A DNA stretch of 64,000 nt from Thermoanaerobaculia bacterium (GTDB lineage: Bacteria > Acidobacteriota > Thermoanaerobaculia > Gp7-AA8). Below are positions 1 to 64,000 of the stretch, piece by piece. The notes beneath the pieces are model-generated. The model was not told the DNA's origin and did not search any database. It saw only the letters and a program-made list of their open reading frames with translations. The position numbers and the translations under genes are program-made. Every line of letters begins with the position of its first letter. Positions within the stretch are counted from its first letter, which is position 1. Where the stretch lies: NCBI GenBank assembly GCA_035636095.1, contig DASPZU010000118.1, forward strand, positions 1,316 through 65,315, given 5' to 3'.

Positions 1-1
1 G

Positions 2-793
2 CGCATTCTGCTGCAGCCGAAGGATCCCAACGACGAGAAGAACGTCTTCGTCGAGATTCGTGCCGGCACCGGCGGCGACGAAGCCTCACTCTTTGCGGCC
101 GAGATCATGCGCATGTACATCCGCTACGCCGAACGGAAGCGTTGGAAAGTCGACATGATCGACGCCAACTACTCGTCGGTAAACGGCGTGAAGGACGCCA
201 CGCTGCAGATTCAGGGAGACCGCGTCTACTCCCGATTGAAATTCGAATCGGGCGTCCATCGCGTACAGCGGGTTCCGCAAACCGAGACGCAGGGCCGCAT
301 CCACACCTCCGCCATCAGCGTGGTGGTCCTACCGGAAGCCGAAGACATCGACATCCAGGTCGCGGAAAAAGACATTCGGATCGATACGTTCTGCTCATCG
401 GGCCCCGGCGGTCAGTCGGTGAATACGACGTACTCCGCGGTCCGGATCACGCACTTGCCGACCGGACTCATCGTCTCGTGCCAGGATGAAAAGTCGCAGA
501 TCAAGAATCGGCACAAGGCGCTCAAAGTCCTCAAAGCGCGTCTGTACGAGATCGAGCGGCAGAAGCGCGAAGCCGAGCTGTCGGCAACGCGAAAAGGAAT
601 GATCGGCAGCGGCGACCGCTCCGAAAAAATCCGCACCTACAACTTCCCGCAGGACCGCGTGACTGATCATCGCATCGGGCTCACGGTTCACAATCTGCCC
701 GCAGTCATGGACGGCAGCCTCGATGGCATCATCGAGCCGGCCATCGCGCACTTCCAGGCTGAGAAGCTTCGCGAGGCCGTCGAGGCGAAATGA
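2..793 (+). CDS. prfA: peptide chain release factor 1 (5' end outside window)
   Basis: Read-through from position 2 gives ...[22 protein letters not shown]... The ORF has the GGQ motif ([10 protein letters not shown]) and a PQT tripeptide (RF1-type PxT, not the SPF of RF2). Confidence 0.9.
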
Positions 794-840
794 CGCGCGG
801 AGACGCGTCATCCTGAGCCGCGGAGAGGGCGAAGGATCTC
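791..840. repeat. REP-like half element (TGACGCG-CGGAGA-CGCGTCA palindrome + GTCATCCTGAGCCGCGG...GAAGGATCTC)
   Basis: Shares the GTCATCCTGAGC and GAAGGATCTC cores with the copies at 9977, 45849 and 47958. AAGGAT lies 7 nt before the ATG at 845 and could serve as its ribosome-binding site. Confidence 0.6.
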
Positions 841-844
841 AAGA

Positions 845-1486
845 ATGAAGCGAAGAGCCGACGCCATCCTCAAACGCGCGCAAGCCGAATATCTCGAACG
901 ACTCACTCCTCCACGCGATCCGCTGCTCGCGCGCATGGAGGCTTTCGCAGCCCAGCACAGACATCCCATCGCTGACCCGGAAGTCGGTCAGCTTCTCCGT
1001 ATCCTCGTCCGGACCAGGAAGCCGCGCCGGATCCTCGAAGTCGGAACCAACATCGGCTATTCGGTCATCGTGATAGGGCGGGAGTGCGGGCGGGATGCGG
1101 TGGTGGAGACAATCGAGATCGACCCCGGCATTCTGGCGGCCGCCAGGGCATTTGTGTCGGAGGCCAGGCTGCCCTGCCAGGTGCGGTTCCATCAAGGCGC
1201 AGCGCTGGAAGTCATTCCGGGCCTGGTCGGCCCCTTCGATTTCATCTTCATCGATTGCGTGAAGACCGAGTACGCACAATATCTCGATGAACTCCTGCCC
1301 AAGCTCGAGCGCGGCGCTGTGATCGTCTGCGACAATCTGCTATGGGGCGGCGAAGTCGCTGGTGGCAGAGGCGACGCGAACACGATCGCGCTGCGCAAGT
1401 TCAACCGGCGCCTTGCCACCGATCCCGCCCTGACCACAATTGTTTTGCCGCTGGGGGATGGGACCGGGATTTCGATCGTGAATTAA
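845..1486 (+). CDS. class I SAM-dependent O-methyltransferase (family 3, caffeoyl-CoA OMT-like)
   Basis: 213 aa. Has the ILEVGT.IGYS SAM-binding motif and is similar overall to O-methyltransferase family 3. Confidence 0.8.
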   Translation: MKRRADAILKRAQAEYLERLTPPRDPLLARMEAFAAQHRHPIADPEVGQLLRILVRTRKPRRILEVGTNIGYSVIVIGRECGRDAVVETIEIDPGILAAARAFVSEARLPCQVRFHQGAALEVIPGLVGPFDFIFIDCVKTEYAQYLDELLPKLERGAVIVCDNLLWGGEVAGGRGDANTIALRKFNRRLATDPALTTIVLPLGDGTGISIVN

Positions 1487-1568
1487 GAATTTCAAATTTC
1501 AAATGAAAAATTGAAAATCAAACCTGATTTTTCATTTTCAATTTGCAATTTGAAATTCTTAATTTCGG
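1481..1568. repeat. AT-rich imperfect palindrome (AATTAAGAATTTCAAATTTCAAATGAAAAATTGAAAATCA / mirror arm)
   Basis: An ~88-bp AT-rich inverted repeat in a GC-rich genome. Related copies occur at 6911-7018, 51511-51528 and 52946-53033. Confidence 0.7.
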
Positions 1569-1580
1569 TGTAAAAACAAA

Positions 1581-1604
1581 AACGCCGCCGTTGCCGGCGG
1601 CGTT
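1581..1604. terminator. bidirectional rho-independent terminator hairpin (AACGCCGCCG-TTGC-CGGCGGCGTT)
   Basis: Perfect 10-bp GC stem with A/T-rich flanks, sitting between convergent genes. Confidence 0.7.
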
Positions 1605-1626
1605 CACATTCAGAAAGCTCGACCGT

Positions 1627-2742
1627 TTACTTCGAGGATGTTCCTGAGGCCACCATCTTCTTCACGGTACCCTTCACCGGAAGCGTGACGACCGGATTGA
1701 TCTTATCGCTGGTGTAGATCTTCACGGTGCCGTCGATGTCGCCCGGCTTGGCGTCTTTTGCCACCTGTAACGTGACTTCGTAGTCGCCCTTCTGCGCCAG
1801 CGGCTTGAAGGCTGTCGTGATCGCCGGAACGGTCGATTCGACCTTCGTGACCACGAACTGCTCCGGAGTCTTCAGATCATTCGAGTGCAGCAGCACCGAG
1901 CGTGTCGCGGCTGCCTCGCTCGGGGCGACTTCGCCGAAGTTCAGCATCGTCGGCTCCACGCGATAAGTGGGACGAATCACGCCTGTGACGCTGATCGGAT
2001 ATTCGGGCTGGTGCTTCGAGTTGGTCATGATGCGAACTTTGTCAGCCATCGGACCGATCTTGGCTTCCGCGCCGCCGACGGTGATGTCGACCTTGTACTG
2101 ATCCTGGCCCTTCCTGCCGATATTCGCGTTGCGCTCGGTCTCCTCGAGCTTCTTGTAGGTGACCTTAACCCAATCGCCGGGGACCTGCACATCGGTGATC
2201 TCGAACGGTCCCTCCTCCTCAGAGTAGAGAGTGACGCTCTGGGTGGCCACATCGCCTTGCAACTGATTGAAGCGCACGAATCCGGCTGGGAAAGCGTCGA
2301 CATATGGCTTCACGATCGCGTGGATGGTGAGAGTCGATGTCGGCGATCCCGGATCGTTCGTTTCCAGCGTGACCGTCTTGGCGATCGGTCCGTTGAAGTT
2401 GGTTGTGTCGACGTGGGCGGTGACCTTTCCCGTTTCGCCCGGCTTGATCACTTTGTCGAAGTCGGCAACCGTGCATCCGCAGCCCGGCTTGGCGGCCAGG
2501 ATCTGCAGATCGGCGTTGCCGGTGTTCTTGACCACAAATGACCACTCCAGCTTGTCGCCCTTCGGCACTTCGCCGTATTCCTTCACCGGCTCGACGAGCG
2601 TGAGACGCGGGGCCTTCTCCTCAGCGGGTGTGGCAGACTTGGTGGCGTCGGCTTTCGTCGTCTTGGTCTGCGCGGCGGCGATCGACGCCATGAGCGCGAC
2701 CAGGAACGCCATCGTGACGCTGATGATTCGCTTCGATGACAT
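1627..2742 (-). CDS. DUF1573 domain-containing secreted protein
   Basis: Signal peptide MSSKRIISVTMAFLVALMASIAAAQ. Contains the PGCGC motif typical of DUF1573. AGGAGG sits 9 nt upstream of the ATG at 2742, so this is a likelier start than 2751. Confidence 0.7.
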   Translation of the reverse strand: MSSKRIISVTMAFLVALMASIAAAQTKTTKADATKSATPAEEKAPRLTLVEPVKEYGEVPKGDKLEWSFVVKNTGNADLQILAAKPGCGCTVADFDKVIKPGETGKVTAHVDTTNFNGPIAKTVTLETNDPGSPTSTLTIHAIVKPYVDAFPAGFVRFNQLQGDVATQSVTLYSEEEGPFEITDVQVPGDWVKVTYKKLEETERNANIGRKGQDQYKVDITVGGAEAKIGPMADKVRIMTNSKHQPEYPISVTGVIRPTYRVEPTMLNFGEVAPSEAAATRSVLLHSNDLKTPEQFVVTKVESTVPAITTAFKPLAQKGDYEVTLQVAKDAKPGDIDGTVKIYTSDKINPVVTLPVKGTVKKMVASGTSSK

Positions 2743-2819
2743 GCGGAACATCCTCCTGTGTTTGAGCGCGATTATGTGTTTGAGCGCGATTAAGTGATGG
2801 TGAAACGTAGGTTCGAACG

Positions 2820-4256
2820 ATGCCTCACGTCAAACAAATTCCTAAGATCAACCGTGTCTACCTGATCGGAATCGGCGGGACCGCCATGGCCTCACTGGCC
2901 GGCATGCTGCAGCAGCGCGGTTACGAGGTCGGCGGGTCCGACGAGCACGTGTATCCCCCCATGTCCACGTACCTGGAAAGCCTGCGCATCCCCGTGCTCG
3001 AGGGGTATACGCGCGAGCATGTGGAGACGTTTCGGCCCGAGCTGGTCGTGATCGGCAATGTTGCATCTCGAAACAATCCGGAAGCCGAGGCCACTCTGGC
3101 GATGGACCTGCCCTACACCTCGATGCCCGAGGCCATCTACGAGCTGTTCATCAAGGGGAAACATTCGATCGTCGTCAGCGGGACACACGGCAAGACCACC
3201 ACCACCTCGCTGATGGCGTGGGTCCTGGAGGCCGCCGGCCGCGATCCGAGCATGGTGGTGGGAGGCCTCCCTCTCAATTTCAATCACAACTTCAAGCTGG
3301 GGAAGGGCTCCGATTTCGTCATCGAGGGCGACGAATACAACACCGCCTTCTTCGACAAAGGTCCTAAATTTTTGCACTATAAATCGAATATATTAATCGT
3401 TAATAATATCGAATTCGATCACGCCGACATCTACCCCGACCTGGCCGCCATCATCGATGCCTTTCGCAACGCCGTGCAGCGCGTTGCGGCGAACGACACG
3501 ATCGTCGCAAACGGCGACGACGCGAACGTCATGGGCTTGCGCAAGGATGCCCGCGCGCGATGGGTCACATTCGGGTCGGGCGACGTGGTCGCGAAGGATG
3601 TGGAATTTGCTCCCGAGAGCACCTCCTTCACGGCGTGGTGGGAAGGAAAAGAGTGGTTTCGATTTCGAACCACGCTTTCCGGCCGTCATAACGTCCTCAA
3701 TGCGCTGGCCGTGATTGCCACCGCGCGGCTTGGCGGTCTTTCGGCGGAAGAGATTCAGAAAGGGCTCCAGACGTTCCAGGGAATCAAGCGGCGGATGGAA
3801 GTCCGCGGCGTGGAACGCGGTGTCACCGTCATCGACGACTTCGCCCATCATCCCACCGCCATCGCGACCACCCTCAACGGCGCGCGACGTCGTTATCCCG
3901 GCCGCCGTTTATGGGCCCTCTTCGAGCCGCGATCGATCTCCTCGAGCCGGAAGGAATTCGAGAGCGGCTACATCGAGGCCTTCCACGAAGCGGACCGCGT
4001 GATCATCGGCCCGATTTTTCATCGCGATCGTTACGTCTCGCGCTACGGCCTCGACAAGATGATGTCAGTACCGGAGATCGTCACGCGCCTGAACGCCGAC
4101 GGCATTCCGACCAGCCAGTTGGACGACTTCGATGCCATCGCGGAGAACGTTGCACGCGAGGCCTCCGAAAATGACGTGGTGGTGGTGATGTCGTCGGGAG
4201 CGTTCGGCGGCGTGCACGAAAAGATTCTGCAGCGACTGGCCAGTCCGCTACACTAG
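2820..4256 (+). CDS. mpl: UDP-N-acetylmuramate:L-alanyl-gamma-D-glutamyl-meso-diaminopimelate ligase
   Basis: 478 aa. Contains IGIGGTAM, VYPPMST, GTHGKTTTTS and NNIEFDHADI, motifs that match Mpl (MurC paralog). Confidence 0.85.
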   Translation: MPHVKQIPKINRVYLIGIGGTAMASLAGMLQQRGYEVGGSDEHVYPPMSTYLESLRIPVLEGYTREHVETFRPELVVIGNVASRNNPEAEATLAMDLPYTSMPEAIYELFIKGKHSIVVSGTHGKTTTTSLMAWVLEAAGRDPSMVVGGLPLNFNHNFKLGKGSDFVIEGDEYNTAFFDKGPKFLHYKSNILIVNNIEFDHADIYPDLAAIIDAFRNAVQRVAANDTIVANGDDANVMGLRKDARARWVTFGSGDVVAKDVEFAPESTSFTAWWEGKEWFRFRTTLSGRHNVLNALAVIATARLGGLSAEEIQKGLQTFQGIKRRMEVRGVERGVTVIDDFAHHPTAIATTLNGARRRYPGRRLWALFEPRSISSSRKEFESGYIEAFHEADRVIIGPIFHRDRYVSRYGLDKMMSVPEIVTRLNADGIPTSQLDDFDAIAENVAREASENDVVVVMSSGAFGGVHEKILQRLASPLH

Positions 4257-4269
4257 AATACGCCGCTCC

Positions 4270-6342
4270 ATGGGCTTCGCCGATGATGCGAATGCGCTGA
4301 TCCAAGACAAAAAATTCGACGAACTCGAATCGCTGTGGATGAGTCAACTGGATAGCGATCCCAGCGACGTCGAGGCTTTCGTGCGAACGGCCAAAGCGCT
4401 TCGCAAATCCGAACAACGCACCCAATCCGACACGCTCCTGGGACTGCTCGCCGAAATGCTGCTGGAGCGCAAGATGTGGTCCGAGCGTCTGCAAGCCCTC
4501 AAAGAGATCGGACGGCTCTCGAAGCATCCGGCGCAGTTGCGCCCGCAGATCGAGGAGGCGTTGCGTAACGCCTACGGTTCTCGAAAGAGCTTTCAGCGTG
4601 CCTTCGAGTTCGTCGGTTTCAGCGAGCCGACAAGCAATCCGGTCGAGCGCGCAGAAAAGATCGAGAGCTGGCTGCAGTACGACGAGGGGGAGCTCTATTT
4701 CATGGCCGGGCGCGGGGCGGGCGTGGTGGTGGAGCTCAATCCCGAGCTGGGCATCGCACGCCTCGATTTCGAAAAAGAAAAGCGGGTGTCGGTGCCGCTG
4801 GGGGCAGCGGGGAAGTTTCTCGTGCCGCTCACCAGCGGCCACGTCCTGCGCGAAAAATTCAAGGATGCCGCCAGGATCAAAGCCGAAGCTGCGAAGTCGC
4901 CTCCGACTTTTTTCGCGCGGGTGCTGCAGAGCTTCGGACGCCCGATGACGATGGCCGAGGTGCGCGATGCCGTCATTGGAATCGTGGCGGAAGAGAAATG
5001 GAGCTCGTGGTGGACATCGGCGCGAAAGAATCCGCAGATCGTCGTCAGCGGCGCCGGCGCGAAAGCAACCTATTCCTGGAGCACGTCGACCGGCGAGGCT
5101 GACAAAACGATCCGACGCGAATTCGATCGCGCCGACCCGAAAGCCAAGCTCGATCTCGCTCGCAAACACAGCGCGCGCAGCAAGGATCTGGCGGATGCAT
5201 TCTCGAGTGCGCTCGCCAACGAAGCTGTGCGGCTCTCCAAGAGTGACCCCGCCATGGCGTGGCAGATCCTGACCACGCTGGAATCGCTGCCGGGCACCTA
5301 CACGCCGCCATTCGATCCAGCCTCGCTGCTGAGCGGAGCATTGGCCTCGCGGACTGTGGCAGCCATCAACGACAAGGCGCTTCGCGAGCGCGCGCTGACG
5401 ACCGTCCGAAATGCGCACCCCGATTGGCCCAAGGTCTTCGGCGAGATTTTCTTTCTCGATGAGGAGCCGCGCATCCTCTCATTGGTCATGTCGACTCTGG
5501 AGAAAGATGGACAGAGCGACATTCGCGACCGGCTGATCGACGAGACTTTGCGCTACCCTCGCCGTCATCCGCGTGCGTTCTACTGGTACGCCAAGCAGCT
5601 CGACGAACAGGATCCCCTTCCCGATCGTGCGAATTACGGCCTCCTTTTTCAAATCCTCGACGCCGTCGCCTCCGACGAATTCGCGCCGGTGCGCGCGCGC
5701 CTGAAGGATTTTTTCGACAAGGGCGGCTTCGTCACGCGCATCATCATGAAAGTCGAAAACGAAGAGCAGGCCCGGAAGCTGGCGGAGAGCCTCGACCGGT
5801 ACGGCGCCATCGAGGAGTATCGGCGCGAGGACGTCAAGCACGCACTGCTCATGAAATATCCGTCGCTGCGCGAGCCGCAGGTCGAGCCGATCTACGCCAC
5901 CGCCGATTCGCTGGCCAAGAAACGGGCAGAGCTCGAGCACTTGCTCAAAGTCGAGATCCCCGCCAACAAGAAAGCGATCCAGGTGGCGCGCGAGATGGGC
6001 GATCTCAGCGAGAATTTCGAGTACAAGTCGGCGCGGCAGCGCGATGAATATCTCTCGGCGCGAGTGGGCAAGCTGCAGACCGAGCTCGCCAACGTCCGTG
6101 TGATCGACCCCGCCGCCGTCGATGTCGGCGCAGTGCGCGTCGGAACAAAAGTGGCGCTCTCCAACGGCGATGTCCGCCGCGAAGTCACCATCCTCGGTCC
6201 GTGGGAATCGGCGCCCGAACATGGGATCTATTCGAATCAATCGGACGTCGCCAAAGCCTTGATCGGACGCGCCGCCGGCGAGATCGTCACCTTCATGGGA
6301 AACGACTATGAAATCGAGTCGATCCGGCGCTGGAATGAGTAG
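4270..6342 (+). CDS. large protein with a complete C-terminal GreA/GreB transcript-cleavage-factor domain
   Basis: 690 aa. The last ~160 aa (GDLSENFEYKSARQRD ... FKBP-like C-domain) match GreA/GreB. The N-terminal ~530 aa are helical and TPR-like with no recognised family. Confidence 0.6.
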   Translation: MGFADDANALIQDKKFDELESLWMSQLDSDPSDVEAFVRTAKALRKSEQRTQSDTLLGLLAEMLLERKMWSERLQALKEIGRLSKHPAQLRPQIEEALRNAYGSRKSFQRAFEFVGFSEPTSNPVERAEKIESWLQYDEGELYFMAGRGAGVVVELNPELGIARLDFEKEKRVSVPLGAAGKFLVPLTSGHVLREKFKDAARIKAEAAKSPPTFFARVLQSFGRPMTMAEVRDAVIGIVAEEKWSSWWTSARKNPQIVVSGAGAKATYSWSTSTGEADKTIRREFDRADPKAKLDLARKHSARSKDLADAFSSALANEAVRLSKSDPAMAWQILTTLESLPGTYTPPFDPASLLSGALASRTVAAINDKALRERALTTVRNAHPDWPKVFGEIFFLDEEPRILSLVMSTLEKDGQSDIRDRLIDETLRYPRRHPRAFYWYAKQLDEQDPLPDRANYGLLFQILDAVASDEFAPVRARLKDFFDKGGFVTRIIMKVENEEQARKLAESLDRYGAIEEYRREDVKHALLMKYPSLREPQVEPIYATADSLAKKRAELEHLLKVEIPANKKAIQVAREMGDLSENFEYKSARQRDEYLSARVGKLQTELANVRVIDPAAVDVGAVRVGTKVALSNGDVRREVTILGPWESAPEHGIYSNQSDVAKALIGRAAGEIVTFMGNDYEIESIRRWNE

Positions 6343-6376
6343 TTCGATCAGGTAGTTCGATTACAATGACCCGGCC

Positions 6377-6643
6377 ATGACCTACATCATCGCTGAGCCT
6401 TGCATCGGCACGAAAGACACGGCCTGTGTCGATGTTTGTCCGGTGGATTGCATCCATCCGCGAAAAGATGAAGCCGGTTTTGCCGAAGCCACCATGCTCT
6501 ACATCGACCCGGAAGTGTGTATTGACTGCGGCGCTTGCGAACCGGCCTGTCCTGTGCAAGCGATCTTTCCGGCCGATCTGACGCCCGAAAAATGGAAACA
6601 GTACATTCAGATCAACGCGGACTGGTACAAAAGTCGAAGTTGA
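6377..6643 (+). CDS. 7Fe ferredoxin (FdxA-like, 3Fe-4S + 4Fe-4S)
   Basis: 88 aa. Has the Cys clusters CIGTKDTACVDVCP and CIDCGACEPACP. Confidence 0.85.
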   Translation: MTYIIAEPCIGTKDTACVDVCPVDCIHPRKDEAGFAEATMLYIDPEVCIDCGACEPACPVQAIFPADLTPEKWKQYIQINADWYKSRS

Positions 6644-6724
6644 TATTTGTGACTGAAGTCACTACATTAGTCAGCACAGTGCGATAGAGTCTCACATACA
6701 GAAACCGGCCGGCTTGACGGCAAC

Positions 6725-6748
6725 AAAGGGGCGTAACGCCCCTTTTTT
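6725..6748 (+). terminator. rho-independent terminator (AAAGGGGCG-TAA-CGCCCCTTTTTT)
   Basis: GC stem plus T-run downstream of the ferredoxin gene. Confidence 0.7.
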
Positions 6749-6910
6749 GTTCTTTAGAAAATTTTTCGATGGGTCGTTCGAGACCCTTCAGCTACGCGCC
6801 CACCTCGGACCCAGCCACGGGGAGCGGGCGAATGGGCGTGCCCCTGTGGACCAATTGCTGAAGCTACCTCTCTCTCTGCAACGCGAGCCGGAGGGTCTCG
6901 TAGGGTCCAT

Positions 6911-7018
6911 CGAATTAAGAAGTTCGAAGTTCGAATTAAGAATTAAGAAGACCTCGAGGGTGGATGGGGCGGTGGGGTTTCTTAATTCTTCATTCTTCCC
7001 TCGAACTTCGAACTTCTT
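6911..7018. repeat. AT-rich inverted repeat (GAATTAAGAAGTTCGAAGTTCGAATTAAGAATTAAGAAG ... mirror) with GC-rich loop
   Basis: The arms are reverse complements around ACCTCGAGGGTGGATGGGGCGGTGGGG. Shares the TTAAGAATT core with the 1481 and 52946 elements. Confidence 0.7.
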
Positions 7019-7041
7019 TTCTCCTTTAGAATGCCGCTCCC

Positions 7042-7920
7042 ATGAAGCTGGCATCCATCGGTCTCGGCGCCATGGGTTTCCCCATGGCGCGCCACCTCGC
7101 CAAACAGCACGAAGTCATGGTCTGGAACCGCACCCCCGAGAAGGCCGAGCGACACGCGCGCGAACATGGAAGTCGTCTGGCGCGCGATCTCTCCGAGTGC
7201 GGCGACGCCGACGTCATCATCACGATGCTACCCACCAGCAAAGAGGTCGACGAGATCGTCGACAAGCTGACGCCGCATCTCGGGAAGGGCACGCTTTGGA
7301 TCGATGCCACCAGCGGCGATCCGAATGTCAGCCGCGAAACCGCGAAGAGGCTTGCCGGCAAAGGGGTGGCGTTGGTCGATGCCCCGGTGACCGGCGCCAC
7401 CATCGGCGCGGAGAACGCAACACTGACAATCATGGTCGGTGGTAGCAAAGAAGACTTCGCGCGCGCCGAGCCGATACTCGAGATCGTCGGCAAGACGATC
7501 ATTCATGTGGGGCCGGTCGGCGCCGGCCACGCCATCAAAGTGCTCACGAATTCGATCATGGGCGCGACCGTCTGGATTACCTCGGAGTGTTTGCTGCTCG
7601 CGAAGCAATTCGGCATCGATCTCAAGACGGCGTTGGCGGTCACCAACGCCGGCAGCGGCCGGTCGAATGCTTCCGAAAATCTGCTGCCGATGCGTCTGGT
7701 CGAAGGCAAGTGGCCGCTGATTTTCAAGCTGGTGCATCATGACAAAGACATCCGCATTGCTGCCTCGATCGCGCATCAGCAACATGCGTCGACGCCGCTT
7801 CTGGCGTTGACGCAAAACTTGTTTACCGCAGCGCTACACCAGCTTGGCGACAAAGCTGACTACATTGAAGTCGCGAAAGTCATTGCCGAGATGAACGGCA
7901 CGACATGGGAGGCCTCGTGA
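7042..7920 (+). CDS. NAD(P)-dependent oxidoreductase, 3-hydroxyisobutyrate dehydrogenase family
   Basis: N-terminal GxGxxG Rossmann motif (IGLGAMGFPMA), similar to HIBADH/6-PGDH NAD-binding proteins. Confidence 0.85.
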   Translation: MKLASIGLGAMGFPMARHLAKQHEVMVWNRTPEKAERHAREHGSRLARDLSECGDADVIITMLPTSKEVDEIVDKLTPHLGKGTLWIDATSGDPNVSRETAKRLAGKGVALVDAPVTGATIGAENATLTIMVGGSKEDFARAEPILEIVGKTIIHVGPVGAGHAIKVLTNSIMGATVWITSECLLLAKQFGIDLKTALAVTNAGSGRSNASENLLPMRLVEGKWPLIFKLVHHDKDIRIAASIAHQQHASTPLLALTQNLFTAALHQLGDKADYIEVAKVIAEMNGTTWEAS

Positions 7921-9980
7921 AGAGATTGATCGTTGCTGCGTTCGTGCTCCTGGCCACCGCGGCGGTGGCCGACGAGGGGATGTGGCTTTTCAACCGTCCG
8001 CCCCGCGCGATTTTCAAACAGCGCTATAACTTCGAGCCGTCGCAGACGTGGCTGGATCACCTGCAGAAATCGTCGATTCGATTCAACAACGGCGGATCGG
8101 GATCGTTTGTCTCGGCCGACGGGCTCATTCTCACCAACCACCATGTCGGCCTGGACTGTCTGCAGAAGCTCAGCACTGCCACTCACGACTACGTCGCAAC
8201 CGGTTTTCATGCGAAAACGCATGCCGAGGAAGTGAAGTGCGTCGATCTCGAGCTCAACGTTCTCATGAGCATCGAAGAGGTGACGCAGCGCGTGAGCGGC
8301 GCCGTGACGCCAGCCATGAGCACCGAGGAAGCGAACCGCGCGCGGCGGGCGGTGATGAACACGATCGAGAAGGAGTCGCTCGATAAGACCGGACTGCGGA
8401 GCGATGTCGTCACGCTTTTCCGCGGCGGCGAATATCACCTCTATCGCTACAAGAAGTACACCGATGTGCGGCTGGTGTTCGCGCCGGAAGTGGCAATCGC
8501 GTTTTACGGCGGCGATCCCGACAACTTCGAATATCCGCGCTACGACCTCGACATCTGTGTCTTTCGCGCGTATGAAAACGACAAGCCCGTCAAAGTCGAA
8601 AACTACCTGCGCTTCAATCCCAACGGTCCGAACGATGGCGATTTGATTTTCGTCTCCGGCCATCCCGGCAACACCGATCGACTCGACACTCTCGAGAACC
8701 TCGAATTTTTCCGCGATTACACCTATCCGTTCCAGTTGAACACCCTCCGCCGGCGAGAGGTGCTGCTCGATACTTACAGCGAGCGAAGCGCAGAGAACGA
8801 GCGTCGCGCTCACGATCAGCTGTTCAGCATCAAGAATTCTCGCAAGGCGTACATCGGCCTTCTGGCCGGATTGCAGGATCCGGTGATCCTGAAAAAGAAA
8901 GCCGACTCCGAAGCAGTGTTGCGCCAGAAGGTGAGCGGCGATCCGCAGCTCAACAGCGCCTACGGCGATGCGTGGCAGATGGTGCACAACGCCTTCGAGA
9001 CCTACAAGCCATTCATGATCGAGTTCCGATACCTGGAAGGAGGAACGGCATTCAACAGCCGCCTGTTCGGCATGGCCAGAACAATCGTCCGGCTGGCCGA
9101 TGAATCGCAGAAACCGAACGCCGATCGGCTGCGCGAGTATCGCGCGTCGAACCTCGAGTCTCTCAAGCAGCAACTGTATTCGACGGCTCCGATCTACGAA
9201 GACCTCGAGACGATTCGGTTCGCCGACTCGCTCTCGCAGTGGCTGGAAGCGCTCAGCCCGAACGACCCGACCGTCAAGCAGCTCCTCAGCGACAAATCGC
9301 CGAACGATCTGGCGTCGGAGCTGGTCCGCGGTACGAAGCTCAAAGATGTCGCCGAGCGCAAGCGGCTCGCCGAAGGCGGAAAGGCGGTGGTCGAGGCATC
9401 GAACGATCCGATGATCCGCGTGGCACGTCTTGTCGATCCGCGAGCGCGCGAGCTGCGGAAAAAGTACGAGGACAGCGTCGACGAGACGCTGACGCAGGCT
9501 TACGCCAAGATCGCCAACGCGACCTTCAAGACCATGGGCGGCGAAACATATCCCGACGCCACCTTCACGCTGCGATTGTCGTTCGGGACCGTGAAGGGCT
9601 TCCTGGAGAACGGAAATCAGATTCCGTGGTCGACCACCATGGCGGGAACGTTCGAGCGCGCCGCACAGCACAAGAATCAACCGCCGTTCGAGCTTCCCAA
9701 GTCATGGATTGCGAAAAAGGCGGCCATCAAGGGCAGCACGCCCTTCAACTTCGTCAGCACTGCCGACATCATCGGCGGCAATTCGGGGAGCCCGGTGGTC
9801 GATCGCGCCGGCGAGTTCGTCGGCATCATCTTCGACGGCAATCTGCAGTCGCTGCCGTGGGACTATCAATTCGATGATCGCGTTGGACGCGCGGTGGCCG
9901 TCGATTCCGCCGCGATTCTCGAGGCTCTGCGTCACGTTTACGCCGCCGACAATGTGGTCGCCGAGCTGACCAAGAAATGA
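7905..9980 (+). CDS. S46 family serine peptidase (dipeptidyl-peptidase 7/11-like)
   Basis: Signal peptide, then DEGMWLFN and GGSGSFVSADGLILTNHHV, typical of peptidase S46. The GTG at 7917 overlapping the upstream stop (GTGA) is an alternative start. Confidence 0.85.
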   Translation: MGGLVKRLIVAAFVLLATAAVADEGMWLFNRPPRAIFKQRYNFEPSQTWLDHLQKSSIRFNNGGSGSFVSADGLILTNHHVGLDCLQKLSTATHDYVATGFHAKTHAEEVKCVDLELNVLMSIEEVTQRVSGAVTPAMSTEEANRARRAVMNTIEKESLDKTGLRSDVVTLFRGGEYHLYRYKKYTDVRLVFAPEVAIAFYGGDPDNFEYPRYDLDICVFRAYENDKPVKVENYLRFNPNGPNDGDLIFVSGHPGNTDRLDTLENLEFFRDYTYPFQLNTLRRREVLLDTYSERSAENERRAHDQLFSIKNSRKAYIGLLAGLQDPVILKKKADSEAVLRQKVSGDPQLNSAYGDAWQMVHNAFETYKPFMIEFRYLEGGTAFNSRLFGMARTIVRLADESQKPNADRLREYRASNLESLKQQLYSTAPIYEDLETIRFADSLSQWLEALSPNDPTVKQLLSDKSPNDLASELVRGTKLKDVAERKRLAEGGKAVVEASNDPMIRVARLVDPRARELRKKYEDSVDETLTQAYAKIANATFKTMGGETYPDATFTLRLSFGTVKGFLENGNQIPWSTTMAGTFERAAQHKNQPPFELPKSWIAKKAAIKGSTPFNFVSTADIIGGNSGSPVVDRAGEFVGIIFDGNLQSLPWDYQFDDRVGRAVAVDSAAILEALRHVYAADNVVAELTKK

Positions 9981-10066
9981 CGCGAAGCGTCATCCGGAGC
10001 CGAGCAGACGGCGCAGGATCTCGTTGACGGAGATCCTTCCCCCGCTCCGCGGGGTCAGGATGACGA
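9977..10066. repeat. REP-like palindromic element (full copy)
   Basis: TGACGCGAAGCGTCATCCGGAGCC...GCAGGATCTCGTTGACGGAGATCCTTCCCCCGCTCCGCGGGGTCAGGATGACG. Both arms are present. It lies downstream of the S46 gene and overlaps the GTG start of the next gene. Confidence 0.7.
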
Positions 10067-10067
10067 T

Positions 10068-10547
10068 GTGAGAGCTCGCCCTGCCACAACGGACGACGCG
10101 GCGGCCATCGCTCGCATCTACAACGAAGGGATCGAGGAGCGGATCGCGACTTTCGAGACGCGGCCGCGCGCTGCCGCCGACATCGAGAAATGGTTTGACG
10201 GCCGCCATCCCATCGTCATCATCGAGGAGAGCGGCGAAGTCATCGCCTTCGCATCGACATCGATGTACCGGCCGCGCGACGCCTACGCCGGCATCGCCGA
10301 ATTTTCGGTTTACGCCGCGCGCAGCGCGCGAGGAAGGGGCGCCGGCCGGGCGGCCATGCTGGCGCTGTTCGAGGCCGCACGCGAGGCCGGCTTCTGGAAA
10401 TTAGTCTCGCGCGTTTTCGTTGAGAATGCCGCCAGCCGCGCGCTGCTGCGGTCGGTCGGATTCCGAGAAGTCGGCATCTATGAGCGTCACGCGCAGCTCG
10501 ACGGGATCTGGCGCGATGTGGTGATTGTGGAAAAACGACTGGAATGA
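10068..10547 (+). CDS. GNAT family N-acetyltransferase (phosphinothricin acetyltransferase-like)
   Basis: 159 aa with GNAT motifs (RGRGAGRAAM..., FVENAASRALLRSVGF). The GTG start lies inside the REP arm. Confidence 0.8.
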   Translation: MRARPATTDDAAAIARIYNEGIEERIATFETRPRAAADIEKWFDGRHPIVIIEESGEVIAFASTSMYRPRDAYAGIAEFSVYAARSARGRGAGRAAMLALFEAAREAGFWKLVSRVFVENAASRALLRSVGFREVGIYERHAQLDGIWRDVVIVEKRLE

Positions 10548-10559
10548 CAAGCTGATCAG

Positions 10560-12341
10560 GTGACCGACCCGCAACACATCCGCAACTTCTCGATCATCGC
10601 CCACATCGACCACGGCAAGACGACGCTCTCCGATCGTCTGCTGCAGAAGACGGGCGCAGTAGAAGTGCGCGAGATGCACGATCAGATGCTCGACGACATG
10701 GACCTCGAGCGGGAGCGCGGCATCACCATCAAAGCCCGGGCGGTCACGATTCGCTATGGGGACTACACCTTTAACTTGATCGACACTCCGGGCCACGTCG
10801 ATTTCACCTACGAAGTTTCGCGAAGCCTCGCGGCCTGCGAAGGCGCGGTGCTGGTCGTCGACGCGACGCAGGGCGTGGAAGCGCAGACGCTCGCGAACAG
10901 CTATCTCGCGATCAACAACAATCTCGCGATTCTGCCGGTCATCAACAAGGTCGACTTGCCGTCCGCCGAACCGGAGAAGGTTCGCGAACAGATCGAGAAC
11001 GTGATCGGGCTCGACGCGCACGATGCCGTGCTCGCCAGCGCGAAGGCCGGCATCGGGATCGACGAGATCCTCGAGAAGATCATCACCAACATTCCGCCGC
11101 CAAAGGGCTCTTCGGATGGGCCACTGCGCGCGCTGTTGTTCGACTCCTGGTACGACTCCTATCGCGGCGTCATGAGTCTCCTGCGAGTCGTCGACGGCGA
11201 GATCCGCACTGGGATGAAGATCCGATTCATGTCGACCGGCCGCTCCTATGAAGTCACGGAGCTGGGCATCTTCACGCCCAAACCCAAAGCAGTCGATTCG
11301 CTCGGCGTCGGTGAAGTCGGGTTCCTTTCCGCAAACATCAAGGACATCGTGCAGGCGAAGATCGGCGACACGGTGACAGGCGAGCGCGACGACCCGACGC
11401 CGCTTCCCGGCTTTCAGGAAGTCAAGCCGATGGTGTTTGCCGGAATCTTCCCGATCAATACCGAGGATTACGAGCAGCTCCGCGATGCCGTCGCCAAGAT
11501 GAAACTCAACGACGCATCCTTCAGCTACGAACCCGAAAGCTCCGTGGCCCTCGGATTCGGATTCCGGTGCGGCTTTCTCGGCCTTCTCCACATGGAGATC
11601 ATTCAGGAGCGCCTGGAGCGCGAGTTCAATCTCGAGCTGCTCACCAGTGCCCCCGGAGTGCGCTATCGCGTGACAAAAACTGACGGGGAAGTGCTCGAGA
11701 TCGAGAACCCGCAGAAGATGCCCGACCCCGCATTCATCAGTTCCATCGAGGAGCCGTTCCTGGAAGTGACCATCCTCTCCACCGACGAATTCGTTGGCCC
11801 AATTCTCGCTCTGGCAATCGACCGGCGTGGCCAGCAGAAGAAGCTGGAGTACGTCAGCGGCAACAGAGTAATGATTGTGTACGAAATGCCGTTGAATGAG
11901 GTGATCCTCGATTTCTTTGACAAGCTGAAATCGATCTCACGCGGATACGCCTCACTCGATTATCAGTTCGTCGGCTATCGCGAAAGCGATCTGGTCAAGA
12001 TGGACATTCTGGTCAATGGCGAGCCGCTCGACGCGCTTTCTCTGATCGTGCATCGCGAGAAGGCCTATGCCCGCGGCAAGTTGCTCGTGGAAAAGATGAA
12101 GGAGTTCATTCCCCGCCAAATGTTCGAAGTTGCCCTGCAGGCCGCGATCGGAAATCGCGTGATCGCCCGTGAAACCGTCAAACCCCTGCGCAAGAACGTC
12201 CTGGCCAAGTGCTACGGCGGCGACATCACGCGCAAGAGAAAACTTCTGGAGAAACAAAAAGAAGGGAAAAAGCGGATGAAACGGGTCGGGAAGGTCGAGA
12301 TTCCGCAAGAGGCTTTTCTGGCTGTCTTGAAGATCGACTGA
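10560..12341 (+). CDS. lepA: elongation factor 4
   Basis: [20 protein letters not shown] and DTPGHVDF. Full-length LepA similarity, 593 aa. Confidence 0.95.
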
Positions 12342-12364
12342 TCACTCTCCCGCCGGAGGGTGCC

Positions 12365-12997
12365 ATGAAGTCTTCGCTTGCAGCAGTTGCAGCAATGTTG
12401 ATCGGCGGAACCGCCATGGCGGCACAAGTCGATTTCAAGGATCCGCGGCGGGCGCTCGGCCGTGAGGGGGATGTCCGCGTGGATGCCGAGCTGGCGCAGG
12501 ACACAATCTCGCAAACTTCTCCGATCAACGTCACCTACCAGATCCAGAATCTGTCGGCTGCCCCTGTGGCAATCGCCGACAGGACTTTTGACACCAATTT
12601 TGATTGCGATTCGCGAACGATCAGGGTCTCGATCGGCGCGGAAGTTCCTCCCGGGCCGAATATGCCGCACCTCGCCATCATCCGTCCCGGTGAGAAGCGG
12701 GTGTTTTCCGGTGGAGCGCTCCTCCACATCGTGACGCCAAACTTCCGCACTCCCTGGACAGCGGTTCCGAGGTACATTCAGATTCAAGTGATGATGCTGC
12801 GTGACGTTACGCCGTTTCAGAAGCTGATCGAGCTGCAGTCAAAGACCACCCTCCCGGTGCCGCTTTCCAACGAAATGTTCGACCGCTGGGTGGAAGCCAG
12901 CGAGTCCGTTCTTCTCAACACCATTCCGGTATATTGGAAGAACGAGAACCGCCGCGGAACCGCCGAAAGCGACCAGCCCTTGTCGGGAACTTACTGA
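12365..12997 (+). CDS. secreted hypothetical protein (tandem paralog A)
   Basis: Signal peptide MKSSLAAVAAMLIGGTAMA. Paralogous to the 13031 gene (shared ...PRR..G.E.DVR.DAE..., IRPGE...F motifs). Confidence 0.5.
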   Translation: MKSSLAAVAAMLIGGTAMAAQVDFKDPRRALGREGDVRVDAELAQDTISQTSPINVTYQIQNLSAAPVAIADRTFDTNFDCDSRTIRVSIGAEVPPGPNMPHLAIIRPGEKRVFSGGALLHIVTPNFRTPWTAVPRYIQIQVMMLRDVTPFQKLIELQSKTTLPVPLSNEMFDRWVEASESVLLNTIPVYWKNENRRGTAESDQPLSGTY

Positions 12998-13030
12998 GAC
13001 TCCCAGGCGTTTCTCGAGGGGGAAGCTCTC

Positions 13031-13666
13031 GTGAAACGGTACTCGCCACTCGCGTTCCTACTCATCGTGATCGCGTGTACGTCGACCAAGCCTGTCGACA
13101 TGAAGGAACCGCGGCGTGTGGTGGGGACGGAGAGCGACGTGCGGATCGATGCCGAGGTTTACGGTGATCGGCTGGGCCCGAACATTACGCTTCCGCTCAA
13201 ATACGATGTGACCAATCACCGCAACACCACCATTCTGATCGCCGATCTGCTTCCGGACGCCACCTACGATCAAGAGACGCACATGGTGACGATCAGCATC
13301 GGGTCCGAGATCCCTGGCGAGCATTTCCTGCCGCGTCTCATTCCGATTCGTCCCGGCGAGCGGAAAAGCTTCTCGACAGCCGCTCACGTCGTGATCGTCG
13401 CGAATCCGGGATCTCCGTGGACGCCGCGCCCGAATGCGCTGCGGTTGAAAGTGAACTTCCTGGGCAACACCTCGCCCTTCGAAATGCTGATCGCGATTCC
13501 CGAGAAGGCTGTTCACGATCCGGTTCTGGCGGCGCAGCTCTTTCCGAAGTGGGTCGAGGGCAACGAGACGGTCTTTACGAACTCGCTTCCGATGCGCTGG
13601 ATCACGGTCTCCGAAGAACCGACCCCGGCCACCACGCCCTCCCGGCGCCGGCGCGGCGGAACGTAG
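13031..13666 (+). CDS. lipoprotein, hypothetical (tandem paralog B)
   Basis: Lipobox-like LLIVIACTST. Paralog of the 12365 gene. Confidence 0.5.
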   Translation: MKRYSPLAFLLIVIACTSTKPVDMKEPRRVVGTESDVRIDAEVYGDRLGPNITLPLKYDVTNHRNTTILIADLLPDATYDQETHMVTISIGSEIPGEHFLPRLIPIRPGERKSFSTAAHVVIVANPGSPWTPRPNALRLKVNFLGNTSPFEMLIAIPEKAVHDPVLAAQLFPKWVEGNETVFTNSLPMRWITVSEEPTPATTPSRRRRGGT

Positions 13667-13743
13667 AAGGTTAGGCGGTCTCGGAGTCGCGAGGTCTCGG
13701 CGGGGGGGACTCCGCAACCGCGAAACCCCGCGACCGCGGAACC

Positions 13744-14079
13744 TCAGAAGCTTTTCACCGCCTCCTGCTCGTTCTCGTAGACCTCGAACACTGTAATGAG
13801 CTGCGTGACGTGCAGCAGCTCGTTCAGTTTGGCAGGCAGGTGAAGGAGCTTGAGCTTGCCGCCACGATTGGTGACGGTGGTGTACGAGCCGACCAGCTCA
13901 CCGATGCCTGACGAATCGATGGTCGTGACGCCACTCATGTCGAGCAGGATCCTCGTTTTTCCCTGATTGAGCGCGTTCGTGATGATCTCGCGGAGCTGCT
14001 GGTCACCCGAGCCAATGGTGATCTTGCCATCGAGCTTGATGACCTCAACGTTGTCAACCGTACGCGGGGTGGCTTTCAT
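13744..14079 (-). CDS. STAS-domain anti-sigma factor antagonist (SpoIIAA/RsbV-like)
   Basis: 111 aa. The DMSGVTTIDSSGIGELV region is typical of anti-anti-sigma STAS domains. Confidence 0.8.
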   Translation of the reverse strand: MKATPRTVDNVEVIKLDGKITIGSGDQQLREIITNALNQGKTRILLDMSGVTTIDSSGIGELVGSYTTVTNRGGKLKLLHLPAKLNELLHVTQLITVFEVYENEQEAVKSF

Positions 14080-14101
14080 TGTCCTCTCTCCTTCTTGCTC
14101 G

Positions 14102-14554
14102 CTAGACCTTGCTGCTCGCGACGCCCGTTCCTTTCGCGAGGTTTTTCGTCATGACCAAAGACGTTCCGCCGCCGGGGGCAAATGAATATCGCACCTGGTC
14201 CATGAAAGTCTTCATATAAAAAATGCCGCGGCCGCTGGTCTTCATCAGATTCTGTGGATTCAGAGGATCGCCGATGGTGGCCGGATCGAACCCGGCCCCT
14301 TCGTCGGAGATCCTGATCTCCAGCTCGTGGTCGTGAAGATGAAACGTCGCGTTCACTTTTTTCCGCACGTCGAGCTTGTTGCCATGCTTGATGGCGTTGG
14401 CGACCGCCTCGCGAACCGCCATCCCGATCCAGTGCGACCCGTCTTCGTCCAATCCGGCGTTCTCACAGAGATGTTCGGCGATCACCTGGACGAGCTCGAT
14501 GTTCTCGAATCGGCTGCTGATGGTGATCTCGATTCGCTCGCCGTCCCTATCCAT
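14102..14554 (-). CDS. anti-sigma regulatory factor, Ser/Thr protein kinase (RsbW/SpoIIAB-like HATPase_c)
   Basis: 150 aa from MDRDGERIEITI. GHKL ATPase motifs (EAVANAIKHGN, DEGAGFD). The ORF upstream of this Met is a GC-driven extension. Confidence 0.75.
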   Translation of the reverse strand: MDRDGERIEITISSRFENIELVQVIAEHLCENAGLDEDGSHWIGMAVREAVANAIKHGNKLDVRKKVNATFHLHDHELEIRISDEGAGFDPATIGDPLNPQNLMKTSGRGIFYMKTFMDQVRYSFAPGGGTSLVMTKNLAKGTGVASSKV

Positions 14555-14899
14555 GAAAACCGGTCGGCATTCTAGCAGGGTGCTAGAAAAATGCGACGCG
14601 TTCCGGCGGGCGCGTTGCGGCCCAGATGCGACGAGCGAGGAGGGGGTGATGTGGTGACATCGTTGACGACGAGCGAGAAAGCAGATTGGCCGCAACGTAC
14701 CCAACCCTCCGGGTTGCGGACGGCGACCGGCCGTCCATTTCGTCGTCGCTGCTCGACCTTGTCCGCGCATCGCCGTCGCGACTCCTTGCATCCGGCCGGT
14801 CGGCGTCCGCAACGGAATGCGTCGGATTCTTGTAGCGCCCTGCCAGGGAGGGGCACTGAGCCCGCAAGACGGAATGAGCGCCGCGGAGGGCTGGTTCGC

Positions 14900-16021
14900 A
14901 TGCGCATGTCGAGGCTTTCGAAGCATATCGCGGCAGCGCTCCTTCTCGTTGGCAGCGTTTCAGTTGCGTCGTCTTTGGACAAGGAGATGCGCGAAGTCGA
15001 GAGGCTTCGCGGCCTCACCTTCGCTCACGATGTCACGCAGCGGACCATCGATCGCAGCGAACTGCGACCGCTGATCCGCCAGCAGCTCGCCAAGTCCATT
15101 CCGTACTCCATCGAAGACTACGTGAAGATTCTTCAGGCGCTGCAGTTCGTGGATGCATCCACCCCCGATGTCATCGAGCGCATGTTCAAGTTGTACGACT
15201 CGCAGGTGCTGGCATTCTACGATCCGATGACGCACACCTATTTCGCGATCCGGCAGCTTCCGGAGAGTCTGGCCGGCCTCGGCGACGCCGACGCGCTGCG
15301 CAAGTCGGTCGTCATGCACGAATTGACGCACGCCCTGCAGGATCAGCGTTTCGACGCCGCGGCCCGCGACAAGGCATTGCAAAAGGACACCGATGGCGAG
15401 CTTGCCTATCACGCCCTGCTGGAAGGGGAGGCGACGCTGGTCATGCTCGACTACCTGCTGCAGAAGTCGGGGCAGTCGCTTGACGAGGCCATCAAGAGCG
15501 ATTTTCTGATCAACGCGTTAGGCGGAGCGGAGGCCGAGAAGACTGTCGATCCCGACACGCCGCGCTACTTTGTGGAGGTTCTCAAGTTTCCGTACCTGGA
15601 AGGCCTGAAACTCGTGGCGGAAGCTTATCGCCATGGCGGCTGGAAAGAGATCGGCAAGATGCACGCGAATCCGCCGCGGACGACGCGTGAGCTCCTGCAC
15701 CCGGCCGAATATTGGGCGCGCGTCGCGCGTGGAGAAAAAGGAGCGGCGCCGTTCGATCCTCCTCGTTCCCGCGACACCCTGACCATCGAACGCCTGGGCG
15801 AGTTTCACTGGCGATATCTCGTCGGCGATCGTGCCGAGGGCTGGGTTGACGATCGCGTCACTGTCAAGCGCGACGGAAGCGTCCTGGCCGAAACGCAATG
15901 GGAGAATCCCGCCAGGGCGGCCGCCTTCCGTGATGCCTACGCAAAATTCCTCCGCGATCACAAAATCGATCCTCAGGTCTCGAGCAACGGCGCGTCGGTC
16001 ACGATCGCCTACAAACCATGA
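14900..16021 (+). CDS. putative secreted zinc metallopeptidase (HExxH, uncharacterised family)
   Basis: Signal peptide MRMSRLSKHIAAALLLVGSVSVA. HELTHALQD HExxH motif with a downstream EGEA. The start is placed at the in-frame Met that carries the signal peptide. Confidence 0.6.
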   Translation: MRMSRLSKHIAAALLLVGSVSVASSLDKEMREVERLRGLTFAHDVTQRTIDRSELRPLIRQQLAKSIPYSIEDYVKILQALQFVDASTPDVIERMFKLYDSQVLAFYDPMTHTYFAIRQLPESLAGLGDADALRKSVVMHELTHALQDQRFDAAARDKALQKDTDGELAYHALLEGEATLVMLDYLLQKSGQSLDEAIKSDFLINALGGAEAEKTVDPDTPRYFVEVLKFPYLEGLKLVAEAYRHGGWKEIGKMHANPPRTTRELLHPAEYWARVARGEKGAAPFDPPRSRDTLTIERLGEFHWRYLVGDRAEGWVDDRVTVKRDGSVLAETQWENPARAAAFRDAYAKFLRDHKIDPQVSSNGASVTIAYKP

Positions 16022-16293
16022 ATGTCGATTACGAAAATCTCGAGCGCGATCTCGTCACCGGACTTTTTCGGGAATCGCTGCGGGAGGAGCTGGTGGCCGG
16101 CTTTCGTCAGATTCAGGCTTCCGGCGAGCGCTTGCCGGCAGCATCGCACTACGCATCGCAGATTGCAGAGATCGTCAGTCGTGGCGCCGACGCGCCGCTG
16201 AAGCCTGATCTCGCCTTCGAGCTGTATCAGGAGATCCTCGACGCCGTGGAGGCTGCGCGAGCGATGGTGTTGGGCGAGGAACGGCCGCAGTAA
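16018..16293 (+). CDS. hypothetical small protein (translationally coupled, ATGA overlap)
   Basis: 91-aa ORF whose start overlaps the upstream stop. No recognisable domain. Confidence 0.4.
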   Translation: MNVDYENLERDLVTGLFRESLREELVAGFRQIQASGERLPAASHYASQIAEIVSRGADAPLKPDLAFELYQEILDAVEAARAMVLGEERPQ

Positions 16294-16368
16294 AGGCAGA
16301 AGGCAGAAAGCAGAAGGCAGAAGTGAGTGCGCGCGACTTCTGCCTTCTGCTTTCTGCCTTCTGCCTTA
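16293..16368. repeat. (AAGGCAG)n long palindromic hairpin element
   Basis: AAGGCAGAAGGCAGAAAGCAGAAGGCAGAAGTGAG-loop-CACTTCTGCCTTCTGCTTTCTGCCTTCTGCCTT. A second copy lies at 59665-59764. Confidence 0.7.
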
Positions 16369-16378
16369 AGATCTCCCC

Positions 16379-17446
16379 GTGAAGCGGAAGATCAAGTCGT
16401 ATCCGCCGCTCTCCTCGTTCGCCACCACCGGCGGTTGAGCCTGCAAGCTGGGTCAGGATGACCTTCACTCCGTGCTGGCGAAACTCCCTTCCACGGAAGG
16501 GCTGGGGGATCTTCTGGTCGGTTACGGCACCAACGACGACGCCGCAGTGCTGCGCATCAACGGCGATCAGGCCATCGCGCAGACTGTCGATTTCTTCACG
16601 CCCATCGTCGACGACCCCTACCTTTTCGGTGCCATAGCGGCTGCCAATTCCGTCTCCGACATCTACGCCATGGGTGCGACACCGATTTTGGGTCTGGCAA
16701 TCGCAGCGTTTCCGACCGACGTACTGCCGCTCGAAGTTCTCGAGCAAATTCTCCGCGGCGGCGCCGACAAAGCGCGCGAAGCGGGATTTCCCGTCGCGGG
16801 CGGGCACACCATCATCGACGACATCCCGAAGTATGGACTGGCAGTCACCGGCGTGGTGTCTGCCGACAAGATCGTCCGCAACTCGACCGCCAGAGCGGGC
16901 GACACTCTCATTCTCACCAAGCCGATCGGCAACGGCATCCTGGTATGCGCCTATCGCGGGTTGAGCAAGCGGACGTTTCGCCGAAGCGAGCCGCCCGATA
17001 TGTCGGAAGCGATCCGCTGGATGACGATGCTGAATCGCGACGCGGCTCGGGTGATGAGCGATGTCGGAGTCAACGCAGCGACTGACATCACCGGCTATGG
17101 TCTGGTCGGACATCTGCTCGAGATGTGTACCGGTTCGAGAGTTGGAGCGGAGATTCACGTTGGGTCTGTGCCGTTGCTCGAAGGAACGCGCGACTACCTC
17201 GCGCGCGGTTTCCGCCCGGAAGGGACGATCCGCAACGCGGAATCATTCAAGTCGCACGTCGGCGTGCAGGTCGACGATTTCGAGTACACATTGATGTGTG
17301 ATGCGCAGACAAGCGGAGGCTTGTTGATATCGGTTCCCGCCCAGAAGCTTGCCGCGATCGAGAAGCGCTTTCGCGAAGGCGGCCTGTTCTATGCAAAGAT
17401 CGGGAAAGTGACGGACCATCCCGGAACCGTGACTTTGCTTCGCTAG
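16379..17446 (+). CDS. selD: selenide, water dikinase (selenophosphate synthetase), selenocysteine-containing; TGA at 16436-16438 read as Sec
   Basis: The downstream portion matches SelD strongly (VDFFTPIVDDPYLFGAIAAANSVSDIYAMGA...). Upstream, in the same frame, GTG(16379)-KRKIKSYPPLSSFATTGG-TGA-ACKLGQDDLHSVL aligns to E. coli SelD [23 protein letters not shown], with the TGA exactly at the catalytic Cys17/Sec position. A small hairpin GGTCA-GGA-TGACC starts 13 nt after the TGA. Confidence 0.8.
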
Positions 17447-17455
17447 GAGACTGCC

Positions 17456-17797
17456 ATGCCCGAAGACCTTCCGTACAACACCTTCCAATCCGATGACGGC
17501 ACGACGTGGATCGAGATTGCCACCGCTCCCAATTCGGACGAGGCGCAATTGATCCAGGGCTTCCTGGAGGCTGAAGACATCGATGCCCAGGTCGAACACG
17601 CCGAGGCCAGCGTTCTCCCCTCAAACATGGGGAGGCTTGGGGATGTGCGGGTGTACGTTCGCGCCGACGATGAAGATCGCGCTCTCCGGCTGCTGCGCCA
17701 GCGTCAGGAGGAGTTCGACAAGCTCGAAGACGACGAGGACACACTGGTGACGGACGAAGGTGTGGCGGAAGTCGACGAGACCGCGGAAAGTGAATGA
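17456..17797 (+). CDS. DUF2007-like small acidic protein
   Basis: 113 aa, highly acidic. N-terminal WIEIATAPNSDEAQLIQGFLEAEDI resembles the DUF2007 fold. Confidence 0.5.
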   Translation: MPEDLPYNTFQSDDGTTWIEIATAPNSDEAQLIQGFLEAEDIDAQVEHAEASVLPSNMGRLGDVRVYVRADDEDRALRLLRQRQEEFDKLEDDEDTLVTDEGVAEVDETAESE

Positions 17798-18366
17798 CGA
17801 CTGAGCCGGAGCCGCCGCGCGAGCGGCATGTTTCCGAACCGGGGCTGCCGGCATGGGTGCCGGCGGTCATCGGCATCGTGCTGGTGGTCATGGCCGGTCT
17901 TGCGGTCTACACCGGCCTGCGATTTCGAAATCCAACTCTGGCGAACGGCATCATCAAGAATCGGCGTCCGCCGCGGATGACCGGTGGCGGGCCGCCCGGT
18001 GAGCCCGAGCCGGGCGCGTCGCTCGTTTTCCCGGAGAATGCACCGACGGCCGGCGGACCGGCTGCTCCTGGCGCGGCCCAATTGTCTGCCCGCCGCGGGA
18101 TGATCACCAGCGTCGTGCCCGAAGACGCGATGGTTTACGTCAACGGCGTCGCCATCGGCGAGGCGCGGCAGTTCAACAATCTCGACAAGGTCTACGACTT
18201 TCCGGCGGAGGGGAGCTACACGGTGCGCATCGTGGCGCCGGGATACCAGGACGCGCAGTTCTTGGTCACGGCCAGCGAGAACGCTCAGCTCGAGATCGCG
18301 CACATCGACGTACGTCTCAGTGCGCCGCGTGCTGCTCCTGCTGCAACTTCTTCGACTCGGCGATGA
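17794..18366 (+). CDS. membrane-anchored PEGA domain protein
   Basis: ATGA overlap with the upstream gene. One TM helix (VPAVIGIVLVVMAGLAVYTGL). C-terminal VYVNGVAIGEA...YTVRIVAPGYQD has a PEGA-like pattern. Confidence 0.55.
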   Translation: MTTEPEPPRERHVSEPGLPAWVPAVIGIVLVVMAGLAVYTGLRFRNPTLANGIIKNRRPPRMTGGGPPGEPEPGASLVFPENAPTAGGPAAPGAAQLSARRGMITSVVPEDAMVYVNGVAIGEARQFNNLDKVYDFPAEGSYTVRIVAPGYQDAQFLVTASENAQLEIAHIDVRLSAPRAAPAATSSTRR

Positions 18367-20413
18367 TCTTCTCCTGAAGGTTGCGCGGCACTTCCTCGTA
18401 ATGTGAGAACTCCATGTGGAAGCTGCCGCGGCCCTGCGTGATCGATCGCAGCGTCGAGCCGTAAGTCAGCATCTCGGCCAGCGGGACGCGCGCGTGCAGC
18501 GTTTGCACGTCCTCTTCGGCGTCGACGCCTTCCATTCTGCCGCGACGCGAATTCAGATCGCCCATCAGATCGCCGACGTACTCGGTCGGCGCGCTGATGT
18601 CGACTCTCATGATCGGCTCGAGCAGCGTCGGCTTGGCCTGCTCCATTCCCTGCTGAAACGCGAGCGAGCCTGCGATCTTGAACGCCAGCTCCGACGAGTC
18701 GACGTCGTGATACTGACCGTCGATCAGTCGCACCCGGAAATCGACGACCGGATATCCTGCCAGGAACCCCTTGCGCCGCGCATCCTGAATCCCCTTCTCG
18801 ACGGCCGGGATGTACTGACGCGGGATCGAGCCGCCGAAAATCTCGTCGACGAATTCGAAATCCGCTCCGCGCGGCAGCGGCTCCATCTTGATCTTGCAGT
18901 CGGCGAACTGACCGTGACCTCCCGACTGCTTCTTGTGGCGGCCGTGCGCATCGGCGAGCCTGGTGATGGTCTCGCGATACGGAACTTTCGGCGGATGGAG
19001 AATGACGTCGACGCCGTATTTCTTCTTCAGCTTCGAAACGACGATCTCGACGTGCAGTTGTCCCTGCCCGCTGAGCAGGAACTCCTTGGTCTGCTCGTCG
19101 CGGTGGAAGCGGATGGTCGGGTCCTCTTCCATGATGCGCTGCAGGGCTGCCCCGATTTTGTCTTCGTCGCCCCGCGCTTTGCCTTCGATCGCGAAGGAAA
19201 TCGCCGCCTCCGGATAGACAACATGCTCGATGACGATCTGATGGTCCTTGGCGGCCAGCGTCTCACCGGTGTGCACATCTTTGAGCTTCGCGACCGCGCC
19301 GATGTCGCCCGCGCGCAGCTCCGGCACCGGAACCTGCTGCTTACCCTGAAGAAGCTGCAGTTTTCCAATGCGCTCTTCGTGATCCTTGGTGGTGTTCCAG
19401 TAGGACGTGTCGGACTTGAGTGTGCCCGAGTAAATGCGGAAGACCGACACGCGTCCCGAGAACGGATCCGAGAAGGTCTTGAACACCAACGCTGCCGGAA
19501 ATGCCTCGGCGCGTCGCTCGAAGGTGATCTTCTCGCCTTTGGCATTCTTGCCGTCGATGGTCTTCACTTCGTCGGGCGACGGCAACAAAGCGACGAAGGC
19601 ATCGAGAATCGGATGCCCCGCCATGTTGTGCGACGCCGAGTCGAGCAGGACCGGGAAGATCTGATGATGCAAGATCTCGCGTTTGAGTCCGTCGATCAAC
19701 TCTTCCTGCGAGAGTCCGCCCTGGTCGAAGAAGCGCTCCATGAGCGTGTCGTCGCCTTCGGCAACCTTCTCGATGAGGGCCTCGCGGGCCTCGTCCGCTT
19801 CGCTCTTCTGATCGGCGGGGATGTCGATCGTTTCAAACTTGCCTGATCCGTCGGTCGCGTACCGGTAGCCCTTCATGGCCACCAGATCGATGACGCCCTT
19901 GAAATCCTTTTCTTCTCCCATCGGAAGCTGGATCGGAACGACGTTCTTGCCGAACTTCTTCTGCAGCGCCTCCAGCGACCGGGAAAACGAGGCCCGCTCG
20001 CGGTCCATCTTGTTGATGATCAACAGCCGCGGCAGCTCGAACTCATCGGCGAATTTCCACATTTTCTCGGTCGTCACTTCCACGCCTGTAACGCCGCTGA
20101 CCACCACCGCCGCCGCGTCGGCGACGCGCATGGCGGCCTTCGCCTCCATCAGGAAGATGCCGAAACCGGGGGTATCGAGCAGGTTGATCTTGACGTTTTT
20201 CCACTCCACGTAGCCAATGGCGGCCGAGATCGAGTGCTTCCGCTCGATTTCGTCCTGGTCGAAGTCGGTGGTGGTCGTGCCGTCCTCGATGCGGCCCTGG
20301 CGGGTGGTTGCGCCGGCGTTGAACAGGAGCTGGGAGACCAGGGTGGTTTTGCCGGTGTCGTTATGGCCCACGACGGCAACGTTTCGGATCTCGGAACTGG
20401 AATAGACCTTCAT
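18317..20413 (-). CDS. fusA: elongation factor G family GTPase (EF-G paralog)
   Basis: Start MKVYSSSEIRNVAVVGHNDTGKTTL, then DTPGF, NKMD and full EF-G domain architecture (699 aa). The ORF upstream of that Met is spurious. Confidence 0.9.
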   Translation of the reverse strand: MKVYSSSEIRNVAVVGHNDTGKTTLVSQLLFNAGATTRQGRIEDGTTTTDFDQDEIERKHSISAAIGYVEWKNVKINLLDTPGFGIFLMEAKAAMRVADAAAVVVSGVTGVEVTTEKMWKFADEFELPRLLIINKMDRERASFSRSLEALQKKFGKNVVPIQLPMGEEKDFKGVIDLVAMKGYRYATDGSGKFETIDIPADQKSEADEAREALIEKVAEGDDTLMERFFDQGGLSQEELIDGLKREILHHQIFPVLLDSASHNMAGHPILDAFVALLPSPDEVKTIDGKNAKGEKITFERRAEAFPAALVFKTFSDPFSGRVSVFRIYSGTLKSDTSYWNTTKDHEERIGKLQLLQGKQQVPVPELRAGDIGAVAKLKDVHTGETLAAKDHQIVIEHVVYPEAAISFAIEGKARGDEDKIGAALQRIMEEDPTIRFHRDEQTKEFLLSGQGQLHVEIVVSKLKKKYGVDVILHPPKVPYRETITRLADAHGRHKKQSGGHGQFADCKIKMEPLPRGADFEFVDEIFGGSIPRQYIPAVEKGIQDARRKGFLAGYPVVDFRVRLIDGQYHDVDSSELAFKIAGSLAFQQGMEQAKPTLLEPIMRVDISAPTEYVGDLMGDLNSRRGRMEGVDAEEDVQTLHARVPLAEMLTYGSTLRSITQGRGSFHMEFSHYEEVPRNLQEKIIAESKKLQQEQHAAH

Positions 20414-20507
20414 ATTGGATGTCCTCGCATGGGGGGTGTCGAAATGGGACGTAGATGATAAATTAAAGTTGGGTACGAGGTGTGGCACAGGCACTCCTGC
20501 CTCTGCC

Positions 20508-20529
20508 GCGCAGACATGGGTGTCTGCGC
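20508..20529. promoter_or_regulatory. perfect 9-bp inverted repeat GCGCAGACA-tggg-TGTCTGCGC in the divergent fusA-paralog / kinase intergenic region
   Basis: Palindrome within the ~200-bp divergent promoter region, next to the AT-rich stretch at 20440-20480. Candidate operator. Confidence 0.4.
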
Positions 20530-20615
20530 ACATTCCGTATTTTTTGCAGGAGTTATCATTGACGGCCTATGGGTCTCCCCTTGAAACGGGGCCGCAAAAT
20601 AGCGGAGAGCGAACG

Positions 20616-22646
20616 GTGAAGCTCGCTCGTTACGAGATTGTGCGCGAGCTCGGCAAGGGCGCCATGGGGGTGGTTTACCTAGCGAAAGACCCGCTCATCG
20701 GCCGGCTGGTGGCGCTCAAGACCATCCGCATCCGGCCGGGAGATGACGACGAGACCAAAGAGTTTCAGCAGCGATTCGTGCGTGAAGCGCAGGCGGCCGG
20801 GATTCTGAATCATCCGGCCATCGTGACGGTGCACGACATCGGTCAGGATGACGCCAGCGGCACGTCCTTCATCGCGATGGAGTTTGTCGAGGGGCAGAAT
20901 CTGAAGGAGATCCTGGCGCAGGGCCGCCCGCTGAGCTTCGACGAAATCGGCGACATCATCGCCCAGGTCGCCGACGCCCTCGACTTCGCGCACGCAAAAG
21001 GCATCGTGCATCGCGACGTGAAGCCTGCAAACATCATCCTGGTGGAAGGCAATCGCGCCAAGATCACCGACTTCGGCATCGCCAAGATCGCCTCGGGCGG
21101 AAATCTCACCACCACCGGACAATTTCTCGGAACGCCAAACTACATGGCCCCCGAGCAGATTCGCGGCGCGCCCGTTGACGGCCGCACCGACATCTTTTCC
21201 CTCGGCATCTGTCTCTACGAATGTCTGACGCGGCGTAAACCGTTCGGCGGCGATTCGCTCACGTCGATCTCGTACAAAATCGTTCACGAGCCTTTCCCGC
21301 CCCTGCACGAAATCAATCCCCAGATTCCCGACGGTTTCGACGAGGTGGTCGCCTTTTCTCTCGCCAAAGATCCGGCCAAGAGGTATCAGCGAGGCCGTGA
21401 GTTTGCCAGCGCCCTGCGCGCGGTCGTGCGCGGCGAACGCCCGCTCAAACAGTACGAGCCGATGCTGGAAGAGCCGACCATGATCACGCGCGAGCATGAC
21501 CGGATTCCGACCATCGAGATTCCGTTTCCGCAGGCGAGTCTGGCAAGCGAGAATCCGCGTCCGGCTTTGAGGGGCAATCCCCACGGCACGGTGGCAGCTG
21601 CCGCGGCCGCCGGCGCGCCCTCTGTCGTTCCTGCCGCTCCCGCGCTGCCCAAGCCGGTCTCAATGCCGCGACGTCGTCCGGCGGAGATGATGCGAAAAAC
21701 GCTCGACGGCGTTCGAGCGATGCCGCTGTGGCGGACTCCAATCGCGCCGGCGATCTTCTTTTCCATCGCAGGCGTCCTGGTCCTCGGGCTCCTCATCGCG
21801 GTCGCGGTGATCCGCGCCAGACGGCCGGCGATTCCGGTCGCCGACACGGCGTGGGGAGCGAGAATCGCGCGCCAGAAACAACTGCGGCTGCAGGGCAATC
21901 AGCTCCTGCATCAGGGTCGCGTGAACGATGCCTTCGACAAGTTCGATCAGCTCGCCAAAATCGCGCCGCAGTCTCCGTACGTCGCCTCGCTGCTCTCCAA
22001 GCTCACCGAGATCATGAAGCGGGAGGAAAGCTCCAAGCAGCAGTCCGTACTGGCGAAAGCGCGATTCGACGAAGGCATGGTCTTCTTCAACAACCGCCAG
22101 TTCCCGGAAGCGGTCAAGGCCTTCGAAGACGCATTCCATCTGAATCCGAATTCTGAGGACGCCGCAAACTATCTGAAGCTGGCGCAGCAGGAAGCTGATA
22201 ATGAAGAGCGATCAAAAGCAGCGCAGCGGCTGACGCAACAGCAGGCAACGACAACGCAACCCGTCGCGACGACTACGCGCGGGCGGACGCAAACGAAACC
22301 GGTGCTGCGTCCGGTGGCCGGACCGGCACAGATGACGGTCTCCATGAACAGCTCCGTGGCCGACGGCTACATCATGGTCAAGGTCGGCGGCGAAGTGGTG
22401 GCGCACGAGAATCTGTGGATGGAGACCGGACGGTTTCTGCTGAAACGCAAAGTTCCGCGCGAGGTCAGCGCCACCAGGGAAATCACGCCCAAGACCGCCG
22501 ATGTCGAAATCTGGGTCGTCATTCCATCCCTCTCGATTCAGGAGCATCACACGATCCAGCGCCAGAACTTCGCGCCCGGTGTTGCGCACCGCCTAACGGT
22601 CACGTTCAACGCGCAGAGCAGGACATTCAACTATCAGATGAATTGA
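20616..22646 (+). CDS. Ser/Thr protein kinase with TM segment and C-terminal TPR-like region
   Basis: GTG start (VKLARYEIVRELGKGAMGVVY). HRDVKPANI and DFGIA kinase motifs. A TM helix near residue 390, then TPR-like helices. Confidence 0.8.
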   Translation: MKLARYEIVRELGKGAMGVVYLAKDPLIGRLVALKTIRIRPGDDDETKEFQQRFVREAQAAGILNHPAIVTVHDIGQDDASGTSFIAMEFVEGQNLKEILAQGRPLSFDEIGDIIAQVADALDFAHAKGIVHRDVKPANIILVEGNRAKITDFGIAKIASGGNLTTTGQFLGTPNYMAPEQIRGAPVDGRTDIFSLGICLYECLTRRKPFGGDSLTSISYKIVHEPFPPLHEINPQIPDGFDEVVAFSLAKDPAKRYQRGREFASALRAVVRGERPLKQYEPMLEEPTMITREHDRIPTIEIPFPQASLASENPRPALRGNPHGTVAAAAAAGAPSVVPAAPALPKPVSMPRRRPAEMMRKTLDGVRAMPLWRTPIAPAIFFSIAGVLVLGLLIAVAVIRARRPAIPVADTAWGARIARQKQLRLQGNQLLHQGRVNDAFDKFDQLAKIAPQSPYVASLLSKLTEIMKREESSKQQSVLAKARFDEGMVFFNNRQFPEAVKAFEDAFHLNPNSEDAANYLKLAQQEADNEERSKAAQRLTQQQATTTQPVATTTRGRTQTKPVLRPVAGPAQMTVSMNSSVADGYIMVKVGGEVVAHENLWMETGRFLLKRKVPREVSATREITPKTADVEIWVVIPSLSIQEHHTIQRQNFAPGVAHRLTVTFNAQSRTFNYQMN

Positions 22647-22666
22647 ACGGCCAGGACCATTTCGTC

Positions 22667-23566
22667 ATGGTTCGTCGCGATGAGCTGTGGGTGCGCGGCT
22701 CCCTGGCGGAATCGCGCTCGAGCCAGGGGCAGGCCATCGCGCGCGGGCGCAGGATCGTGGCCAGCGACAAAATCGACGACGGCGCACTGCTGGACAAACT
22801 GAATCACGATTGCGATGCGGAGATGGATCGCCTGCGCCGCGCCACCGAATCGTTGAGGGATGCTCGTGTTCGGGGCATCGTCACTGCCACCGCCGCTGAC
22901 GTCGAGTCGACCATTACCATCACACTCGACGGAGTCTCCGTCGTCACGACTCCCGACGATGCCGCGGCCGATTACGACGCGCTGCGGCGCCTCCTCCGCC
23001 CCCCTACCGCTCCACCCCCCTCCCGCCCCCTGCCCATCGTGTGGCGCAACGGCTCGGCGGCGGTGCTGCTGCACGAGGCCATCGGCCACGCCGCGGAGCA
23101 TGCCCATTCCGCGCTGGAGTGGCCGGGGTGGCTTCGCGCGCGCGACGTTGCGCGCGATGGGCGCGTGGCAAACCTCCTCGACGGCCAGTCGCCCGCTGCG
23201 CTGCGCCGCGAATCGTTCCGCGACCTGCCCCTCCGCCGGATGACCAATCTGCATTTCGAGCAGATGGGCGCCCCCTTCCAGCTACCATCCGAACGCATCG
23301 AAGTCTTCCTCGTCAGCGGGGGCACTTACGAGCCGCTGTCGGAATCGGTCTCGATCGATGTGGCGGTCGCGGATCGTGTCAGCGGAAAAAAGTCGGACAG
23401 AATATCGCCATTTACTATACATGGATTACGTATACATATTTCGCGGGCACTCACCGGCGCGACCGGCGATCCGATCCGCTATCCCGGCGTGATCTGTTCG
23501 CGGGAGGGGCAGGAACTGTATGTCGCCTCCCACGCACCGGTCATGGTGACGGCGGCGCTGCGGTGA
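22667..23566 (+). CDS. compact TldD/PmbA-family metallopeptidase-like protein
   Basis: AVLLHEAIGHAAEH matches the TldD HExxxGH motif. The C-terminus GVICSREGQELYVASHAPVMV resembles the TldD C-terminal Cys/Gly motif. Start set at the in-frame ATG after the kinase stop. Confidence 0.55.
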   Translation: MVRRDELWVRGSLAESRSSQGQAIARGRRIVASDKIDDGALLDKLNHDCDAEMDRLRRATESLRDARVRGIVTATAADVESTITITLDGVSVVTTPDDAAADYDALRRLLRPPTAPPPSRPLPIVWRNGSAAVLLHEAIGHAAEHAHSALEWPGWLRARDVARDGRVANLLDGQSPAALRRESFRDLPLRRMTNLHFEQMGAPFQLPSERIEVFLVSGGTYEPLSESVSIDVAVADRVSGKKSDRISPFTIHGLRIHISRALTGATGDPIRYPGVICSREGQELYVASHAPVMVTAALR

Positions 23567-24375
23567 GCGAGCTCTATCGAAAGTGGGGAAGGTCGGTGCG
23601 GCGGGAGGGCCAGCATCTGTTGTTCGTCGACGAGGCAGGCGAAGCCACCGAATCCCACGGCATCTTTCGCACCCGGGCCCTCGGCGATGCCCTCGATCTC
23701 GCCGATCCTGACTCCAAGCGCGTCGAGGCTGCCGCCGCCGAGATCGAATCGATGGTCGAGCGTCCGCTCATGATCGAGCGGCTGTTCGTCAATGAAGGCG
23801 TGGTGGCGCATCAATTCGGCGAAGTGCGCTGGCGCGAGAACATTCGCCGGGTGCATCTCTCCATTGCCCGACCGCCCTTGCGCGCGATCTTCGATTTCGC
23901 CGAATTTCGATTCGACGCCTTGCGACGCGTGCTCCCCGCTCTGATGCGCGCCGGAAAAGAACGCAAGCCCGCCAGGAGAATTCGCGTTGCCGAGCATGTC
24001 GGCGCGGCGCTCCTGCCGCTGACGGCCATTGCCAAGCTGCAATCGACTGCCCCGCACGACGGCAAGGGCGAACCCATTCGCGAGCAGCTGGCCGAGCATG
24101 AGCCGCCCAATTGGTTTCGGCCGAGCTACCGCGTGCGTCCGCGCAAAGCGTGGTTTCATCTGCGCGTTGCACCGTTTGGCGCCATCGACGAAGACGTCCC
24201 GGAAGCGGTGGCCCTCCTGGCGCCGGTCTCGCGACGCGAGATTCGCGCTCTGTGCGTCGATGGTGGGGCCGCTTACCCCGTCACGCTGCCGCTGCGTCCG
24301 ATCATCGCTGCCTGGCCGACCGCGACGTGGTACCCGTTCGGGGCCGGTGCGTTCGGCGCGGAACTCATGCTTTAG
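23563..24375 (+). CDS. hypothetical protein (possible degenerate TldE/PmbA-like partner), GTGA-coupled to upstream gene
   Basis: GTG start overlapping the upstream stop. No HExxH motif. Weak FVNEGVV motif. Confidence 0.4.
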
Positions 24376-24387
24376 AATCGGATTGCG

Positions 24388-24654
24388 ATGCCGACCAACA
24401 TCAAACAGATCGAGTTCCTGGCGCGGGCCATCGTCAATCGCCTCGAGGACCGCGGGCTGGTCGAATTCGGCGACGCCGAGATCGGTATCCAGATCGTGAC
24501 CCGCTCGCTGGAGGACAACTTCCAGGCCTACGACTCGATCGAGACGGAGGCGCGCGGGCGTCTGGCCAGGACCATCGGCGATCGCGAGCCGTCCGAGATC
24601 GAGCTGGCCGACGAGATGCAGCGCGTGGCCACGGAACGGAATTTCGTCCTGTGA
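24388..24654 (+). CDS. DUF507-like small protein
   Basis: 88 aa, [27 protein letters not shown] pattern. Confidence 0.45.
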
Positions 24655-26165
24655 ATCTCGACGAACTCGAACGCCGCAAAAAAGAGAGCGAGCTGGGCGG
24701 AGGCGAGGCGCGCATCCAGCGTCAGCACAGCGAAGGCAAGCTGACCGCGCGCGAGCGCGTCTCGCTGCTGTTCGATCCCGGATCGTTTCAGGAGCTCGAT
24801 CAGCTGGTGGTCCATCGCAACACCGATTTCGGGATGGAGAAGCAGCGCGTTCCCGGCGACGGCGTGGTGGCCGGCTACGGGACTGTTCAGGGAAGACTGG
24901 TGTACGCCTTCGCGCAGGACTTCACAGTCTTCGGCGGATCGCTCTCCGAAACGCACGCCGCCAAGATCGTGAAGATCATGGACCTGGCCATGAAGAACGG
25001 CGCGCCCATCATCGGCCTCAACGACTCCGGCGGTGCGCGCATCCAGGAAGGCGTGGTATCGCTGGGCGGCTACGCCGACATTTTTCTGCGCAACACGCTG
25101 GCCAGCGGCGTCATCCCGCAGATCTCCGCCATCATGGGACCGTGCGCCGGCGGCGCCGTTTACTCGCCCGCCATCACCGACTTCATTTTGATGGTGAAGC
25201 GCACCAGCTACATGTTCGTCACCGGTCCGGACGTGATCAAGACCGTAACGCACGAGGAAGTCACCAAGGAAAAGTTAGGCGGCGCGGAGACGCACAATCA
25301 GATCTCCGGCGTCGCACACTTCGCAGCCGATTCCGATGAAGACTGCCTGGCCACCATCCGCGAGCTGCTGTCGTTCATCCCGTCGAACAATCTCGACGAT
25401 CCGCCCCGCATCGCGAACGCCGACGACATCAATCGCGTCGACGCCCGGCTCGACAACTTCATCCCGGAGAATCCCAATCAGCCTTACGAGATCCGCGATC
25501 TGATCAAGACCATCGCCGACGAAGGGCACTTTCTGGAGGTGCATCAGCATTTCGCCCGCAATCTGGTGGTCGGATTCATCCGGCTCAACGGATCGCCGGT
25601 GGGGGTGGTCGCGAATCAGCCTGCCTTTCTGGCGGGTGTGCTCGATATCAACGCGTCGCGCAAGGGCGCGCGGTTCGTCCGCTTCTGCGATGCCTTCAAC
25701 ATCCCACTGCTGGTGGTCGAGGATGTGCCGGGATTTCTCCCCGGGACGGACCAGGAATACGGCGGCATCATCGTGCAGGGCGCGAAGCTGCTCTACGCGC
25801 TGGCGGAAGCGACCGTGCCGAAGATCACGGTGATCACGCGGAAGGCGTACGGCGGCGCGTACTGCGTGATGAACTCCAAGCACATTCGCGCCGACATGAA
25901 CTTCGCGTACCCGACCGCCGAGATCGCGGTCATGGGCGCGGAGGGGGCGGTCAATATTCTCTATCGCGGGTCGTACGATCGCGATCAGAAGATCGCCGAG
26001 TACAGGGAGAAGTTCGCGAATCCGTACATCGCTGCCGAGCGGGGATATATCGACGAGATCATCGAGCCGCGATTCACGCGGCGCAAAGTGATCACCGCCT
26101 TCGCAATGCTGCGCAACAAGCGGGACAAGAATCCGCCCAAGAAGCACGGCAACATCCCGCTGTAA
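24651..26165 (+). CDS. acyl-CoA carboxylase carboxyltransferase beta subunit (propionyl-CoA carboxylase beta / methylmalonyl-CoA carboxyltransferase family)
   Basis: GTG start overlapping the previous stop. Long similarity to PccB ([22 protein letters not shown], ...). Confidence 0.85.
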
Positions 26166-26251
26166 CTGTCTGTTGACTGTCTTGTAACACGGTCATATAT
26201 TGCGCGCGGCACAGCAGGCCAACTCAAAAACGAGGTTCACAGGGGGCGAAG

Positions 26252-29200
26252 ATGAAAGGTCTTGCGTCGCGTTCTTTTCCATTGCTAGCAATCGCACTTT
26301 TAGTGCTTTCCGCAATTCCCGTTGTCGCACAGGAGCAGACGGCCACCATCGAGGGCGTAGTGACCGACCCGTCGGGGGCAGCGCTTCCAGGCGTGTCGAT
26401 CGGACTGGTGAGCGCCAATGGCCAACGCTTGTCGGCTACGACCGACGGCGCGGGCCGATACCGATTCCCGGCGGTGCCTCCAGGGATCTACGCGATTAAC
26501 GCGACCCTGGAGGGAATGCAGAAGACAACGATCAAGGACGTTCAGGTCACGCTCGGTGCGCCAAAGAAGGTCGACGTGCAGATGAAATTGGCACACGTCT
26601 CGGAGAGCGTCACAGTGAGCGCGGAAGCGCCGATCGTCGACGTGACCTCGAGCGCAACTACGAATTCGATCCGTGCCGAAACTTTCGAGCGGCTTCCGAA
26701 GGGTCGCGACTTTACATCGATCGCCACCCTGGCACCGGGCGCTAGAAATGATCCGAAGGCCGGAGGCATCACAGTTGACGGAGCGTCAGGTTCCGAGAAC
26801 AAATACATCATGGATGGTGTCGACACCACAAACCCGCAGACGGGCGTGTCCGGCAAAGTCCTGGTCACCGACTTCGTCGACGAAGTTCAGGTGAAATCCG
26901 CCGGCTATCAGGCCGAGTTTGGTGGCGCGGTGGGCGGAGTGATCAACGTCATCACCAAGACCGGCACGAACGAATTGAAGGGTTCGGTCGGTGGCTACTA
27001 CACGAATCGTGCGTGGGGCGGGGGCGTTCGCCCAACGCTGCAGATCAAGGCGACCGATCCGAATGCATCCGAGTACCACACGTTTCCTCGCGATGACAAC
27101 AAGGTCGTCGAACCGGGATTCACGCTCGGCGGTCCGGTCATGCGCGATCGACTGTGGTTCTTCGCCGCTTATGAGCCGGCCGTTCAGAACATCGACCGAA
27201 CGCCGGAGGGTTTCACTCAGTCATATTCGCAGGATTTCCGGCGAGACAACGGGGTGCTGAACCTCACCGGAAGTGCCACTTCGAAGTTTCTCTACAAATT
27301 CGCATTCAACAACAGCGGCTACAAGACGACGAACCTTCTGCCTGGCGTCAACGGCCGCGGCAACCCCAACCCATCGTTGTACACGGGAAAGAACGACAAG
27401 TTCATCAACTGGACCGCGTCTGGATACGCCGACTTCGTGGCCAATTCATCGTCGTATTCGAGCCTCCGCGGCGGGCGTTTCTTCCGGAACTACCGTCAGT
27501 CGGGAATCTCGACTGATCCACGCTACGTCTTCTCCGGTTCGAACAGCGTGTTTTCCGACGCGCCGCCGAGCCAGGTCCATCCCTCGGGCTATTCGAGCAT
27601 ACCGACCAATACGGCGACACAGAAGGACGCCTACACCCGCGACAACGTCAACCTGGATACTTCCTGGTTCACGCAATTCATGGGTGAGCATCGGCTCAAG
27701 GGCGGCGTGCAGATCGAGAACCTGAAGAACCAGGTTTTAGATGGGGAGCAGAACTATCGCGTCACGATTTACTGGAACCGCGCCAATCCGCTGAGTGGCA
27801 CACGCGGCAAGTACGGAGCGGTCCGCGTCCGTCAGTTCCGCAGAACGGGCGACGTGACGAGCAAAAATCTCGGGCTATTCCTGCAGGATAGCTGGACCAC
27901 CCTGAACGATCGCCTGACGCTCAACATTGGCTTACGTGGCGAGCAGGAGAAGGTGCCGTCATATGCCACTGAGGGAATCACCGGTCGCTATGCGGTCAAT
28001 TGGGGGTACGGCGACAAACTCGCTCCACGTCTCGGCTTCTCTTACGACGTTCGTGGCGACGGCCGCACGAAGGCGTATGGCAGTTACGGCAGGTTCTACG
28101 ACATCATGAAAATGGAGTTGCCGCGCGGATCGTTCGGCGGCGAGAAATGGATCGACGCCTCTTTCGATCTGAACACCGTCGATTACCTGTCGCTCAATTG
28201 TCAGGGCATCACCAACTCCATCACTCAGCGGCCGACCTGCAACGGTGCGACGTTTGTGTACAACGTCGATTTCCGTCATCCTGCCAACGCAGCCGATCTG
28301 AACCTCATCGACCCGAAGCTCAAACCGATGCAGCAGGAGGAGTACACCGTCGGCATGCAGCATGAGCTTTCGCCGACGATGGCGATCGGCGCCCGCCTCA
28401 CTCGCAAGCACCTCGTTCGGACCATCGAAGACACCGGAGTTCTGGTGACCAACCCAGATGGCTCCCAGGAAGAGCAATTCTTCATCGCCAATCCTGGCGA
28501 AGGCGTTGCCCGGCACATCCTCGGAGCGGACTTGCCGTCCATGCCGAAGCCGAAGCGCGACTACAACGGCCTGGAAGTGGAGTTCACCCGGCGCTTCTCC
28601 AACCGCTTGTCGCTGCATGCGAGCTACCTCTACAGCCGGCTTACAGGCAACTACTCCGGGCTGGCCAATTCCGACGAGGCGGTTGGCTCCGGCAACGCTC
28701 GCACTTCACCGAACGTGAATCGCGCCTTCGACGGTCTTTTCAATTTGTTCAACGCGCAAGGAAAGGCGGTCGTCGGCAGGCTGGCCACCGATCGTCCGCA
28801 TCAGTTCAAGGCCCAGGCTGCGTACGCATTTGCATTCGGAACGACTATCGGCGTGAATCAGTACGTCGGCAGCGGCACGCCATTCCAGACCGAGTTCTCG
28901 GTCTCCAACATCCCCTTCTTCGCCTTCGGTCGCGGCGACATGGGCCGCTCGCCGTGGCTGAAGCAAACGGATCTCAACCTCACGCACGAAATCCGCCTCG
29001 GCGGCGGTTACGCGCTGGCGCTCGGCGTGAACGTTCTGAACCTCTTCGACACGAAGACAGTGCTGAACATCTACGATGTGTACAGTGGCGATAATCTGCG
29101 AATGCGCGACGCCAACGGTAACGCGCTTGCGGTCGGTTCGCACGCTGAGGCGCAGGCATTCTTCAAGGGCTTCGATCCGAAAGCACTCTGCGCGCTGCAG

Positions 29201-29287
29201 AAGTGTTTTGTCGATCCCTTCTACGGGAAGCCGAATGCCTTCCAGGATCCGCGCGAGGTGCGTCTCAGCGCTCGCCTGATCTTCTAG
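26252..29287 (+). CDS. TonB-dependent receptor-like outer-membrane protein with N-terminal carboxypeptidase-regulatory-like domain
   Basis: Signal peptide. IEGVVTDPSGAALPGVSI..GRYRF is the CarboxypepD_reg signature. 1011-aa beta-rich protein ending in F. Confidence 0.8.
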   Translation: MKGLASRSFPLLAIALLVLSAIPVVAQEQTATIEGVVTDPSGAALPGVSIGLVSANGQRLSATTDGAGRYRFPAVPPGIYAINATLEGMQKTTIKDVQVTLGAPKKVDVQMKLAHVSESVTVSAEAPIVDVTSSATTNSIRAETFERLPKGRDFTSIATLAPGARNDPKAGGITVDGASGSENKYIMDGVDTTNPQTGVSGKVLVTDFVDEVQVKSAGYQAEFGGAVGGVINVITKTGTNELKGSVGGYYTNRAWGGGVRPTLQIKATDPNASEYHTFPRDDNKVVEPGFTLGGPVMRDRLWFFAAYEPAVQNIDRTPEGFTQSYSQDFRRDNGVLNLTGSATSKFLYKFAFNNSGYKTTNLLPGVNGRGNPNPSLYTGKNDKFINWTASGYADFVANSSSYSSLRGGRFFRNYRQSGISTDPRYVFSGSNSVFSDAPPSQVHPSGYSSIPTNTATQKDAYTRDNVNLDTSWFTQFMGEHRLKGGVQIENLKNQVLDGEQNYRVTIYWNRANPLSGTRGKYGAVRVRQFRRTGDVTSKNLGLFLQDSWTTLNDRLTLNIGLRGEQEKVPSYATEGITGRYAVNWGYGDKLAPRLGFSYDVRGDGRTKAYGSYGRFYDIMKMELPRGSFGGEKWIDASFDLNTVDYLSLNCQGITNSITQRPTCNGATFVYNVDFRHPANAADLNLIDPKLKPMQQEEYTVGMQHELSPTMAIGARLTRKHLVRTIEDTGVLVTNPDGSQEEQFFIANPGEGVARHILGADLPSMPKPKRDYNGLEVEFTRRFSNRLSLHASYLYSRLTGNYSGLANSDEAVGSGNARTSPNVNRAFDGLFNLFNAQGKAVVGRLATDRPHQFKAQAAYAFAFGTTIGVNQYVGSGTPFQTEFSVSNIPFFAFGRGDMGRSPWLKQTDLNLTHEIRLGGGYALALGVNVLNLFDTKTVLNIYDVYSGDNLRMRDANGNALAVGSHAEAQAFFKGFDPKALCALQKCFVDPFYGKPNAFQDPREVRLSARLIF

Positions 29288-29354
29288 TCGCCCGACACGA
29301 CCCCGGCATCAAAAGGGTGGCGCTCCGGCGCCACCCTTTCTTATTCTGTGACGG

Positions 29355-31295
29355 TTGCGTAAGCCTTTCCTGGTCCTTTTGATTCTTTTGACCACCTGCG
29401 GGAAGCACGAGCAGGCAAAGCCCAACGTCCTCCTCATCACCCTCGATACCTTTCGCGCCGATCGCGTCACTCCGGCAACGCCGAATCTGCTGAAACTCGC
29501 GCAGAGAGGCGAGTGGTTCCAGCATGCGGATTCGGTCGCGCCGCTGACCTTGCCCTCGCACGCGACCATTCTCTCCGGCATCCTTCCTCCGCATCACGGC
29601 CTGCGGAATAACGAAGTCGGCTCGTTTCCCGATCGCCCTACTCTCGCCACTGTTTTCGCGAAAGGCGGCTATCGCACGGGCGCGTTCGTCAGCGCATTCG
29701 TCCTCGATCGGCGCTTCGGCCTTTGGCGTGGATTCGAAACGTACGACGACGCGATCGCCCGCGATCCCAACGACACCGCGGCGATGTTCGAGGCCGAACG
29801 CCGCGGCGGCGAGACCGTCGATCGCGCGCTGGCGTGGCTGAGCCGCAGCGACGGACGGCCATGGTTCGCGTGGATCCATCTCTATGATGCGCACGCCCCC
29901 TACGCGCCGCCCGCCCCGTTTCCGCAGACGTACGACGGCGAAGTGGCGTACGTCGACGCGCAAGTCGGCCGGATTCTGAGCGCGATCGATCCCGCGAAGA
30001 CGATCGTCGTCGTGGTCGGTGATCACGGTGAGGCCCTCGGCGAACACGGCGAGCTGACCCACGGCCTGCTGGTCTACGAATCCACGCTGCATGTTCCGCT
30101 CATCATGGCGGGACCCGATGTGAAGCCCAACTCAGTGCTGCAGCCGATCAGCACCGTGGAAGTCGCGCCGCGGATTGCGGCCATGGTCGGCTTGTCGATT
30201 CCGCATGACGCGGCATCGGATATCTACGCCGAATCGGAGTATGCCAAGTCATTCGGATGGAGCGGCCTCACATCGATTCGCAGCGGAAATATCAAGCTGA
30301 TTCGCGGCGCGACGTCCGAGATGTTCGATCTTGCCCGCGATCCAAACGAGACCAGGAACATCATCGATGATCGGCGGCGGCTTTACGGTCAGCTCGGCAA
30401 ACGGCTGGACGCGATTGGCGCGACCGCGATAGCCGCCACCGGAACGGTCGACGCCGAGACCCGCGCGAAACTCGCGAGCCTCGGCTACGTTGCGCCGGGT
30501 GCGGCCGCCAGGGGCAGCGGCCGCGATCCGCGCGAGATGGCGCCGCTTTTTCGACGCTACGAAGAAGCACAGGCCAAAAATTCGATCGCCGATCTCGAGC
30601 AGCTGGTCTCGAAAGATCCCGCCAATCCCGTTTTCCGTTCCACGCTCGCCCGCGCGGTCAAGCTCCACGGAGCGATCGATCGCGCCATTGCGCTTAATCG
30701 CGAGGCGGTCGCGCTTTCTCCTGCCGATCCCGACGCCTGGTACAACCTCGCCTCGGCGCTTCAAGAGCGCGGACGCACGGCCGAGGCGAGACAAGTCGCG
30801 ATCGAGGCGATCCGACTCGATCCTCATCGTCCCGACGCGCACAACATCCTCGGAATCGCCGACATCGAAACCGGCGACCCCAGCGGCGCCGAAACCGAAT
30901 TCCGAAAAGCGATCGAGCTCGATCCTCGCAACGCCCGCGCCTGGAACAACCTCGGCAACGTTTTGCGAAGTGCCGGCCGCACAGCAGACGCCGAAACTGC
31001 GTATCGCACAGCCCTCGAGATCACTCCCACCTACGCCGATCCTCTGAACGGACTGGGGGTGATCGCCGTGCAGGAGGGGAGGAGCGCCGAGGCCATCGCC
31101 GATTTCGACAAGGCGCTGGCGGCGGCGCCTAACTTCTATGAAGCGCGGCTCAATCGGGCGATCGCTCTGCAATTGTCCGGGAACATCTCGGGCGCGCGAA
31201 CCGAGCTCCAACACCTGCTAACACACCTGCCCAAGGGGAGTGCGCAGCGGAAAGCGGCCGAAACTCTGCTCGCTCGGCTACCACGGAAGCGTTAA
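29355..31295 (+). CDS. sulfatase-like (alkaline phosphatase superfamily) hydrolase fused to C-terminal TPR repeats, lipoprotein
   Basis: Signal/lipobox LLTTCG. LLITLDTFRADR and VGDHGE are sulfatase-type metal-binding motifs. The C-terminal ~250 aa are TPR repeats (AWYNLA, AHNILG, AWNNLG). Confidence 0.7.
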   Translation: MRKPFLVLLILLTTCGKHEQAKPNVLLITLDTFRADRVTPATPNLLKLAQRGEWFQHADSVAPLTLPSHATILSGILPPHHGLRNNEVGSFPDRPTLATVFAKGGYRTGAFVSAFVLDRRFGLWRGFETYDDAIARDPNDTAAMFEAERRGGETVDRALAWLSRSDGRPWFAWIHLYDAHAPYAPPAPFPQTYDGEVAYVDAQVGRILSAIDPAKTIVVVVGDHGEALGEHGELTHGLLVYESTLHVPLIMAGPDVKPNSVLQPISTVEVAPRIAAMVGLSIPHDAASDIYAESEYAKSFGWSGLTSIRSGNIKLIRGATSEMFDLARDPNETRNIIDDRRRLYGQLGKRLDAIGATAIAATGTVDAETRAKLASLGYVAPGAAARGSGRDPREMAPLFRRYEEAQAKNSIADLEQLVSKDPANPVFRSTLARAVKLHGAIDRAIALNREAVALSPADPDAWYNLASALQERGRTAEARQVAIEAIRLDPHRPDAHNILGIADIETGDPSGAETEFRKAIELDPRNARAWNNLGNVLRSAGRTADAETAYRTALEITPTYADPLNGLGVIAVQEGRSAEAIADFDKALAAAPNFYEARLNRAIALQLSGNISGARTELQHLLTHLPKGSAQRKAAETLLARLPRKR

Positions 31296-31341
31296 CTTGG
31301 TCTATAGTCGGCGTCAATTTTCGGATTCGAAGGAGGTCCAT

Positions 31342-34209
31342 GTGAAGAGGCCACTCTCTTATATTGTTCTTTCCCTACTTCTACTTCTGACCGTGACGGC
31401 TGCCTTTGCGCAGACTGGTGGCGCGGCTCTCGGTGGAACCGTGACCGACGCGTCAGGCGGGGCATTGCCCGGCGTTACCGTCACGGCAACCCAAAACGCC
31501 ACCGGCTTCAATCGTTCGGTCGTGACGGGAGCCGATGGTGCCTATCGTTTTCCGTCTTTACCGGTCGGCACCTACATCGTCACCGCCGATCTTTCGGGAT
31601 TTGCCTCCGTGACGACACGCAACGTCGAGTTGAACGTTGCGCAAGAGCGTGAGCTGAACATCGCGCTCAAGCAGGCGGCGGTCAAAGAACAGATCACGGT
31701 CACGGCGTCGGCTCCGCTTATCGAGACCACACCGGCGGTCAGCACGGTCGTCAGCCAGAAGGAGATTCAGAATCTACCTCTCAACGGCCGTCAGTTCGCG
31801 AACCTCGGCACACTTGCGCCGGGAACGACGCTCTCTGTCAACGCTGACCCGACCAAGCCGGGACAGATGACTATCGCGCTGAACGGCGGCAGCGGCCGCA
31901 ACGTGAATTTCCTCATCGACGGCGGCGACAACACCGATGACACCATCGGGGGCGCGCTGCAGAACTTCAACATCGAAGCGGTGCAGGAATTCAACATTCA
32001 GACGCAGCAGTACAAAGCGGAATTCGGCCGCACCACCGGCGGCGTGCTGACGGTGGTCACCAAGACCGGGACGAACACCTTCGAAGGCAGCGCTTACGAG
32101 TTTTATCGCGACAAGAGCCTCAACTCGGAATCCGAGAGCGAAAAGCTCGGCGGGGGCGGCAAGGCGCCGTATCGCCGCAATCAATACGGAGCGTCGTTCG
32201 GAGGCCCGATCATGAGGGACCGCGCGCACTTCTTCGTCACCGGCGAGCGCACGGAACGGCCGACGAACTACATCGTCCAAACCAAGGGAATTTATCCGGA
32301 CTTCGATGGCAAGGCGATCCCCACTCCGTTCAAGGACAACCTTCTGACCGCGAAGGCGAGCGCCGATATCAACGCCAAACAGTTCCTGCAGGTGCGATAC
32401 GGCATGCAGAGGAACTCGGATAAGTACGGCGCGAGCCCGGTCATTCTTCCGAGCGCGCTCGGCACGATCACGAATACATACCACTCCATCCTCGGCGGGC
32501 ACACCTGGCAGATCAGCTCCGACAAGTTGAACGAATTTCTTTTCCAGGACACCCACTTCAAGAATTCGATCAGCCCCGATTCCACTGACCCCACCATCGT
32601 TTATCCGTCGGGTGTCTCGATCGGACAGAGCATCAACGCGCCACAATCGACGACACAGGTAAAACGCCAGTTTAAGGACGACTTCGCGTGGTCCATGAAT
32701 TTCGGCGCGATGCGCCACGACTTCAAAGTCGGCGCGAACTACATCGACGAGCCGATCCTGGGCGGCGACTTCACTGTCGGCACCACCGGCCAGTACACAC
32801 TGACCGCCGACAAGCAGGGATCGCCGGTGGCCGACATCACGATCTTCGGCGGCTTCTTCGGCAACAAGACCCCCATCAAGCAGTACAACTATTACGTGCA
32901 GGACGACCTGGCGGTCAATAAAAACCTGACCGTCAATGTCGGCTTGCGTTACGACCTCTGGAAAGGCTTCGATCTCGATCAGCACACGAATCCGATCTGG
33001 CAGGCGCTCTCCACGCAAACGAAGTACAACGAGGCCTACTTGCAGCCCTTCAAGAACGGCGGCGGGGGGAAGCTGAAGAACGACACCAACAACTGGGGTC
33101 CGCGCATCGGCTTCTCGTACGACCTGCGCGCCGATTCGAAGAACATCATCCGCGGCGGTTACGGACGCTATTACGATTTCCCGTACACGAACGCCACGAT
33201 TCTGTTCCCCGCTGCGGCAGTGCAGTCGAATTACGGGGTCGTTTACAACAACAGCGATCCCAAAGGGATCAAGAACGCGAACGGCACGTTCTTTCAGCCC
33301 GGCCAGCCGCTGCCCCCCAATCAAATCACCGGGAGTCAGGTCCCTCCACCGAATGAAGTCGCTTCTCCCACCTTGGCCACACCGTACTCCGATCAGTTCT
33401 CGCTTGGATATTCGTGGCAGGTCAATCCATGGCTCGGACTGAATGTCGACGGATCGCACATCAGCTACAAGGACATTCCGTTCCGCTTCCGCGCGAATCC
33501 AACCGATCCGTCGACCGGCAAGCGGCGCTTCCCGGCGTTCGGCAACTTCCGTCTCTGGATGGGCAATGGTTTCGCGAAATACAACGGCCTGAACATCGGC
33601 GGACATGCGCGTCTGGGCGATCGCTTCGAGCTGCAGGGCTTCTACACAATTTCGCACGCGACCGGCAACATCCTCGCCGGAGCCGACGAGTTCCGCATCA
33701 CGGCCGCAGGTTATCAGCCCGATCTACGGACTGTGCGCGATCAGAGCGTCAATCCGTACGATCCCAACTGCAGCGCCTGCACTGGTCCTCTCGACACCGA
33801 TGCGCGCCATCGCGTGACGCTGAGCGGCATGTATCGCGCTCCGTACGGCATCAATCTCTCCGGCATTCTGCGCTACCACTCGGCAACGCCGTACACCGAT
33901 TGGGCCGGCACCGACCTCAATGGCGACAAGTTCAACTTCGATCTGCCCCCCGGCGTCAGCCATGTGAACTCGCTGCGGGGTTCGTCGTTCTCGCAGCTGG
34001 ATGTGCGCGTGGGCAAGGCGTTCAAGTTCTTCGGCAACTACGGCGTTGAACTGATCGGCGAAGTGTTCAACCTGTTCAACTCGAAGAACGAGGCCGGTTT
34101 CGTTGGCAATCGTTTGTCGAAAGCGTACAAGCAGCCCAGCTTCTTCGCTGGCGATCCCGGCCACGGCGAGCAGCGCCTGGCTCAGCTCGGCTTACGCGTC
34201 ACGTTCTAG
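31342..34209 (+). CDS. TonB-dependent receptor-like outer-membrane protein with CarboxypepD_reg domain (paralog 2)
   Basis: GTG start 6 nt after AGGAGG. LGGTVTDASGGALPGVTV..GAYRF. 955 aa ending ...LRVTF. Confidence 0.8.
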   Translation: MKRPLSYIVLSLLLLLTVTAAFAQTGGAALGGTVTDASGGALPGVTVTATQNATGFNRSVVTGADGAYRFPSLPVGTYIVTADLSGFASVTTRNVELNVAQERELNIALKQAAVKEQITVTASAPLIETTPAVSTVVSQKEIQNLPLNGRQFANLGTLAPGTTLSVNADPTKPGQMTIALNGGSGRNVNFLIDGGDNTDDTIGGALQNFNIEAVQEFNIQTQQYKAEFGRTTGGVLTVVTKTGTNTFEGSAYEFYRDKSLNSESESEKLGGGGKAPYRRNQYGASFGGPIMRDRAHFFVTGERTERPTNYIVQTKGIYPDFDGKAIPTPFKDNLLTAKASADINAKQFLQVRYGMQRNSDKYGASPVILPSALGTITNTYHSILGGHTWQISSDKLNEFLFQDTHFKNSISPDSTDPTIVYPSGVSIGQSINAPQSTTQVKRQFKDDFAWSMNFGAMRHDFKVGANYIDEPILGGDFTVGTTGQYTLTADKQGSPVADITIFGGFFGNKTPIKQYNYYVQDDLAVNKNLTVNVGLRYDLWKGFDLDQHTNPIWQALSTQTKYNEAYLQPFKNGGGGKLKNDTNNWGPRIGFSYDLRADSKNIIRGGYGRYYDFPYTNATILFPAAAVQSNYGVVYNNSDPKGIKNANGTFFQPGQPLPPNQITGSQVPPPNEVASPTLATPYSDQFSLGYSWQVNPWLGLNVDGSHISYKDIPFRFRANPTDPSTGKRRFPAFGNFRLWMGNGFAKYNGLNIGGHARLGDRFELQGFYTISHATGNILAGADEFRITAAGYQPDLRTVRDQSVNPYDPNCSACTGPLDTDARHRVTLSGMYRAPYGINLSGILRYHSATPYTDWAGTDLNGDKFNFDLPPGVSHVNSLRGSSFSQLDVRVGKAFKFFGNYGVELIGEVFNLFNSKNEAGFVGNRLSKAYKQPSFFAGDPGHGEQRLAQLGLRVTF

Positions 34210-34260
34210 TCAAGTCACAACCGTCCATGGTGAAGGGCGCCCGAAACGGGCGCCCTTTTT
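34199..34260. repeat. 62-bp direct repeat, left copy (includes the TBDR stop and the terminator hairpin GAAGGGCGCCCGAAACGGGCGCCCTT)
   Basis: Matches 34829-34890 at 59/62 positions. Confidence 0.8.
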
Positions 34261-34766
34261 CGCACTTGCTGAGCTGGATGCAGTGAGTCAAAACGGGGCG
34301 GCACATTGAGTTGAACGGAAACGTTGCTGGCCCGCACGCCTGAGGCGTTGAGATCGTTCTTGACGGCGTCTGCGATTCGATCGGCAGCATCGCGTCGCCG
34401 GTCGATGAGATCGGCCGTCGTGAGCTCGGATGAGGATCGGGTAACGGCATACTGCACGCGCTGCCGCAGCGAGGCGCACCACGTGCCCGGCGGCCAGTCA
34501 GGCGGAACGCTTTCGGGGACTACGTATGTGAACCGGATCCGAATCGGAATGGCATTGTGCGTCGTGGTTGTGCCGCTCGCGACGTCGTCAAAGGACATCG
34601 TGGTCCGGCACGCAATTCCGCGCGCACGGACAAAGAACATCGACCTCCGCATGACGAGATGTTGTCGGTCGCGAAATACGGTGACGCTGCCGGCCGGCTG
34701 ATAGTGCACAAAAACCAGCAGCGCGAGGATCGCGGCGACAAGGATTAGAACCGTGATTGTTCGCAT
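34215..34766 (-). CDS. membrane-anchored protein, paralog of the N-terminal domain of the 39658-41955 protein
   Basis: N-terminal TM helix. IRFTYVVPESVPPDWPPGTWCASLRQRVQ / ADRIADAVKNDLNA..VQLNVPPRF aligns with VTFVYEPPAQLPSDWPAGNWCDSLGQRVQ / SDKIAEAIQRELSA..ARFDLPPGW. The C-terminal ~17 aa are antisense to the repeat hairpin, so the end is uncertain. Confidence 0.45.
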   Translation of the reverse strand: MRTITVLILVAAILALLVFVHYQPAGSVTVFRDRQHLVMRRSMFFVRARGIACRTTMSFDDVASGTTTTHNAIPIRIRFTYVVPESVPPDWPPGTWCASLRQRVQYAVTRSSSELTTADLIDRRRDAADRIADAVKNDLNASGVRASNVSVQLNVPPRFDSLHPAQQVRKRAPVSGALHHGRL

Positions 34767-34828
34767 CAACTGAACGATGCGTGATCCTGGTCTCAGGATA
34801 CAAGGTCGACCCCGGTTAGGTCAGGCAG

Positions 34829-34890
34829 TCACGTTCCAGTCAAGTCACAACCGTCTATGGTGAAGGGCGCCCGAAACGAGCGCCCTTTTC
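34829..34890. repeat. 62-bp direct repeat, right copy (stop codon TAG->CAG; hairpin retained)
   Basis: GTCACGTTCCAGTCAAGTCACAACCGTCTATGGTGAAGGGCGCCCGAAACGAGCGCCCTTTT. Confidence 0.8.
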
Positions 34891-34907
34891 TTGGTGTTCG
34901 CGAGATA

Positions 34908-36551
34908 ATGATGCCCATGCGCAAGTTAGCCACGGGTTGCGCCTTGCTGGTTTTTTCTCTCGCCGCTGCCGGACAACAGATCTCTCCCCTGACCGAACGG
35001 ATCGACGTTACCGTCATCAACGTCGACGTCACCGTGACCGACCGTGCCGGCAATCCAGTGGCCGGTCTGACGCGCGACGATTTCGAGATCTTCGAGGACG
35101 GGCGCCCGCAGAAGATCACGAACTTTTACATCATCCAGAACGCTGCCGTGCGAAGTGGCGCGGCGGCCGAAAGCGCTTCAGATTCGCCGCAGTTCCGGCG
35201 AAAAGTCGTCCTGATGATCGACAACAACTTCATCCTGAAGCCGCAGCGCGACCTGGCCTTGAAAAAAATCGATGACTTTTTCGATAAGCATTTCGATGGC
35301 AACTACGAATGGTCCGTGATTACGGTGGGGCACAACGTCGAATCCATTCAGCCCTTCACGACCGACCGGACCAAGATTCATGCGGCGATCGACCACGTTC
35401 GCCAGATGGAAACGTTCACGCTGCAGCCGGAGATGAATCGCGCGCTGTTGTCCGATAGCACCCGCAAGGCCACCATGGGCGATGCCGCCAGTGGCTTCGC
35501 TTATTCGAATTCGGTGAACTTTCACAGCCGCGAGCAGACCATGCGGATGCTCCAGGCCACCACCAACACCGCCCGCGCAGTCATTCAGATGTGCAGGGCC
35601 TTCGGCTCAGCGGGCGGCAAGAAAATCGTCATCCTGGTGACCGGCGGCATGGAGCGAAACACCTCATTCCAGGCCTATGAAACCGGCGAGGATCGCATCC
35701 TTCAGCAGATGAAGTTCGATGCCAGCCTCACGCTCGATGAAATGGTCCATGAAGCGAATGCCGCGAACTTCAACCTCTACGTCGTGAAAGCCAGCGGCCG
35801 CGGAATGATCGCCCCCCAGCACGACGTCTCGAACAAATCGTCCGGGCTCAACCTCTACTCCACGAACATTTTCCAGCAGGGCGGCGGCGCCGGACCGATC
35901 GACACCAGCGACGTCGATTCGACTTCACTGACCCTGGCCCTCGGCACGGGCGGCCTGTATCTCACCGGCACCGAGACCGGCCGGAACTTCGAGCGGATCG
36001 ATACCGACACCTCGAATTACTACTCCCTCGGTTATTCGCCGCAACATCCCGAGGATGGCGATTACCACCGGATCACGGTGAAAGCGAAAAAGGCCGGCCT
36101 CAAGATCCGGCACCGCGAGGGCTACGCCAGTCTTTCCTTTGAACAACGACTGGAGCAGACGCTGATCGCGCCGCTGACTTTCCAGTCAGAACGCGGCTCG
36201 CTTCCGGTCACGGTTGAGGTCGGAGTTCCGGCCGATGCGGATCATGTCCGTGTTCCGGTTGTGGCGCATCTGCCGATGACTCGGATCACAGTTCTGCCAT
36301 TGGGCGACGCGTACGTTGGCCGCGTCCACGTCTATCTGTCCGTTTATGACAGCAGCGGAAAGAACGTGGGGTACCACCATCTGATCAAGGATGTGACTGT
36401 GCCGAAGGCTGAGCTCTCGAAACTCGGCAATGCGCAGTTTCAATACAAGATGAATGTCGCGTTAGCGAAGGGTGAATTTACGCTGGTGGTCACGCTTCGT
36501 GACGATGTCACGAATGATATCGGCACCGCTCTTGAAAACGTGCGGCTATAG
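34908..36551 (+). CDS. VWFA-related Acidobacterial-domain protein (TIGR03436-like), tandem paralog 1
   Basis: Signal peptide. Conserved N-terminal block ERIDVTVINVDVTVTDRAGNPVAGLTRDDFEIFEDGRPQKITNFY, then a VWA-like region. 547 aa. Confidence 0.75.
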   Translation: MMPMRKLATGCALLVFSLAAAGQQISPLTERIDVTVINVDVTVTDRAGNPVAGLTRDDFEIFEDGRPQKITNFYIIQNAAVRSGAAAESASDSPQFRRKVVLMIDNNFILKPQRDLALKKIDDFFDKHFDGNYEWSVITVGHNVESIQPFTTDRTKIHAAIDHVRQMETFTLQPEMNRALLSDSTRKATMGDAASGFAYSNSVNFHSREQTMRMLQATTNTARAVIQMCRAFGSAGGKKIVILVTGGMERNTSFQAYETGEDRILQQMKFDASLTLDEMVHEANAANFNLYVVKASGRGMIAPQHDVSNKSSGLNLYSTNIFQQGGGAGPIDTSDVDSTSLTLALGTGGLYLTGTETGRNFERIDTDTSNYYSLGYSPQHPEDGDYHRITVKAKKAGLKIRHREGYASLSFEQRLEQTLIAPLTFQSERGSLPVTVEVGVPADADHVRVPVVAHLPMTRITVLPLGDAYVGRVHVYLSVYDSSGKNVGYHHLIKDVTVPKAELSKLGNAQFQYKMNVALAKGEFTLVVTLRDDVTNDIGTALENVRL

Positions 36552-36567
36552 CCGGAGGAGACCTTTC

Positions 36568-38034
36568 ATGCGCGCCATTTCCTTCGCGTTGCTGCTCGGT
36601 GCAATGCCGCTCCTGGCCCAGCAACCCATGCCGCTCACGGAAAAGATCGACGTTTCGGCCGTGAACGTCGATGTGACCGTGTTAGACCGCCAACGCAATC
36701 CGGTTCGTGGCCTTACCGCTGCCGATTTCGAAGTCTTCGAGGATGGTGTCGCTCAGAGAATCACGAACTTCTACGCTGTCGAGAACGGCGGCATCGCGCG
36801 CACCACTGCCGTCGAACCGGACGCCGAGCGTTTCCGGCGCAAAGTGCTCGTCATTGTCGACAACACGGCTCTGTGCGCCAAGCCGCGCCGCAATCTTCTG
36901 CTGAACAAACTGGAATCGTTCATCGATCAGCACTTCTCGGGAGACTACGAGTGGGCGATCGTTCCTCTGGGAGGACCCCAGTCGCCGGGCGCTCTTCCTT
37001 TCACTCAGGACAAGGAAACAATCCACAACGCCATCGAGGCCCTACGTCGGGATGAAGCTTTGCCGCGCGACATGGACTTCGGGGAGATCTCCCGGACCAC
37101 GCAATCCGCGTGCAGGATTTTGCAGGAACAATCGTTTCTTTCGCAGCTTCTCAATAAACAGGTGCGGATGAAGGGAGCTGCTATCTCGGCAGCGGTCGAG
37201 GAAATGTGCGACGGATTGGCGGCCGCCCCGGGGAAAAAAGTCATTCTGCTGGTCACGGATGCCATTCCCAGCGGCAGTTTTCGCGCCGACCTTCCTGACG
37301 ATGCGATTCTGATTCAAAAAATGCATGAAGCAGTCGTCCGCAGCGCAAACGCTGCCAATGTCAACGTGTTCGTGATGAATACGGAAGGGCTGACCGACGG
37401 GGGGACGCCGGGAAGGCCCTTCACGTTGGCGGCCGATGAATCGGGAGGTTTCTGGCTTGCCACTGAAACCGGCGGAAGGTACTTGCACAGCAGTTCGTTT
37501 TCGGAATCGCTGCAGACTTTCGAGAACGCGACGGCAAACTTCTACTCGCTGGGCTACATCATGCGACACGCCGAAGATGCGAAATACCATCGGATCTCGG
37601 TCAGGCTGAAAGGGCCGGGATCGTACGCGCTCAGCTATCGCCTCGGTTTCTCGAGCCGCTCGACGGAGCAACAACTCGAGCGCGCGCTTCGGACGCCGCT
37701 CGGAATCGCGACGCAGCGCTCAACGCTTCCCCTCACCATGGAGGTTGGCGCGCCATCACAAGTCGGAGCGAAAGTGGTTGTGGCCTTGACCGCGATGTTA
37801 CCGGCGGAGCGGGTGCAGGCGGGCCGGCTGGATCTTTATGTCACGGTTTTCGATCAAACCGGACGGAAACTCGGCTTCCATCACTTCAGGCGCGACATCG
37901 AGACGATCGAAACGCCGCAGTTGGTGCTGACCACGCGCCTTACGTTTCCGCACGGCAGCTACCGACTCGTGATGACTCTCCGGGACGAAGAGACGAACGA
38001 AATCGGGATTGCGTCAAGCGATGCCACGTTCTAA
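36568..38034 (+). CDS. VWFA-related Acidobacterial-domain protein, tandem paralog 2
   Basis: GGAGGAG RBS. EKIDVSAVNVDVTVLDRQRNPVRGLTAADFEVFEDGVAQRITNFY. 488 aa. Confidence 0.75.
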   Translation: MRAISFALLLGAMPLLAQQPMPLTEKIDVSAVNVDVTVLDRQRNPVRGLTAADFEVFEDGVAQRITNFYAVENGGIARTTAVEPDAERFRRKVLVIVDNTALCAKPRRNLLLNKLESFIDQHFSGDYEWAIVPLGGPQSPGALPFTQDKETIHNAIEALRRDEALPRDMDFGEISRTTQSACRILQEQSFLSQLLNKQVRMKGAAISAAVEEMCDGLAAAPGKKVILLVTDAIPSGSFRADLPDDAILIQKMHEAVVRSANAANVNVFVMNTEGLTDGGTPGRPFTLAADESGGFWLATETGGRYLHSSSFSESLQTFENATANFYSLGYIMRHAEDAKYHRISVRLKGPGSYALSYRLGFSSRSTEQQLERALRTPLGIATQRSTLPLTMEVGAPSQVGAKVVVALTAMLPAERVQAGRLDLYVTVFDQTGRKLGFHHFRRDIETIETPQLVLTTRLTFPHGSYRLVMTLRDEETNEIGIASSDATF

Positions 38035-39661
38035 CGTCATGTCGGGCTTTGTCGTGGGCGTTCTGGCGACAGCAGCTCTTGTCTCAGCACAGCTCCCGCT
38101 CGTCGAACGCGTCAATGTCTCTGTAGTCAACGTCGACGTAAGCGTATTCGACCGTTCGGGACGGCCGGTCACCAAGTTGCGCCGAGACGATTTTCAGATC
38201 TTCGAGGACGGAAAGCCGCAGAAGATCACCAACTTCTATATCGTCGAGCATTCTGTTCCACGAGCTGAAACGACGCAACAGGAACAAACGCACGGTTCGG
38301 AAAGCCGTTTTCGCCGCAAAGCGATTCTGCTCGTCGACAACATTTTCATCGAGAAGCCGCGTCGGGATGCAGCGCTGGCGACGGTGCAGAAGTTCATGGA
38401 GGGCCGTTTCGCCGGCGATTACGAATGGTCGGTAGGCACGATCGGTAGCGGCATTCACACGATTCTTCCGTTCACGAGTGACAAGACGAAGATTGCCGCG
38501 GCAATCGATCTCGTGCGCCGTGGTGGAACGCTTCCAAAGCGTGATGCTGTAGACCTTGGCATGCTGGCCGACGAAACCGCGCTGCGTGCCGTTCGGGGAG
38601 CACGTGAAAGCGAGCAGACGCGGACGGACCTTGCAAGAAGCATCAGCGCTAACGAAGGCCTGGCAGCTTTGTCTGAACTCGCGAAAGAAGTGATCGACGC
38701 TTGTCGTGGATACAGCAGCGCAGATGGTAAGAAACTCATCGTCTTGGTCACGGGTGCGATTGAAATCGACAACCGTCGTCCAACGATCGACGATGCGGTC
38801 AATCAACCGGCATGGAAGCTTCAGCCGCGTGAGAACCGCAGCGAAACCGGCCGAATCCTCGAAGCGATGGTGCGAGAGGCCAACACTGCGAATTTCAATG
38901 TGTACGTCTTGAACGCCTCGGGAGTTGTCAATCCGGTCCCTAGCGACGTCTCCAACCATGCGTCGGAGTATGTGGCTCAAGGAGGGTTCAATTCACCGCA
39001 CACCGAACGCGATTTCGACTCTTTTCCGCTGTCGCTCGCTATGCAAACGGGCGGAGCATATCTGCCCAGCAACGATCTCGGCGCGTCCTTGCGCCAGGTC
39101 GATGAGGAAAGCTCGACTTATTACTCGCTCGGTTATAGCCCGCCGCATTTCGAAGACGGCAAGTACCATTCGATCGAAGTCCGCGTGACAGGTTCCGCGA
39201 TGACGGTTCGCCATCGGATGGGCTACGCCGATCTCTCGGCCGAGCAAAGAGTCGAGGACGCGATGCGTGTAGCCGTCGCTCCCACCGCCCTCCCGCATCA
39301 GATTCCGGTTCAAATCGAGATCGGGAAATCACGCCAAGAGAACCACAAGATGCATCTGCCTGTGACGCTGATCGCACCAATGAGAAGCGTCGCGCTGTTG
39401 CCGCGCGACGGCCTGAGCGTTGGTCGCGTCCATATCTACCTCTCGGTGTTCGATCAGGCTGGAATCAATATCGGGTTCGATCACCGCACCCAGGACTTGG
39501 CGTTGACGCCGGAGCAATTGCAAAAAGTGACTGAGCTCAACAGCAACTTCCGATATTTCCTGAGCGTAGCCCTCAAACCGGGAAAGTATCGCGTCGTGGT
39601 CGCTCTTCGCGATGACGTCAGCAGCGAGATCGGTATCACTGCTGCGGATGTTCAGGTCTAA
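38021..39661 (+). CDS. VWFA-related Acidobacterial-domain protein, tandem paralog 3
   Basis: ERVNVSVVNVDVSVFDRSGRPVTKLRRDDFQIFEDGKPQKITNFY. The start is ambiguous between ATG 38021 and ATG 38039. Confidence 0.7.
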   Translation: MPRSNVMSGFVVGVLATAALVSAQLPLVERVNVSVVNVDVSVFDRSGRPVTKLRRDDFQIFEDGKPQKITNFYIVEHSVPRAETTQQEQTHGSESRFRRKAILLVDNIFIEKPRRDAALATVQKFMEGRFAGDYEWSVGTIGSGIHTILPFTSDKTKIAAAIDLVRRGGTLPKRDAVDLGMLADETALRAVRGARESEQTRTDLARSISANEGLAALSELAKEVIDACRGYSSADGKKLIVLVTGAIEIDNRRPTIDDAVNQPAWKLQPRENRSETGRILEAMVREANTANFNVYVLNASGVVNPVPSDVSNHASEYVAQGGFNSPHTERDFDSFPLSLAMQTGGAYLPSNDLGASLRQVDEESSTYYSLGYSPPHFEDGKYHSIEVRVTGSAMTVRHRMGYADLSAEQRVEDAMRVAVAPTALPHQIPVQIEIGKSRQENHKMHLPVTLIAPMRSVALLPRDGLSVGRVHIYLSVFDQAGINIGFDHRTQDLALTPEQLQKVTELNSNFRYFLSVALKPGKYRVVVALRDDVSSEIGITAADVQV

Positions 39662-41955
39662 CGCGGCATGCGCTGCAACATCGGCTGGTTTGGATTGAGC
39701 TGCAGCGAACGGCGGAAGTAGCTCTCCGCAGCGGAGCGATCGTCAAGGCACATCTCGGCCAGGCCGGCGGAAGTGTAGGGAACGAAATCGTTCGGATTGA
39801 GATGTTGTGCAGCGATGAAATCTTCCAGGGCGCCTCGGCAGTCTTTCCGCTCGATTCGATAACGTCCGCGAAACATTCGCAGCTCCGCATCCTCCGGCTT
39901 TGCCGCCACCGATTCCTCGAGGAGTTTCAAGCTTCGATCGACATGACCGCCACGCTGGTATTTGATCGCGCGCTCGATCACGTAACGCGAAGCTTCCGGT
40001 AGTCCATTGGTCAGGGCTTTGATCAGCAGCGCATCGGATCGCGCCATATCCTGGTGACGATCGAATAGCAAATCGCTCAGATTCCATGCCGCTGATGCCA
40101 GATTCGGATCGATGGCGAGCGCACGATCAAACGACGTGACGGCGTCAGCAATCCGGCCGTCATGCTTCAGAATGAGGCCTTCGTTGTTGTACGCACCGGC
40201 CGTCTTCGTTGACGTGCCGGCGGCCGCTGGACGAGCGGCGGCCGATTCACCCGTTCCGATGTAGCCAAGCGCGCGCAGTTTTGCGATTTCTTCCGCCGCC
40301 GCCTTTGTGGTCTGCCTGACGCTCGATCTGAATGGCGCATAGTGGGAGCGGTAGTCGACCACGCGACTGCTTTCGCCGTCTGTAAGCGAGGGGCCAGCAA
40401 CTCCATCGGCGCGTGGCATCTGCGTCAGGCTCAGCAAAGTCGCGCAGATCTGCCGGATCGATCCGTGAATCGAGTGACCGGCTTGTGCGCGAATGCCCTC
40501 GCCCCAGGCGAGGAAGATTCCTTCGTTTCGATGCCACTTGGCTGCTGTCGCTGTGGCGGCGCTCGAGAACTGCGTCGGCCGCCCTTCCTTCCATTGGAAG
40601 CCGTGGTCGGAAGCCAGCACGATCATGGCGTGCTGCCGTTCGGCGGCCGCGAGGAATTCGCCGAGGATCGAGTCGATGCGTCGGAAGTAGAGCTCGGGAA
40701 CCTGGTGATAGCGTTCGTACTCTTCCTGCGTGACCTCCGGCTGCTTTGGCGGAGCGTAAGGCGCGAAGATATGGCCGATGGTGTCGGTGCCCTCGAAGTA
40801 CACGATGGTCAGATCTGGAATGTCGCGCGCCACTGTTTCTGTGCCGGTCCGGCGATAAACCTCCGTCTGCACCAGAATTCGGCGCAGAGCGCTGCCTGGT
40901 TTGGCGTAAGGATTCGCTTCATGTGTGAGCTCTTCGTACTGCTGCTGATCGAGCCACGGTAGAAATTCGCGCAGCGCATTGAAATCCGTTGCGCGCTCCG
41001 AGGCCGCCAGCGCTTCGCGACCCCACACCTCGCGCGACGGCGGAAAAATGATTCCTGGTGGTGGGGTGCTCTCCGAGTAGAGAAACGTGAACAGGCGATC
41101 GCTGACCATTAGACCGTGCACCGGTTCAGCAGGATAAGTAGCCCAGAGACCGAAAACGGCCACGCGCTTCCCGCCCATGGAGGCCATGTTCCAGATCGCC
41201 GGCACGCGCCGTTCGTCGCTGGTGATCGGCTCCTTCTCGCCGGTCGTCGGATTGAAACGCACGAAGTCCAGGATCTGGTGCTCGAGCGGACTGACGCCGG
41301 TCATCATCGTCGTCCACACCAACGGCGAAAGAGGAGGATGCTCGGTGGTCAGGTACCCGCTGATGCCTTCCCCAACGAGGCGGGCCAGATTGGGCATGAC
41401 GCCGCGCGCGATGTAGTCGTCGAGCAGTTGCCAGTCTGCGCCATCGAGTCCGATGAAGATGATCGGGCGTGACTTGCGCGCCAGCCGCGCGATCTCTGCG
41501 ATCGCGCGCGTCCGTTCCCATCCCGGCGGAAGGTCGAAGCGAGCCGAGATGCTGCTGGTCGTGAGATGCGCGGCCGAGAGCTCGCGCTGAATCGCCTCCG
41601 CGATTTTGTCGCTGGTTTGGCGCGGCGACTCGACGTTGACCGCGTTTGCGTTAAGGATTCTCTGCACCCGCTGCCCGAGCGAGTCGCACCAGTTCCCGGC
41701 GGGCCAATCGGATGGAAGCTGTGCCGGCGGCTCATAAACGAAAGTGACTTTCAAGTCGAATGGATCGGCGTGCAGAGTTCGATCGAACAGCAGACGGCCG
41801 GCAGCCATCGGAACCGTGCATGGCTCGCCGAATGCCGGCAACCCGATCCGGCTGGTGGAAACCTGAATGGCGTCGCCGTGCCGCACCACACGGGCCGTGT
41901 CGGCTGGCCGGCATGAAAGAGTGAGGAGAAAAATCGACAATAGGAGGCGCCGCAT
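39658..41955 (-). CDS. three-part lipoprotein: N-terminal domain shared with the 34215 gene + alkaline-phosphatase-superfamily (type I phosphodiesterase/sulfatase-like) + C-terminal TPR repeats
   Basis: 765 aa. IIFIGLDGADWQ and LASDHGF are AlkP-superfamily metal-ligand motifs. The C-terminus is TPR-like. Its stop overlaps the VWA paralog 3 stop (convergent). Confidence 0.7.
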   Translation of the reverse strand: MRRLLLSIFLLTLSCRPADTARVVRHGDAIQVSTSRIGLPAFGEPCTVPMAAGRLLFDRTLHADPFDLKVTFVYEPPAQLPSDWPAGNWCDSLGQRVQRILNANAVNVESPRQTSDKIAEAIQRELSAAHLTTSSISARFDLPPGWERTRAIAEIARLARKSRPIIFIGLDGADWQLLDDYIARGVMPNLARLVGEGISGYLTTEHPPLSPLVWTTMMTGVSPLEHQILDFVRFNPTTGEKEPITSDERRVPAIWNMASMGGKRVAVFGLWATYPAEPVHGLMVSDRLFTFLYSESTPPPGIIFPPSREVWGREALAASERATDFNALREFLPWLDQQQYEELTHEANPYAKPGSALRRILVQTEVYRRTGTETVARDIPDLTIVYFEGTDTIGHIFAPYAPPKQPEVTQEEYERYHQVPELYFRRIDSILGEFLAAAERQHAMIVLASDHGFQWKEGRPTQFSSAATATAAKWHRNEGIFLAWGEGIRAQAGHSIHGSIRQICATLLSLTQMPRADGVAGPSLTDGESSRVVDYRSHYAPFRSSVRQTTKAAAEEIAKLRALGYIGTGESAAARPAAAGTSTKTAGAYNNEGLILKHDGRIADAVTSFDRALAIDPNLASAAWNLSDLLFDRHQDMARSDALLIKALTNGLPEASRYVIERAIKYQRGGHVDRSLKLLEESVAAKPEDAELRMFRGRYRIERKDCRGALEDFIAAQHLNPNDFVPYTSAGLAEMCLDDRSAAESYFRRSLQLNPNQPMLQRMPR

Positions 41956-41961
41956 AAAAAA

Positions 41962-41985
41962 AAGGCCCCGCCGAAGCGGGGCCTT
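41962..41985. terminator. bidirectional terminator hairpin (AAGGCCCCG-CCGAAG-CGGGGCCTT) with flanking A-run
   Basis: 9-bp GC stem between convergent genes. Confidence 0.7.
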
Positions 41986-42007
41986 GGATGTTACACGATG
42001 CTACTGG

Positions 42008-44935
42008 TTAGAAAGTCGCTCGAACTCCGAATCGGATCTGGCGAGGTCCGGTAAACGCGCTTCCCGCCCTGAGGAAATCGGGGTTCGGGTGCGCCGAGAT
42101 GTCGACCGTGCCGACCGGGTTGACTGTTCCCGGCATTGTGACCAGCCCGCCGTCGGAAGTGCAGACGTCATCGATCTTCTTACCAGCCGGTACGATGAAT
42201 CCGCCGCATGAACCGTCCTGGATGCGGTTGTAGCGTTGATCGAGGGTGATCTTCCGCTGCAGATTGAGCAGATTGAACACATCGGCGATCATGGTCAGCC
42301 GGACGCCCGCGCCGACTTGCACCGGGTAGTCGACGTGTAGGTCAGCCTCGTAATTCGCAGGGCCACGACCTAGTGCGCCGCGCGGCGTCAGGTAGTACTC
42401 CCAGTTCCCATAGGCAAACGAATAGCCGACTGCCGTCAGCGGGGTCCCTGACGCGTAGTGCGCGCCGACGCCGACGGTAAGACCGCGTACCGGACTGCTC
42501 CCCGGGAACTGATACGAACCGTAGAACTTCAATTGATGCGTCCGATCGTTCGACAGCAGGCCATGATTGTTGACGATGAAGTCGGCGTAGTCGAACGCGG
42601 AGTTGATGTTCGGGTCGAGCTGACCAGTCGACGCCTGGAACGTGCCGTCGTAGTTGCCTTCAAGGCGCGACCACAGGTAGCTGGCGAAGAACTGGTAGTT
42701 GTTGCTAAAGCGCTTTTCTGCATGGAGCTCAACGCCCTTGAAGGTTCGCTTTGCGGGGGGCGTGACCACCGTCCCTCCGTCGTAGAAGCCCGCCTCCCGA
42801 CCGATACCGCTGCCGGGGTTGGCAATAAAGTACTCGCCGGTCGCAGGGACGAGCATGTCCTCGATGACATTTCCCAGCTTGCGATACGTGCCCTGGATTC
42901 CGACTTTGAGGTTGGAGGCGATTTCGTAGTCGTACCCAGCAAGGAGCTCGTCGATGTGCTGCCCCTTCAGTTTGGGATCAACGGCTTCGGTGCTGCCGCC
43001 GAGAACGCCCTGACGGCGCGGAGCAGCCGGGTCCTGGAGGTAGTTGGCGGGATCGGGACTGAAGTTATAGCAGAAGCAAACGATCTCGCCGCCAAATGAG
43101 CGGATGTTGATATCCATGGGGATGGACTCGTAGAAGCGTCCGTAGTTAGCGTACAACTTGCTACGGCCATTGTTCTTCACGTCCCAGATCAGTCCCAGTC
43201 GCGGCGCCCAGTTGCTGTTTAACTTGAACGCCTTGGTGTTGTTGCGTCCGATGAGCTCTTGTGATTCCCACCGAACGCCGGCGTTGACTGTGAAGTTCGA
43301 AATGACGCGCCAGCTATCCTGAATGTAGGCCGAGGTGTTCTTGTCCTCGGGCTTCACGACCAGCGGCGCAGCGATGACCCAGGTGGAAGGCTTGCTGCGA
43401 TCATAGCCCGGCGCCAGATCATCGATGTAGTAACGGTGCCGGTAGTAGATCTGCCCACTGGATGTTTTGAGTTTGTAGATCAGCTGTCCGGCGCCACCCT
43501 GCCAGCTCTGGATGTTCGACTTGAGATCTTCGAAGTCGCCTCCGAGCTTGATGTCATGGTTCGCCAGGAACTTGCTCACATCGATCTTCCCGACGGTGCG
43601 ATTGTATTTTTCCTTGCTGAAGAAGGCGAAGCCGCCAGTCCTGACATTCGGACTGACTGACTGGTCTCGGATTTGCGGAATTTCCGTGCCCGGTCCAGAC
43701 ACGCTCGATTGTTCACTGTGCCTGCCACCTTCGGCGTCGACCAGGAATGTGCTTCCGAACACGCCGTTGTAGCGCCCAAAGTAGTCTGTTCCGCCGGTCT
43801 TCAGTTCGCCTTGGAACGTTGATGGCGGGCCGGCGATGGCGAAGATCGGTCCGCTCGTCTTGGTGGGGTCGCCGATGACCGACAGCGCCAGGTTCTGACT
43901 TTCGGTCGCGCGGAACGTCAGCTTGCCGGCGTACTGCTCATTCCTGACTTTGGTGTCCAGAACTGCCCCGATCGGAAGCTGATAGTTCGGGAGACTCAGG
44001 GGAGCGTTGATACGCGTGCTGGTGTTGGTACGAGCCTGATGATCGTACGCTCCGAAGAACCAGAGGCGATCTTTGACGAAGTAACCGCCGAGATCGCCGC
44101 CCACGTCCAGGGTTTGTTTGCTGTCACCGGCGGAGCCGTCGGTGCCAGGGCGCTGACCAAAGGTCTTGTTATCGGATCGCAACGCATGTGCCGCGTCGTA
44201 GCCGAACACATCACCGGTATACGCGTTGCCACCCGACTTGGTGACCGCGTTGATCAGGCCGCCGGTCATGCGCCCGTACTCGGCGGGCAGACCGCTGGTC
44301 ATGGTATCGACTTCCTGAATGAATTCGACAGGCGCCTGCTTACCCTGCAGGCCGCTGCGCATTTCCGTCGTATTCAGCCCGTCGATGATGTAGGCGTTTT
44401 CCGCGCCAGTCGAGCCGTATACGGTAGTTCCAACAGCGTCGGTCTGTGTGCCCGGCGCGACCTGGGCAGCGGCCACGAAGTTGCGACCGATGGGGAGGGA
44501 CTGAAGCGTTTGCGAAGTGAGGTTCTGACCGCCAACTGTCGATTTGACATCCACCACCGGGGCGGCCGCCGTCACCGTGATTGTCTCCGAGACTGCTGTC
44601 GCCATCTTTACGTCGAGAGTGACGGTGTGGGCGAGTTGGACCACGATGCCCTGCTGCTGGACCGGCGAGAATCCCGTCAGCGTCGCCTTCATCGAATACA
44701 CGCCCGGCGGCAGGAAACCGAAGCGGAACGTCCCGGTCGCGTCGCTGACCGATACCTTGGTTCCCTGCAGGTTTGGTGATTTGAGTTCCAGGGTGACGCC
44801 CGGAAGAGGCGTTCCCGCCTTGTCTGTAACTTTCCCCTCGATCGAGCCCGAGGTTGACGTCTGAGCGAACGCGCCCACGACGACGATCAGACTCAACACG
44901 AGCAGGAGTGCGACTTGAAACTTTTTCACAATCAT
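42008..44935 (-). CDS. TonB-dependent receptor-like outer-membrane protein with CarboxypepD_reg domain (paralog 3)
   Basis: Signal peptide, IEGKVTDKAGTPLPGVTL..GTFRF. 975 aa ending ...VRATF. Confidence 0.8.
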   Translation of the reverse strand: MIVKKFQVALLLVLSLIVVVGAFAQTSTSGSIEGKVTDKAGTPLPGVTLELKSPNLQGTKVSVSDATGTFRFGFLPPGVYSMKATLTGFSPVQQQGIVVQLAHTVTLDVKMATAVSETITVTAAAPVVDVKSTVGGQNLTSQTLQSLPIGRNFVAAAQVAPGTQTDAVGTTVYGSTGAENAYIIDGLNTTEMRSGLQGKQAPVEFIQEVDTMTSGLPAEYGRMTGGLINAVTKSGGNAYTGDVFGYDAAHALRSDNKTFGQRPGTDGSAGDSKQTLDVGGDLGGYFVKDRLWFFGAYDHQARTNTSTRINAPLSLPNYQLPIGAVLDTKVRNEQYAGKLTFRATESQNLALSVIGDPTKTSGPIFAIAGPPSTFQGELKTGGTDYFGRYNGVFGSTFLVDAEGGRHSEQSSVSGPGTEIPQIRDQSVSPNVRTGGFAFFSKEKYNRTVGKIDVSKFLANHDIKLGGDFEDLKSNIQSWQGGAGQLIYKLKTSSGQIYYRHRYYIDDLAPGYDRSKPSTWVIAAPLVVKPEDKNTSAYIQDSWRVISNFTVNAGVRWESQELIGRNNTKAFKLNSNWAPRLGLIWDVKNNGRSKLYANYGRFYESIPMDINIRSFGGEIVCFCYNFSPDPANYLQDPAAPRRQGVLGGSTEAVDPKLKGQHIDELLAGYDYEIASNLKVGIQGTYRKLGNVIEDMLVPATGEYFIANPGSGIGREAGFYDGGTVVTPPAKRTFKGVELHAEKRFSNNYQFFASYLWSRLEGNYDGTFQASTGQLDPNINSAFDYADFIVNNHGLLSNDRTHQLKFYGSYQFPGSSPVRGLTVGVGAHYASGTPLTAVGYSFAYGNWEYYLTPRGALGRGPANYEADLHVDYPVQVGAGVRLTMIADVFNLLNLQRKITLDQRYNRIQDGSCGGFIVPAGKKIDDVCTSDGGLVTMPGTVNPVGTVDISAHPNPDFLRAGSAFTGPRQIRFGVRATF

Positions 44936-45273
44936 TCGTTTCTCCTACTTTGGTTTCGTTTGCGACAGTTTCTTGAATGAAAGTATCTGAAAAACAATTA
45001 GTCCTTGAGGGGCACCTCCTCATCATCTCGAATTGTCTGGATGGGGCTGCACACGGGCTGCCGCCCAGTGGGCCGCCTCTGCAGCGGCGAACCTTACTAA
45101 TTTTCGATACTTAGCACAACTGGCACTCTTCACTCGCGACTGCCAGGTTCAAAAAACCGAAGATTGGCTACGAGGAACAGGACGTTAGTCCCATCGACGG
45201 CCTGGTGCGGAATAACCATCATTAAATCCGCGGTTTATCCGATTCCACGCCGTTTTTTCTCGGAGGTTAAACT

Positions 45274-45591
45274 GTGTTCGCCATCATTCGTTCCGGTGGA
45301 AAGCAATACCGCGTCACCAAGGGTGACCGCCTCGTCGTCGAGCGCGATGTCCTGGGCGCCGCCGACAAGGACAAAGTCACCTTCAGCGAGGTGCTGATGA
45401 TCGGCGGCGACAAACCGAAGGTCGGCTCTCCGACGATCGAGGGCGCGAGCGTCGTGGCGACAGTGGTCGGGGAATCTCGCGGCAGCAAGATCGTTGTTTT
45501 CAGGAAGAAGAACCGTAAGAATCACACCAAGCGGAAACGCGGCCATCGTCAGGAGATGGTCGAGCTCCGAATCGACTCGATCAAGGGGTAA
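45274..45591 (+). CDS. rplU: 50S ribosomal protein L21
   Basis: GTG start after GGAGG. MFAIIRSGGKQYRV... Confidence 0.95.
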   Translation: MFAIIRSGGKQYRVTKGDRLVVERDVLGAADKDKVTFSEVLMIGGDKPKVGSPTIEGASVVATVVGESRGSKIVVFRKKNRKNHTKRKRGHRQEMVELRIDSIKG

Positions 45592-45594
45592 ACC

Positions 45595-45852
45595 ATGGCT
45601 CACAAAAAAGGACAGGGTTCATCGCGCAACGGCCGCGATTCGCAGCCCAAAATGCTCGGAGTCAAGCGCTTCGCCGGACAGTTCGTCACCGGCGGCTCGA
45701 TCCTGGTCCGCCAGCGCGGAACGCGGTTCTACCCCGGCAAGAACGTCGGCATCGGTCGCGACCACACTCTCTATGCCAAGGTCGACGGAATCGTCAGCTA
45801 CGACGACAAGGGCGCGCGCGGCCGTTACGTGAGCATTACACCGGCCGAATGA
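45595..45852 (+). CDS. rpmA: 50S ribosomal protein L27
   Basis: [16 protein letters not shown]... Confidence 0.95.
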
Positions 45853-45929
45853 CGTCATCCTGAGCCGCGCAGACGGCGAAGGATCTCGTCGGCGAGACCC
45901 TTCCCCCGCTCCGCGGGGTCAGGGTGACG
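45849..45929. repeat. REP-like palindromic element (full copy) between rpmA and obg
   Basis: TGACGTCATCCTGAGCCGCGCAGACGGCGAAGGATCTCGTCGGCGAGACCCTTCCCCCGCTCCGCGGGGTCAGGGTGACG. Confidence 0.7.
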
Positions 45930-45948
45930 AAAGAATTCAAGCTTCAAG

Positions 45949-46962
45949 ATGTTCATCGATCAGGCGACCATCCGGGTCAAAGCCGGCGACGGCGGCAACG
46001 GGTGTGTGGCCTTCCGCCGCGAAAAGTTCGTGCCCAAAGGCGGACCCTCCGGCGGTGACGGCGGCAGCGGCGGCTCGGTCTACGTCGTCGGCACCCAGCG
46101 CCTCAACACGCTCTACCACCTGCAGTTTCAACGCGATTGGCGCGCCGGCCGCGGCCAGCATGGCATGGGCTCGAACTGCTCGGGCCTTGCCGGCGATGAC
46201 GTCGTCATCGAGCTGCCGATCGGCTCGGTCGTGCGCGACAAAGATACGAATGAAGTGCTGGCGGATCTCACCACCGAGGGCCAGCGCGCGCTGGTGGCGA
46301 AGGGAGGGCGGGGCGGGCTGGGGAACCAGCACTTCGCGACATCGACGCGACAGGCCCCACGCTTCGCACAGCCGGGCGATGGCGGCGAAGAGCGGCAACT
46401 CTTCATCGAGCTGAAACTCATTGCGGACGTCGGCATCGTCGGGCTTCCGAACGCCGGCAAGTCGACGCTGATCTCCGTGATCAGCGCCGCCAAGCCGAAG
46501 ATCGCCGACTATCCGTTCACGACACTCGCACCGAATCTCGGCGTCGTCAAAGCGGACGACGATCAGACGTTTGTGGTCGCCGACATTCCGGGACTCATCG
46601 AAGGCGCTCACGAAGGTCACGGCCTGGGACACGAATTTCTCCGCCATGTCGAGCGCTGCTCGCTGCTTCTACATCTGGTCGATCTGTCTGCCGACGAGCA
46701 TCCTGATCAGGATGCCGCGGTCGTCGCGCGCGAGCTGGAGTTGCATTCGAAAGTCCTGGCGGGAAAGCCGCGGCTCATCTGCGGCTCGAAGCTCGATTCT
46801 GCCATTCCGGGAAATAGCGAGAAGCTCCGCGCTTACGCGCAGCGCAACGGCTACGACTACCACGAGATCTCGTCGGTCGCCGGCGACGGCGTGCGCGACC
46901 TGGTGCGCAAACTGGCAGCCATGGTCAAGCGCGAACAGGAGGCGGCTCTATCGGCGCAATGA
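45949..46962 (+). CDS. obg: GTPase Obg/CgtA
   Basis: MFIDQATIRVKAGDGGNGCVAFRREKF, glycine-rich GGDGGSGGS, GLPNAGKST. Confidence 0.95.
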   Translation: MFIDQATIRVKAGDGGNGCVAFRREKFVPKGGPSGGDGGSGGSVYVVGTQRLNTLYHLQFQRDWRAGRGQHGMGSNCSGLAGDDVVIELPIGSVVRDKDTNEVLADLTTEGQRALVAKGGRGGLGNQHFATSTRQAPRFAQPGDGGEERQLFIELKLIADVGIVGLPNAGKSTLISVISAAKPKIADYPFTTLAPNLGVVKADDDQTFVVADIPGLIEGAHEGHGLGHEFLRHVERCSLLLHLVDLSADEHPDQDAAVVARELELHSKVLAGKPRLICGSKLDSAIPGNSEKLRAYAQRNGYDYHEISSVAGDGVRDLVRKLAAMVKREQEAALSAQ

Positions 46963-47558
46963 ACATCGGCGTCTGCGGCGGAACTTTTGACCCGTTTCAT
47001 CGCGGTCACCTCGAGCCGGTGCTGGCGATGCGAAGGGAGATGTCGTGGGATCGCGTGATCTATGTTCCGGCGTGGCGCCAACCGTTCAAGGTCGACCGCG
47101 AAGCATCCTCGCCATATCACCGTTTTGCGATGTCGGTGCTTGCGACGCAGAACGACGATTCGCTCTATGTTTCCCAGGTTGAGCTCGAGCGTGGCGGCAT
47201 TTCGTACACGGTCGACACTTTGCAAACACTCCACACCATGTATCCCGGCGCCACCTTCGATTGGATCATCGGCGATGACAATGTCACGCAGCTCATGACC
47301 TGGAAGGATCCCGAGGGCCTCTTCAGGCTGGCGAGGTTCGTCGTCCTCGCCCGCGGCGGTCCGGCGCCCGCTCCCGAGCTCGCGAAGCGTGTCGCGGCGG
47401 GCCGAATCGTCTACGCCCACAACGAATCGGTTCTCATCTCTTCTACCGAAATTCGCAAACGGGTCCGCGCGGGCCAGTCGATCGACGCTTTTGTCGATCC
47501 GGTCGTCTCGCGCTACATTCAACATTACGGGTTGTACAAAGAGGAAAAGAAAGCTTGA
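46959..47558 (+). CDS. nadD: nicotinate-nucleotide adenylyltransferase
   Basis: GGTFDPFHRGH motif. ATGA overlap with obg. Confidence 0.9.
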   Translation: MNIGVCGGTFDPFHRGHLEPVLAMRREMSWDRVIYVPAWRQPFKVDREASSPYHRFAMSVLATQNDDSLYVSQVELERGGISYTVDTLQTLHTMYPGATFDWIIGDDNVTQLMTWKDPEGLFRLARFVVLARGGPAPAPELAKRVAAGRIVYAHNESVLISSTEIRKRVRAGQSIDAFVDPVVSRYIQHYGLYKEEKKA

Positions 47559-47956
47559 GCGATCCCATTCAACAGCGCGTTCGTACAGCCGTTTCGGCAG
47601 CCCTCGACAAAAAAGCATTCGATCTCGATGTCCTGTTGGTCAGCGACCTGACCTCGATCGCGGACTACTTCGTACTCTGTTCGGCCAACACCGAGCGGCA
47701 GACGCAGGCCATCGCCGACGGCGTCGTCGACAAGGTGCGACGGAATGAAGGCCTCAAACCTCTTCTGGTGGAAGGAACGACGCCCGGCCGGTGGATTCTG
47801 ATCGACTTCGGCGATTTCATCTTTCACGTCTTCACCGAAGATTGCCGTCGCTTTTATGGCCTGGAGCGCCTGTGGGGCGACGCGCCCAATGTGACTCCGG
47901 TGTTCACCGCAGTGGCAGAAGCGCCGCGGAATGCCCGCCGCAAGAAAACATCGTGA
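47555..47956 (+). CDS. rsfS: ribosomal silencing factor RsfS (Iojap)
   Basis: TTG start. ADYFVLCSANTERQTQAIADGV, typical of RsfS. Confidence 0.9.
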   Translation: MSDPIQQRVRTAVSAALDKKAFDLDVLLVSDLTSIADYFVLCSANTERQTQAIADGVVDKVRRNEGLKPLLVEGTTPGRWILIDFGDFIFHVFTEDCRRFYGLERLWGDAPNVTPVFTAVAEAPRNARRKKTS

Positions 47957-47957
47957 G

Positions 47958-48020
47958 GTCGTCATCCTGAGCGAAAGCGAAGGATCTCTCCGGCGAGATG
48001 CTTCGCTTCGCTCAGCATGA
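47958..48020. repeat. REP-like palindromic element (variant copy) overlapping the start of the sigma-54 activator gene
   Basis: GTCGTCATCCTGAGCGAAAGCGAAGGATCTCTCCGGCGAGATGCTTCGCTTCGCTCAGCATGACG. The ATG at 48017 lies in the 3' arm. Confidence 0.65.
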
Positions 48021-48910
48021 CGTCGATGAAAGCCTTCGTTCGCACCAAGAACGCTTCGATGCGATCGCTCCTTCAGACGGTCGAGAAAGTGCTCGACCAC
48101 GACGTCAACGTCCTTCTCCTCGGTGAGTCGGGCGTCGGCAAAGACTATTTTGCGGAATCGATCCATGCCGCCGGGTCGCGGCGTGAAAGGCCGCTGGTGC
48201 GCATCGATTGCGCTGCCATTCCCGCGGATCTCTTCGAGGCCGAGCTTTTCGGGTTCGAGAGAGGAACGTTCACCGACGCCGTGGCGCGCAAGATCGGAAA
48301 GCTCGAGATGGCGCAGGGCGGCACGATCTACTTCGACGACATCACTGCGCTGGCACCCAATCTCCAGGCGAAGCTGCTGCGCGCGATTCAGGAAAAGCGT
48401 TTCACGCGTCTCGGTGGACACCAGCCCATCGCGTTCGATTCGCGGATCATTTCGTCATCGAGCACCGCACCTGAATCCTTGCGGAACGATTTGCTCTATC
48501 GCATCAACGTCGTGACGCTGACCATCCCGCCGCTCCGCGACCGGCCCGAGGACATCCCGCAGCTCGCGAAGAACTTCGTCGGGCGCCGAAAACGCGCGAT
48601 CGGCGCCGAGGCCCTGCAGATGCTGATCGAGTATCCGTGGCCCGGCAACGTGCGGGAGCTTCGCAACGTCATCGATCGGGCCGTGCTGATCGAGGAGACC
48701 GATGTCCTGACGCCGAAATCGCTGCCCGAATTCGCGGCCGATCCGGTCGAAAGCGCGATGCACGCACAATGGACGCTGGAGGAGCTCGAATCCCGCTACA
48801 TCCGGCAGGTGCTCCGCAAAACGCGCTCGAATTACTCGCGCGCCGCCGAAATCCTCGGCATCAATCGCAAGACGCTGCTGGAGAAGCGGCGCAAGTACGG
48901 GATCGAGTAG
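48017..48910 (+). CDS. sigma-54-dependent transcriptional activator lacking an N-terminal sensory/receiver domain (AAA+ sigma-54 interaction domain + Fis-type HTH)
   Basis: Walker A GESGVGKD, ELFGFERGTFTDA (GAFTGA-like), and C-terminal HTH (YSRAAEILGINRKTL). Only 297 aa. Confidence 0.8.
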   Translation: MTSMKAFVRTKNASMRSLLQTVEKVLDHDVNVLLLGESGVGKDYFAESIHAAGSRRERPLVRIDCAAIPADLFEAELFGFERGTFTDAVARKIGKLEMAQGGTIYFDDITALAPNLQAKLLRAIQEKRFTRLGGHQPIAFDSRIISSSSTAPESLRNDLLYRINVVTLTIPPLRDRPEDIPQLAKNFVGRRKRAIGAEALQMLIEYPWPGNVRELRNVIDRAVLIEETDVLTPKSLPEFAADPVESAMHAQWTLEELESRYIRQVLRKTRSNYSRAAEILGINRKTLLEKRRKYGIE

Positions 48911-48912
48911 CG

Positions 48913-50559
48913 TCACTTGCGCACGGCGCGGCGCCGGGCGATACCGGTGACAACAAACAACTGTCCGGCTTTCTCAGCGTAAATGCGACCGTTGTCGTCG
49001 ATGGCAACGGGCGTGTACGCTTGGCCGAGGGCTTCTGTGAGGACGATGGCCTCGCGGATTTTTCCCTCGGCGGTGATGGCGTAGAGGAAGCCGTCTTCGG
49101 CGTTGATGTACGTGACACCGTTTCGATCGATGGCCGGACCGTTGACACACCACTCCTGATCGTTCGGATTGCGCACCTGCCACTCGACTGCTAAAGATTG
49201 ATCGAGTCGCGTGACGAAGAATCCGGCCGGATCGTTCGCTCGACGCGCATTCGAACATTGACTGGCATCGTCGCAGTACGATCGGACGTTGTAGTGGTTC
49301 TCCTTCGTCACGATCGAGTATCCCTTGACGCGCGGAAAGATGGCGGGCGTGATGTCCCATCCAAACGGATAGGAGCCGAGGTAATCGCCGGATGCGCTGA
49401 AGTGCATGAGGTGACCGCGCGCGTAGTTGTAGCGGGTGTACGCGCCGTAAAAAACGCTCCCGTCCGGCGCGATGAGCGGCGAAGAGCTGGAGTCATCGAT
49501 TGCTCTGCCGCTACCCATCAGGTTGTCGGAGGGATCCACGCCTGTCATGGCTCCGTCACGGCAGCCGCCGGGAGTTCCGTTAGGCGGCAGCAGCACGTTG
49601 CAGCCGTCATTCAGTCGGTATCGAAGCGAAACGCTCCATTTCGGGGCCAGGTTCGAATCGAGCGCCACCAGGTATGCGTAGCGGCTGTTGAAATGCGCGC
49701 GGCTGATTGTGTAGATCGTTCCATCCGCTGCGATGGCCGGGGCGACATTGAGGGCCGGCCGCTGCGATCCGCACGGAAAGGTCGGCGGAAGTGCGTCCGG
49801 CCTTGGGGGCCAGGGAAGCTCGCCGTTTGAAAATACACCGAAGCAAAGCGTTGATCCGGATGGCGCATTGGGAACAAGAGCGGCGTAACCGGCGACACGC
49901 ACCGCCAAGTTCGGCTTGATGCGCGCGATCCACGCGTCGCGGATGTCGGCGGTCCACGGCTCTTCATGGTCGAGCGCGATCACATTGTAGTAAACGTTGC
50001 CGGCTGCATCAGCGACCAGGGGCCCGCTGACGAATGTGTCTTCTTGATCGGGAAGTTGGCCGCCACCCAGCCGGTCGATGATGCGTCCGGTGTTGCGATC
50101 GACTCGCAGCACCGTTCCGTTGAAGCCGGGCATGAACAGAAATCCGTTGGCCAGGACCGGCTGAAAAACAGGCTCGAAGGTCGGACCAACTCCTCCGCCG
50201 GTGAACGGAACCGGGCTCCAATCGCTGAAGACGATCCAACGCGGCGATAGCGTCGACCCTTGCCATCGGAAGGCCTGTACACCCCACGCTTGCGTTCTCC
50301 AATTGCCGACGGTGTAGTTGCCGCCCTTGATCTCGACGAAGACGTCATCGCCGTCGATCAGCGGAGTCGCGTAGTGGACGAAGAGGTCGTCGCCGGAATT
50401 CGCTCGCTCAATGTCGGCAAATGGATCGATCGTAATCTTCGCCACACGCACCTGCAGCGGCTGCCCGGCGACCTCGGCAGTTCCGGTATGACCCGGATCG
50501 CGCCCAAATTGGGGCCAGGCGGCGGCGAAGAGGACCGTAAGCGCGGTTGCGAAATGCAT
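48913..50559 (-). CDS. secreted beta-propeller (PQQ-like repeat) protein, hypothetical
   Basis: Signal peptide MHFATALTVLFAAAWP. Repeated G.IY..S...G.LYA motifs (GTIYTISRA, GVTYINAEDGFLYAI, GRIYAEKAGQLFVV). Confidence 0.5.
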   Translation of the reverse strand: MHFATALTVLFAAAWPQFGRDPGHTGTAEVAGQPLQVRVAKITIDPFADIERANSGDDLFVHYATPLIDGDDVFVEIKGGNYTVGNWRTQAWGVQAFRWQGSTLSPRWIVFSDWSPVPFTGGGVGPTFEPVFQPVLANGFLFMPGFNGTVLRVDRNTGRIIDRLGGGQLPDQEDTFVSGPLVADAAGNVYYNVIALDHEEPWTADIRDAWIARIKPNLAVRVAGYAALVPNAPSGSTLCFGVFSNGELPWPPRPDALPPTFPCGSQRPALNVAPAIAADGTIYTISRAHFNSRYAYLVALDSNLAPKWSVSLRYRLNDGCNVLLPPNGTPGGCRDGAMTGVDPSDNLMGSGRAIDDSSSSPLIAPDGSVFYGAYTRYNYARGHLMHFSASGDYLGSYPFGWDITPAIFPRVKGYSIVTKENHYNVRSYCDDASQCSNARRANDPAGFFVTRLDQSLAVEWQVRNPNDQEWCVNGPAIDRNGVTYINAEDGFLYAITAEGKIREAIVLTEALGQAYTPVAIDDNGRIYAEKAGQLFVVTGIARRRAVRK

Positions 50560-50598
50560 CGCTGAATGCTACTGAAGTGCCTACCCTAGGCACGCAGA

Positions 50599-51069
50599 AT
50601 GAAATTCAGACTGGTCTGGCCCCGTTCTAATGCCGACCCTGAGCTCGGGGCCATAATCGACCGTTATCTCAATCGTATCAAGCACTTCTTCCCAATTGAG
50701 GTTACGGAATTGGCACCACAGAGAAGTAGACAAGGCTCAAAGGATGGGTCTATCATGCGCGCCCAATCCGCGCGCCTGCTGGAGGCCATCCCGAAGGCTG
50801 GGTATACGGTCGTCCTGGATGAGAGAGGACGGCTGATGGATTCTTTGAAGTTTGCAGAATTGCTCGAGCGACTGACGGCCGAACAGCCTCATGGGGTCAC
50901 GTTCGTCGTGGGGGGCGATGTGGGGTTCAACGACGCCGTTCGAGGGCGCGCCGACCTGCTGCTCAGCCTCTCCGCAATGACGCTTCCCCATCAGTTAGCC
51001 CGAGTAGTGCTTCTGGAACAGATTTACCGCGCGTGCACGTTGATGCGGAACATTCCGTATCACAAGTAA
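50599..51069 (+). CDS. rlmH: 23S rRNA (pseudouridine1915-N3)-methyltransferase RlmH
   Basis: SPOUT fold motifs (VVLDERG, FVVGGDVGFNDAV), 156 aa. Confidence 0.85.
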   Translation: MKFRLVWPRSNADPELGAIIDRYLNRIKHFFPIEVTELAPQRSRQGSKDGSIMRAQSARLLEAIPKAGYTVVLDERGRLMDSLKFAELLERLTAEQPHGVTFVVGGDVGFNDAVRGRADLLLSLSAMTLPHQLARVVLLEQIYRACTLMRNIPYHK

Positions 51070-51083
51070 GGAGACCGGCTCGA

Positions 51084-51455
51084 ATGGCACGAACCAAGAC
51101 CAAATCGAATCCCTATCAGATTTACATCAACGCTCTTCGCAAAAAGCAGCATGAGCTGCTCGATTCGTACGAGCGAGATAAAGCAGCCGGCAATGCCCTG
51201 CCCGATGATGGCATCCAGGATCTGGCCGACAAGGCGGCCAGCGCCTATTCGAAAGAGCTCAATTTCTCGCTGTCGGACGGCGAGCGCAATCTTCTGATGC
51301 TGATCGATGAAGCCTTCAATCGAATCAAGGAAGACGGCTTCGGGACATGCACCAATTGTGGAAACACGATCGGCGAGAAGCGGCTGCAGGCAGTTCCGTG
51401 GACGCCGTTCTGTATCGATTGTCAGGAGCTGCAGGAAAAGGGATTGCTGGGCTGA
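51084..51455 (+). CDS. DksA/TraR family C4-type zinc-finger protein
   Basis: AAGGAG RBS. CTNCGNTIGEKRLQAVPWTPFCIDC four-Cys finger. 123 aa. Confidence 0.8.
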   Translation: MARTKTKSNPYQIYINALRKKQHELLDSYERDKAAGNALPDDGIQDLADKAASAYSKELNFSLSDGERNLLMLIDEAFNRIKEDGFGTCTNCGNTIGEKRLQAVPWTPFCIDCQELQEKGLLG

Positions 51456-51483
51456 TCCGAACCGCGCGTTTTGTGATTTGAAT

Positions 51484-51510
51484 GGGAGCGCGCGAGCGCT
51501 CCCTTTTTTT
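51484..51510 (+). terminator. rho-independent terminator (GGGAGCGCGCGAGCGCTCCC + T7)
   Basis: Perfect palindrome plus T-run after the dksA-like gene. Followed by a TGAAATTAAGAATTTCAG fragment of the AT-rich repeat family. Confidence 0.8.
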
Positions 51511-51529
51511 GAAATTAAGAATTTCAGTC

Positions 51530-52903
51530 ATGCCGAAGCCTTTAACCACCGTTCTCGCGCAGATCGCGGAGAAGAACCCACCGCGCGCGATTCTCGTCGG
51601 CGGCACCAGCGACTATCTTTCCCAGCGTGCCTTTCACGATCTTCGCGAGGCGATCGTGGCTGCCGATCCGAACATCGCGATCGAATCGTTCGAGCCGGGG
51701 AGTGAGCTCGCCACGATCATCGACTCGTATCGGACGTTGTCGCTCTTCACTTCGGCGCGCCTTCTGATCGTTCCCGAAGTCAACGCCTTCGTTTCCGCAA
51801 AAGAGTTGTTGTCGCTCTATCAGAAAGCTTCGGCCGACTGGAAGAGCGCGAAGACCGACCGCAAGCGCGCTTCATCTGCTGCCAAGCTGCTTCACGTTCT
51901 TGGCCTCGTCGGCGCGGACCTCGACATGACCGACCGCGAGATCGCCGACGCTCTCGGGATGCCGCTCGATGCGCTTCTTGCCGACATGCTGGCGTTCTGC
52001 CGCGCGACAGGAAAAAAAGCGGGGCGCGGCGAAGATGACGCGGCGCTGCTGACTGAGGCCATCGCGCGCGGCGGGGCGGCCGGGACGATCCTGCTGATGC
52101 GAACCGGCGAGATCCCTGACGATTCCGCGACCGTCGATCTGATCGATCGCTCGGGCGCCGTGGTGGCGCTCGACATTACTCGCGACAACTTCAGCTCGGC
52201 GCTGCAGACCGCCATCGAGGAGATTTCAGAAGAGGCGGCGGTTCGCTTCGACGCCAAAGCCATCGCGACGCTTCGCCGGCGCCTGGGCATCGATCGCATT
52301 CTGAGCGATAAGTTCTCGCGCGACGTCCCCGATTTGCGCTTCGCGGTTTCGGAAGCGGAGCGGCTCGCCACGCTCGCCGGCGAAGGCGGAGGCGTGACTT
52401 CTGACATCGTCGAGCGCGAAGTCTCGCTTGTCGAAGGCGGCGCGCGATACGAGCTGGCGTCTCTTTTTTCGGAAGGAAAGATGATCGAGGCCGTCGGGAA
52501 GCTGCGCGATCTCGTCGCTCAGGGGCGACGCGAAGATTCCAAGGCCCCCGCCGACATTCTCTACGGCCGCTATCTTTTTCCGATCGCAGATGAGATCCGC
52601 CAGACCATTGGGATCATTTCCTTCGCGCGCGCCAACAAGATCGACCTGCAGAAATCGATGCCGTACAACCGATTCAAAGACACGCTCGCCGATCGGCTGG
52701 GCGAATATCTGAGAGATCACGGCATCGTGCGGCAGAAGCCGCATCCCTTTCCGCTGCACAAGAAGTGGGAAGCGGCGCGGGAGCAGAGCGAAGAGGATCT
52801 TTTCCGCGCGCTCGGGGCCATCGCCGATCTGGAGGTCAAGCGCAAGTCCGGCGGCATTCCGGTCGATGTCGGGATGGAGATGTTTCTATTGTCGCGGCGA
52901 TAG
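51530..52903 (+). CDS. DNA polymerase III delta subunit-like protein
   Basis: N-terminal ILVGGTSDYL...SLFTSARLLIV resembles HolA. Context supports this: nadD-rsfS-rlmH are nearby, as in the E. coli holA-nadD-rsfS-rlmH region. Longer than typical HolA (457 aa). Confidence 0.5.
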   Translation: MPKPLTTVLAQIAEKNPPRAILVGGTSDYLSQRAFHDLREAIVAADPNIAIESFEPGSELATIIDSYRTLSLFTSARLLIVPEVNAFVSAKELLSLYQKASADWKSAKTDRKRASSAAKLLHVLGLVGADLDMTDREIADALGMPLDALLADMLAFCRATGKKAGRGEDDAALLTEAIARGGAAGTILLMRTGEIPDDSATVDLIDRSGAVVALDITRDNFSSALQTAIEEISEEAAVRFDAKAIATLRRRLGIDRILSDKFSRDVPDLRFAVSEAERLATLAGEGGGVTSDIVEREVSLVEGGARYELASLFSEGKMIEAVGKLRDLVAQGRREDSKAPADILYGRYLFPIADEIRQTIGIISFARANKIDLQKSMPYNRFKDTLADRLGEYLRDHGIVRQKPHPFPLHKKWEAAREQSEEDLFRALGAIADLEVKRKSGGIPVDVGMEMFLLSRR

Positions 52904-52945
52904 GTGCGTGCCGGGGCTTCAGCCGTTTAGAGGCTTGGGCATGAC

Positions 52946-53033
52946 TGAAATTTCAAATTTCGAATTTCAAATGAAAAATTCTGAATGCGGCCAATTTTCA
53001 ATTCTTCATTTGAAATTTGAAATTCTTAATTTC
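52946..53033. repeat. AT-rich imperfect palindrome (GAAATTTCAAATTTCGAATTTCAAATGAAAAATT ... mirror), same family as 1481-1568
   Basis: Near-identical arms to the 1481 element. Produces spurious ORFs in both orientations (MTEISNFEFQMKN...). Confidence 0.7.
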
Positions 53034-53096
53034 AAAAAAAAGGAGCGCTCACACAGCACCGTAGATCCCTCGCTTCGCTCGGGATAAACTCCAAAA

Positions 53097-54302
53097 ATGT
53101 CGGTCCTGGCGGTCGAACGTTCTGCCTGGCGCGCGCTGTTCGCGGCGCAAATCGGCTGGATGCTCGACGCCATGGATTTTCAGCTGTTCACCTTCGCGAT
53201 CGTCCCGATTCAAAACGAATTCGGCCTCGCCAGCTCCACCATGGGCGGGCTGACGTCGGTCGCGCTGATCGCCGGGGCCGTCGGCGGGATCGCGTTCGGC
53301 AGGCTCGCCGATACCATCGGCCGCGTTCGCGCGATGACGATCAGCATCCTGCTGTTCTCGTTTGCCACCGCCGGGATTGCCACGGCACAAACTCTTGGGC
53401 AGTTGATTTTCTGGCGCGCGCTGGTGGGACTCGGCATGGGCGGCGAGTGGTCGTGCGGATCGGTGCTGGTCGCGGAGACGTGGCCGGCGCAACATCGCGC
53501 CAAGGCCATGGGAATCATGCAATCGGGCTGGGCGATCGGCGCCTTGATCGCCGCCGCCCTCTCGGCGCTGATCCTCGGCAACTACAGCTGGCGGATTCTG
53601 TTTCTGGTCGGCGCACTTCCTGCCATTGCGGCTTTTTTCATCCGACGCACCGTCGAGGAGCCGCCGTTGTGGCGCGAGCGCAAACGCGAGCCCTCGCGAT
53701 GGGGCGAAATGTTCACGCCGCCGTATATCAGGCGCACCGTCATCGCAACCCTTCTCTCCAGCAGCGTGCTCATCGCGTACTGGGGCGTGATGACCTGGCT
53801 GCCGGCTTTCCTGGCATCGCCGGTCGAGAAAGGGGGCGCCGGCCTCACGGTCACAAAATCGGCGGCCTGGCTCATCCTCCTCCAGGTTGGCGCGTTCGCC
53901 GGCTATATCAGCTTCGGGTGGTTCGCCGATCGATTCGGCCGGCGCCTGGCGTTCACGGGGTTCATGATTGCCGCGACAGCGGTCGTGCCGATCTTCGCCT
54001 TCGGCGCGCGCTCGCCGATCACGCTGCTGACCATCGGGCCGCTGGTCGGCTATTTCGCCCACGGTTACTTTTCGCTGTTCGGCGCGATGCTAGCGGAATT
54101 GTTTCCGACGCGTTTCCGCGCCAGCGCTCAGGGTTTCTGTTACAACGGCGGGCGGCTTGCGTCTGCTGCTGCCCCGTTTGCGATCGGCGCCGCCGGACAC
54201 CGGTTCGGGTTCGGATTGGCGATTGCGGTCGATGCGCTTTTCTTCGCCGTCGGCGCCGTCCTGGTCTGGTACCTGCCTGAAACGAAAGGAGCCGAGCTGT
54301 GA
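53097..54302 (+). CDS. MFS transporter
   Basis: 12-TM-like hydropathy and MFS signature motifs (GRLADTIGRVRAM, GLGMGGEW). Confidence 0.85.
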   Translation: MSVLAVERSAWRALFAAQIGWMLDAMDFQLFTFAIVPIQNEFGLASSTMGGLTSVALIAGAVGGIAFGRLADTIGRVRAMTISILLFSFATAGIATAQTLGQLIFWRALVGLGMGGEWSCGSVLVAETWPAQHRAKAMGIMQSGWAIGALIAAALSALILGNYSWRILFLVGALPAIAAFFIRRTVEEPPLWRERKREPSRWGEMFTPPYIRRTVIATLLSSSVLIAYWGVMTWLPAFLASPVEKGGAGLTVTKSAAWLILLQVGAFAGYISFGWFADRFGRRLAFTGFMIAATAVVPIFAFGARSPITLLTIGPLVGYFAHGYFSLFGAMLAELFPTRFRASAQGFCYNGGRLASAAAPFAIGAAGHRFGFGLAIAVDALFFAVGAVLVWYLPETKGAEL

Positions 54303-55012
54303 TTGATCTGAGTGCCGACGTTGCTGAGGGGGCTGAGGGGGAGGCGGAAATGTGGCCGATGATCTCGTCGGCAAACGTCGCATGCGGCGGTCATATCGGC
54401 GACGCACAATCGATGACCGACGCGGTTCGCCGCGCAAAACGCTACAACGTGGCGATCGGCGCGCATCCGTCGTATCCCGATCGCGCGAATTTCGGCCGCA
54501 CAACGATGACGATGGCCCCGCCGGCGTTGCGCGCGACGTTGATCGAGCAAATCGCCGCGCTGCGCGAAATCGTGGACCGCGAGCGGGTGCCCATGCGTCA
54601 CGTCAAACCGCACGGTGCGCTCTACAACGATGCCCACAAGGATGTCGTGCTGGCGGGCGTCATCGTCGAAGCGATTCGCGAAGTCGATCCCGACCTTTCC
54701 ATCGTCTGCAGCGATCGATCGCAGATGGCCACCGCCGCCCGCGCCGCCCACACACCCGTCATTCGCGAGGCCTTTGCCGACCGGCGCTACAACGCCGACG
54801 GATCGCTGGTGTCACGAACGATCGCTGGATCGCTGCTCACCGTCGAAGAAGCTGCCGATCAGGCGGCCTTGCTCGCCGACGAGCATGCGGTGATCGCGCG
54901 CGATGGAACGCGCGTTCCGATCGCCTTTGACACCATCTGCGTGCATGCCGACATGGCGCACGCCGTCGAGCGTCTTCGCGCCATCCGGCAGCGGTTGGGA
55001 GGAATGCGATGA
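54299..55012 (+). CDS. pxpA: 5-oxoprolinase subunit A (LamB/YcsF family)
   Basis: GTG start overlapping the MFS stop. ANVACGGHIGD and GAHPSYPDR are LamB/YcsF motifs. Confidence 0.85.
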   Translation: MIDLSADVAEGAEGEAEMWPMISSANVACGGHIGDAQSMTDAVRRAKRYNVAIGAHPSYPDRANFGRTTMTMAPPALRATLIEQIAALREIVDRERVPMRHVKPHGALYNDAHKDVVLAGVIVEAIREVDPDLSIVCSDRSQMATAARAAHTPVIREAFADRRYNADGSLVSRTIAGSLLTVEEAADQAALLADEHAVIARDGTRVPIAFDTICVHADMAHAVERLRAIRQRLGGMR

Positions 55013-57288
55013 AGCGGTGGTTCGGATTCGTGCTTCTGGCGGTGGCCGCGCAGGCTCAAAATTTCGATCTCACGATCGACAACATCATGCGCGGCCCGAA
55101 TCTCTACGGCTATCCTCCGCAGGATGTGCGCTGGACGCCCGACGGCTCGAAAATCTATTTCAGTTGGAAGCAATGGAGCGATCCGCTCGAGAAGGATCGC
55201 GATACCTGGGTCGTCAATCGCGACGGCAGCGGCCTACGGAAGCTTTCCGACGAAGAGAAAAAGGATGGGCCGCCGGCGAGCGGTGAATACACCCGAGACA
55301 AACGCAAGGTCGTCTACGTCGAGGATGGCGACATCTACTTGTGGGACGGAAAGCGTCACGCCATCACGCAGACAACCGACACCGAATCCGCGCCGCATTT
55401 CACGTTCGATGAACAGCGCGTCACGTTCGTTCGCGACAACAATCTGTTCGCGGTTTCGCTGCGCGACGGCTCGATCGCACAGCTCACCAATGTGGTCGGT
55501 CCCGACGACAAGAGCCCGAATGTCATGCTGTGGGATGACAAGAAGGGCACCGAGAGTCAGGAGTACCTCAAGGGCGAGGAGCGCAAGCTGCTGGCCATCG
55601 TCGACGAACGCGCACGTAAGCGCGAAGAGGATGAAGCGAAGAAAAAGAAAGAGCATCCCCTCAAGCCTTTCAAGCTCGAGAAACGGCAGACCGTCAACGA
55701 CATGCAGTTGACGCCGGACGCCAGGTACGTCGTCGCGGTGATGCGCACGGAGTCAGAGAAGGCAAAGCGCGTGATCGTTCCGAGCTACGTCACCGAGAGC
55801 GCCTACACCGACACGGTTCCGTCTCGCGAAAAAGTCGGCGATGTGCTGCCCGCAGCGCGCATCGCGATCCTCAATGCCGCCAACGGCGAAGTGAAGTGGT
55901 TCGAGCATGGACTCAAGACCACGGAGGCCAAAGAGCGCGAAGTCGCGCTCCGCGCGCCGGTGTGGTCGGACGACGGCAAACACGCGTTTCTGTTGGTGCG
56001 ATCGACCGACAACAAAGGCGCGTGGATCATGGCCTTCGATCCTGCCAATCCCAAAGGCCGCGCGATCGTCACCATGCGCGACGACGCCTGGCTTCGAGGG
56101 TTCGACACGCCCGCCCCCGGCTGGCTTGCCGACAATCAGACCATCTACTACGCCTCGGAAGCGACCGGCTTCATGCATTTGTACGAAGTCGCGTTCGACG
56201 GCGGCGCCCCACGGCAGATGACGAGCGGAAATTGGGAAGTAGATTCTATTACATTAAATAGTGATAAGAAATACTTCTATCTAACGGCGAGCGAGGAGAG
56301 TCCGTTCGAGCGTCATCTCTACCGCATGCCGAGTGGAGCGCCGCCGACCTCGGCGGCGCGCACGAAGCTGACCACGACTGCCGGCAATCACGAGGCCGTT
56401 CCCTCGCCCGACGGCACCGTCATCGCCGATGTCTACTCCTACACCAACAAGCCGCCGGAGCTTTTCATCGGGACGAAACGCGTCACGACATCTCCTGCGC
56501 CTGAGTTCGCGAATTACGCCTGGCTCGACGTTCCGATCGTCCGCCTTCCCGCCCGCGATGGCGCGCAAGTTCCGGCACGGATCTACAAGCCCGCGAATCC
56601 GTCCGGGAAGGCCGTTATCTTCGTTCATGGCGCGGGGTATCTGCAGAACGTGCATCGCTGGTGGTCGAGCTACTCGCGCGAATACATGTTCCATCATCTG
56701 CTGATGTCGCGGGGCTACACCGTCCTCGACGTCGACTATCGCGGCTCGCGCGGGTACGGACGCGACTGGCGGACGGCGATCTATCGTCACATGGGGGGAA
56801 AGGACCTCGACGACCAGGTCGATGCCGCGCGATGGCTGGCCAGGGAGCATGGCATCGATCCGAAACGCATAGGCATCTACGGCGGGAGCTACGGCGGCTT
56901 CATCACGCTGATGGCGATGTTCACGCAGCCCGATCTCTTCGCCGCCGGCGCCGCGCTGCGCCCGGTGACCGATTGGGCACACTACAACAACGGCTACACC
57001 TCGAACATCCTCAATTTCCCGCAGGGTGATGTCGAGGCCTACCGGCAGTCATCGCCGATCTACTTCGCTGACGGCCTCAAAGGGCGGCTGCTGATCTGCC
57101 ACGGCATGGTCGACACCAACGTGCATTTCCAGGACAGCGTGCGGCTGGTGCAGAAGCTGATCGAGCTGCGCAAGCCGAACTGGGAGCTGGCGGTGTTTCC
57201 GGTCGAGAATCACGGCTTCGTCGAGCCCACATCGTGGGCCGACGAGTACAAACGGATTTACAGGCTGTTCGAGGAGACGCTGCATTGA
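55009..57288 (+). CDS. S9 family serine peptidase (prolyl oligopeptidase / dipeptidyl aminopeptidase-like) with N-terminal beta-propeller
   Basis: GGSYGG nucleophile motif. C-terminal alpha/beta-hydrolase His/Asp region. Signal peptide. Confidence 0.85.
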   Translation: MKRWFGFVLLAVAAQAQNFDLTIDNIMRGPNLYGYPPQDVRWTPDGSKIYFSWKQWSDPLEKDRDTWVVNRDGSGLRKLSDEEKKDGPPASGEYTRDKRKVVYVEDGDIYLWDGKRHAITQTTDTESAPHFTFDEQRVTFVRDNNLFAVSLRDGSIAQLTNVVGPDDKSPNVMLWDDKKGTESQEYLKGEERKLLAIVDERARKREEDEAKKKKEHPLKPFKLEKRQTVNDMQLTPDARYVVAVMRTESEKAKRVIVPSYVTESAYTDTVPSREKVGDVLPAARIAILNAANGEVKWFEHGLKTTEAKEREVALRAPVWSDDGKHAFLLVRSTDNKGAWIMAFDPANPKGRAIVTMRDDAWLRGFDTPAPGWLADNQTIYYASEATGFMHLYEVAFDGGAPRQMTSGNWEVDSITLNSDKKYFYLTASEESPFERHLYRMPSGAPPTSAARTKLTTTAGNHEAVPSPDGTVIADVYSYTNKPPELFIGTKRVTTSPAPEFANYAWLDVPIVRLPARDGAQVPARIYKPANPSGKAVIFVHGAGYLQNVHRWWSSYSREYMFHHLLMSRGYTVLDVDYRGSRGYGRDWRTAIYRHMGGKDLDDQVDAARWLAREHGIDPKRIGIYGGSYGGFITLMAMFTQPDLFAAGAALRPVTDWAHYNNGYTSNILNFPQGDVEAYRQSSPIYFADGLKGRLLICHGMVDTNVHFQDSVRLVQKLIELRKPNWELAVFPVENHGFVEPTSWADEYKRIYRLFEETLH

Positions 57289-57370
57289 GGTTGCGAAGTC
57301 TCGCGGTAGCGAAGTCTCGCGGTTGTCTTGCTCCGAGACCGCGCAACCCCGAGACCCCGAGACCACACGC

Positions 57371-57967
57371 ATGACGCAGCTCATATTCGACGAACCCCAA
57401 CTTATCGCACGCCTCCGCGCCGGCGAAGAGTCGGCGTTCGAGCAACTGGTGCGCTCCACCAGCGGACGCCTTCTGGCCGCCGCCCGCCGGCTGCTGCGCA
57501 ACGAAGAGGACGCACGCGATGCGGTGCAGAACGCGTTCATCCGCGCGTTCCAGTCATTGTCGAAGTTCCGCGAAGAATCGCGGATCTCAACGTGGCTGCA
57601 TCGCATACTCGTCAACGAGGCGCTGATGAAACTGCGTTCGCGCCCGAGGGCCGAAGATGAGTCGATTGATCATCTGTTGCCGACCTTCGTCGCCGATGGA
57701 CATCAAACGCGCGACACCGTCGATTGGAGCGAGACCGCCGAGGAGGCGCTCGAGCGCGAAGAAACGGCGGCGCTGATCCGTCGCAAGATCGACGAGCTTC
57801 CTGATGACTATCGTACCGTGATCGTCATGCGCGATCTCGAGGAAATGTCCAACCCCGAGATCGCTGACGCCCTCGGCATCTCCACCAATCTCGTCAAAGT
57901 CCGCCTGCATCGCGCGCGACAGGCGCTGCGCACGCTGCTCGAACGCGAATTCGGAGGAACGCAATGA
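57371..57967 (+). CDS. ECF (sigma-70 family group 4) RNA polymerase sigma factor
   Basis: Region 2 (DAVQNAFIRAFQ) and region 4 (YRTVIVMRDLEEMSNPEIADALGIS). Confidence 0.85.
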   Translation: MTQLIFDEPQLIARLRAGEESAFEQLVRSTSGRLLAAARRLLRNEEDARDAVQNAFIRAFQSLSKFREESRISTWLHRILVNEALMKLRSRPRAEDESIDHLLPTFVADGHQTRDTVDWSETAEEALEREETAALIRRKIDELPDDYRTVIVMRDLEEMSNPEIADALGISTNLVKVRLHRARQALRTLLEREFGGTQ

Positions 57968-58188
57968 ATTGTCTCGAAGTCATCGGCTTCATCATGGAAT
58001 ACCTCGATGGCGTCCTCGCGCCTCGCCAACGCAGCGAGTTCGAAAAGCACCTCGAAATCTGCGATTCGTGTGTCGCCTATTTGCGGACCTATGAGCAAAC
58101 GATCAAGATGGAGGTTGCAACCCGAATCGAAGACGTAACGATCCCGGAAGACCTGGTGCGAGCGATCCTGGCATCGCGTAGGATGTAA
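57964..58188 (+). CDS. zinc-finger (ZAS-type, HxxxCxxC) anti-sigma factor
   Basis: ATGA-coupled to the sigma gene. HLEICDSC motif. 74 aa. Confidence 0.7.
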   Translation: MNCLEVIGFIMEYLDGVLAPRQRSEFEKHLEICDSCVAYLRTYEQTIKMEVATRIEDVTIPEDLVRAILASRRM

Positions 58189-58217
58189 CCGCTCGTCCAA
58201 AACTGCATCCAACGGAC

Positions 58218-58877
58218 ATGAAGACGCTGGAGAAGAAGCATCCGCTTGCCATCCGGTGGTTTCACTGGATCAACTTCCCGATTCTGGCGTTGATGGTGTG
58301 GAGCGGCTTGCTGATCTACTGGGCCAATCCGGTGTACCGCATCGGCATCGGCAGGCACACGCTCGTGAAGATGACCGTCGCCGAGAAGACTTATGAAAAG
58401 GCGAATCTCGCCTTCCGACTCGCGGAAGGTCTCACGCTCCATTTCTTCTTCATGTGGTTCTTCGCGGTCAATGGCATCCTCTACGTGGCCTACACGATTT
58501 TTTCGGGCGAATGGCGCGATCTCGTCCCCGATCGGCGTTCGTGGAAGGAAGCGATCCTGGTCGCGCTGCACGATCTCCATCTGCGCAAGGAAGCTCCGCC
58601 GCAGCGCAAATACAACGCCGCGCAGAGAATTTCCTACACCGCCATCATCGTGATGGGACTCGGATCGCTTCTCACCGGTCTGGCGATTTACAAACCGGTG
58701 CAGTTCGGATGGCTGACGTTTCTATTGGGCGGCTATCCGATGGCCCGCTTCTTCCACTTCTGGATCACCGTCGGTTACGTCGTTTTCTTCGTCGTGCACA
58801 TTGCCCAGGTGATCAAGACCGGGTGGAACAATTTCCGCGCCATGGTCATGGGATACGAGGTCCAGAACTATGAGTGA
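58218..58877 (+). CDS. cytochrome b-type membrane subunit (cyt b561/PhsC/MsrQ-like)
   Basis: RWFHWINFPILALMVWSG. 4-5 TM helices with conserved His. Confidence 0.65.
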   Translation: MKTLEKKHPLAIRWFHWINFPILALMVWSGLLIYWANPVYRIGIGRHTLVKMTVAEKTYEKANLAFRLAEGLTLHFFFMWFFAVNGILYVAYTIFSGEWRDLVPDRRSWKEAILVALHDLHLRKEAPPQRKYNAAQRISYTAIIVMGLGSLLTGLAIYKPVQFGWLTFLLGGYPMARFFHFWITVGYVVFFVVHIAQVIKTGWNNFRAMVMGYEVQNYE

Positions 58878-59664
58878 CGAAGACATCATCATCGCCGACG
58901 AAGAAGCGTTGCGAAACGCGATCGCCGAGAACGACACCAACATCGATCGCGAAGTGCGCCGCCTTTCGCGGCGCGGCTTCATCGTCGCCGGCGCCGCCAC
59001 CCTCGCCGCCTACGGCGCGTGGAAGTTTCTGCGGCTGGCCTCGCGTGAGGGCGATGTGCCCTGGCCGCTGCGCCGCGGACTCGAGACCAACGAGAAGTTG
59101 TCGGAGGCATACTTCAGGACTGCGCGCCTGAGTCGCACCTTCCCACCGTCGGCGATCACAAACGCGCGGATCAATGGGGGAGTCGGCCTTCAGCCGAATT
59201 ACGATCCCGAGAACTGGCGCTTGCGCGTGGAAGGAATCGCGGGACAGCCGCCCGCGACGCTCACGCTCTCCGACCTCAAGTCATTTCCTCGGCGCGACAT
59301 GACCACAGAGCTCCGCTGCATCGAAGGCTGGAGCATCGTCGTGCATTGGACCGGCACCCGACTCGCGGATCTGATGGCCCGATTCTCGCCACCGCGCGGA
59401 ACGCGATACGTCGCCATGGAATCACCCGGCCGCGGGTACTACGTCGGGCTCGACATGCTGAGCGCAATGCATCCGCAAACACTTCTGGCGTACGAGCTCA
59501 ACGGCGCACCGCTGACCTGGCAGCATGGTGCGCCACTGCGTCTGGCCGTTCCAGTGAAGTACGGCTACAAGAACATCAAGCGCATCGCGACCATCCGCTA
59601 CACCGATGTCCGGCCCGCCGATTTCTGGGGCGAGCGCGGATACGACTGGTACGCGGGACACTAA
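58870..59664 (+). CDS. molybdopterin-dependent oxidoreductase (sulfite-oxidase fold, MsrP/YedY-like), Tat-exported
   Basis: Tat motif SRRGFIVAGAA. ELRCIEGWSIVVHWTGTRL and KYGYKNIKRI match the oxidoreductase molybdopterin-binding domain. Confidence 0.75.
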   Translation: MSDEDIIIADEEALRNAIAENDTNIDREVRRLSRRGFIVAGAATLAAYGAWKFLRLASREGDVPWPLRRGLETNEKLSEAYFRTARLSRTFPPSAITNARINGGVGLQPNYDPENWRLRVEGIAGQPPATLTLSDLKSFPRRDMTTELRCIEGWSIVVHWTGTRLADLMARFSPPRGTRYVAMESPGRGYYVGLDMLSAMHPQTLLAYELNGAPLTWQHGAPLRLAVPVKYGYKNIKRIATIRYTDVRPADFWGERGYDWYAGH

Positions 59665-59764
59665 AAGGCAGAAGGCAGAAGGCAGAAGGCAGAAGGCAGA
59701 AGGATGAGGGAAGGATTGACTAATCCGACTCACTTCTGCCTTCTGCTTTCTGACTTCTGCCTTT
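59665..59764. repeat. (AAGGCAG)n long palindromic hairpin element, copy 2
   Basis: (AAGGCAG)x5 ... CACTTCTGCCTTCTGCTTTCTGACTTCTGCCTT. Placed between convergent genes as a bidirectional terminator. Confidence 0.7.
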
Positions 59765-59899
59765 ATACGGACAGTGCCGGCAGCCTGACTCGCAGCAGTA
59801 GCCGCGCTTCTTCAGGAATTTTTCGGTGAAGACGATGTAGGGGCCTTCGCGGTAGAAATCCTCTCCCTCGACGAGCTCGGATTTCTTCTCATCCTCCAC
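59720..59899 (-). CDS. DUF5522-like small Cys-rich protein
   Basis: [45 protein letters not shown]... (GTG start). The last ~14 codons are encoded by the (AAGGCAG)n repeat. Confidence 0.5.
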
Positions 59900-60412
59900 G
59901 CAGGCGATTATGCGTCGCCGCGTGGAATGAGGCTATCGTCCGCCAGGTCTTCCTGCTTCTCGAATTCGCTCAAGCGCTCGAGCGCCTCACTGGAGTCGCA
60001 GGAAGCATTTCCCTGTTCGATCTGCAGCTCGAGTGTTTTGCGCGATCGCCGAAGACTCTCCGTCAGCGTCTCGCTCGGGTTCCGTAGCGTCATGGCACCG
60101 CCAGCGTGCAAACGGGACGCCTTTGCCGCTATCTGCTTAATTGATCAGGTTTTGCGAGGAGATCTCTCGAAAGACGCGATGCAGCGCTGCCCGAAACATG
60201 AGCATTGTTTCAGCGGTCGTGTTTTCGTCGATCTGGAGGATGACGAGCGAGCCCGGGAGCGCGTCGTAATCGTTCAGTTTTTCGGCTTCCATGGTTGTCT
60301 TCCATGGTCGGCTGGAAACCCGGGCATCGCATGTATCGAGGGTTGGACAAGGCTCTATCGATGGATGGATTCGAGTGTGATCTGGCGCACAATCGCGGTC
60401 ATGAAGCGTGAA

Positions 60413-60730
60413 ATGACGACTACCACCTTCACCCTCGACGGATTTCGGGTCTCCAGGAACCTCGGCGTCGTCCGCGGAATCACGGTGCGCTCGCGGTCGA
60501 TTTTCGGGACCATCGGCGCCTCGCTGCAGACGCTCGCTGGAGGCAACATCTCGCTCTTCACGGAGCTGTGCGAGAAGGCGAGAGAGGAGGCGTTCGAGAT
60601 GATGTTGCAGCACGCGCGCGAGGCCGGCGCGAACGCTGTCATCGGCGTGGCATACGACGCCACCGAAGTGATGCAGGGCGTGACCGAGGTGCTGTGCTAC
60701 GGCACGGCGGTGGTGGTGCAGCCAACCTAG
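60413..60730 (+). CDS. YbjQ family (UPF0145) protein
   Basis: [11 protein letters not shown]...[15 protein letters not shown]...GTAVVV, 105 aa. Confidence 0.75.
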
Positions 60731-61149
60731 ATCTGAGCGTTAGTTTGGCGCGGCGTCTCGCCGATGCAGAAGTGATCGCCGTGGACGTGGCGTGAAAGGA
60801 AGGTCGTGTCGACCGGCTTTGCCAGGATCATCCTCACCACGGGGCCGAGGTCCGCGTTCTTGATCCGAGCGGCGAGATCGGGGTACCCGGAGACCACCAC
60901 CACCGGCGTATCGGGCGAGTTGTCGTGGATGTATTTCGCCAATTCGAACCCGTCCGGCGGCGGGATGTTCAGGTCGAGCAGTACGCAGCAATACTCTCCT
61001 CGGCCTAGCAGAGAGATCGCCTCACGTCCGCTCTCCGCGACGTCAGTCTCGATGCCATGACGCTGAAAAAGAAGAGCGAGCGTCCAGCGGACGGACGGTT
61101 CGTCCTCGATGACCAGAATGCGATGCTTTGTCAGAGGCGCTTGCAACAT
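60727..61149 (-). CDS. single-domain response regulator (CheY-like receiver)
   Basis: ILVIEDE...[15 protein letters not shown]...VVVSG. 140 aa from MLQAPL. The upstream part of the ORF overlaps the tRNA and is spurious. Confidence 0.75.
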
Positions 61150-61218
61150 TCCCTCCGCTCGCGCTCTCTGCACACTTCGGACGTCGGGTCGATATGCAAG
61201 TGCTGAGCCGGATGGATT

Positions 61219-61294
61219 TGGCTGTGGCGGGAGGACTCGAACCTCCGACCAACGGATTAACAATCCGCCGCTCTACCAACTGAGCTACACCACA
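61219..61294 (-). tRNA. tRNA-Asn (anticodon GTT), CCA encoded
   Basis: Folded by hand: acceptor UGUGGUG/CGCCACA (one G-U), D-arm GCUC-AGUUGGUA-GAGC, anticodon arm GCGGA-UUGUUAA-UCCGU, T-arm GGAGG-UUCGAGU-CCUCC, discriminator G, CCA. 76 nt. Confidence 0.85.
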
Positions 61295-61382
61295 GCACTG
61301 TTGGGAAGGAGGTGCATGGTCGCCGATCGTTTTTCGGATGTCAACCGCGGCCGTGTTACCCTCTGCCCCTTCAGGAGAACCC

Positions 61383-62375
61383 ATGCGCCGAGCCCTCATC
61401 CTCGCCTCACTCGTTACTCTGATCGCGCTGTCCGCCGTCGCGGCCGATCGCGCCAATCGAACATTCGAAGCAACCTACATCGCCACGGTCGCCAACATTC
61501 CGCCCGATGCCGGCGTGCTGGACGTCTGGATTCCGCTGCCGCGGGCCCGCAGCGCTCAGGGAATCAGCGACGTCAAGATCGATTCGCCCTTCCAATGGCA
61601 GCGGCTCACCGAAAAAGAATTCGGCGACGACTACGCCGTCGCGAAGATCCCCGCGCCTCAAACAGGCGAGCTGGTCGTCAAAGTCACCTTCCGCGGAACG
61701 CGGAACGCAATCGCGATGGAGAAGATCGGCAACGTCACGCCCAGCAAGAGCGAGCTCGCTCGCGCTCTTCGCCCGGATCGCATGGTCACGCTGTCGCCCC
61801 GCGTGAAGAAGCTGTCCGACCAGATCGTCGCCGGCAAGACCACGACGTTGGAGAAGGCGCAGGCGATTTATCAGTATGTGATGACCACCATGAAGTACGA
61901 CAAGACCATCCCCGGCTGGGGCAATGGCGATACCGAGCGCGCCTGCGATATCAAAGCCGGCAATTGCACCGACTTCCATTCGCTGTTCATGTCGCTGGCG
62001 CGGTCGCAGGGAATTCCGGCGCGGTTCGTGATCGGCTTCCCGTTGCCTCCGGGCGACGGCAGGATTCCCGGATATCACTGCTGGGCCGAGTTCTACGTCG
62101 AAGGAAAAGGATGGATCCCTGTCGACGCCAGCGACGCGTCAAAGTCGAGCGACCCCGCCGTTCGCGCGATGCTGTTCGGAAATCTTCCGCCGCACCGCGT
62201 CGAGTTCACCATGGGACGCGATCTCGTCCTGACGCCGGCCACTTCAGAGCCCCTCAATTTCTTCATCTATCCGCGCGTGGAGGCCAAAGGAAAGCCTGTC
62301 GGCACGGCGACCCTTTCACTCGAAGTGCACGATGTGAAGGCGACATCGGAGGCGGCCACATCCGCCCAGCGCTGA
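61383..62375 (+). CDS. secreted transglutaminase-like cysteine protease domain protein
   Basis: Signal peptide. Cys-His-Asp core GNCTDFHSLFMSLARSQGIPARFVIG ... GYHCWAEFYV ... PVDASD. AGGAG RBS. Confidence 0.75.
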   Translation: MRRALILASLVTLIALSAVAADRANRTFEATYIATVANIPPDAGVLDVWIPLPRARSAQGISDVKIDSPFQWQRLTEKEFGDDYAVAKIPAPQTGELVVKVTFRGTRNAIAMEKIGNVTPSKSELARALRPDRMVTLSPRVKKLSDQIVAGKTTTLEKAQAIYQYVMTTMKYDKTIPGWGNGDTERACDIKAGNCTDFHSLFMSLARSQGIPARFVIGFPLPPGDGRIPGYHCWAEFYVEGKGWIPVDASDASKSSDPAVRAMLFGNLPPHRVEFTMGRDLVLTPATSEPLNFFIYPRVEAKGKPVGTATLSLEVHDVKATSEAATSAQR

Positions 62376-62422
62376 ATATTGACGCTTCCGAGGGCGTTCA
62401 CTAGACTCGCCGCACTTCCCGG

Positions 62423-62497
<75 letters not shown>

Positions 62498-62709
62498 TTT
62501 CGACTCCGCCGGCCTTCAATTTTGTATCGACAGTCGAGTCGCACGGCTGGTATCTGCTGGCCCCATTTCGGTGGTCGCGCGCTGAAAAGACCCTTCGGCG
62601 CGTCGAGGTCCTTGGCGGGAAGTCGCGGGGAATTGCGATCTCAGCGCCGCTGGGGTCGGCGGCGCTCCACATCACGGGCGCCGAGGACACGTCCGAGCTG
62701 CGCGCGAAG

Positions 62710-63354
62710 ATGACGCGCATGTTCCAACTGCACCTCGATATGGCGGAGTTCGTGGCGGTGGCGCGCGCATCGACCGATCACGCCTGGGTCGAGAGCGCCG
62801 GATTCGGACGCCTGCTGTGCGGAAGCACTCTGTTCGAAGATGTGGTCAAGATCATCACCACCACCAATACCACCTGGCGTCAGACCACGAGGATGGTGGA
62901 ACTGCTGGTCGAAAAGTGCGGCCGCCGCGTGGCCTTTCCCGAACCGAAAGACGTCGCGCGCTTCACCGTCGACGCTCTCCAACGCGACTGCCGCCTCGGA
63001 TACCGCGCCAAGTCGATTCATGCCCTTGCGCGGGGTATTGTCGAAGGTGCGATCGATTTGAGAGCGATCGCTAATCCGTCGCAGACGACGGAGGAGCTGT
63101 TCGAGAGCTACCGGAAACTGCCTGGAATCGGCCCGTATGGCGCGGCGCATCTTCTGGCCATGGACGGCCGCCACGACTTCATCGCCGTCGACAGCGAATT
63201 TCGTCGATTCGTTCGGGAGCGCCATCACAAAGGCCGCCGCGTCAGCGACAAAGCGATGCTACGCCGCTACAACAAATGGGGGCGTTGGAAGTACCTGGCG
63301 TATTGGTCCGAACTGTGGAGGTCAGTGGCGGCGGGTTTGCAGTCGGACAAGTAG
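62710..63354 (+). CDS. HhH-GPD superfamily DNA glycosylase (AlkA/3-methyladenine glycosylase II-like)
   Basis: LPGIGPYGAAHLLAMDGRHDFIAVD is the helix-hairpin-helix Gly/Pro-Asp motif. First canonical start is at 62710, but protein-like similarity (..APFRWS..) continues upstream to the tRNA-Cys 3' end, so the N-terminus is uncertain. Confidence 0.65.
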   Translation: MTRMFQLHLDMAEFVAVARASTDHAWVESAGFGRLLCGSTLFEDVVKIITTTNTTWRQTTRMVELLVEKCGRRVAFPEPKDVARFTVDALQRDCRLGYRAKSIHALARGIVEGAIDLRAIANPSQTTEELFESYRKLPGIGPYGAAHLLAMDGRHDFIAVDSEFRRFVRERHHKGRRVSDKAMLRRYNKWGRWKYLAYWSELWRSVAAGLQSDK

Positions 63355-63396
63355 TGTACGCCCTTCCGCGGCGAATCGGAATCTTGACCGCGGGCG

Positions 63397-63756
63397 GTGC
63401 CGTTTGCGATAGTCGAATCCGACGTGGACGAGAAGATCAAACAGCTCTTGCGCGAACTCGGAACGGCGATCAACGAATCGATCTCCGGCTCCGACGACGT
63501 GAACAAGCAGATCCAGAGGATCCGCGACGAGGGCTACAACCTTTACGTCGTGCTCGATGCGACCATCGGGCTGAATCGGCAGGACGAGCCGCAAGCGCCC
63601 ACGGAGATCATCGTCAAGAGCGACAAGGAGATCCAGTTCCGGATCAACATCAACGACCTCGCGCTTCTGCGCGCCCTCGGAATCGATCCGACCCGAAAAG
63701 TACGCACGACGCGGCGCATCGAGCCCATCTCGAGTTCCAGTGACGACAAGCAATGA
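63397..63756 (+). CDS. hypothetical protein
   Basis: GTG start, 119 aa, no recognised domain. Confidence 0.4.
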   Translation: MPFAIVESDVDEKIKQLLRELGTAINESISGSDDVNKQIQRIRDEGYNLYVVLDATIGLNRQDEPQAPTEIIVKSDKEIQFRININDLALLRALGIDPTRKVRTTRRIEPISSSSDDKQ

Positions 63757-64000
63757 CGGCCTCAATCTCTACGATCTCGCGCCTGCCCAGCTGCAGAAAA
63801 CATTAGGCGAGGTCGTCTCCCCGCCGTTCCGCATCAAACAAATCGCTGAATGGATGCACCACCGCGGCGTCGACTCTTTCGACGCCATGAGCAATCTGCC
63901 CAGGGGCCTCCGCGCGAAACTGGCGGAGCAGTTCAAACTCGAGTTTCCCCACGTCGTTGAGCGGACCGCACCTGCCACCGACGGCAGTCAGAAGTACCTC
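63740..64000 (+). CDS. rlmN: 23S rRNA (adenine2503-C2)-methyltransferase RlmN (3' end outside window)
   Basis: Frame +2 from GTG 63740: ...NLYDLAPAQLQKTLGEVVSPPFRIKQIAEWMHHRGVDSFDAMSNLPRGLRAKLAEQF..., which matches the RlmN N-terminus. No stop before the window end. Confidence 0.7.
   Translation, partial: MTTSNDGLNLYDLAPAQLQKTLGEVVSPPFRIKQIAEWMHHRGVDSFDAMSNLPRGLRAKLAEQFKLEFPHVVERTAPATDGSQKYL

Follow-up and report, generated by a model that had tools for sequence, protein, structure and literature searches.

A class-conserved in-frame TGA in selD of Thermoanaerobaculia as a probable selenocysteine codon with a candidate SECIS hairpin

The selD gene of this Thermoanaerobaculia bacterium poses a question of decoding: does the TGA that lies in frame upstream of its apparent start end translation, or is it read as selenocysteine (Sec) within a longer protein? 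From comparative sequence analysis we conclude that the UGA almost certainly encodes selenocysteine, its decoding being assisted by a small conserved RNA hairpin. We put a probability of about 0.9 on the reading that positions 16379-17446 of the window (the whole 64,000-nucleotide stretch of DNA that was analysed) encode a Sec-containing selenophosphate synthetase (selenide, water dikinase), its Sec being inserted via a candidate SECIS. Among bacterial selenoproteins, FdhA and SelD have the widest distribution, SelD coming second, and 38 Sec-SelD sequences had been counted by 2006 (PMC1794560). Because SelD ranks so high on that list, the gene described here is an ordinary case of a well-known Sec-SelD gene type. 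Its features are listed in Table 1.

Table 1. Features of the selD locus, in window coordinates
Feature	Position	Strand	Basis or remark
Full selD CDS	16379..17446	+	Translation with TGA read through; Sec would be residue 20
Proposed true start GTG	16379..16381	+	Conservation boundary and GTG/ATG in relatives
In-frame TGA, proposed Sec codon	16436..16438	+	Position of E. coli SelD Cys17
Eight codons with almost no synonymous variation, +2 to +9 after UGA	16442..16465	+	RNA-level constraint
AAG, catalytic Lys (E. coli Lys20 equivalent)	16445..16447	+	5' of both public start calls
Candidate SECIS hairpin GGGUCA-GGA-UGACCU	16450..16464	+	RNAfold, RNAalifold, synonymous constraint
Shortened ORF as publicly called, 324 aa, without Gly-rich catalytic loop	16472..17446	+	Six-frame ORF list
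DUF2007 protein gene	17456-17797	+	Pfam; 9-nt gap after selD
PEGA-domain protein gene	17794-18366	+	Pfam; 4-nt overlap with DUF2007 gene

The selD reading frame and its in-frame TGA

Direct translation gives a frame that opens at GTG 16379-16381, runs through the TGA at 16436-16438 and closes at TAG 17444-17446, for a total of 356 codons and 355 amino acids. Nineteen sense codons precede the TGA and encode V/M-KRKIKSYPPLSSFATTGG, where KRKIKSYPPLSSFATTGG is the stretch after the initiator. The TGA is followed by ACKLGQDDLHSVLAKLPSTEGL, and the frame then stays open up to the TAG that ends at 17446. With U written as C, the 355-residue product scores 375.4 bits on the NCBIfam equivalog model for selD (TIGR00476, curated cutoff 125 bits) and covers profile positions 2-309 of 311. 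The 324-residue ORF alone scores 345 bits and matches positions 36-309. Since the profile match moves from 36 to 2, the 31 residues 5' of the apparent start belong to the SelD domain. AIRS and AIRS_C domains (PF00586, PF02769) were found on the public selD gene call.

The peptide around the TGA reads LSSFATTGG-U-ACKLGQDDL. When the product was aligned with E. coli SelD (3u0o) by phmmer (E = 6e-68), the TGA fell on Cys17 and the AAG that follows it fell on Lys20. GG-U-ACK lies opposite AG-C-GCK, and the loop that carries Cys/Sec and Lys is present only if the UGA is read through. Alignment with the Aquifex protein (2yye) agrees, giving the TGA and the Lys the same places. The original prediction had assigned the TGA to the catalytic Cys/Sec position from the window sequence alone, and alignment to SelD orthologs bears it out, in the profile score, in the placing opposite Cys17 and in the relatives described below. 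It had also taken the first codon of the six-frame ORF, at 16472, for an ATG; that codon is a GTG.

As had been foreseen, gene callers shorten selD. The identical gene is called as 324 amino acids from GTG 16472 in GCA_009772495.1 (WNFA01000072.1) and in ENA and JGI soil assemblies, and a near-identical entry, HYS56265.1 ('selenide, water dikinase SelD [Thermoanaerobaculia bacterium]'), has 332 amino acids and starts at the CTG directly after ACK. Neither the 324-residue nor the 332-residue version includes the Sec and the Lys. Frequent mis-annotation of Sec-SelD has already been noted (PMC13326102). The public records of this selD and its relatives lack the catalytic loop with Sec and Lys, and they should be given a transl_except qualifier for Sec.

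One scan of species-representative genomes supplied a comparison set of 80 loci, 29 of them close and 51 more distant. The 29 closest (L001-L029) come from MAGs of Thermoanaerobaculia or unclassified Acidobacteriota, with SelD proteins at 64-75% amino acid identity. Every one of these relatives has TGA at the same codon (29/29, or 30/30 counting the window sequence), and both flanks of the TGA are kept as well, with SSFATTGG before it and ACKLGQ[DS]DL after it. Upstream of the aligned GTG or ATG start, similarity among the 29 is lost and stop codons appear. The start aligned with 16379 is GTG in most relatives and ATG in L025, L027 and L028; it lies one codon further upstream in L005, L006, L009, L014 and L016 (GTG) and in L021 (ATG). 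We place the start of selD at GTG 16379 on the basis of this conservation boundary and the GTG or ATG codons of the 29 relatives.

The codons upstream of the TGA carry the mark of translation. Across the 30 sequences, the 12 codons that precede the TGA show little or no amino acid change, and their third positions vary by 0.85-1.5 bits, apart from the Phe codon with its 0.21 bits. The two Gly codons directly 5' of the UGA are written with three and four different codons. Amino acids kept while third positions vary are the pattern of purifying selection, and we conclude that the frame 5' of the TGA is translated. This codon pattern, together with the end of homology at the GTG or ATG, upholds the proposal that the upstream frame from GTG 16379 is coding. 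The Lys codon is AAG in 29 of the 30 Thermoanaerobaculia sequences and AAA in one.

Among the 51 loci of other phyla, the same codon is TGA in 30 and Cys (TGC or TGT) in 21. Taken together, the catalytic codon is TGA in 59 related loci and Cys in 21. Such a Sec/Cys pair at one codon is what typically marks a selenoprotein family. UGA is also the commonest stop codon in the window, where it ends 27 of 51 predicted genes. Since it is an ordinary stop elsewhere, recoding in selD would be specific to this site and not a change of the genetic code.

A candidate SECIS hairpin

The hairpin downstream of the TGA consists of a closing G16450.U16464 pair and five Watson-Crick pairs (16451-16455 with 16459-16463) around the loop GGA (16456-16458). 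It begins 11 nt after the UGA and spans nt 15-29 when counted from the U of UGA. RNAalifold, run on the 30 Thermoanaerobaculia sequences, recovered one consensus hairpin, at columns 15-29, with no extended lower stem conserved. The original prediction had drawn a shorter hairpin, GGUCA-GGA-UGACC (16451-16463), 13 nt downstream. The first base of that stem is indeed the 13th nucleotide after the TGA; once the closing G16450.U16464 pair is included, the spacing becomes 11 nt.

Synonymous variation collapses over this element. Codons +2 to +9 vary by 0.19 bits, compared with a gene median of 1.02, and this is the minimum of 152 eight-codon windows. The six lowest of those 152 windows in the whole-gene codon alignment all overlap 16442-16465. 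Within these eight codons, GGT is used in 30/30 sequences, CAG in 30/30, GAT in 29/29, GAC in 30/30 and CTG in 27/30. Compensatory changes were seen in L025, where G15.U29 is replaced by A-U and U14.G30 by U-A, and the loop is GUC; the hairpin core is otherwise invariant across the 30 species. Pair 20-24 covaries across phyla (C-G in 12 sequences, A-U in 7), in a comparison that involves register shifts of 0-2 nt. Because the stem is invariant within the class, covariation support comes from L025 and the cross-phylum comparison only.

Folding energy over the hairpin is -8.7 kcal/mol in the class, -6.1 in other Sec-type genes and -2.2 in Cys-type genes, with part of the Cys-type gap following from the lower G+C of the Cys set (0.44 vs 0.57). 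The hairpin is thermodynamically unexceptional, at -6.2 kcal/mol in the window with a z-score of -0.39 against shuffles for the 65-nt fold, and neither 65-nt nor 121-nt folds around the UGA were better than shuffled sequences. The determinants of E. coli-type SelB recognition are absent from it: there is no bulged U, and there is no G-U in the loop (GGA). Such determinants vary between bacteria (PMC12013277). In BSepDB, GGGUCC-GGC-GGACC at the same offset is the canonical SECIS of Acetomicrobium mobile SelD (PMC13326102), and the minimal SECIS of E. coli is a 17-nt stem-loop that spans nt 15-31 and lies 11 nt from the UGA (PMC8659212). The window hairpin has the corresponding features, being a stem-loop in the ORF directly 3' of the UGA, with a spacing of about 11 nt and with selection on the RNA. 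Its reading as a candidate SECIS, which had been put forward from the window sequence, is supported by the synonymous collapse exactly at this place, the compensatory changes, the 11-nt spacing and the BSepDB equivalent. As a compact, well-constrained SECIS example, the conserved hairpin could help to refine bacterial SECIS models.

We propose the following mechanism. Translation would start at GTG 16379 and would not terminate at UGA 16436, with the 15-nt hairpin at 16450-16464 serving as a bacterial SECIS. The hairpin would recruit SelB.GTP.Sec-tRNA(Sec), and Sec would be inserted into the Gly-rich N-terminal loop GG-U-ACK, which carries the catalytic Sec/Cys and Lys.

Further hairpins were considered. 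One at nt 52-65 (CCUUC/GAAGG) found no support: U54-to-C changes are uncompensated, and the pairing follows from the P-S-x-E-G codons. Another is found in the 30 Sec-type selD loci of other phyla (among L030-L080), at nt 30-46, with 7 bp and the loop G-U-N. Covariation in this second hairpin, which comes immediately behind the first, is strong: both partners have changed in 6 of the 7 pairs, and pairing is kept in 80% of cells. It is formed in none of the 30 Thermoanaerobaculia sequences, nor in the Cys-type genes. The mean MFE of nt 28-50 is -1.8 kcal/mol in Thermoanaerobaculia vs -8.2 in the Sec-type genes of other phyla, and G37 is an A in 14 of the 30 class sequences. The first hairpin is the sole SECIS candidate in Thermoanaerobaculia. 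A bolder suggestion is that the class uses a reduced SECIS, a single class-frozen 15-nt hairpin ending in a GGA triloop and lacking both a bulged U and a G-U dinucleotide, the second hairpin having been lost or never possessed. We regard this as speculative and on balance unlikely. If true, a reduced single-hairpin SECIS would mean a lineage-specific mode of SelB-RNA recognition, and one would then have to ask which hairpin serves as the SelB site in other phyla, the first or the second.

Gene neighbourhood and selenocysteine machinery

The selD gene is followed closely by the DUF2007 and PEGA-domain genes (Table 1), and all three occur in this order in 28 of 29 relatives; in the remaining one (L018), the contig ends after DUF2007. 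The three genes probably form one operon and would then be co-transcribed. Reading towards selD from the 5' side, the order is LepA, two ORFs without a Pfam match, a STAS and a HATPase-domain gene (both on the minus strand), a DUF8575 gene and a 91-aa ORF. On the 3' side, PEGA is followed by EF-G (minus strand) and a Ser/Thr kinase. The DUF8575 gene and the 91-aa ORF lie 5' of selD in most relatives as well. We know of no selenium link for DUF2007, PEGA, DUF8575 or the 91-aa ORF. Pfam annotation revealed no other selenium-related gene in the window, which consists of housekeeping DNA.

A long intergenic palindrome lies directly 5' of selD, at 16293-16367. It has 32-nt arms that are 100% complementary and an 11-nt spacer, and no T-run comes after it. 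Like another at 59664-59764, it has arms made of tandem 7-nt units, (GAAGGCA)n. These palindromes gave only spurious miRNA-like matches in Rfam and may represent a family of repeats or terminators of an unusual kind. A second intergenic palindrome family, at 1481-1564 and 52946-53034, is AT-rich (AATTTCAAATTTCAAATGAAAAATT...) in a window of 60.5% G+C, with 35-40-nt arms that are 86-88% complementary. Elsewhere, positions 1-793 hold the 3' part of prfA (release factor 1), with 377.9 bits on NF001859 and 369 bits on TIGR00019; both scores fall short of the full-length cutoffs, since the window start truncates the gene, and the adjoining contig sequence has rpmE-DUF1385-prfA upstream of the window. 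Three consecutive ORFs of 564, 520 and 550 aa at 34857-39661 score well in coding statistics but match no Pfam family at E<=1e-5, and are flanked by TonB-dependent-receptor-like outer-membrane genes.

Neither ARAGORN nor Rfam (at gathering and at E<=1) detected a tRNA-Sec in the window, and ARAGORN detected none in the flanks of the 29 relatives. A 96-nt 'tRNA-Ala (ggc)' that ARAGORN reported at L002:17981-18076 is GC-rich and coding-like and is probably a false positive. In tblastn searches of the window and the 80 loci with E. coli SelA and SelB, there was nothing real near selD in the window or in the class relatives, and the SelB matches proved to be LepA and EF-G. No selA, selB or tRNA-Sec was found in the 10 kb beyond either window end. 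Absence of the Sec machinery from the ~84 kb examined is expected for such a share of a multi-megabase genome. In the flanks examined, no other sel gene accompanies selD in Thermoanaerobaculia. Among the 80 loci, selA adjoins selD in no more than three distant ones, where it is upstream of a Sec-type selD: L061:2683-4005 (Chloroflexota), L064:8536-9876 (Bacillales) and L069:8758-9876 (Bacillota). A SelA profile search of a 5.8-billion-protein collection gave 120 listed matches, all from Enterobacteria. When the window was scanned for in-frame TGA codons flanked 5' and 3' by coding signal, no second selenoprotein gene came to light; the other candidates were ordinary neighbouring genes in the same frame.

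Use of Sec is known in the phylum, Occallatibacter riparius having three selenoprotein genes (PMC12013277). A literature search found no paper linking Thermoanaerobaculia to selenocysteine. It is difficult to account for a class-wide TGA and hairpin unless a Sec system is at work, and we infer that selA, selB and selC lie elsewhere in the genome. Synthesis of SelD may also be subject to selenium-dependent feedback.

Alternative readings and comparison with known systems

Three other accounts of the TGA were weighed. It might be read without a Sec system, through near-cognate insertion of Trp or Cys or through a lineage-wide reassignment of UGA. In its favour, the ~84 kb examined of this genome held no Sec machinery, and other systems are known in which Sec UGA codons are read through at a low level by non-Sec means when selenium is limiting. 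Reassignment is contradicted by the 27 of 51 predicted window genes that end in UGA. Trp would not be functional at a catalytic Cys/Sec site, a strongly selected SECIS-type hairpin lies at the canonical distance, and the phylum has documented Sec use (O. riparius, PMC12013277). We consider this account very unlikely. Less likely still is that the TGA is a true stop, with SelD starting at GTG 16472 or CTG 16448 and the 19 upstream codons forming a leader or small ORF. The public calls of 324 and 332 amino acids imply as much, the shortened ORF keeps its 345 bits on the selD model, and the ~84 kb yielded no Sec machinery. The short product would, however, lack the first 35 profile positions, which hold the loop with Sec/Cys17 and Lys20. 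In E. coli, C17S and K20 mutants of SelD are inactive. Termination at the TGA also sits badly with in-frame, protein-level purifying selection on 12 upstream codons, with a TGA and a peptide on both sides of it that are kept in 30/30 species, and with homologues in other phyla that have Cys at exactly this codon.

The remaining account, that selD is a decaying pseudogene in which a Cys codon has mutated to TGA, needs just one TGC-to-TGA change. It is scarcely credible for a TGA shared by 30 species whose SelD proteins differ by 25-36%, in a gene with no further stops or frameshifts and with strong amino-acid conservation and normal synonymous change along its whole length.

We thus favour selenocysteine insertion at the UGA of selD. 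A Sec-containing SelD would imply a full Sec-decoding trait and selenium dependence in the soil class Thermoanaerobaculia, and would add a class-level lineage to the known distribution of Sec-SelD. Current understanding of selenoprotein synthesis is unchanged by this finding.

Known Sec-type SelD proteins include those of Haemophilus influenzae, Aquifex aeolicus (PDB 2ZOD/2YYE, solved as Sec-to-Cys variants) and Acetomicrobium mobile. The window gene has in common with this group a PurM-like AIRS/AIRS_C fold and a Gly-rich loop of the form G-U-[AG]-[CSA]-K, in which Sec occupies the place of E. coli Cys17 and the Lys is conserved, as well as a hairpin about 11-12 nt after the UGA inside the CDS. 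It differs from other Sec-type SelD genes in belonging to an Acidobacteriota lineage, in its stem GGUCA/UGACC with the loop GGA and in having no second hairpin at nt 30-46. The predicted protein can be aligned end to end with E. coli SelD (3U0O), and Lys20 is kept, as are the Asp/Asn residues in the motifs DDAAV, TxDFFxP, NxxSD and TDxTGxGL. Unlike the window selD, the E. coli gene encodes Cys17 and hence has neither a UGA nor a SECIS at this place.

The candidate SECIS can also be compared with that of E. coli fdhF. In both cases the stem-loop follows the UGA directly within the ORF, begins at nt 15 (11-nt spacing) and carries a G-rich apical loop some 20 nt away from the UGA. The fdhF element is 17 nt long, with a bulged U17 and the loop GGUC, which contains G23/U24, whereas the window hairpin measures only 15 nt (6 pairs), lacks a bulged U and ends in the loop GGA.

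Follow-up and report, generated by a model that had tools for sequence, protein, structure and literature searches.

A conserved cell-envelope gene cluster of Thermoanaerobaculia in which VWFA-related genes adjoin TonB-dependent transporter and AlkP-superfamily/TPR genes

This study shows that a linkage between VWFA-related proteins (TIGR03436), a TonB-dependent transporter (TBDT) and a phosphodiesterase with a C-terminal TPR region (PDE-TPR) is specific to one orthologous group. The genes concerned lie in a stretch of about 19 kb within the window, i.e., the whole 64,000 nt of DNA that we analyzed. Pfam and NCBIfam profiles show that this stretch consists of three TBDT genes, two AlkP-superfamily/TPR fusions, three VWFA genes, and one small gene, and their scores bear out the families and positions that a preliminary description had assigned to these nine genes. 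That this is a cell-envelope gene cluster of Thermoanaerobaculia (Acidobacteriota), vertically inherited, is well supported. The cluster is undescribed, its parts all come from known superfamilies and, as a whole, it is just moderately unusual; its function does not follow from the data.

Chromosomal position and conservation of the cluster

The cluster has a defined place in the chromosome, with an acyl-CoA carboxyltransferase gene on one side and rplU-rpmA-obg on the other, in many Thermoanaerobaculia metagenome-assembled genomes (MAGs). The locus occupies this site, bounded by carboxyltransferase and obg genes, in L001, L003, L004, L007, L008, L009, and L020, and it recurs with unchanged flanks on three long metagenome/MAG contigs, which have five, two, and one VWFA copies. 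The locus is single copy, fixed in position, and widely conserved. The region has a GC content of 0.57–0.62 compared with 0.58–0.64 in its flanks, no mobility genes were found among the genes scanned within and beside it, and an Rfam scan of the window detected just two tRNAs, about 16 kb away. The label of an accessory island given in the preliminary description must hence be dropped, since normal GC, remote tRNAs, and occupation of the same site in other genomes rule out an accessory or horizontally acquired element. The sole part that looks like a local insertion is the small gene at 34215–34766.

The conserved core of the cluster is a triad in which one to five VWFA genes converge on a TBDT gene followed by the PDE-TPR gene, whose product begins with a rare N-terminal domain that we refer to as NDOM. 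This core is accompanied by a second pair—a sulfatase-fold AlkP-superfamily/TPR gene with a TBDT gene—and sometimes by a third TBDT gene. We scanned 80 species-level loci, and the triad is present in seven of the nine whose VWFA has an identity of 40% or more to VWFA1 (one of the two exceptions is a 5-kb contig ending within the VWFA array). A competing explanation, which we consider somewhat unlikely, is that these genes are mere neighbors by descent, i.e., members of envelope families highly expanded in Acidobacteriota that lie by chance in a slowly rearranging region of one class and form no functional unit. Most orthologous loci indeed keep the same housekeeping flanks, with genes for EF-G, a Ser/Thr kinase, carboxyltransferase, and obg conserved together with the cluster, so that the conservation is partly plain synteny inside one class. 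Moreover, the VWFA genes run convergently to the TBDT and PDE-TPR genes, which precludes co-transcription, and terminator-like hairpins lie between the transcription units. However, the triad stays contiguous even where the orientation is inverted between carboxyltransferase and obg (L007), where the flanks differ (L011 and L014), and where the genes are reshuffled (L018), and the sulfatase-TPR/TBDT pair, which may lie on either side of the triad, moves yet remains with it. Also difficult to reconcile with descent alone is the tight convergent junction between VWFA and PDE-TPR genes, which measures −4 to 327 bp in 11 loci at 30–55% protein identity, and the similar arrangement in L062 (VWFA genes converging on a TPR gene, followed further on by a sulfatase-TPR gene) at 25% VWFA identity. 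Finally, the presence of NDOM matches VWFA adjacency perfectly, NDOM being found solely in VWFA-adjacent PDE-TPR genes (13 genome-scan loci, two of which are repeated by L001 and L005) and in the small gene of the window, whereas the wider PDE-TPR family lacks it at all 80 loci. Twenty-one VWFA and PDE-TPR matches agree in the size of their longest contig, including contigs of only 7.7–23 kb. The prospect that VWFA genes elsewhere would never be linked to TBDT or AlkP-TPR genes, raised in the preliminary description, is contradicted by the seven loci with a triad and by its persistence in L007, L011, and L014.

This linkage does not extend to the two families at large. At distant TIGR03436 loci, in which the VWFA is less than 29% identical, an adjacent AlkP gene was found in 0 of 65, and a TBDT gene lies within 10 kb in 14 of 65, which is about chance level against a background that was estimated rather than computed. 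A family-wide partner of TIGR03436 was rejected, because the 45 co-directional neighbors of distant paralogs correspond to 67 Pfam families, none seen in more than four; the commonest are pseudouridine synthase (four), M13 peptidase (three), and PPDK (three). Conversely, none of 80 loci of the wider PDE-TPR family has a VWFA gene. We obtained these loci by scanning metagenomes with the divergent L014 protein as seed, a protein search having returned only close orthologs, and they include about eight TBDT/PDE-TPR pairs, with upstream genes that are mostly housekeeping, e.g., dnaE, metK, and ahcY. That VWFA paralogs of low identity and PDE-TPR genes at large show no linkage to each other, like the near-background frequency of TBDTs, is what neighborhood by descent would predict. 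The co-clustering of VWFA, TBDT, and AlkP-TPR genes noted earlier thus stands for loci with at least 40% VWFA identity and fails as a family property.

Architecture of the encoded proteins

The three VWFA genes are in tandem on the plus strand (VWFA1, 34917–36551; VWFA2, 36568–38034; VWFA3, 38039–39661), and the stop codon of VWFA3 has a 4-bp overlap with that of the PDE-TPR gene running toward it. Their products score 187.5, 132.9, and 177.1 bits against TIGR03436, well above the NCBIfam cut-off of 81.25 bits, with matches spanning model positions 4–321 of 324. They share with this family an N-terminal block and relatives in Acidobacteriota. This block of about 45 residues, which had been noticed previously, is common to all three proteins, with invariant N35 V36 D37 V38, D42 R43, P47 V48, D55 F56, F59 E60 D61 G62, Q65, and I67 T68 N69 F70 Y71. 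VWFA1, the universally conserved copy of the cluster and the nearest to single-copy orthologs, consists of a Sec signal peptide, an N-terminal β-sandwich, a MIDAS-less VWA fold, and a C-terminal β-sandwich. Its AlphaFold2 model (pLDDT 77, pTM 0.73) has VWA proteins as best PDB matches in Foldseek—ANTXR2, TEM8, ITIH1, TFIIH p44, and BatB—with a probability of 1.0, a target TM score of 0.5–0.6, and about 10% identity. The window proteins belong to a subfamily of about 550 residues, which is set apart from the rest of TIGR03436 by an additional C-terminal β-sandwich (about 110 residues), a long helical insert, and a conserved loop that is modeled at low confidence, while the linkage to NDOM-PDE-TPR and TBDT genes is confined to this orthologous group. 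The DxSxS site reads DNNFI, DNTAL, and DNIFI in VWFA1, VWFA2, and VWFA3, in agreement with the degenerate MIDAS reported earlier, and the Asp of the “TDG” motif is present only in VWFA2. None of 21 VWFAs from orthologous loci has a canonical MIDAS, compared with 2 of 106 members elsewhere in the family, and its absence here rules out a canonical metal-binding VWA of the integrin I-domain type. All three proteins have Sec signal peptides and display no lipobox, barrel, or other recognizable route to the surface. Their genes are not recent local duplicates, as had been considered, because the paralogs are old (35–41% identical, VWFA2 being 35–36% identical to the other two), VWFA3-type copies have orthologs at 44–45% identity in another species, and the partners are conserved.

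The distribution of the family is as previously proposed, i.e., restricted to and expanded in Acidobacteriota. Named homologs are overwhelmingly from this phylum, all source names in the protein search are Thermoanaerobaculia, and most of the 80 VWFA genome loci are labeled Acidobacteriota or a lineage thereof, with a few MAGs bearing another label or none; tandem arrays reach seven copies. Our literature search yielded nothing relevant on TIGR03436 or “VWFA-related” proteins, acidobacterial carboxypeptidase-regulatory TBDTs, or TonB in Thermoanaerobaculia, which is consistent with the earlier view that TIGR03436 has no described function. There is some resemblance to the Bat operon, which also combines VWA-fold envelope proteins with TPR proteins and is represented among the fold matches of VWFA1 by BatB (ranks 39 and 41). 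However, Bat VWA domains retain their MIDAS, no gene for a MoxR ATPase, DUF58, or a membrane VWA protein of the BatA/BatD type was found among the scanned cluster and flanking genes, and TBDT and AlkP proteins are foreign to Bat.

Both AlkP-superfamily proteins look from their motifs like phosphoryl-transfer enzymes. The sulfatase-fold protein (29355–31295, plus strand), with a PF00884 score of 111 bits and matches to many TPR families in its C-terminal region, has a lipobox-like LLTTC, conserved metal ligands, and TLPSH, i.e., a Thr nucleophile, where CxPxR is expected. T[LM]P[AS]H is present in 11 of 11 TPR-fused sulfatase-fold homologs, in contrast to CVPSR in the stand-alone sulfatase of L079. 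A type I, formylglycine-dependent sulfatase—the activity suggested in the preliminary description—is ruled out by this active-site signature, in which Thr replaces the C/S of C/S-x-P-x-R. Weak NCBIfam matches are to YejM/LapC and PehA. The PDE-TPR protein (39658–41955, minus strand), which scores 103 bits against PF01663 (Phosphodiest, cut-off 23), is composed of an N-terminal anchor, NDOM (residues ~20–150), an NPP-type catalytic domain, and C-terminal TPR. Among 46 homologs, conservation of the motifs GLDGxDW, PPLSP..W.TMMTG, GTDxxGH, SDHGF, and WHR is 90% or higher, and the N termini are uncleaved membrane anchors, with an inner-membrane-type helix in most homologs. AlkP-superfamily enzymes with a Ser or Thr nucleophile catalyze phosphoryl transfer, and the combination of such nucleophiles with intact metal ligands argues for this chemistry, rather than sulfate ester hydrolysis, in both proteins. 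They resemble the NPP (PF01663) and EptA/LtaS/PehA (PF00884) branches of the superfamily in Pfam scores, nucleophile, and metal-ligand motifs, but differ in their C-terminal TPR and, for PDE-TPR, in the rare NDOM. Solved relatives match at the level of domains only, sequence searches of solved structures having returned merely generic TPR, sulfatase, and PhnA domain matches.

The small gene (34215–34766) encodes a membrane-anchored protein of 183 residues consisting of NDOM alone, which is 27% identical to the first ~150 residues of PDE-TPR (BLASTP 2e-17). A small domain gene had been placed at this point in the layout, and the gene is there, but on the minus strand instead of the plus strand; the plus-strand open reading frame at 34324–34701 has no Pfam match and is probably spurious. 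Among the loci examined, the NDOM-alone gene occurs in this genome only, where it is bracketed by two direct repeats. The first copy (34199–34260, plus strand) comprises the last codons of the TBDT2 gene and a hairpin, GGGCGCCC-GAAAC-GGGCGCCC-TTTT, and the second (34829–34890, plus strand), 630 bp away, differs from it by two mismatches in 51 nt. NDOM forms a tiny family, as a search of 1.84 billion representatives gave 30 related clusters. In fold comparisons, every top match is FliL or a member of the SPFH family, and although these matches are weak (Foldseek E 0.016, TM about 0.4), they hint at an SPFH/FliL-like fold. As in stomatin, HflK/C, flotillin, and FliL, the domain directly follows an N-terminal membrane anchor. 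Unlike such proteins, neither the small gene product nor PDE-TPR matches Pfam Band_7 (PF01145), and the coiled-coil oligomerization region is missing. Two conserved cysteines imply a periplasmic location.

The three TBDTs are of the Oar type. TBDT1 (26252–29287, plus strand), TBDT2 (31342–34209, plus strand), and TBDT3 (42008–44935, minus strand) match CarboxypepD_reg (PF13620) with 68, 77, and 63 bits and OMP_b-brl_4 (PF25183) with 108, 237, and 134 bits, respectively, and TBDT2 also matches PF00593 (44.6 bits). The Plug domain (PF07715) scores barely exceed the cut-off of 23.9 bits in TBDT1 (24.5) and TBDT2 (25.9), and TBDT3 has no match at E ≤ 0.01. In all three, the PF13620 extension comes after a signal peptide and before a TonB-box-like motif, E[ST][IV]TV[ST]A (SESVTVSA in TBDT1, SETITVTA in TBDT3), and a barrel is present, with Phe as the last residue. 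TBDT2 starts with GTG preceded by GGAGG, in an open reading frame that opens at 31240, while TBDT3, the upstream partner of PDE-TPR, has orthologs in 12 loci. Upstream of the TBDT1 gene, TTGACT-17-TATATT (26173–26201, plus strand) agrees with a sigma-70-like promoter at 10 of 12 positions, as a consensus match only. A terminator-like hairpin is found 3' of every TBDT gene, including one with a 12-bp stem after TBDT1 (29312–29339, plus strand) and one with a 10-bp stem and T-run between TBDT3 and PDE-TPR (41962–41985, minus strand), so that the TBDT/enzyme pairs are perhaps loosely coupled. Signal peptide, PF13620 extension, TonB-box-like motif, plug, and large barrel are all found in Oar of Myxococcus xanthus (PMC6434023), but the TBDTs described here are paired with AlkP-TPR genes, and there is no adjacent TonB/ExbBD and no PopC-like protease cargo. 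The cluster is also reminiscent of the SusC/SusD loci of Bacteroidota and of other loci that combine a TBDT with hydrolases, in which a TBDT with a carboxypeptidase-regulatory-like N-terminal extension is found beside a helical-repeat (TPR) envelope protein and hydrolase-type enzymes, all extracytoplasmic. This is a resemblance and not membership, as there is no SusD, glycoside hydrolase, or sensor/regulator among the nine products, TPR is fused to the enzyme, and one enzyme is, in most homologs, carried on an inner-membrane-type helix.

Possible functions of the cluster

Our tentative interpretation, and we put it no higher than possible, is that the cluster couples uptake driven by TonB to the processing of phosphoesters in the periplasm, and that the VWFA proteins serve as binding partners that need no metal. 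The TBDTs would take a phosphoester-bearing substrate across the outer membrane, powered by TonB, and the two AlkP-superfamily enzymes would process it in the periplasm. The TPR tails might dock the enzymes to partners, either the periplasmic N-terminal extension of a TBDT or the VWFA proteins, the latter acting as metal-independent binders or scaffolds tied specifically to the NDOM-bearing enzyme. TBDTs are overwhelmingly importers. Among the genes of the locus, we identified neither a regulator nor TonB/ExbBD, an inner-membrane transporter, or a Pho-type signal, and no Fur or Pho boxes were seen by eye in the TBDT upstream regions; the locus would not have to provide a transporter of its own to take phosphate freed in the periplasm across the inner membrane. 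The cell-surface binding/uptake module of the preliminary description is a putative one, in which the placement of VWFA proteins at the surface is conjectural.

An alternative that we regard as unlikely is a role in envelope modification or maintenance, in which the AlkP-TPR proteins would be periplasmic phosphotransferases or phosphodiesterases with lipids or glycans of the cell's own envelope as substrates—in the way of EptA, LtaS, OpgB, and YejM—with TPR and VWFA as scaffolds and TBDTs serving homeostasis instead of nutrient import. A sulfatase fold with Thr as nucleophile is the hallmark of EptA/LtaS-type transferases, the weak YejM/LapC and PehA matches point the same way, PDE-TPR is membrane anchored, and a single-copy, widely conserved locus in a fixed position is what one would expect for a core function. 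In addition, the housekeeping context of the wider PDE-TPR family, with dnaE, metK, and ahcY among its neighbors, fits envelope maintenance better than substrate-specific scavenging. However, EptA, LtaS, and OpgB typically begin with a membrane domain of several spans, of which these enzymes are devoid, the locus contains no lipid- or glycan-synthesis genes, and this reading gives no ready account of three TBDTs that carry TonB boxes.

It is distinctly unlikely, in our opinion, that the cluster serves export or surface display, with Oar-type TBDTs carrying the VWFA proteins, once exported by Sec, through the outer membrane or onto it to act as adhesins, by analogy in Myxococcus with PopC, whose secretion depends on Oar, and with the VWA adhesin CglB, which is displayed on the Glt outer-membrane platform. 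This idea would give a surface route to proteins that have a signal peptide and no recognizable one of their own, it would match the variation in VWFA copy number (one to five) that is common for adhesins, and it has precedents both in the matching architecture of Oar—PF13620 extension, plug, and barrel (PMC6434023)—and in a VWA adhesin that operates with outer-membrane barrels and TPR proteins (PMC9946355). However, Oar-type architecture is very common, accounting for 28% of all TBDTs, and mostly serves import (PMC6434023), adhesin VWA domains normally have the intact MIDAS that is absent here, two hydrolase-like enzymes are left with no role, and most TIGR03436 members have no TBDT neighbor.

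Less likely still is an as yet undescribed envelope-spanning assembly specific to Thermoanaerobaculia. FliL sits at the MotAB stator, which is homologous to ExbBD. By analogy, the SPFH/FliL-like NDOM could hold PDE-TPR to the inner membrane, perhaps beside the ExbBD/TonB motor, while the TPR tail and the MIDAS-less VWFA proteins bridge to the Oar-type TBDT; such an assembly might hand an imported phosphorylated polymer directly to the hydrolase, or export and display the VWFA proteins.

The payoff of these findings is limited by uncultured MAG lineages and by parts that come from known superfamilies. Nevertheless, TIGR03436 ranks with the largest paralog families of Acidobacteriota that have no known function, and no outer-membrane proteins of this phylum are more expanded than Oar-type TBDTs. 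An orthologous group of TIGR03436 locked to a TBDT/enzyme pair and a rare N-terminal domain provides a first concrete experimental handle on either family; both the candidate partners and the candidate enzymology—phosphoester, not sulfate—are testable.

A vertically inherited envelope cluster in Thermoanaerobaculia

The main finding of this analysis is that region 26252-44935 is a vertically inherited, conserved envelope cluster of Thermoanaerobaculia, whose core consists of VWFA genes, a Phosphodiest/TPR gene (PDE-TPR) carrying the N-terminal domain NDOM, and a TonB-dependent transporter (TBDT) gene. The ORF listing and profile searches of the window match the gene inventory of the preliminary description. 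The plus strand encodes TBDT1 (26252-29287), a sulfatase-fold/TPR protein (29355-31295), TBDT2 (31342-34209, with a GTG start and GGAGG just ahead) and the three TIGR03436 proteins VWFA1 (34917-36551, 187.5 bits), VWFA2 (36568-38034, 132.9 bits) and VWFA3 (38039-39661, 177.1 bits), the profile cut-off being 81.25 bits; PDE-TPR (39658-41955) and TBDT3 (42008-44935) lie on the minus strand. For both VWFA1 and PDE-TPR, an identical protein is on record from a Thermoanaerobaculia MAG. Housekeeping genes flank the region on its 5' side (EF-G, a Ser/Thr kinase-TPR protein, acyl-CoA carboxyltransferase) and its 3' side (rplU-rpmA-obg), and the remaining window genes encode Mur ligase, GreA, LepA, and S46 and S9 peptidases. 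The GC content of the region (0.57-0.62) is inside the range of the window, and the nearest and only tRNA genes of the window are ~16 kb away. Between kinase and carboxyltransferase there are always two or three conserved genes (~250-300 aa; ~55-90 aa), at 22415-24375 and in the homologous loci L001, L003 and L004, and these have no Pfam match.

Three long contigs with VWFA homologues (46-55% identical) have the same neighbourhood as the window: EF-G, kinase, two unknown genes, carboxyltransferase and then five, two or one VWFA genes, which converge on a Phosphodiest/TPR gene with a CarboxypepD_reg TBDT ahead of it, a Sulfatase/TPR-TBDT pair being close by. The proposed linkage of VWFA genes to TBDT and AlkP-superfamily TPR genes was borne out for the orthologous group of the window genes in a survey of one genome per GTDB species (80 loci, mapped with HMMs from the window proteins). 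Where identity to VWFA1 is 40% or more, an AlkP-TPR gene is directly adjacent and a TBDT present in seven of nine loci, one of the two exceptions being a 5.4-kb contig that ends within the VWFA array. At 29-39% identity an AlkP-TPR gene is in the locus in 4/6 cases; below 29%, an AlkP gene is adjacent in none of 65 loci and lies anywhere within 10 kb in five, with a TBDT in 14. Distant VWFA paralogs are mostly singletons or VWFA-only tandem arrays, with heterogeneous neighbours on the same strand. Independent support for the linkage comes from 21 VWFA and PDE-TPR matches that coincide in longest contig size, down to 7.7 kb. The convergent VWFA/PDE junction measures -4 to 327 bp across 11 loci. 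The setting of this triad of VWFA, PDE-TPR and TBDT genes varies: in L007 it lies in the opposite orientation between obg and the carboxyltransferase gene, L011 and L014 have other genes on its flanks, and L018 has a reshuffled version. The Sulfatase/TPR-TBDT pair is found upstream of VWFA in the window and L020, and beyond TBDT3 in six other loci. We consider adjacency through descent, without functional coupling, a somewhat unlikely explanation.

The cluster theme also recurs, in altered form, in a few distant loci. In L062:4012-19156 (a Candidatus Multivoradales MAG), a four-VWFA array faces opposing TPR, FG-GAP/ASPIC-UnbV and Sulfatase/TPR genes, in that order, the FG-GAP gene beside VWA genes forming an integrin-like pairing. 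L075 has the co-directional series TPR, VWFA, TBDT. The series TBDT-VWFA-VWFA recurs in L061, L067 and L076 (from Vicinamibacterales and from a MAG wrongly labelled Bifidobacteriaceae); the VWFA proteins there are longer (~700-760 aa) and lack the C-terminal region that the window proteins have. Here a different taxonomic order may have its own association of TBDT and VWFA.

On the enzyme side, the divergent PDE-TPR of L014 served as the seed of a metagenome scan, which gave 80 loci (30-62% identity). A TBDT is immediately upstream in the same direction in about eight of them, and neither a VWFA gene nor NDOM occurs in any of the 80. Therefore, the TBDT-PDE-TPR pair is an older, recurring unit, and the VWFA link is limited to the NDOM-bearing orthologous group. 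Otherwise, housekeeping genes such as dnaE, metK and ahcY predominate on the upstream side. A clade of ~1000-aa PDE-TPR proteins in six metagenome loci (L095, L097, L100, L105, L107 and L133) ends a conserved run of DNA polymerase III alpha, S-adenosylmethionine synthetase and adenosylhomocysteinase genes, a predicted envelope enzyme amid core metabolic genes; on another metagenome contig (L117:9900-21100), a PDE-TPR gene is followed by four more Phosphodiest-family ORFs.

Predicted properties of the cluster proteins

VWFA1-3 all have a Sec-type signal peptide, and none has a lipobox. They share the N-terminal block quoted in the preliminary description, and their metal-binding site (MIDAS) is as degenerate as claimed, the DxSxS position reading DNNFI, DNTAL and DNIFI, respectively; a canonical MIDAS is found in 0/21 cluster VWFAs and 2/106 others. 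The AF2 model of VWFA1 (pLDDT 77) comprises an N-terminal β-sandwich, a VWA fold into which a long helical segment is inserted (175-228) and a C-terminal β-sandwich (432-543), and its fold matches are VWA domains at ~10% identity. Loop 295-334 (window ~35799-35918), which has the lowest model confidence (pLDDT <50), contains residues that hardly vary across 56 homologues (R295, APQH 299-302, P327, D329, D332, D334, S335) and may be the functional site in place of the MIDAS. VWFA1-type is the universal copy, since single-copy loci carry it. The three genes are not recent local duplicates: VWFA3-type orthologues exist in L006 (44-45% identity), and the duplications are therefore old.

PDE-TPR has NPP-type motifs (GLDGxDW, PPLSP..W.TMMTG, GTDxxGH, SDHGF, WHR) that are ≥90% conserved in 46 homologues. 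In most homologues (>40) the N-terminus is a membrane helix that is not cleaved off, and QPxGxARV comes next; the window protein (41890-41955, minus strand) and its two closest relatives, P0122 and P0124, have lipobox-like LTLSC, FTFGC and FLLAC, which looks like a switch of anchoring mode in this lineage. Two cysteines are conserved in NDOM (model pLDDT 87), and its best fold matches, all weakly scoring, are to erlin, flotillin, stomatin, HflK/C, prohibitin and FliL. The domain was seen only in VWFA-adjoining PDE-TPR genes (13 genome-scan loci, two of them duplicated by L001 and L005) and in the small gene of the window, and the family totals 30 clusters in 1.84 billion representatives, in fused and stand-alone forms. 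Among AlkP-superfamily enzymes, Thr as the nucleophile together with the lack of a formylglycine signature points to phosphoryl, not sulfuryl, transfer. All 11 TPR-fused Sulfatase/TPR homologues retain the metal ligands and have T[LM]P[AS]H in place of C-x-P-S-R, so that phosphoryl-transfer chemistry is predicted for the supposed sulfatase; the motif is CVPSR in a stand-alone sulfatase of L079. That the two AlkP-TPR enzymes would serve in envelope modification is, in our estimation, unlikely.

TBDT1-3 are 25-31% identical to each other and share the architecture of Oar (PMC6434023): each combines a signal peptide with the PF13620 extension, a TonB-box-like motif (E[ST][IV]TV[ST]A) and a barrel, and ends in Phe. 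By analogy with PopC/Oar (PMC6434023) and CglB/Glt (PMC9946355), they might, in the manner of Oar, export VWA adhesins or display them, which we deem improbable.

Transcription units and the small NDOM gene

Terminator-like hairpins follow TBDT1 (29312-29339, plus), TBDT2 (34235-34255, plus) and TBDT3 (41962-41985, minus); they are strong and GC-rich with a T-run, even where the next cluster gene begins ~50-70 bp on. This suggests that TBDT expression may differ in level from that of the downstream enzyme genes. The VWFA genes are spaced by 4-17 bp and converge on PDE-TPR with stop codons overlapping by 4 bp, which together with the hairpins makes the cluster several transcription units and not a single operon. 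There is a sigma-70-like match upstream of TBDT1. Upstream of TBDT3 (~44936-45240, minus), where there is no Rfam match, a promoter-like block CTTGCGCTAA-N7-TAAAAATACTAC is shared with L003, L004, L008, L009, L011, L016, L018 and L020, the window and L020 having the variant TTGTGCTAAGT...GAAAATTAGTAAGGT. TBDT3 orthologues have a conserved leader element (GGAGGT...CCTC) ~90 nt ahead of the start codon and, in several loci, a common upstream block AATTGGGTGGGACACCAA..TTCGAATCGAAAATCCGA.

The small domain gene reported earlier does exist, but on the minus strand (34215-34766, 183 aa): its product begins with a membrane helix and is similar to PDE-TPR over the initial ~150 residues of the latter (2e-17), and the overlapping plus-strand ORF had no family match in profile searches. 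The gene is exactly bracketed by a ~60-bp direct repeat (34199-34260 and 34829-34890; 2 mismatches in 51 nt), which suggests that it may have arrived via local insertion or duplication. The repeat unit includes the last codons of TBDT2 and the terminator-like hairpin GGGCGCCC-GAAAC-GGGCGCCC-TTTT, and has no further copies in the window.

A possible role in uptake and phosphoester processing

All parts of the cluster come from known superfamilies, and TBDT-plus-hydrolase loci are already a known kind. What is undescribed is that they are conserved together with an orthologous group of TIGR03436 proteins that lack a MIDAS, a rare anchor domain that may be SPFH/FliL-like (the fold match is weak), and the predicted reassignment of a "sulfatase" to phosphoryl-transfer chemistry. 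We tentatively infer that the cluster might couple TonB-dependent uptake to phosphoester processing in the periplasm, and that the VWFA proteins might bind the NDOM enzyme in a way that needs no metal.

What the first reader, a model, noticed from the sequence alone, without database searches (positions are those of the whole stretch)
34199..34890. Gene insertion bracketed by 62-bp direct repeats that duplicate a gene 3' end plus terminator; inserted gene is a paralog of the N-terminal domain of a distant 3-domain protein
The last codons of the TBDR gene plus its terminator hairpin (34199-34260) reappear 630 bp downstream (34829-34890, 59/62 identical, with the TAG stop changed to CAG). Between the copies lies a minus-strand gene (34215-34766) whose product is homologous to the first ~160 aa of the 765-aa protein at 39658-41955 (...PPDWP.G.WC.SL.QRVQ...). 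This looks like a duplicative insertion or recombination footprint that created a stand-alone version of a domain otherwise fused to a phosphodiesterase-TPR protein. The small gene's C-terminal codons are antisense to the terminator hairpin.
Basis: seen in the sequence. Interest (0 to 1): 0.55.

Follow-up and report, generated by a model that had tools for sequence, protein, structure and literature searches.

The report
Gene-fragment insertion behind a duplicated terminator
In one soil Acidobacteria lineage, the front end of a three-domain gene was inserted just behind a neighbouring gene's terminator, and 62 bp of the target were duplicated in the process, leaving a small open reading frame for a lone membrane-anchored SPFH-like domain; this is a real but fairly ordinary recombination scar.

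Summary
A 62-nt direct repeat (34198-34259 and 34828-34889, 59/62 identical) brackets 568 bp. This segment carries a 183-codon minus-strand ORF that is homologous to the N-terminal domain of the 765-aa protein at 39658-41955 (BLASTP E=2e-17).

- **Derived state:** all 64 related Thermoanaerobaculia loci with enough downstream sequence read TBDR stop, hairpin terminator, VWFA gene, with nothing in between. L087 and L077 are clean empty sites.
- **Origin:** the insert is not a copy of the resident 765-aa gene. It is the 5' part of a different ('type B') lineage of the same family. It carries 61 nt of upstream spacer with the type-B motif TTGTATCCTGAG and codons 1-169, and it is cut in the linker 8-9 residues before the phosphodiesterase domain.
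- **ORF tail:** codons 170-183 are the antisense of repeat copy 1.
- **Fold:** the domain models as a TM-anchored SPFH/Band-7-like fold.
- **Mechanism:** there is no transposase, terminal inverted repeat, integron or intron signature. Illegitimate recombination is the likely cause, but whether it took one step or several is unresolved.
- **Function:** whether the ORF is a remnant or a newborn gene is open. A 62%-identical protein that also appears to lack the enzyme part exists in another soil sample, without DNA context.

Interest is modest.

The parts
31240..34209 (+). TonB-dependent receptor gene 'TBDR1' (CarboxypepD_reg + Plug + OMP beta-barrel). Its last 9 coding nt and its stop codon are part of the repeat. 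The true start is probably downstream of 31240.
   Evidence: Pfam hits. Gene calls of 938-955 aa on the public contigs. Orthologues at 60-96% identity in 60+ genomes.
34198..34259 (+). Repeat copy 1: GTCACGTTC + TAG + spacer + hairpin + TTTT. This is the working stop codon and terminator of TBDR1.
   Evidence: Orthologous stop plus GGGCGCCC hairpin in L010, L011, L087, L093 and others.
34233..34257 (+). Terminator hairpin of copy 1 (perfect stem, 3-nt loop, followed by a T run).
   Evidence: RNA fold -25.1 kcal/mol, z=-4.8.
34260..34827 (-). The 568-bp inserted segment. Read on the minus strand it holds 12 nt ending in TAA (a possible tail of a type-B receptor gene), a 49-nt spacer, and codons 1-169 of a type-B SPFH-like/phosphodiesterase/TPR gene.
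   Evidence: Absent from all related loci. Homology to type-B N-domains. Spacer motif.
34215..34766 (-). Small ORF (183 codons plus TGA). Residues 1-169 come from the insert. Residues 170-183 and the stop are read from the antisense of copy 1.
   Evidence: The AlphaFold model has mean pLDDT 82, a helix at 2-21, an SPFH-like core up to about residue 155, and a disordered tail. Foldseek hits are prohibitin, stomatin and flotillin.
34792..34803 (-). TTGTATCCTGAG, the conserved spacer motif of type-B loci, 25 nt upstream of the small ORF's ATG.
   Evidence: Single match in the window at up to 1 mismatch, against 0.06 expected by chance. It occurs exactly once, at the corresponding place, in 11 type-B loci.
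34828..34889 (+). Repeat copy 2. The stop codon is changed to CAG and a G-to-A change weakens the hairpin. It keeps the native sequence upstream of the VWFA gene.
   Evidence: Sequence downstream of copy 2 is collinear with the empty sites of L087 and L077.
34904..34919 (+). GATAAT (-10-like box), then 7 nt, then ATG 34917. This is the probable leaderless start of the first VWFA gene.
   Evidence: The same box and spacing follow the terminator in L087, L077, L074, L073, L075 and L080. This is an inference; no promoter assay or prediction supports it (one search found no sigma-70-type site).
34908..36551 (+). First of three tandem Acidobacterial VWFA-domain genes. It is the gene that directly follows TBDR1 in relatives.
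   Evidence: TIGR03436, 4e-55. Synteny.
39658..41955 (-). Resident full-length 'type A' paralogue of 765 aa. Its N-terminal domain (residues 1-165) is homologous to the small ORF. It continues with a type I phosphodiesterase / nucleotide pyrophosphatase domain and TPR repeats.

Best explanation
**What is there.** This is a lineage-specific recombination scar.

- In the ancestor, as in all sampled relatives, the TBDR1 stop codon and its hairpin terminator were followed within 20-45 nt by the first VWFA gene.
- In this lineage a 568-bp piece of DNA was joined in immediately after the terminator's T run.
- The 62 bp upstream of the insertion point (TBDR1 tail, stop, spacer, hairpin) ended up on both sides of it.

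**What the piece is.** It is the 5' end of a 'type B' member of the SPFH-like/phosphodiesterase/TPR gene family. It is not a copy of the type-A gene 5 kb downstream. It carries 61 nt of upstream spacer and the membrane anchor plus the whole N-terminal domain, and it breaks in the linker just before the enzyme domain. The truncated reading frame runs on into the antisense of the terminator until it meets a stop, which adds 14 unrelated residues.

**How it arose (inferred).** The event was illegitimate, not transposon-mediated. The most likely route is a single templated or captured insertion that duplicated 62 bp of the target. This could happen by filling in a staggered break or by a replicative template switch at the hairpin.

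**Effect of the duplication (inferred).** TBDR1 keeps its stop and terminator (copy 1). The VWFA gene keeps its native upstream sequence (copy 2). That would explain why this variant survived.

**The product, if made (inferred).** It would be a membrane-anchored, probably periplasmic, SPFH-like domain without its enzyme and TPR parts. I consider it about equally likely to be an inert recent remnant or a tolerated or functional new small protein.

**Shown:** the anatomy, the derived state, the type-B origin and the fold. **Inferred:** the mechanism, expression and function.
For: - **Repeat and ORF:**
- **Independent assemblies:** nine contigs 100% identical to the window wherever they overlap it.
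- **Empty sites:** 64 of 64 related loci lack any insertion or full second terminator copy. L087 and L077 carry the orthologous VWFA gene (81% aa) and are collinear with 'copy 1 left side + copy 2 right side'.
- **Terminator is ancestral:** the hairpin terminator is present at the TBDR1 end in relatives.
- **Age:**
  - The repeat copies differ by 3/62 (about 0.05).
  - Four-fold-site divergence to the nearest empty-site relatives is 0.30-0.62, and their spacers are unalignable.
  - The duplication is therefore younger than those splits.
  - Two of the three differences (stop to CAG, stem mismatch) are derived in copy 2.
- **Type-B origin:** the small ORF is 36-41% identical to N-domains of type-B genes but 27% to the resident one. 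It sits in the type-B clade. The motif TTGTATCCTGAG lies 25 nt before its ATG, as in L025.
- **Truncation point:** family homology runs to residue 168-169 (...QQVR), exactly to the repeat boundary. That is 8-9 residues before the IIFIGLDG start of the phosphodiesterase domain.
- **No mobile-element signature:** no transposase or integrase in the ORFs scanned within about 16 kb on either side. No terminal inverted repeats other than the hairpins. No Rfam hit. No plasmid or phage match.
- **Composition:** GC3 of 0.69 is within the range of the neighbours, 0.65-0.78.
- **Fold:**
Against: - **No source found.** No sequence more than 62% identical turned up in 1.84 billion representatives, in the word-index search or in the contig scans. 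Copy-and-paste from an intact paralogue is therefore unproven. The rest of this genome could not be searched.
- **Unusually long duplication.** A 62-bp target duplication is far longer than any standard mechanism produces. Junction microhomology cannot be scored without the source.
- **Coincidence of origin.** The fragment comes from the same gene family, and lies in the same orientation, as the gene 5 kb downstream. That is a coincidence under random capture. A multi-step local rearrangement explains it better.
- **P0008.** This protein is 62% identical, also appears to end shortly after the domain, and has a tail with a GA-x-x-GA (GGCGCC hairpin) signature. It hints that a stand-alone form may be older than the 95% repeat identity suggests.
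- **No sign of expression.** No promoter-like site or Shine-Dalgarno sequence was found for the small ORF.
Confidence: 0.65

Rival explanations
1. Multi-step local rearrangement that left a remnant. A type-B gene plus its receptor once lay in the cluster, as in L010 where it lies downstream of the VWFA genes on the minus strand. A tandem duplication, or an import by homology-facilitated illegitimate recombination, joined the region just inside the type-B receptor's 3' end to position 34198/34828. A later deletion removed everything between the first terminator and the linker of the type-B gene. The full type-B copy was then replaced by the type-A module.
For: - Orientation and content fit without further assumptions. 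L010, the closest genome with the full region, has TBDR1, VWFAs, a minus-strand type-B gene and a minus-strand type-B receptor.
- The insert's right end lies 9 nt inside a putative receptor tail ending in TAA.
- Types A and B are intermixed on the TBDR1 tree, so module replacement is frequent.
- Homology between close relatives breaks right at the TBDR1 terminator: TBDR1 is 90% identical but the VWFA genes only 41-48% in L010.
- L010 carries another OMP-tail remnant at the same junction.
- The absence of an intact source in the data is expected under this model.
Against: - It needs two or three events within the short time allowed by the 95% repeat identity.
- The putative receptor tail (TGCCTGACCTAA) matches the type-B ends (TTCACGTTCTAA) only weakly.
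- No intermediate has been sampled.
Confidence: 0.25
2. The small ORF is an established functional stand-alone gene. A domain fission was retained by selection and is shared with the organism behind P0008. The two 62-bp copies are kept similar by gene conversion.
For: - The ORF is intact and retains all nine family-invariant residues, including the Cys53/Cys97 pair.
- A complete, confidently modelled domain, cut at the linker.
- The conserved upstream motif is retained.
- P0008 is 62% identical, has a stop 36 residues after the domain, shows no phosphodiesterase motif, and has a hairpin-like GAHEGA...LH...L* tail resembling SGALHHGRL*.
- Small and P0008 form their own long branch.
Against: - P0008 is a protein-only record in the SRC catalogue with no contig on record, so it has no DNA context.
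- Its tail could be a frameshift. A weak out-of-frame match to L015 was seen (E=0.64), and the tail similarity is not statistically supported.
- At the calibrated rate of this domain, 62% identity implies dS of about 0.4. That is much older than the repeat divergence of 0.05.
- No promoter or Shine-Dalgarno sequence was found.
- The stop codon lies beyond a strong hairpin.
- All nine contigs compared are identical, so the gene has been seen in only one apparently clonal population.
Confidence: 0.15
3. The filled arrangement is ancestral, and relatives lost the segment by recombination between the 62-bp direct repeats.
For: Deletion between direct repeats is easy and is a recognised source of small variable segments (PMC2884548).
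Against: - It would require independent loss in every one of 64 loci, spanning dS 0.3 to above 0.8.
- The spacer inside the repeat is unalignable between lineages but 95% identical between the two copies, so the duplication postdates the splits.
Confidence: 0.02
4. Insertion by a mobile element or a site-specific system: IS/MITE, integron cassette, or a terminator-targeting group IIC intron.
For: The insertion point lies immediately after an intrinsic-terminator hairpin. From my own knowledge, this is a known target of class C group II introns and some IS families.
Against: - There is no transposase, integrase or reverse transcriptase. The insert is fully accounted for by spacer plus gene fragment.
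- There are no terminal inverted repeats and no Rfam family.
- It is single copy.
- The hairpin is the ancestral terminator, not an attC site.
- A 62-bp duplication is outside IS ranges.
Confidence: 0.02

Closest known systems
Small variable segments ('microdiversity') of bacterial genomes generated by illegitimate recombination (Touzain et al. 2010, Genome Biol 11:R45; PMC2884548)
   Same: - A sub-kilobase segment present in one lineage and absent in relatives.
- No mobile-element signature.
- Flanked by direct repeats, as are 10-18% of such segments in that study.
- Located at a junction where homology between relatives breaks.
   Different: - The repeats here are 62 bp. Most repeats in that study were below 30 bp.
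- They are demonstrably a duplication of the target, not pre-existing repeats.
- The content is an identifiable domain-sized gene fragment.
Templated or captured insertions with flanking duplication, by replicative template switching (FoSTeS/MMBIR-type) or fill-in of staggered breaks. From my own knowledge; not tested here.
   Same: One event can give an insert copied from elsewhere plus a duplication of target sequence. A hairpin is a plausible stalling site.
   Different: Junction microhomology cannot be assessed without the source. Such events are documented mainly in eukaryotes.
Homology-facilitated illegitimate recombination during DNA uptake (de Vries & Wackernagel 2002; Prudhomme et al. 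2002; cited in PMC2884548)
   Same: It explains mosaic boundaries at conserved gene ends, and junk left at one junction.
   Different: It does not by itself produce a 95%-identical duplication of resident sequence. It needs a very closely related donor with a different gene arrangement.
SPFH / Band-7 proteins (prohibitin, stomatin, flotillin, HflK/C, QmcA)
   Same: N-terminal membrane anchor followed by an alpha/beta SPFH-like core. Best Foldseek matches are 9o9z, 8rrh, 9z7u, 4fvj and 3bk6. There is a weak Band_7 HMM hit.
   Different: - Below the Pfam threshold.
- No C-terminal coiled coil for ring or cage assembly.
- A conserved Cys pair and a DWPxGxWCxSL motif of its own.
- In its normal context it is fused to a phosphodiesterase and TPR repeats.
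IS-element target-site duplication
   Same: Direct repeats of target sequence flank an insertion.
   Different: Those duplications are 2-14 bp, with a transposase and inverted repeats. None of these is present here.

Membership tests
SPFH / Band-7 superfamily (encoded domain) | SPFH alpha/beta core fold | tested here: met
   The AlphaFold model has pLDDT 82. The top 20 Foldseek PDB hits are all prohibitin, stomatin or flotillin, best E=1e-4. Probability is 0.99-1.0 for all but one of them (0.95). TM-scores normalised to isolated SPFH domains are 0.5-0.59.
SPFH / Band-7 superfamily (encoded domain) | Match to Pfam PF01145 above the gathering score | tested here: not met
   16.7 bits against a cut-off of 23.6, E=0.0077, residues 100-153 only.
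SPFH / Band-7 superfamily (encoded domain) | N-terminal membrane anchor | tested here: met
   Hydrophobic helix at residues 2-21 in the model. It aligns with the N-termini of type-B homologues.
SPFH / Band-7 superfamily (encoded domain) | C-terminal coiled-coil region that builds the oligomeric ring or cage | tested here: not met
   The model ends its ordered part at about residue 155, and residues 160-183 have pLDDT 43-51. In full-length relatives the next element is the phosphodiesterase domain.
Type-B SPFH-like/phosphodiesterase/TPR gene family | N-domain with the invariant residues (R32, C53, F79, Y81, W91, W96, C97, L100, V104) | tested here: met
   Alignment A1. Clade placement.
Type-B SPFH-like/phosphodiesterase/TPR gene family | Upstream spacer motif CGTTGTATCCTGAG 25-28 nt before the ATG | tested here: met
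   12/12 match at 34792-34803 (-). The hairpin that follows the motif in relatives is lost here.
Type-B SPFH-like/phosphodiesterase/TPR gene family | Phosphodiesterase (PF01663) and TPR domains | tested here: not met
   Pfam and NCBIfam find neither in the 183-aa product. The frame leaves family homology at residue 169.
Insertion sequence / MITE | Transposase or terminal inverted repeats, short target duplication, several copies | tested here: not met
   No terminal inverted repeats at the insert ends. No transposase domains. The duplication is 62 bp. Single copy in the window, and outside this lineage's own contigs in none of the 90 related loci fetched.
Integron gene cassette | attC recombination site and a nearby integrase | tested here: not met
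   The hairpin is the orthologous TBDR1 terminator in relatives. No integrase in the ORFs scanned within about 16 kb on either side.
Group II (class C) intron inserted after a terminator | Ribozyme domains and/or a reverse transcriptase ORF | tested here: not met
   No Rfam match at E<=1 in 33000-36000. The insert is fully explained as spacer plus gene fragment.
Small variable segment from illegitimate recombination | Presence/absence polymorphism under 4 kb, no mobile or site-specific signature, optional flanking direct repeats | tested here: met
   Definition taken from PMC2884548.
Campbell-type (single-crossover) integration of a circle | Donor circle carrying a copy of the 62-bp homology next to the insert | not testable with these tools
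   No donor sequence is available. In sampled type-B loci the N-domain gene is not adjacent to a plus-strand TBDR1-type terminator.

The most novel reading that the evidence does not exclude
The small ORF is a newborn gene made by domain fission. It would be expressed from the retained type-B upstream element and would produce a membrane-anchored periplasmic SPFH-like protein freed from its phosphodiesterase/TPR partner. It would be retained by selection in at least two diverged soil lineages (this one and that of P0008), with the 62-bp terminator copies homogenised by gene conversion. More broadly, the terminators of TonB-dependent receptor genes would act as preferred breakpoints for shuffling modules in these Acidobacterial nutrient-acquisition loci.
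Probability: 0.15. Interest if true: 0.5.

Novelty: new member of a known kind. Interest (0 to 1): 0.3.

Why it matters
- **Annotation.** It explains an orphan 'hypothetical protein' (HYS56277.1) as a truncated fragment of a multi-domain gene. This is useful for annotation and a caution when counting orphan genes in MAGs.
- **A dated example.** It gives a clean natural example, with many empty-site controls, of a domain-sized gene fragment lodged in a bacterial chromosome without a mobile element. The 62-bp target duplication leaves the flanking genes with their terminator and upstream sequence.
- **A recombination boundary.** It points to the receptor gene's terminator as a recurrent recombination boundary in Thermoanaerobaculia receptor/VWFA/hydrolase loci.
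- **An undescribed domain.** It also points to an SPFH-like domain family not covered by the libraries searched here (Pfam, NCBIfam).

None of this overturns current understanding.

Tried and rejected
- **Word-index homologue searches** with the small ORF, with a 15-sequence N-domain alignment and with P0008. They returned only the query itself or type-A fragments. No source gene was found.
- **Context of P0008.** The exact look-up found no contig. The cluster look-up shows only an SRC (Soil Reference Catalog) accession. No paper mentions SRR5262249.
- **Metagenome scan** with the small+P0008 alignment. It found nothing, not even the window's own sequence, so that collection lacks these samples.
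- **Possible longer repeat.** I tested whether the repeat continues upstream at low identity, because RDPGLRIQGRPRLGQAVTFQ resembles the TBDR1 tail. 25 of 61 nt match, empirical P of about 0.005-0.02. I regard this as probably chance, because those 61 nt are accounted for by the type-B spacer on the other strand.
- **P0008 tail against all fetched DNA**: nothing significant.
- **Promoter/terminator scan**: no promoter-like site. The scan also misses the obvious hairpins because of its T-run rule.
- **Rfam**, **plasmid and phage BLAST** and **Pfam on neighbouring ORFs** for mobile-element genes: all negative.
- **Population variation** among nine contigs: none, so no dN/dS or empty-allele test was possible.

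Full report
**1. Observation**

The window is from a Thermoanaerobaculia (Acidobacteriota) MAG. The small protein is HYS56277.1, 'hypothetical protein VER58_21160'.

*Repeat.* repeat finder reports a 62-nt two-copy direct repeat at 34198-34259 and 34828-34889, 59/62 identical, 630 nt apart. Each half of the unit occurs only at these two places in the window with up to three mismatches, against 0 in shuffles.

The unit consists of GTCACGTTC, then TAG (the end of the 989-codon TonB-dependent receptor ORF 'TBDR1'), a 23-nt spacer, a GC hairpin and TTTT.
- Copy 1 folds at -25.1 kcal/mol.
- Copy 2 has TAG changed to CAG and a G-to-A change that puts a mismatch in the stem, giving -18.8 kcal/mol.

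*ORF.* Between the copies lies the minus-strand ORF 34215-34766. Its product matches residues 16-147 of the 765-aa protein at 39658-41955, at 27% identity and E=2e-17. Codons 170-183 and the stop are the antisense of copy 1.

*Not an artefact.* Nine contigs, from records of four sources (JGI, NCBI, ENA, Logan) and different samples, are 100% identical to the window wherever they overlap 33700-35300.

**2. The insertion is derived**

A genome-collection scan with TBDR1 gave 63 loci. A metagenome scan with its C-terminal 400 aa gave 27 more.

In every locus that reaches the junction, the TBDR1 orthologue ends with ...ACGTTC-TAG/TGA, a short spacer and a GGGCGCCC-type hairpin with a T run. A VWFA gene (TIGR03436) follows within about 20-45 nt. 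L010 is the exception, with about 230 nt in between.

I counted formally. Of 64 loci with at least 700 nt downstream, none has a stand-alone homologue of the small ORF. None has a full second copy of the tail plus terminator; L047 repeats only 28 nt of it. The single hit, in L038, is a full-length convergent gene.

L087 and L077 carry the orthologous first VWFA gene (81% aa). They also carry the same '...cgcgagataatg..cccATGcgc' sequence found to the right of copy 2. They are therefore clean empty sites.

*Dating.*
- Four-fold-site divergence of TBDR1 is 0.30 to the nearest relatives (L012, L088, L093) and about 0.6 to L010 and L087.
- The stop-to-hairpin spacer is unalignable between these lineages.
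- The two copies in the window differ by only 3/62, so the duplication is younger than these splits.
- Two of the three differences (loss of the stop, the stem mismatch) are derived in copy 2. This is as expected if copy 1 is the working terminator and copy 2 is relaxed.

**3. What was inserted**

The small ORF is not a copy of the resident 765-aa gene. tblastn against the related loci shows two lineages of the N-terminal domain.
- 'Type A' includes the resident gene.
- 'Type B' is the lineage the small ORF belongs to: 36-41% identity to type-B domains against 27% to the resident one. The small ORF falls inside the type-B clade on a long branch.

In type-B loci the gene follows a TonB-dependent receptor on the same strand. 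The spacer between them reads TTCTAA-N(16-18)-CGTTGTATCCTGAG-GGCCCC hairpin-T run-ATG.

The 61 nt between the small ORF's ATG and copy 2 contain TTGTATCCTGAG 25 nt before the ATG, the same distance as in L025.
- The 12-mer is unique in the window, against 0.06 matches expected by chance at up to one mismatch.
- It occurs exactly once, at the corresponding place, in 11 type-B loci.
- The hairpin that follows the motif in relatives is no longer recognisable here.
- The outermost 12 nt (TGCCTGACCTAA) may be the tail of the former upstream receptor gene, but the match is weak.

At the other end, family homology (…VPPRFDSLHPAQQVR against …LPPGFERLRxVPEVAR) runs to residue 168-169. That is the repeat boundary, 8-9 residues before the IIFIGLDG strand where the Pfam phosphodiesterase match begins.

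The insert is therefore a 5' gene fragment: spacer, membrane anchor and the complete N-domain, cut in the linker. Its GC3 (0.69) is within the range of the neighbouring genes.

**4. The domain**

With an 8-sequence alignment, AlphaFold gives mean pLDDT 82. The model has a helix at residues 2-21, a beta sheet with two long helices up to about residue 155, and a disordered tail.

Foldseek against the PDB returns prohibitin, stomatin and flotillin SPFH domains as the top 20 hits (best E=1e-4). This agrees with a sub-threshold Pfam Band_7 hit.

The family has an invariant Cys pair and a DWPxGxWCxSL motif. It has no Pfam or NCBIfam model. phmmer over 1.84 billion representatives gave only 30 hits. 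The SPFH coiled-coil region is absent. This is therefore a resemblance in fold, not membership of the curated family.

**5. Mechanism**

Nothing points to a mobile element.
- No transposase or integrase in the ORFs scanned within about 16 kb on either side. The neighbours are carboxyl transferase, receptors, sulfatase-TPR, VWFA genes, Obg, EF-G, a kinase and MFS.
- No terminal inverted repeats and no Rfam family.
- No plasmid or phage similarity. The unit is single copy.

The event belongs to the known class of small variable segments made by illegitimate recombination. In that study 10-18% of such segments are flanked by direct repeats (PMC2884548).

*Preferred reading.* I favour a one-step insertion of a templated or captured fragment directly after the terminator's T run, with a 62-bp duplication of the target. 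Fill-in of a staggered break or a replicative template switch at the hairpin could produce this.

The 95% identity of the copies, against completely diverged spacers in relatives, argues that the duplication is intragenomic. The duplication leaves TBDR1 its stop and terminator. It leaves the VWFA gene its native upstream sequence, including a conserved -10-like (C/G/T)ATAAT box that follows the terminator in all relatives. That is a plausible reason why this variant persisted (inference).

*Main rival.* The main rival is a multi-step local rearrangement.
- L010 has a minus-strand type-B gene and receptor downstream of its VWFA genes. A tandem duplication or import joining that receptor's tail to position 34198, followed by deletion back to the linker, would give exactly this orientation and content.
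- Types A and B are intermixed on the TBDR1 tree, so module replacement is common.
- Homology between close relatives breaks at the terminator.
- L010 has another OMP-tail remnant at the same junction.
- No intact source was found.
- Against it, the model needs two or three events within a short time.

I cannot discriminate between the two readings without the source sequence.

**6. Remnant or gene?**

*For function.*
- The ORF is intact and all family-invariant residues are retained.
- It was cut cleanly at the domain boundary, and the upstream motif is retained.
- P0008 is a 149-aa, N-terminally incomplete protein from another soil run. It is 62% identical over residues 48-158 and stops 36 residues later without any phosphodiesterase motif.
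- Its tail (…SGAHEGARLHCRKRDL*) has the GA-x-x-GA signature of a GGCGCC hairpin, followed by LH and a final L*. This resembles the small ORF's …SGALHHGRL*. I inferred this from the protein alone, and it is not statistically supported.

*Against function.*
- No promoter-like site or Shine-Dalgarno sequence was found.
- The stop codon lies beyond a strong hairpin.
- The ORF is seen in a single, apparently clonal population.
- At the rate calibrated on full-length genes, the N-domain is 79% identical at dS of about 0.3-0.4 and about 50% at dS 0.45-0.7. On that scale, 62% identity implies dS of about 0.4, far more than the 0.05 between the repeat copies. Either P0008 is only a relative of the source (possibly frameshifted), or the repeats are homogenised.

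I leave this at about even odds.

**7. Verdict**

The insert is a truncated fragment of a different branch of the gene family, and it brought its own upstream spacer. The mechanism is unresolved between a one-step and a multi-step route. This is a well-documented example of a known kind of event and is of modest interest.

Noticed in passing
window 34857-34919: The mechanical ORF start of the first VWFA gene (ATG 34857) lies inside repeat copy 2. A -10-like GATAAT (34904-34909) is followed 7 nt later by ATG 34917. The same box and a spacing of 6-9 nt follow the terminator in L087, L077, L074, L073, L075 and L080. This suggests a leaderless VWFA mRNA whose promoter abuts the TBDR1 terminator.
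   Followed up: partly
L014-L032, L059 (upstream of the sulfatase-TPR gene); window 39658-44935: Two divergent versions ('A' and 'B') of the receptor + SPFH-like/phosphodiesterase/TPR module occupy the same position in related genomes. They are intermixed on the TBDR1 tree (for example L018_A with L059_B, L023_A with L021_B). This implies repeated module replacement.
   Followed up: partly
L010 14674-14685 and 10 other type-B loci; window 41956-42007 for type A: The spacer between the receptor stop and the N-domain gene start holds a DNA motif conserved across genomes with saturated synonymous sites. In type B it is CGTTGTATCCTGAG fused to a GGGCCCC hairpin. In type A it is a related CGTGTA(A/T)CAT..AAGGCCC. 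Its function is unknown; it could be an overlapping terminator/promoter or an RNA element.
   Followed up: no
L010 8940-9135: L010 has about 230 nt between the TBDR1 terminator and the VWFA gene. In one frame this reads like the C-terminus of an outer-membrane beta-barrel (...YTTFAFYRVVVAVRYRLTEAFGIARQVVRF*). It is another gene-tail remnant at the same junction.
   Followed up: no
window 41461-41955 (-) and homologues (alignments A1, A2): The N-terminal domain is an SPFH-like domain with no Pfam or NCBIfam model. It has an invariant Cys pair and a DWPxGxWCxSL motif, and only 30 hits in 1.84 billion representatives. It evolves much faster than the rest of the protein (41% against 72% in L038). 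Type-A members appear to have lipoprotein-like signal peptides (…LAGC, …LSC), whereas type-B members have an uncleaved-looking anchor.
   Followed up: partly
window 34780-34827 against 34150-34197: The 48-61 nt upstream of copy 2 match the TBDR1 coding tail at 41-44% identity (P of about 0.005-0.02). In frame they read RDPG...Q...LG..VTF like the receptor's C-terminus. This is probably chance, because the same bases are explained by the type-B spacer on the other strand. It is not fully excluded as a trace of a longer original duplication.
   Followed up: yes
window against L010 (8880 onward) and L093 (419 onward): TBDR1 is 90-94% identical to these relatives, but the genes after its terminator are only 37-48% identical or of a different VWFA type. 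The terminator is a sharp mosaic boundary.
   Followed up: partly
L047, about 1.9 kb downstream of its TBDR1 homologue: A 28-nt exact second copy of that locus's terminator hairpin region lies 1.9 kb downstream. It was not examined further.
   Followed up: no
window 29355-31295 and 31240-34209: The sulfatase-TPR ORF and the longest TBDR1 ORF overlap by 56 nt. Public gene calls give TBDR1 as 938-955 aa, so its real start is probably 100-150 nt downstream of 31240.
   Followed up: no
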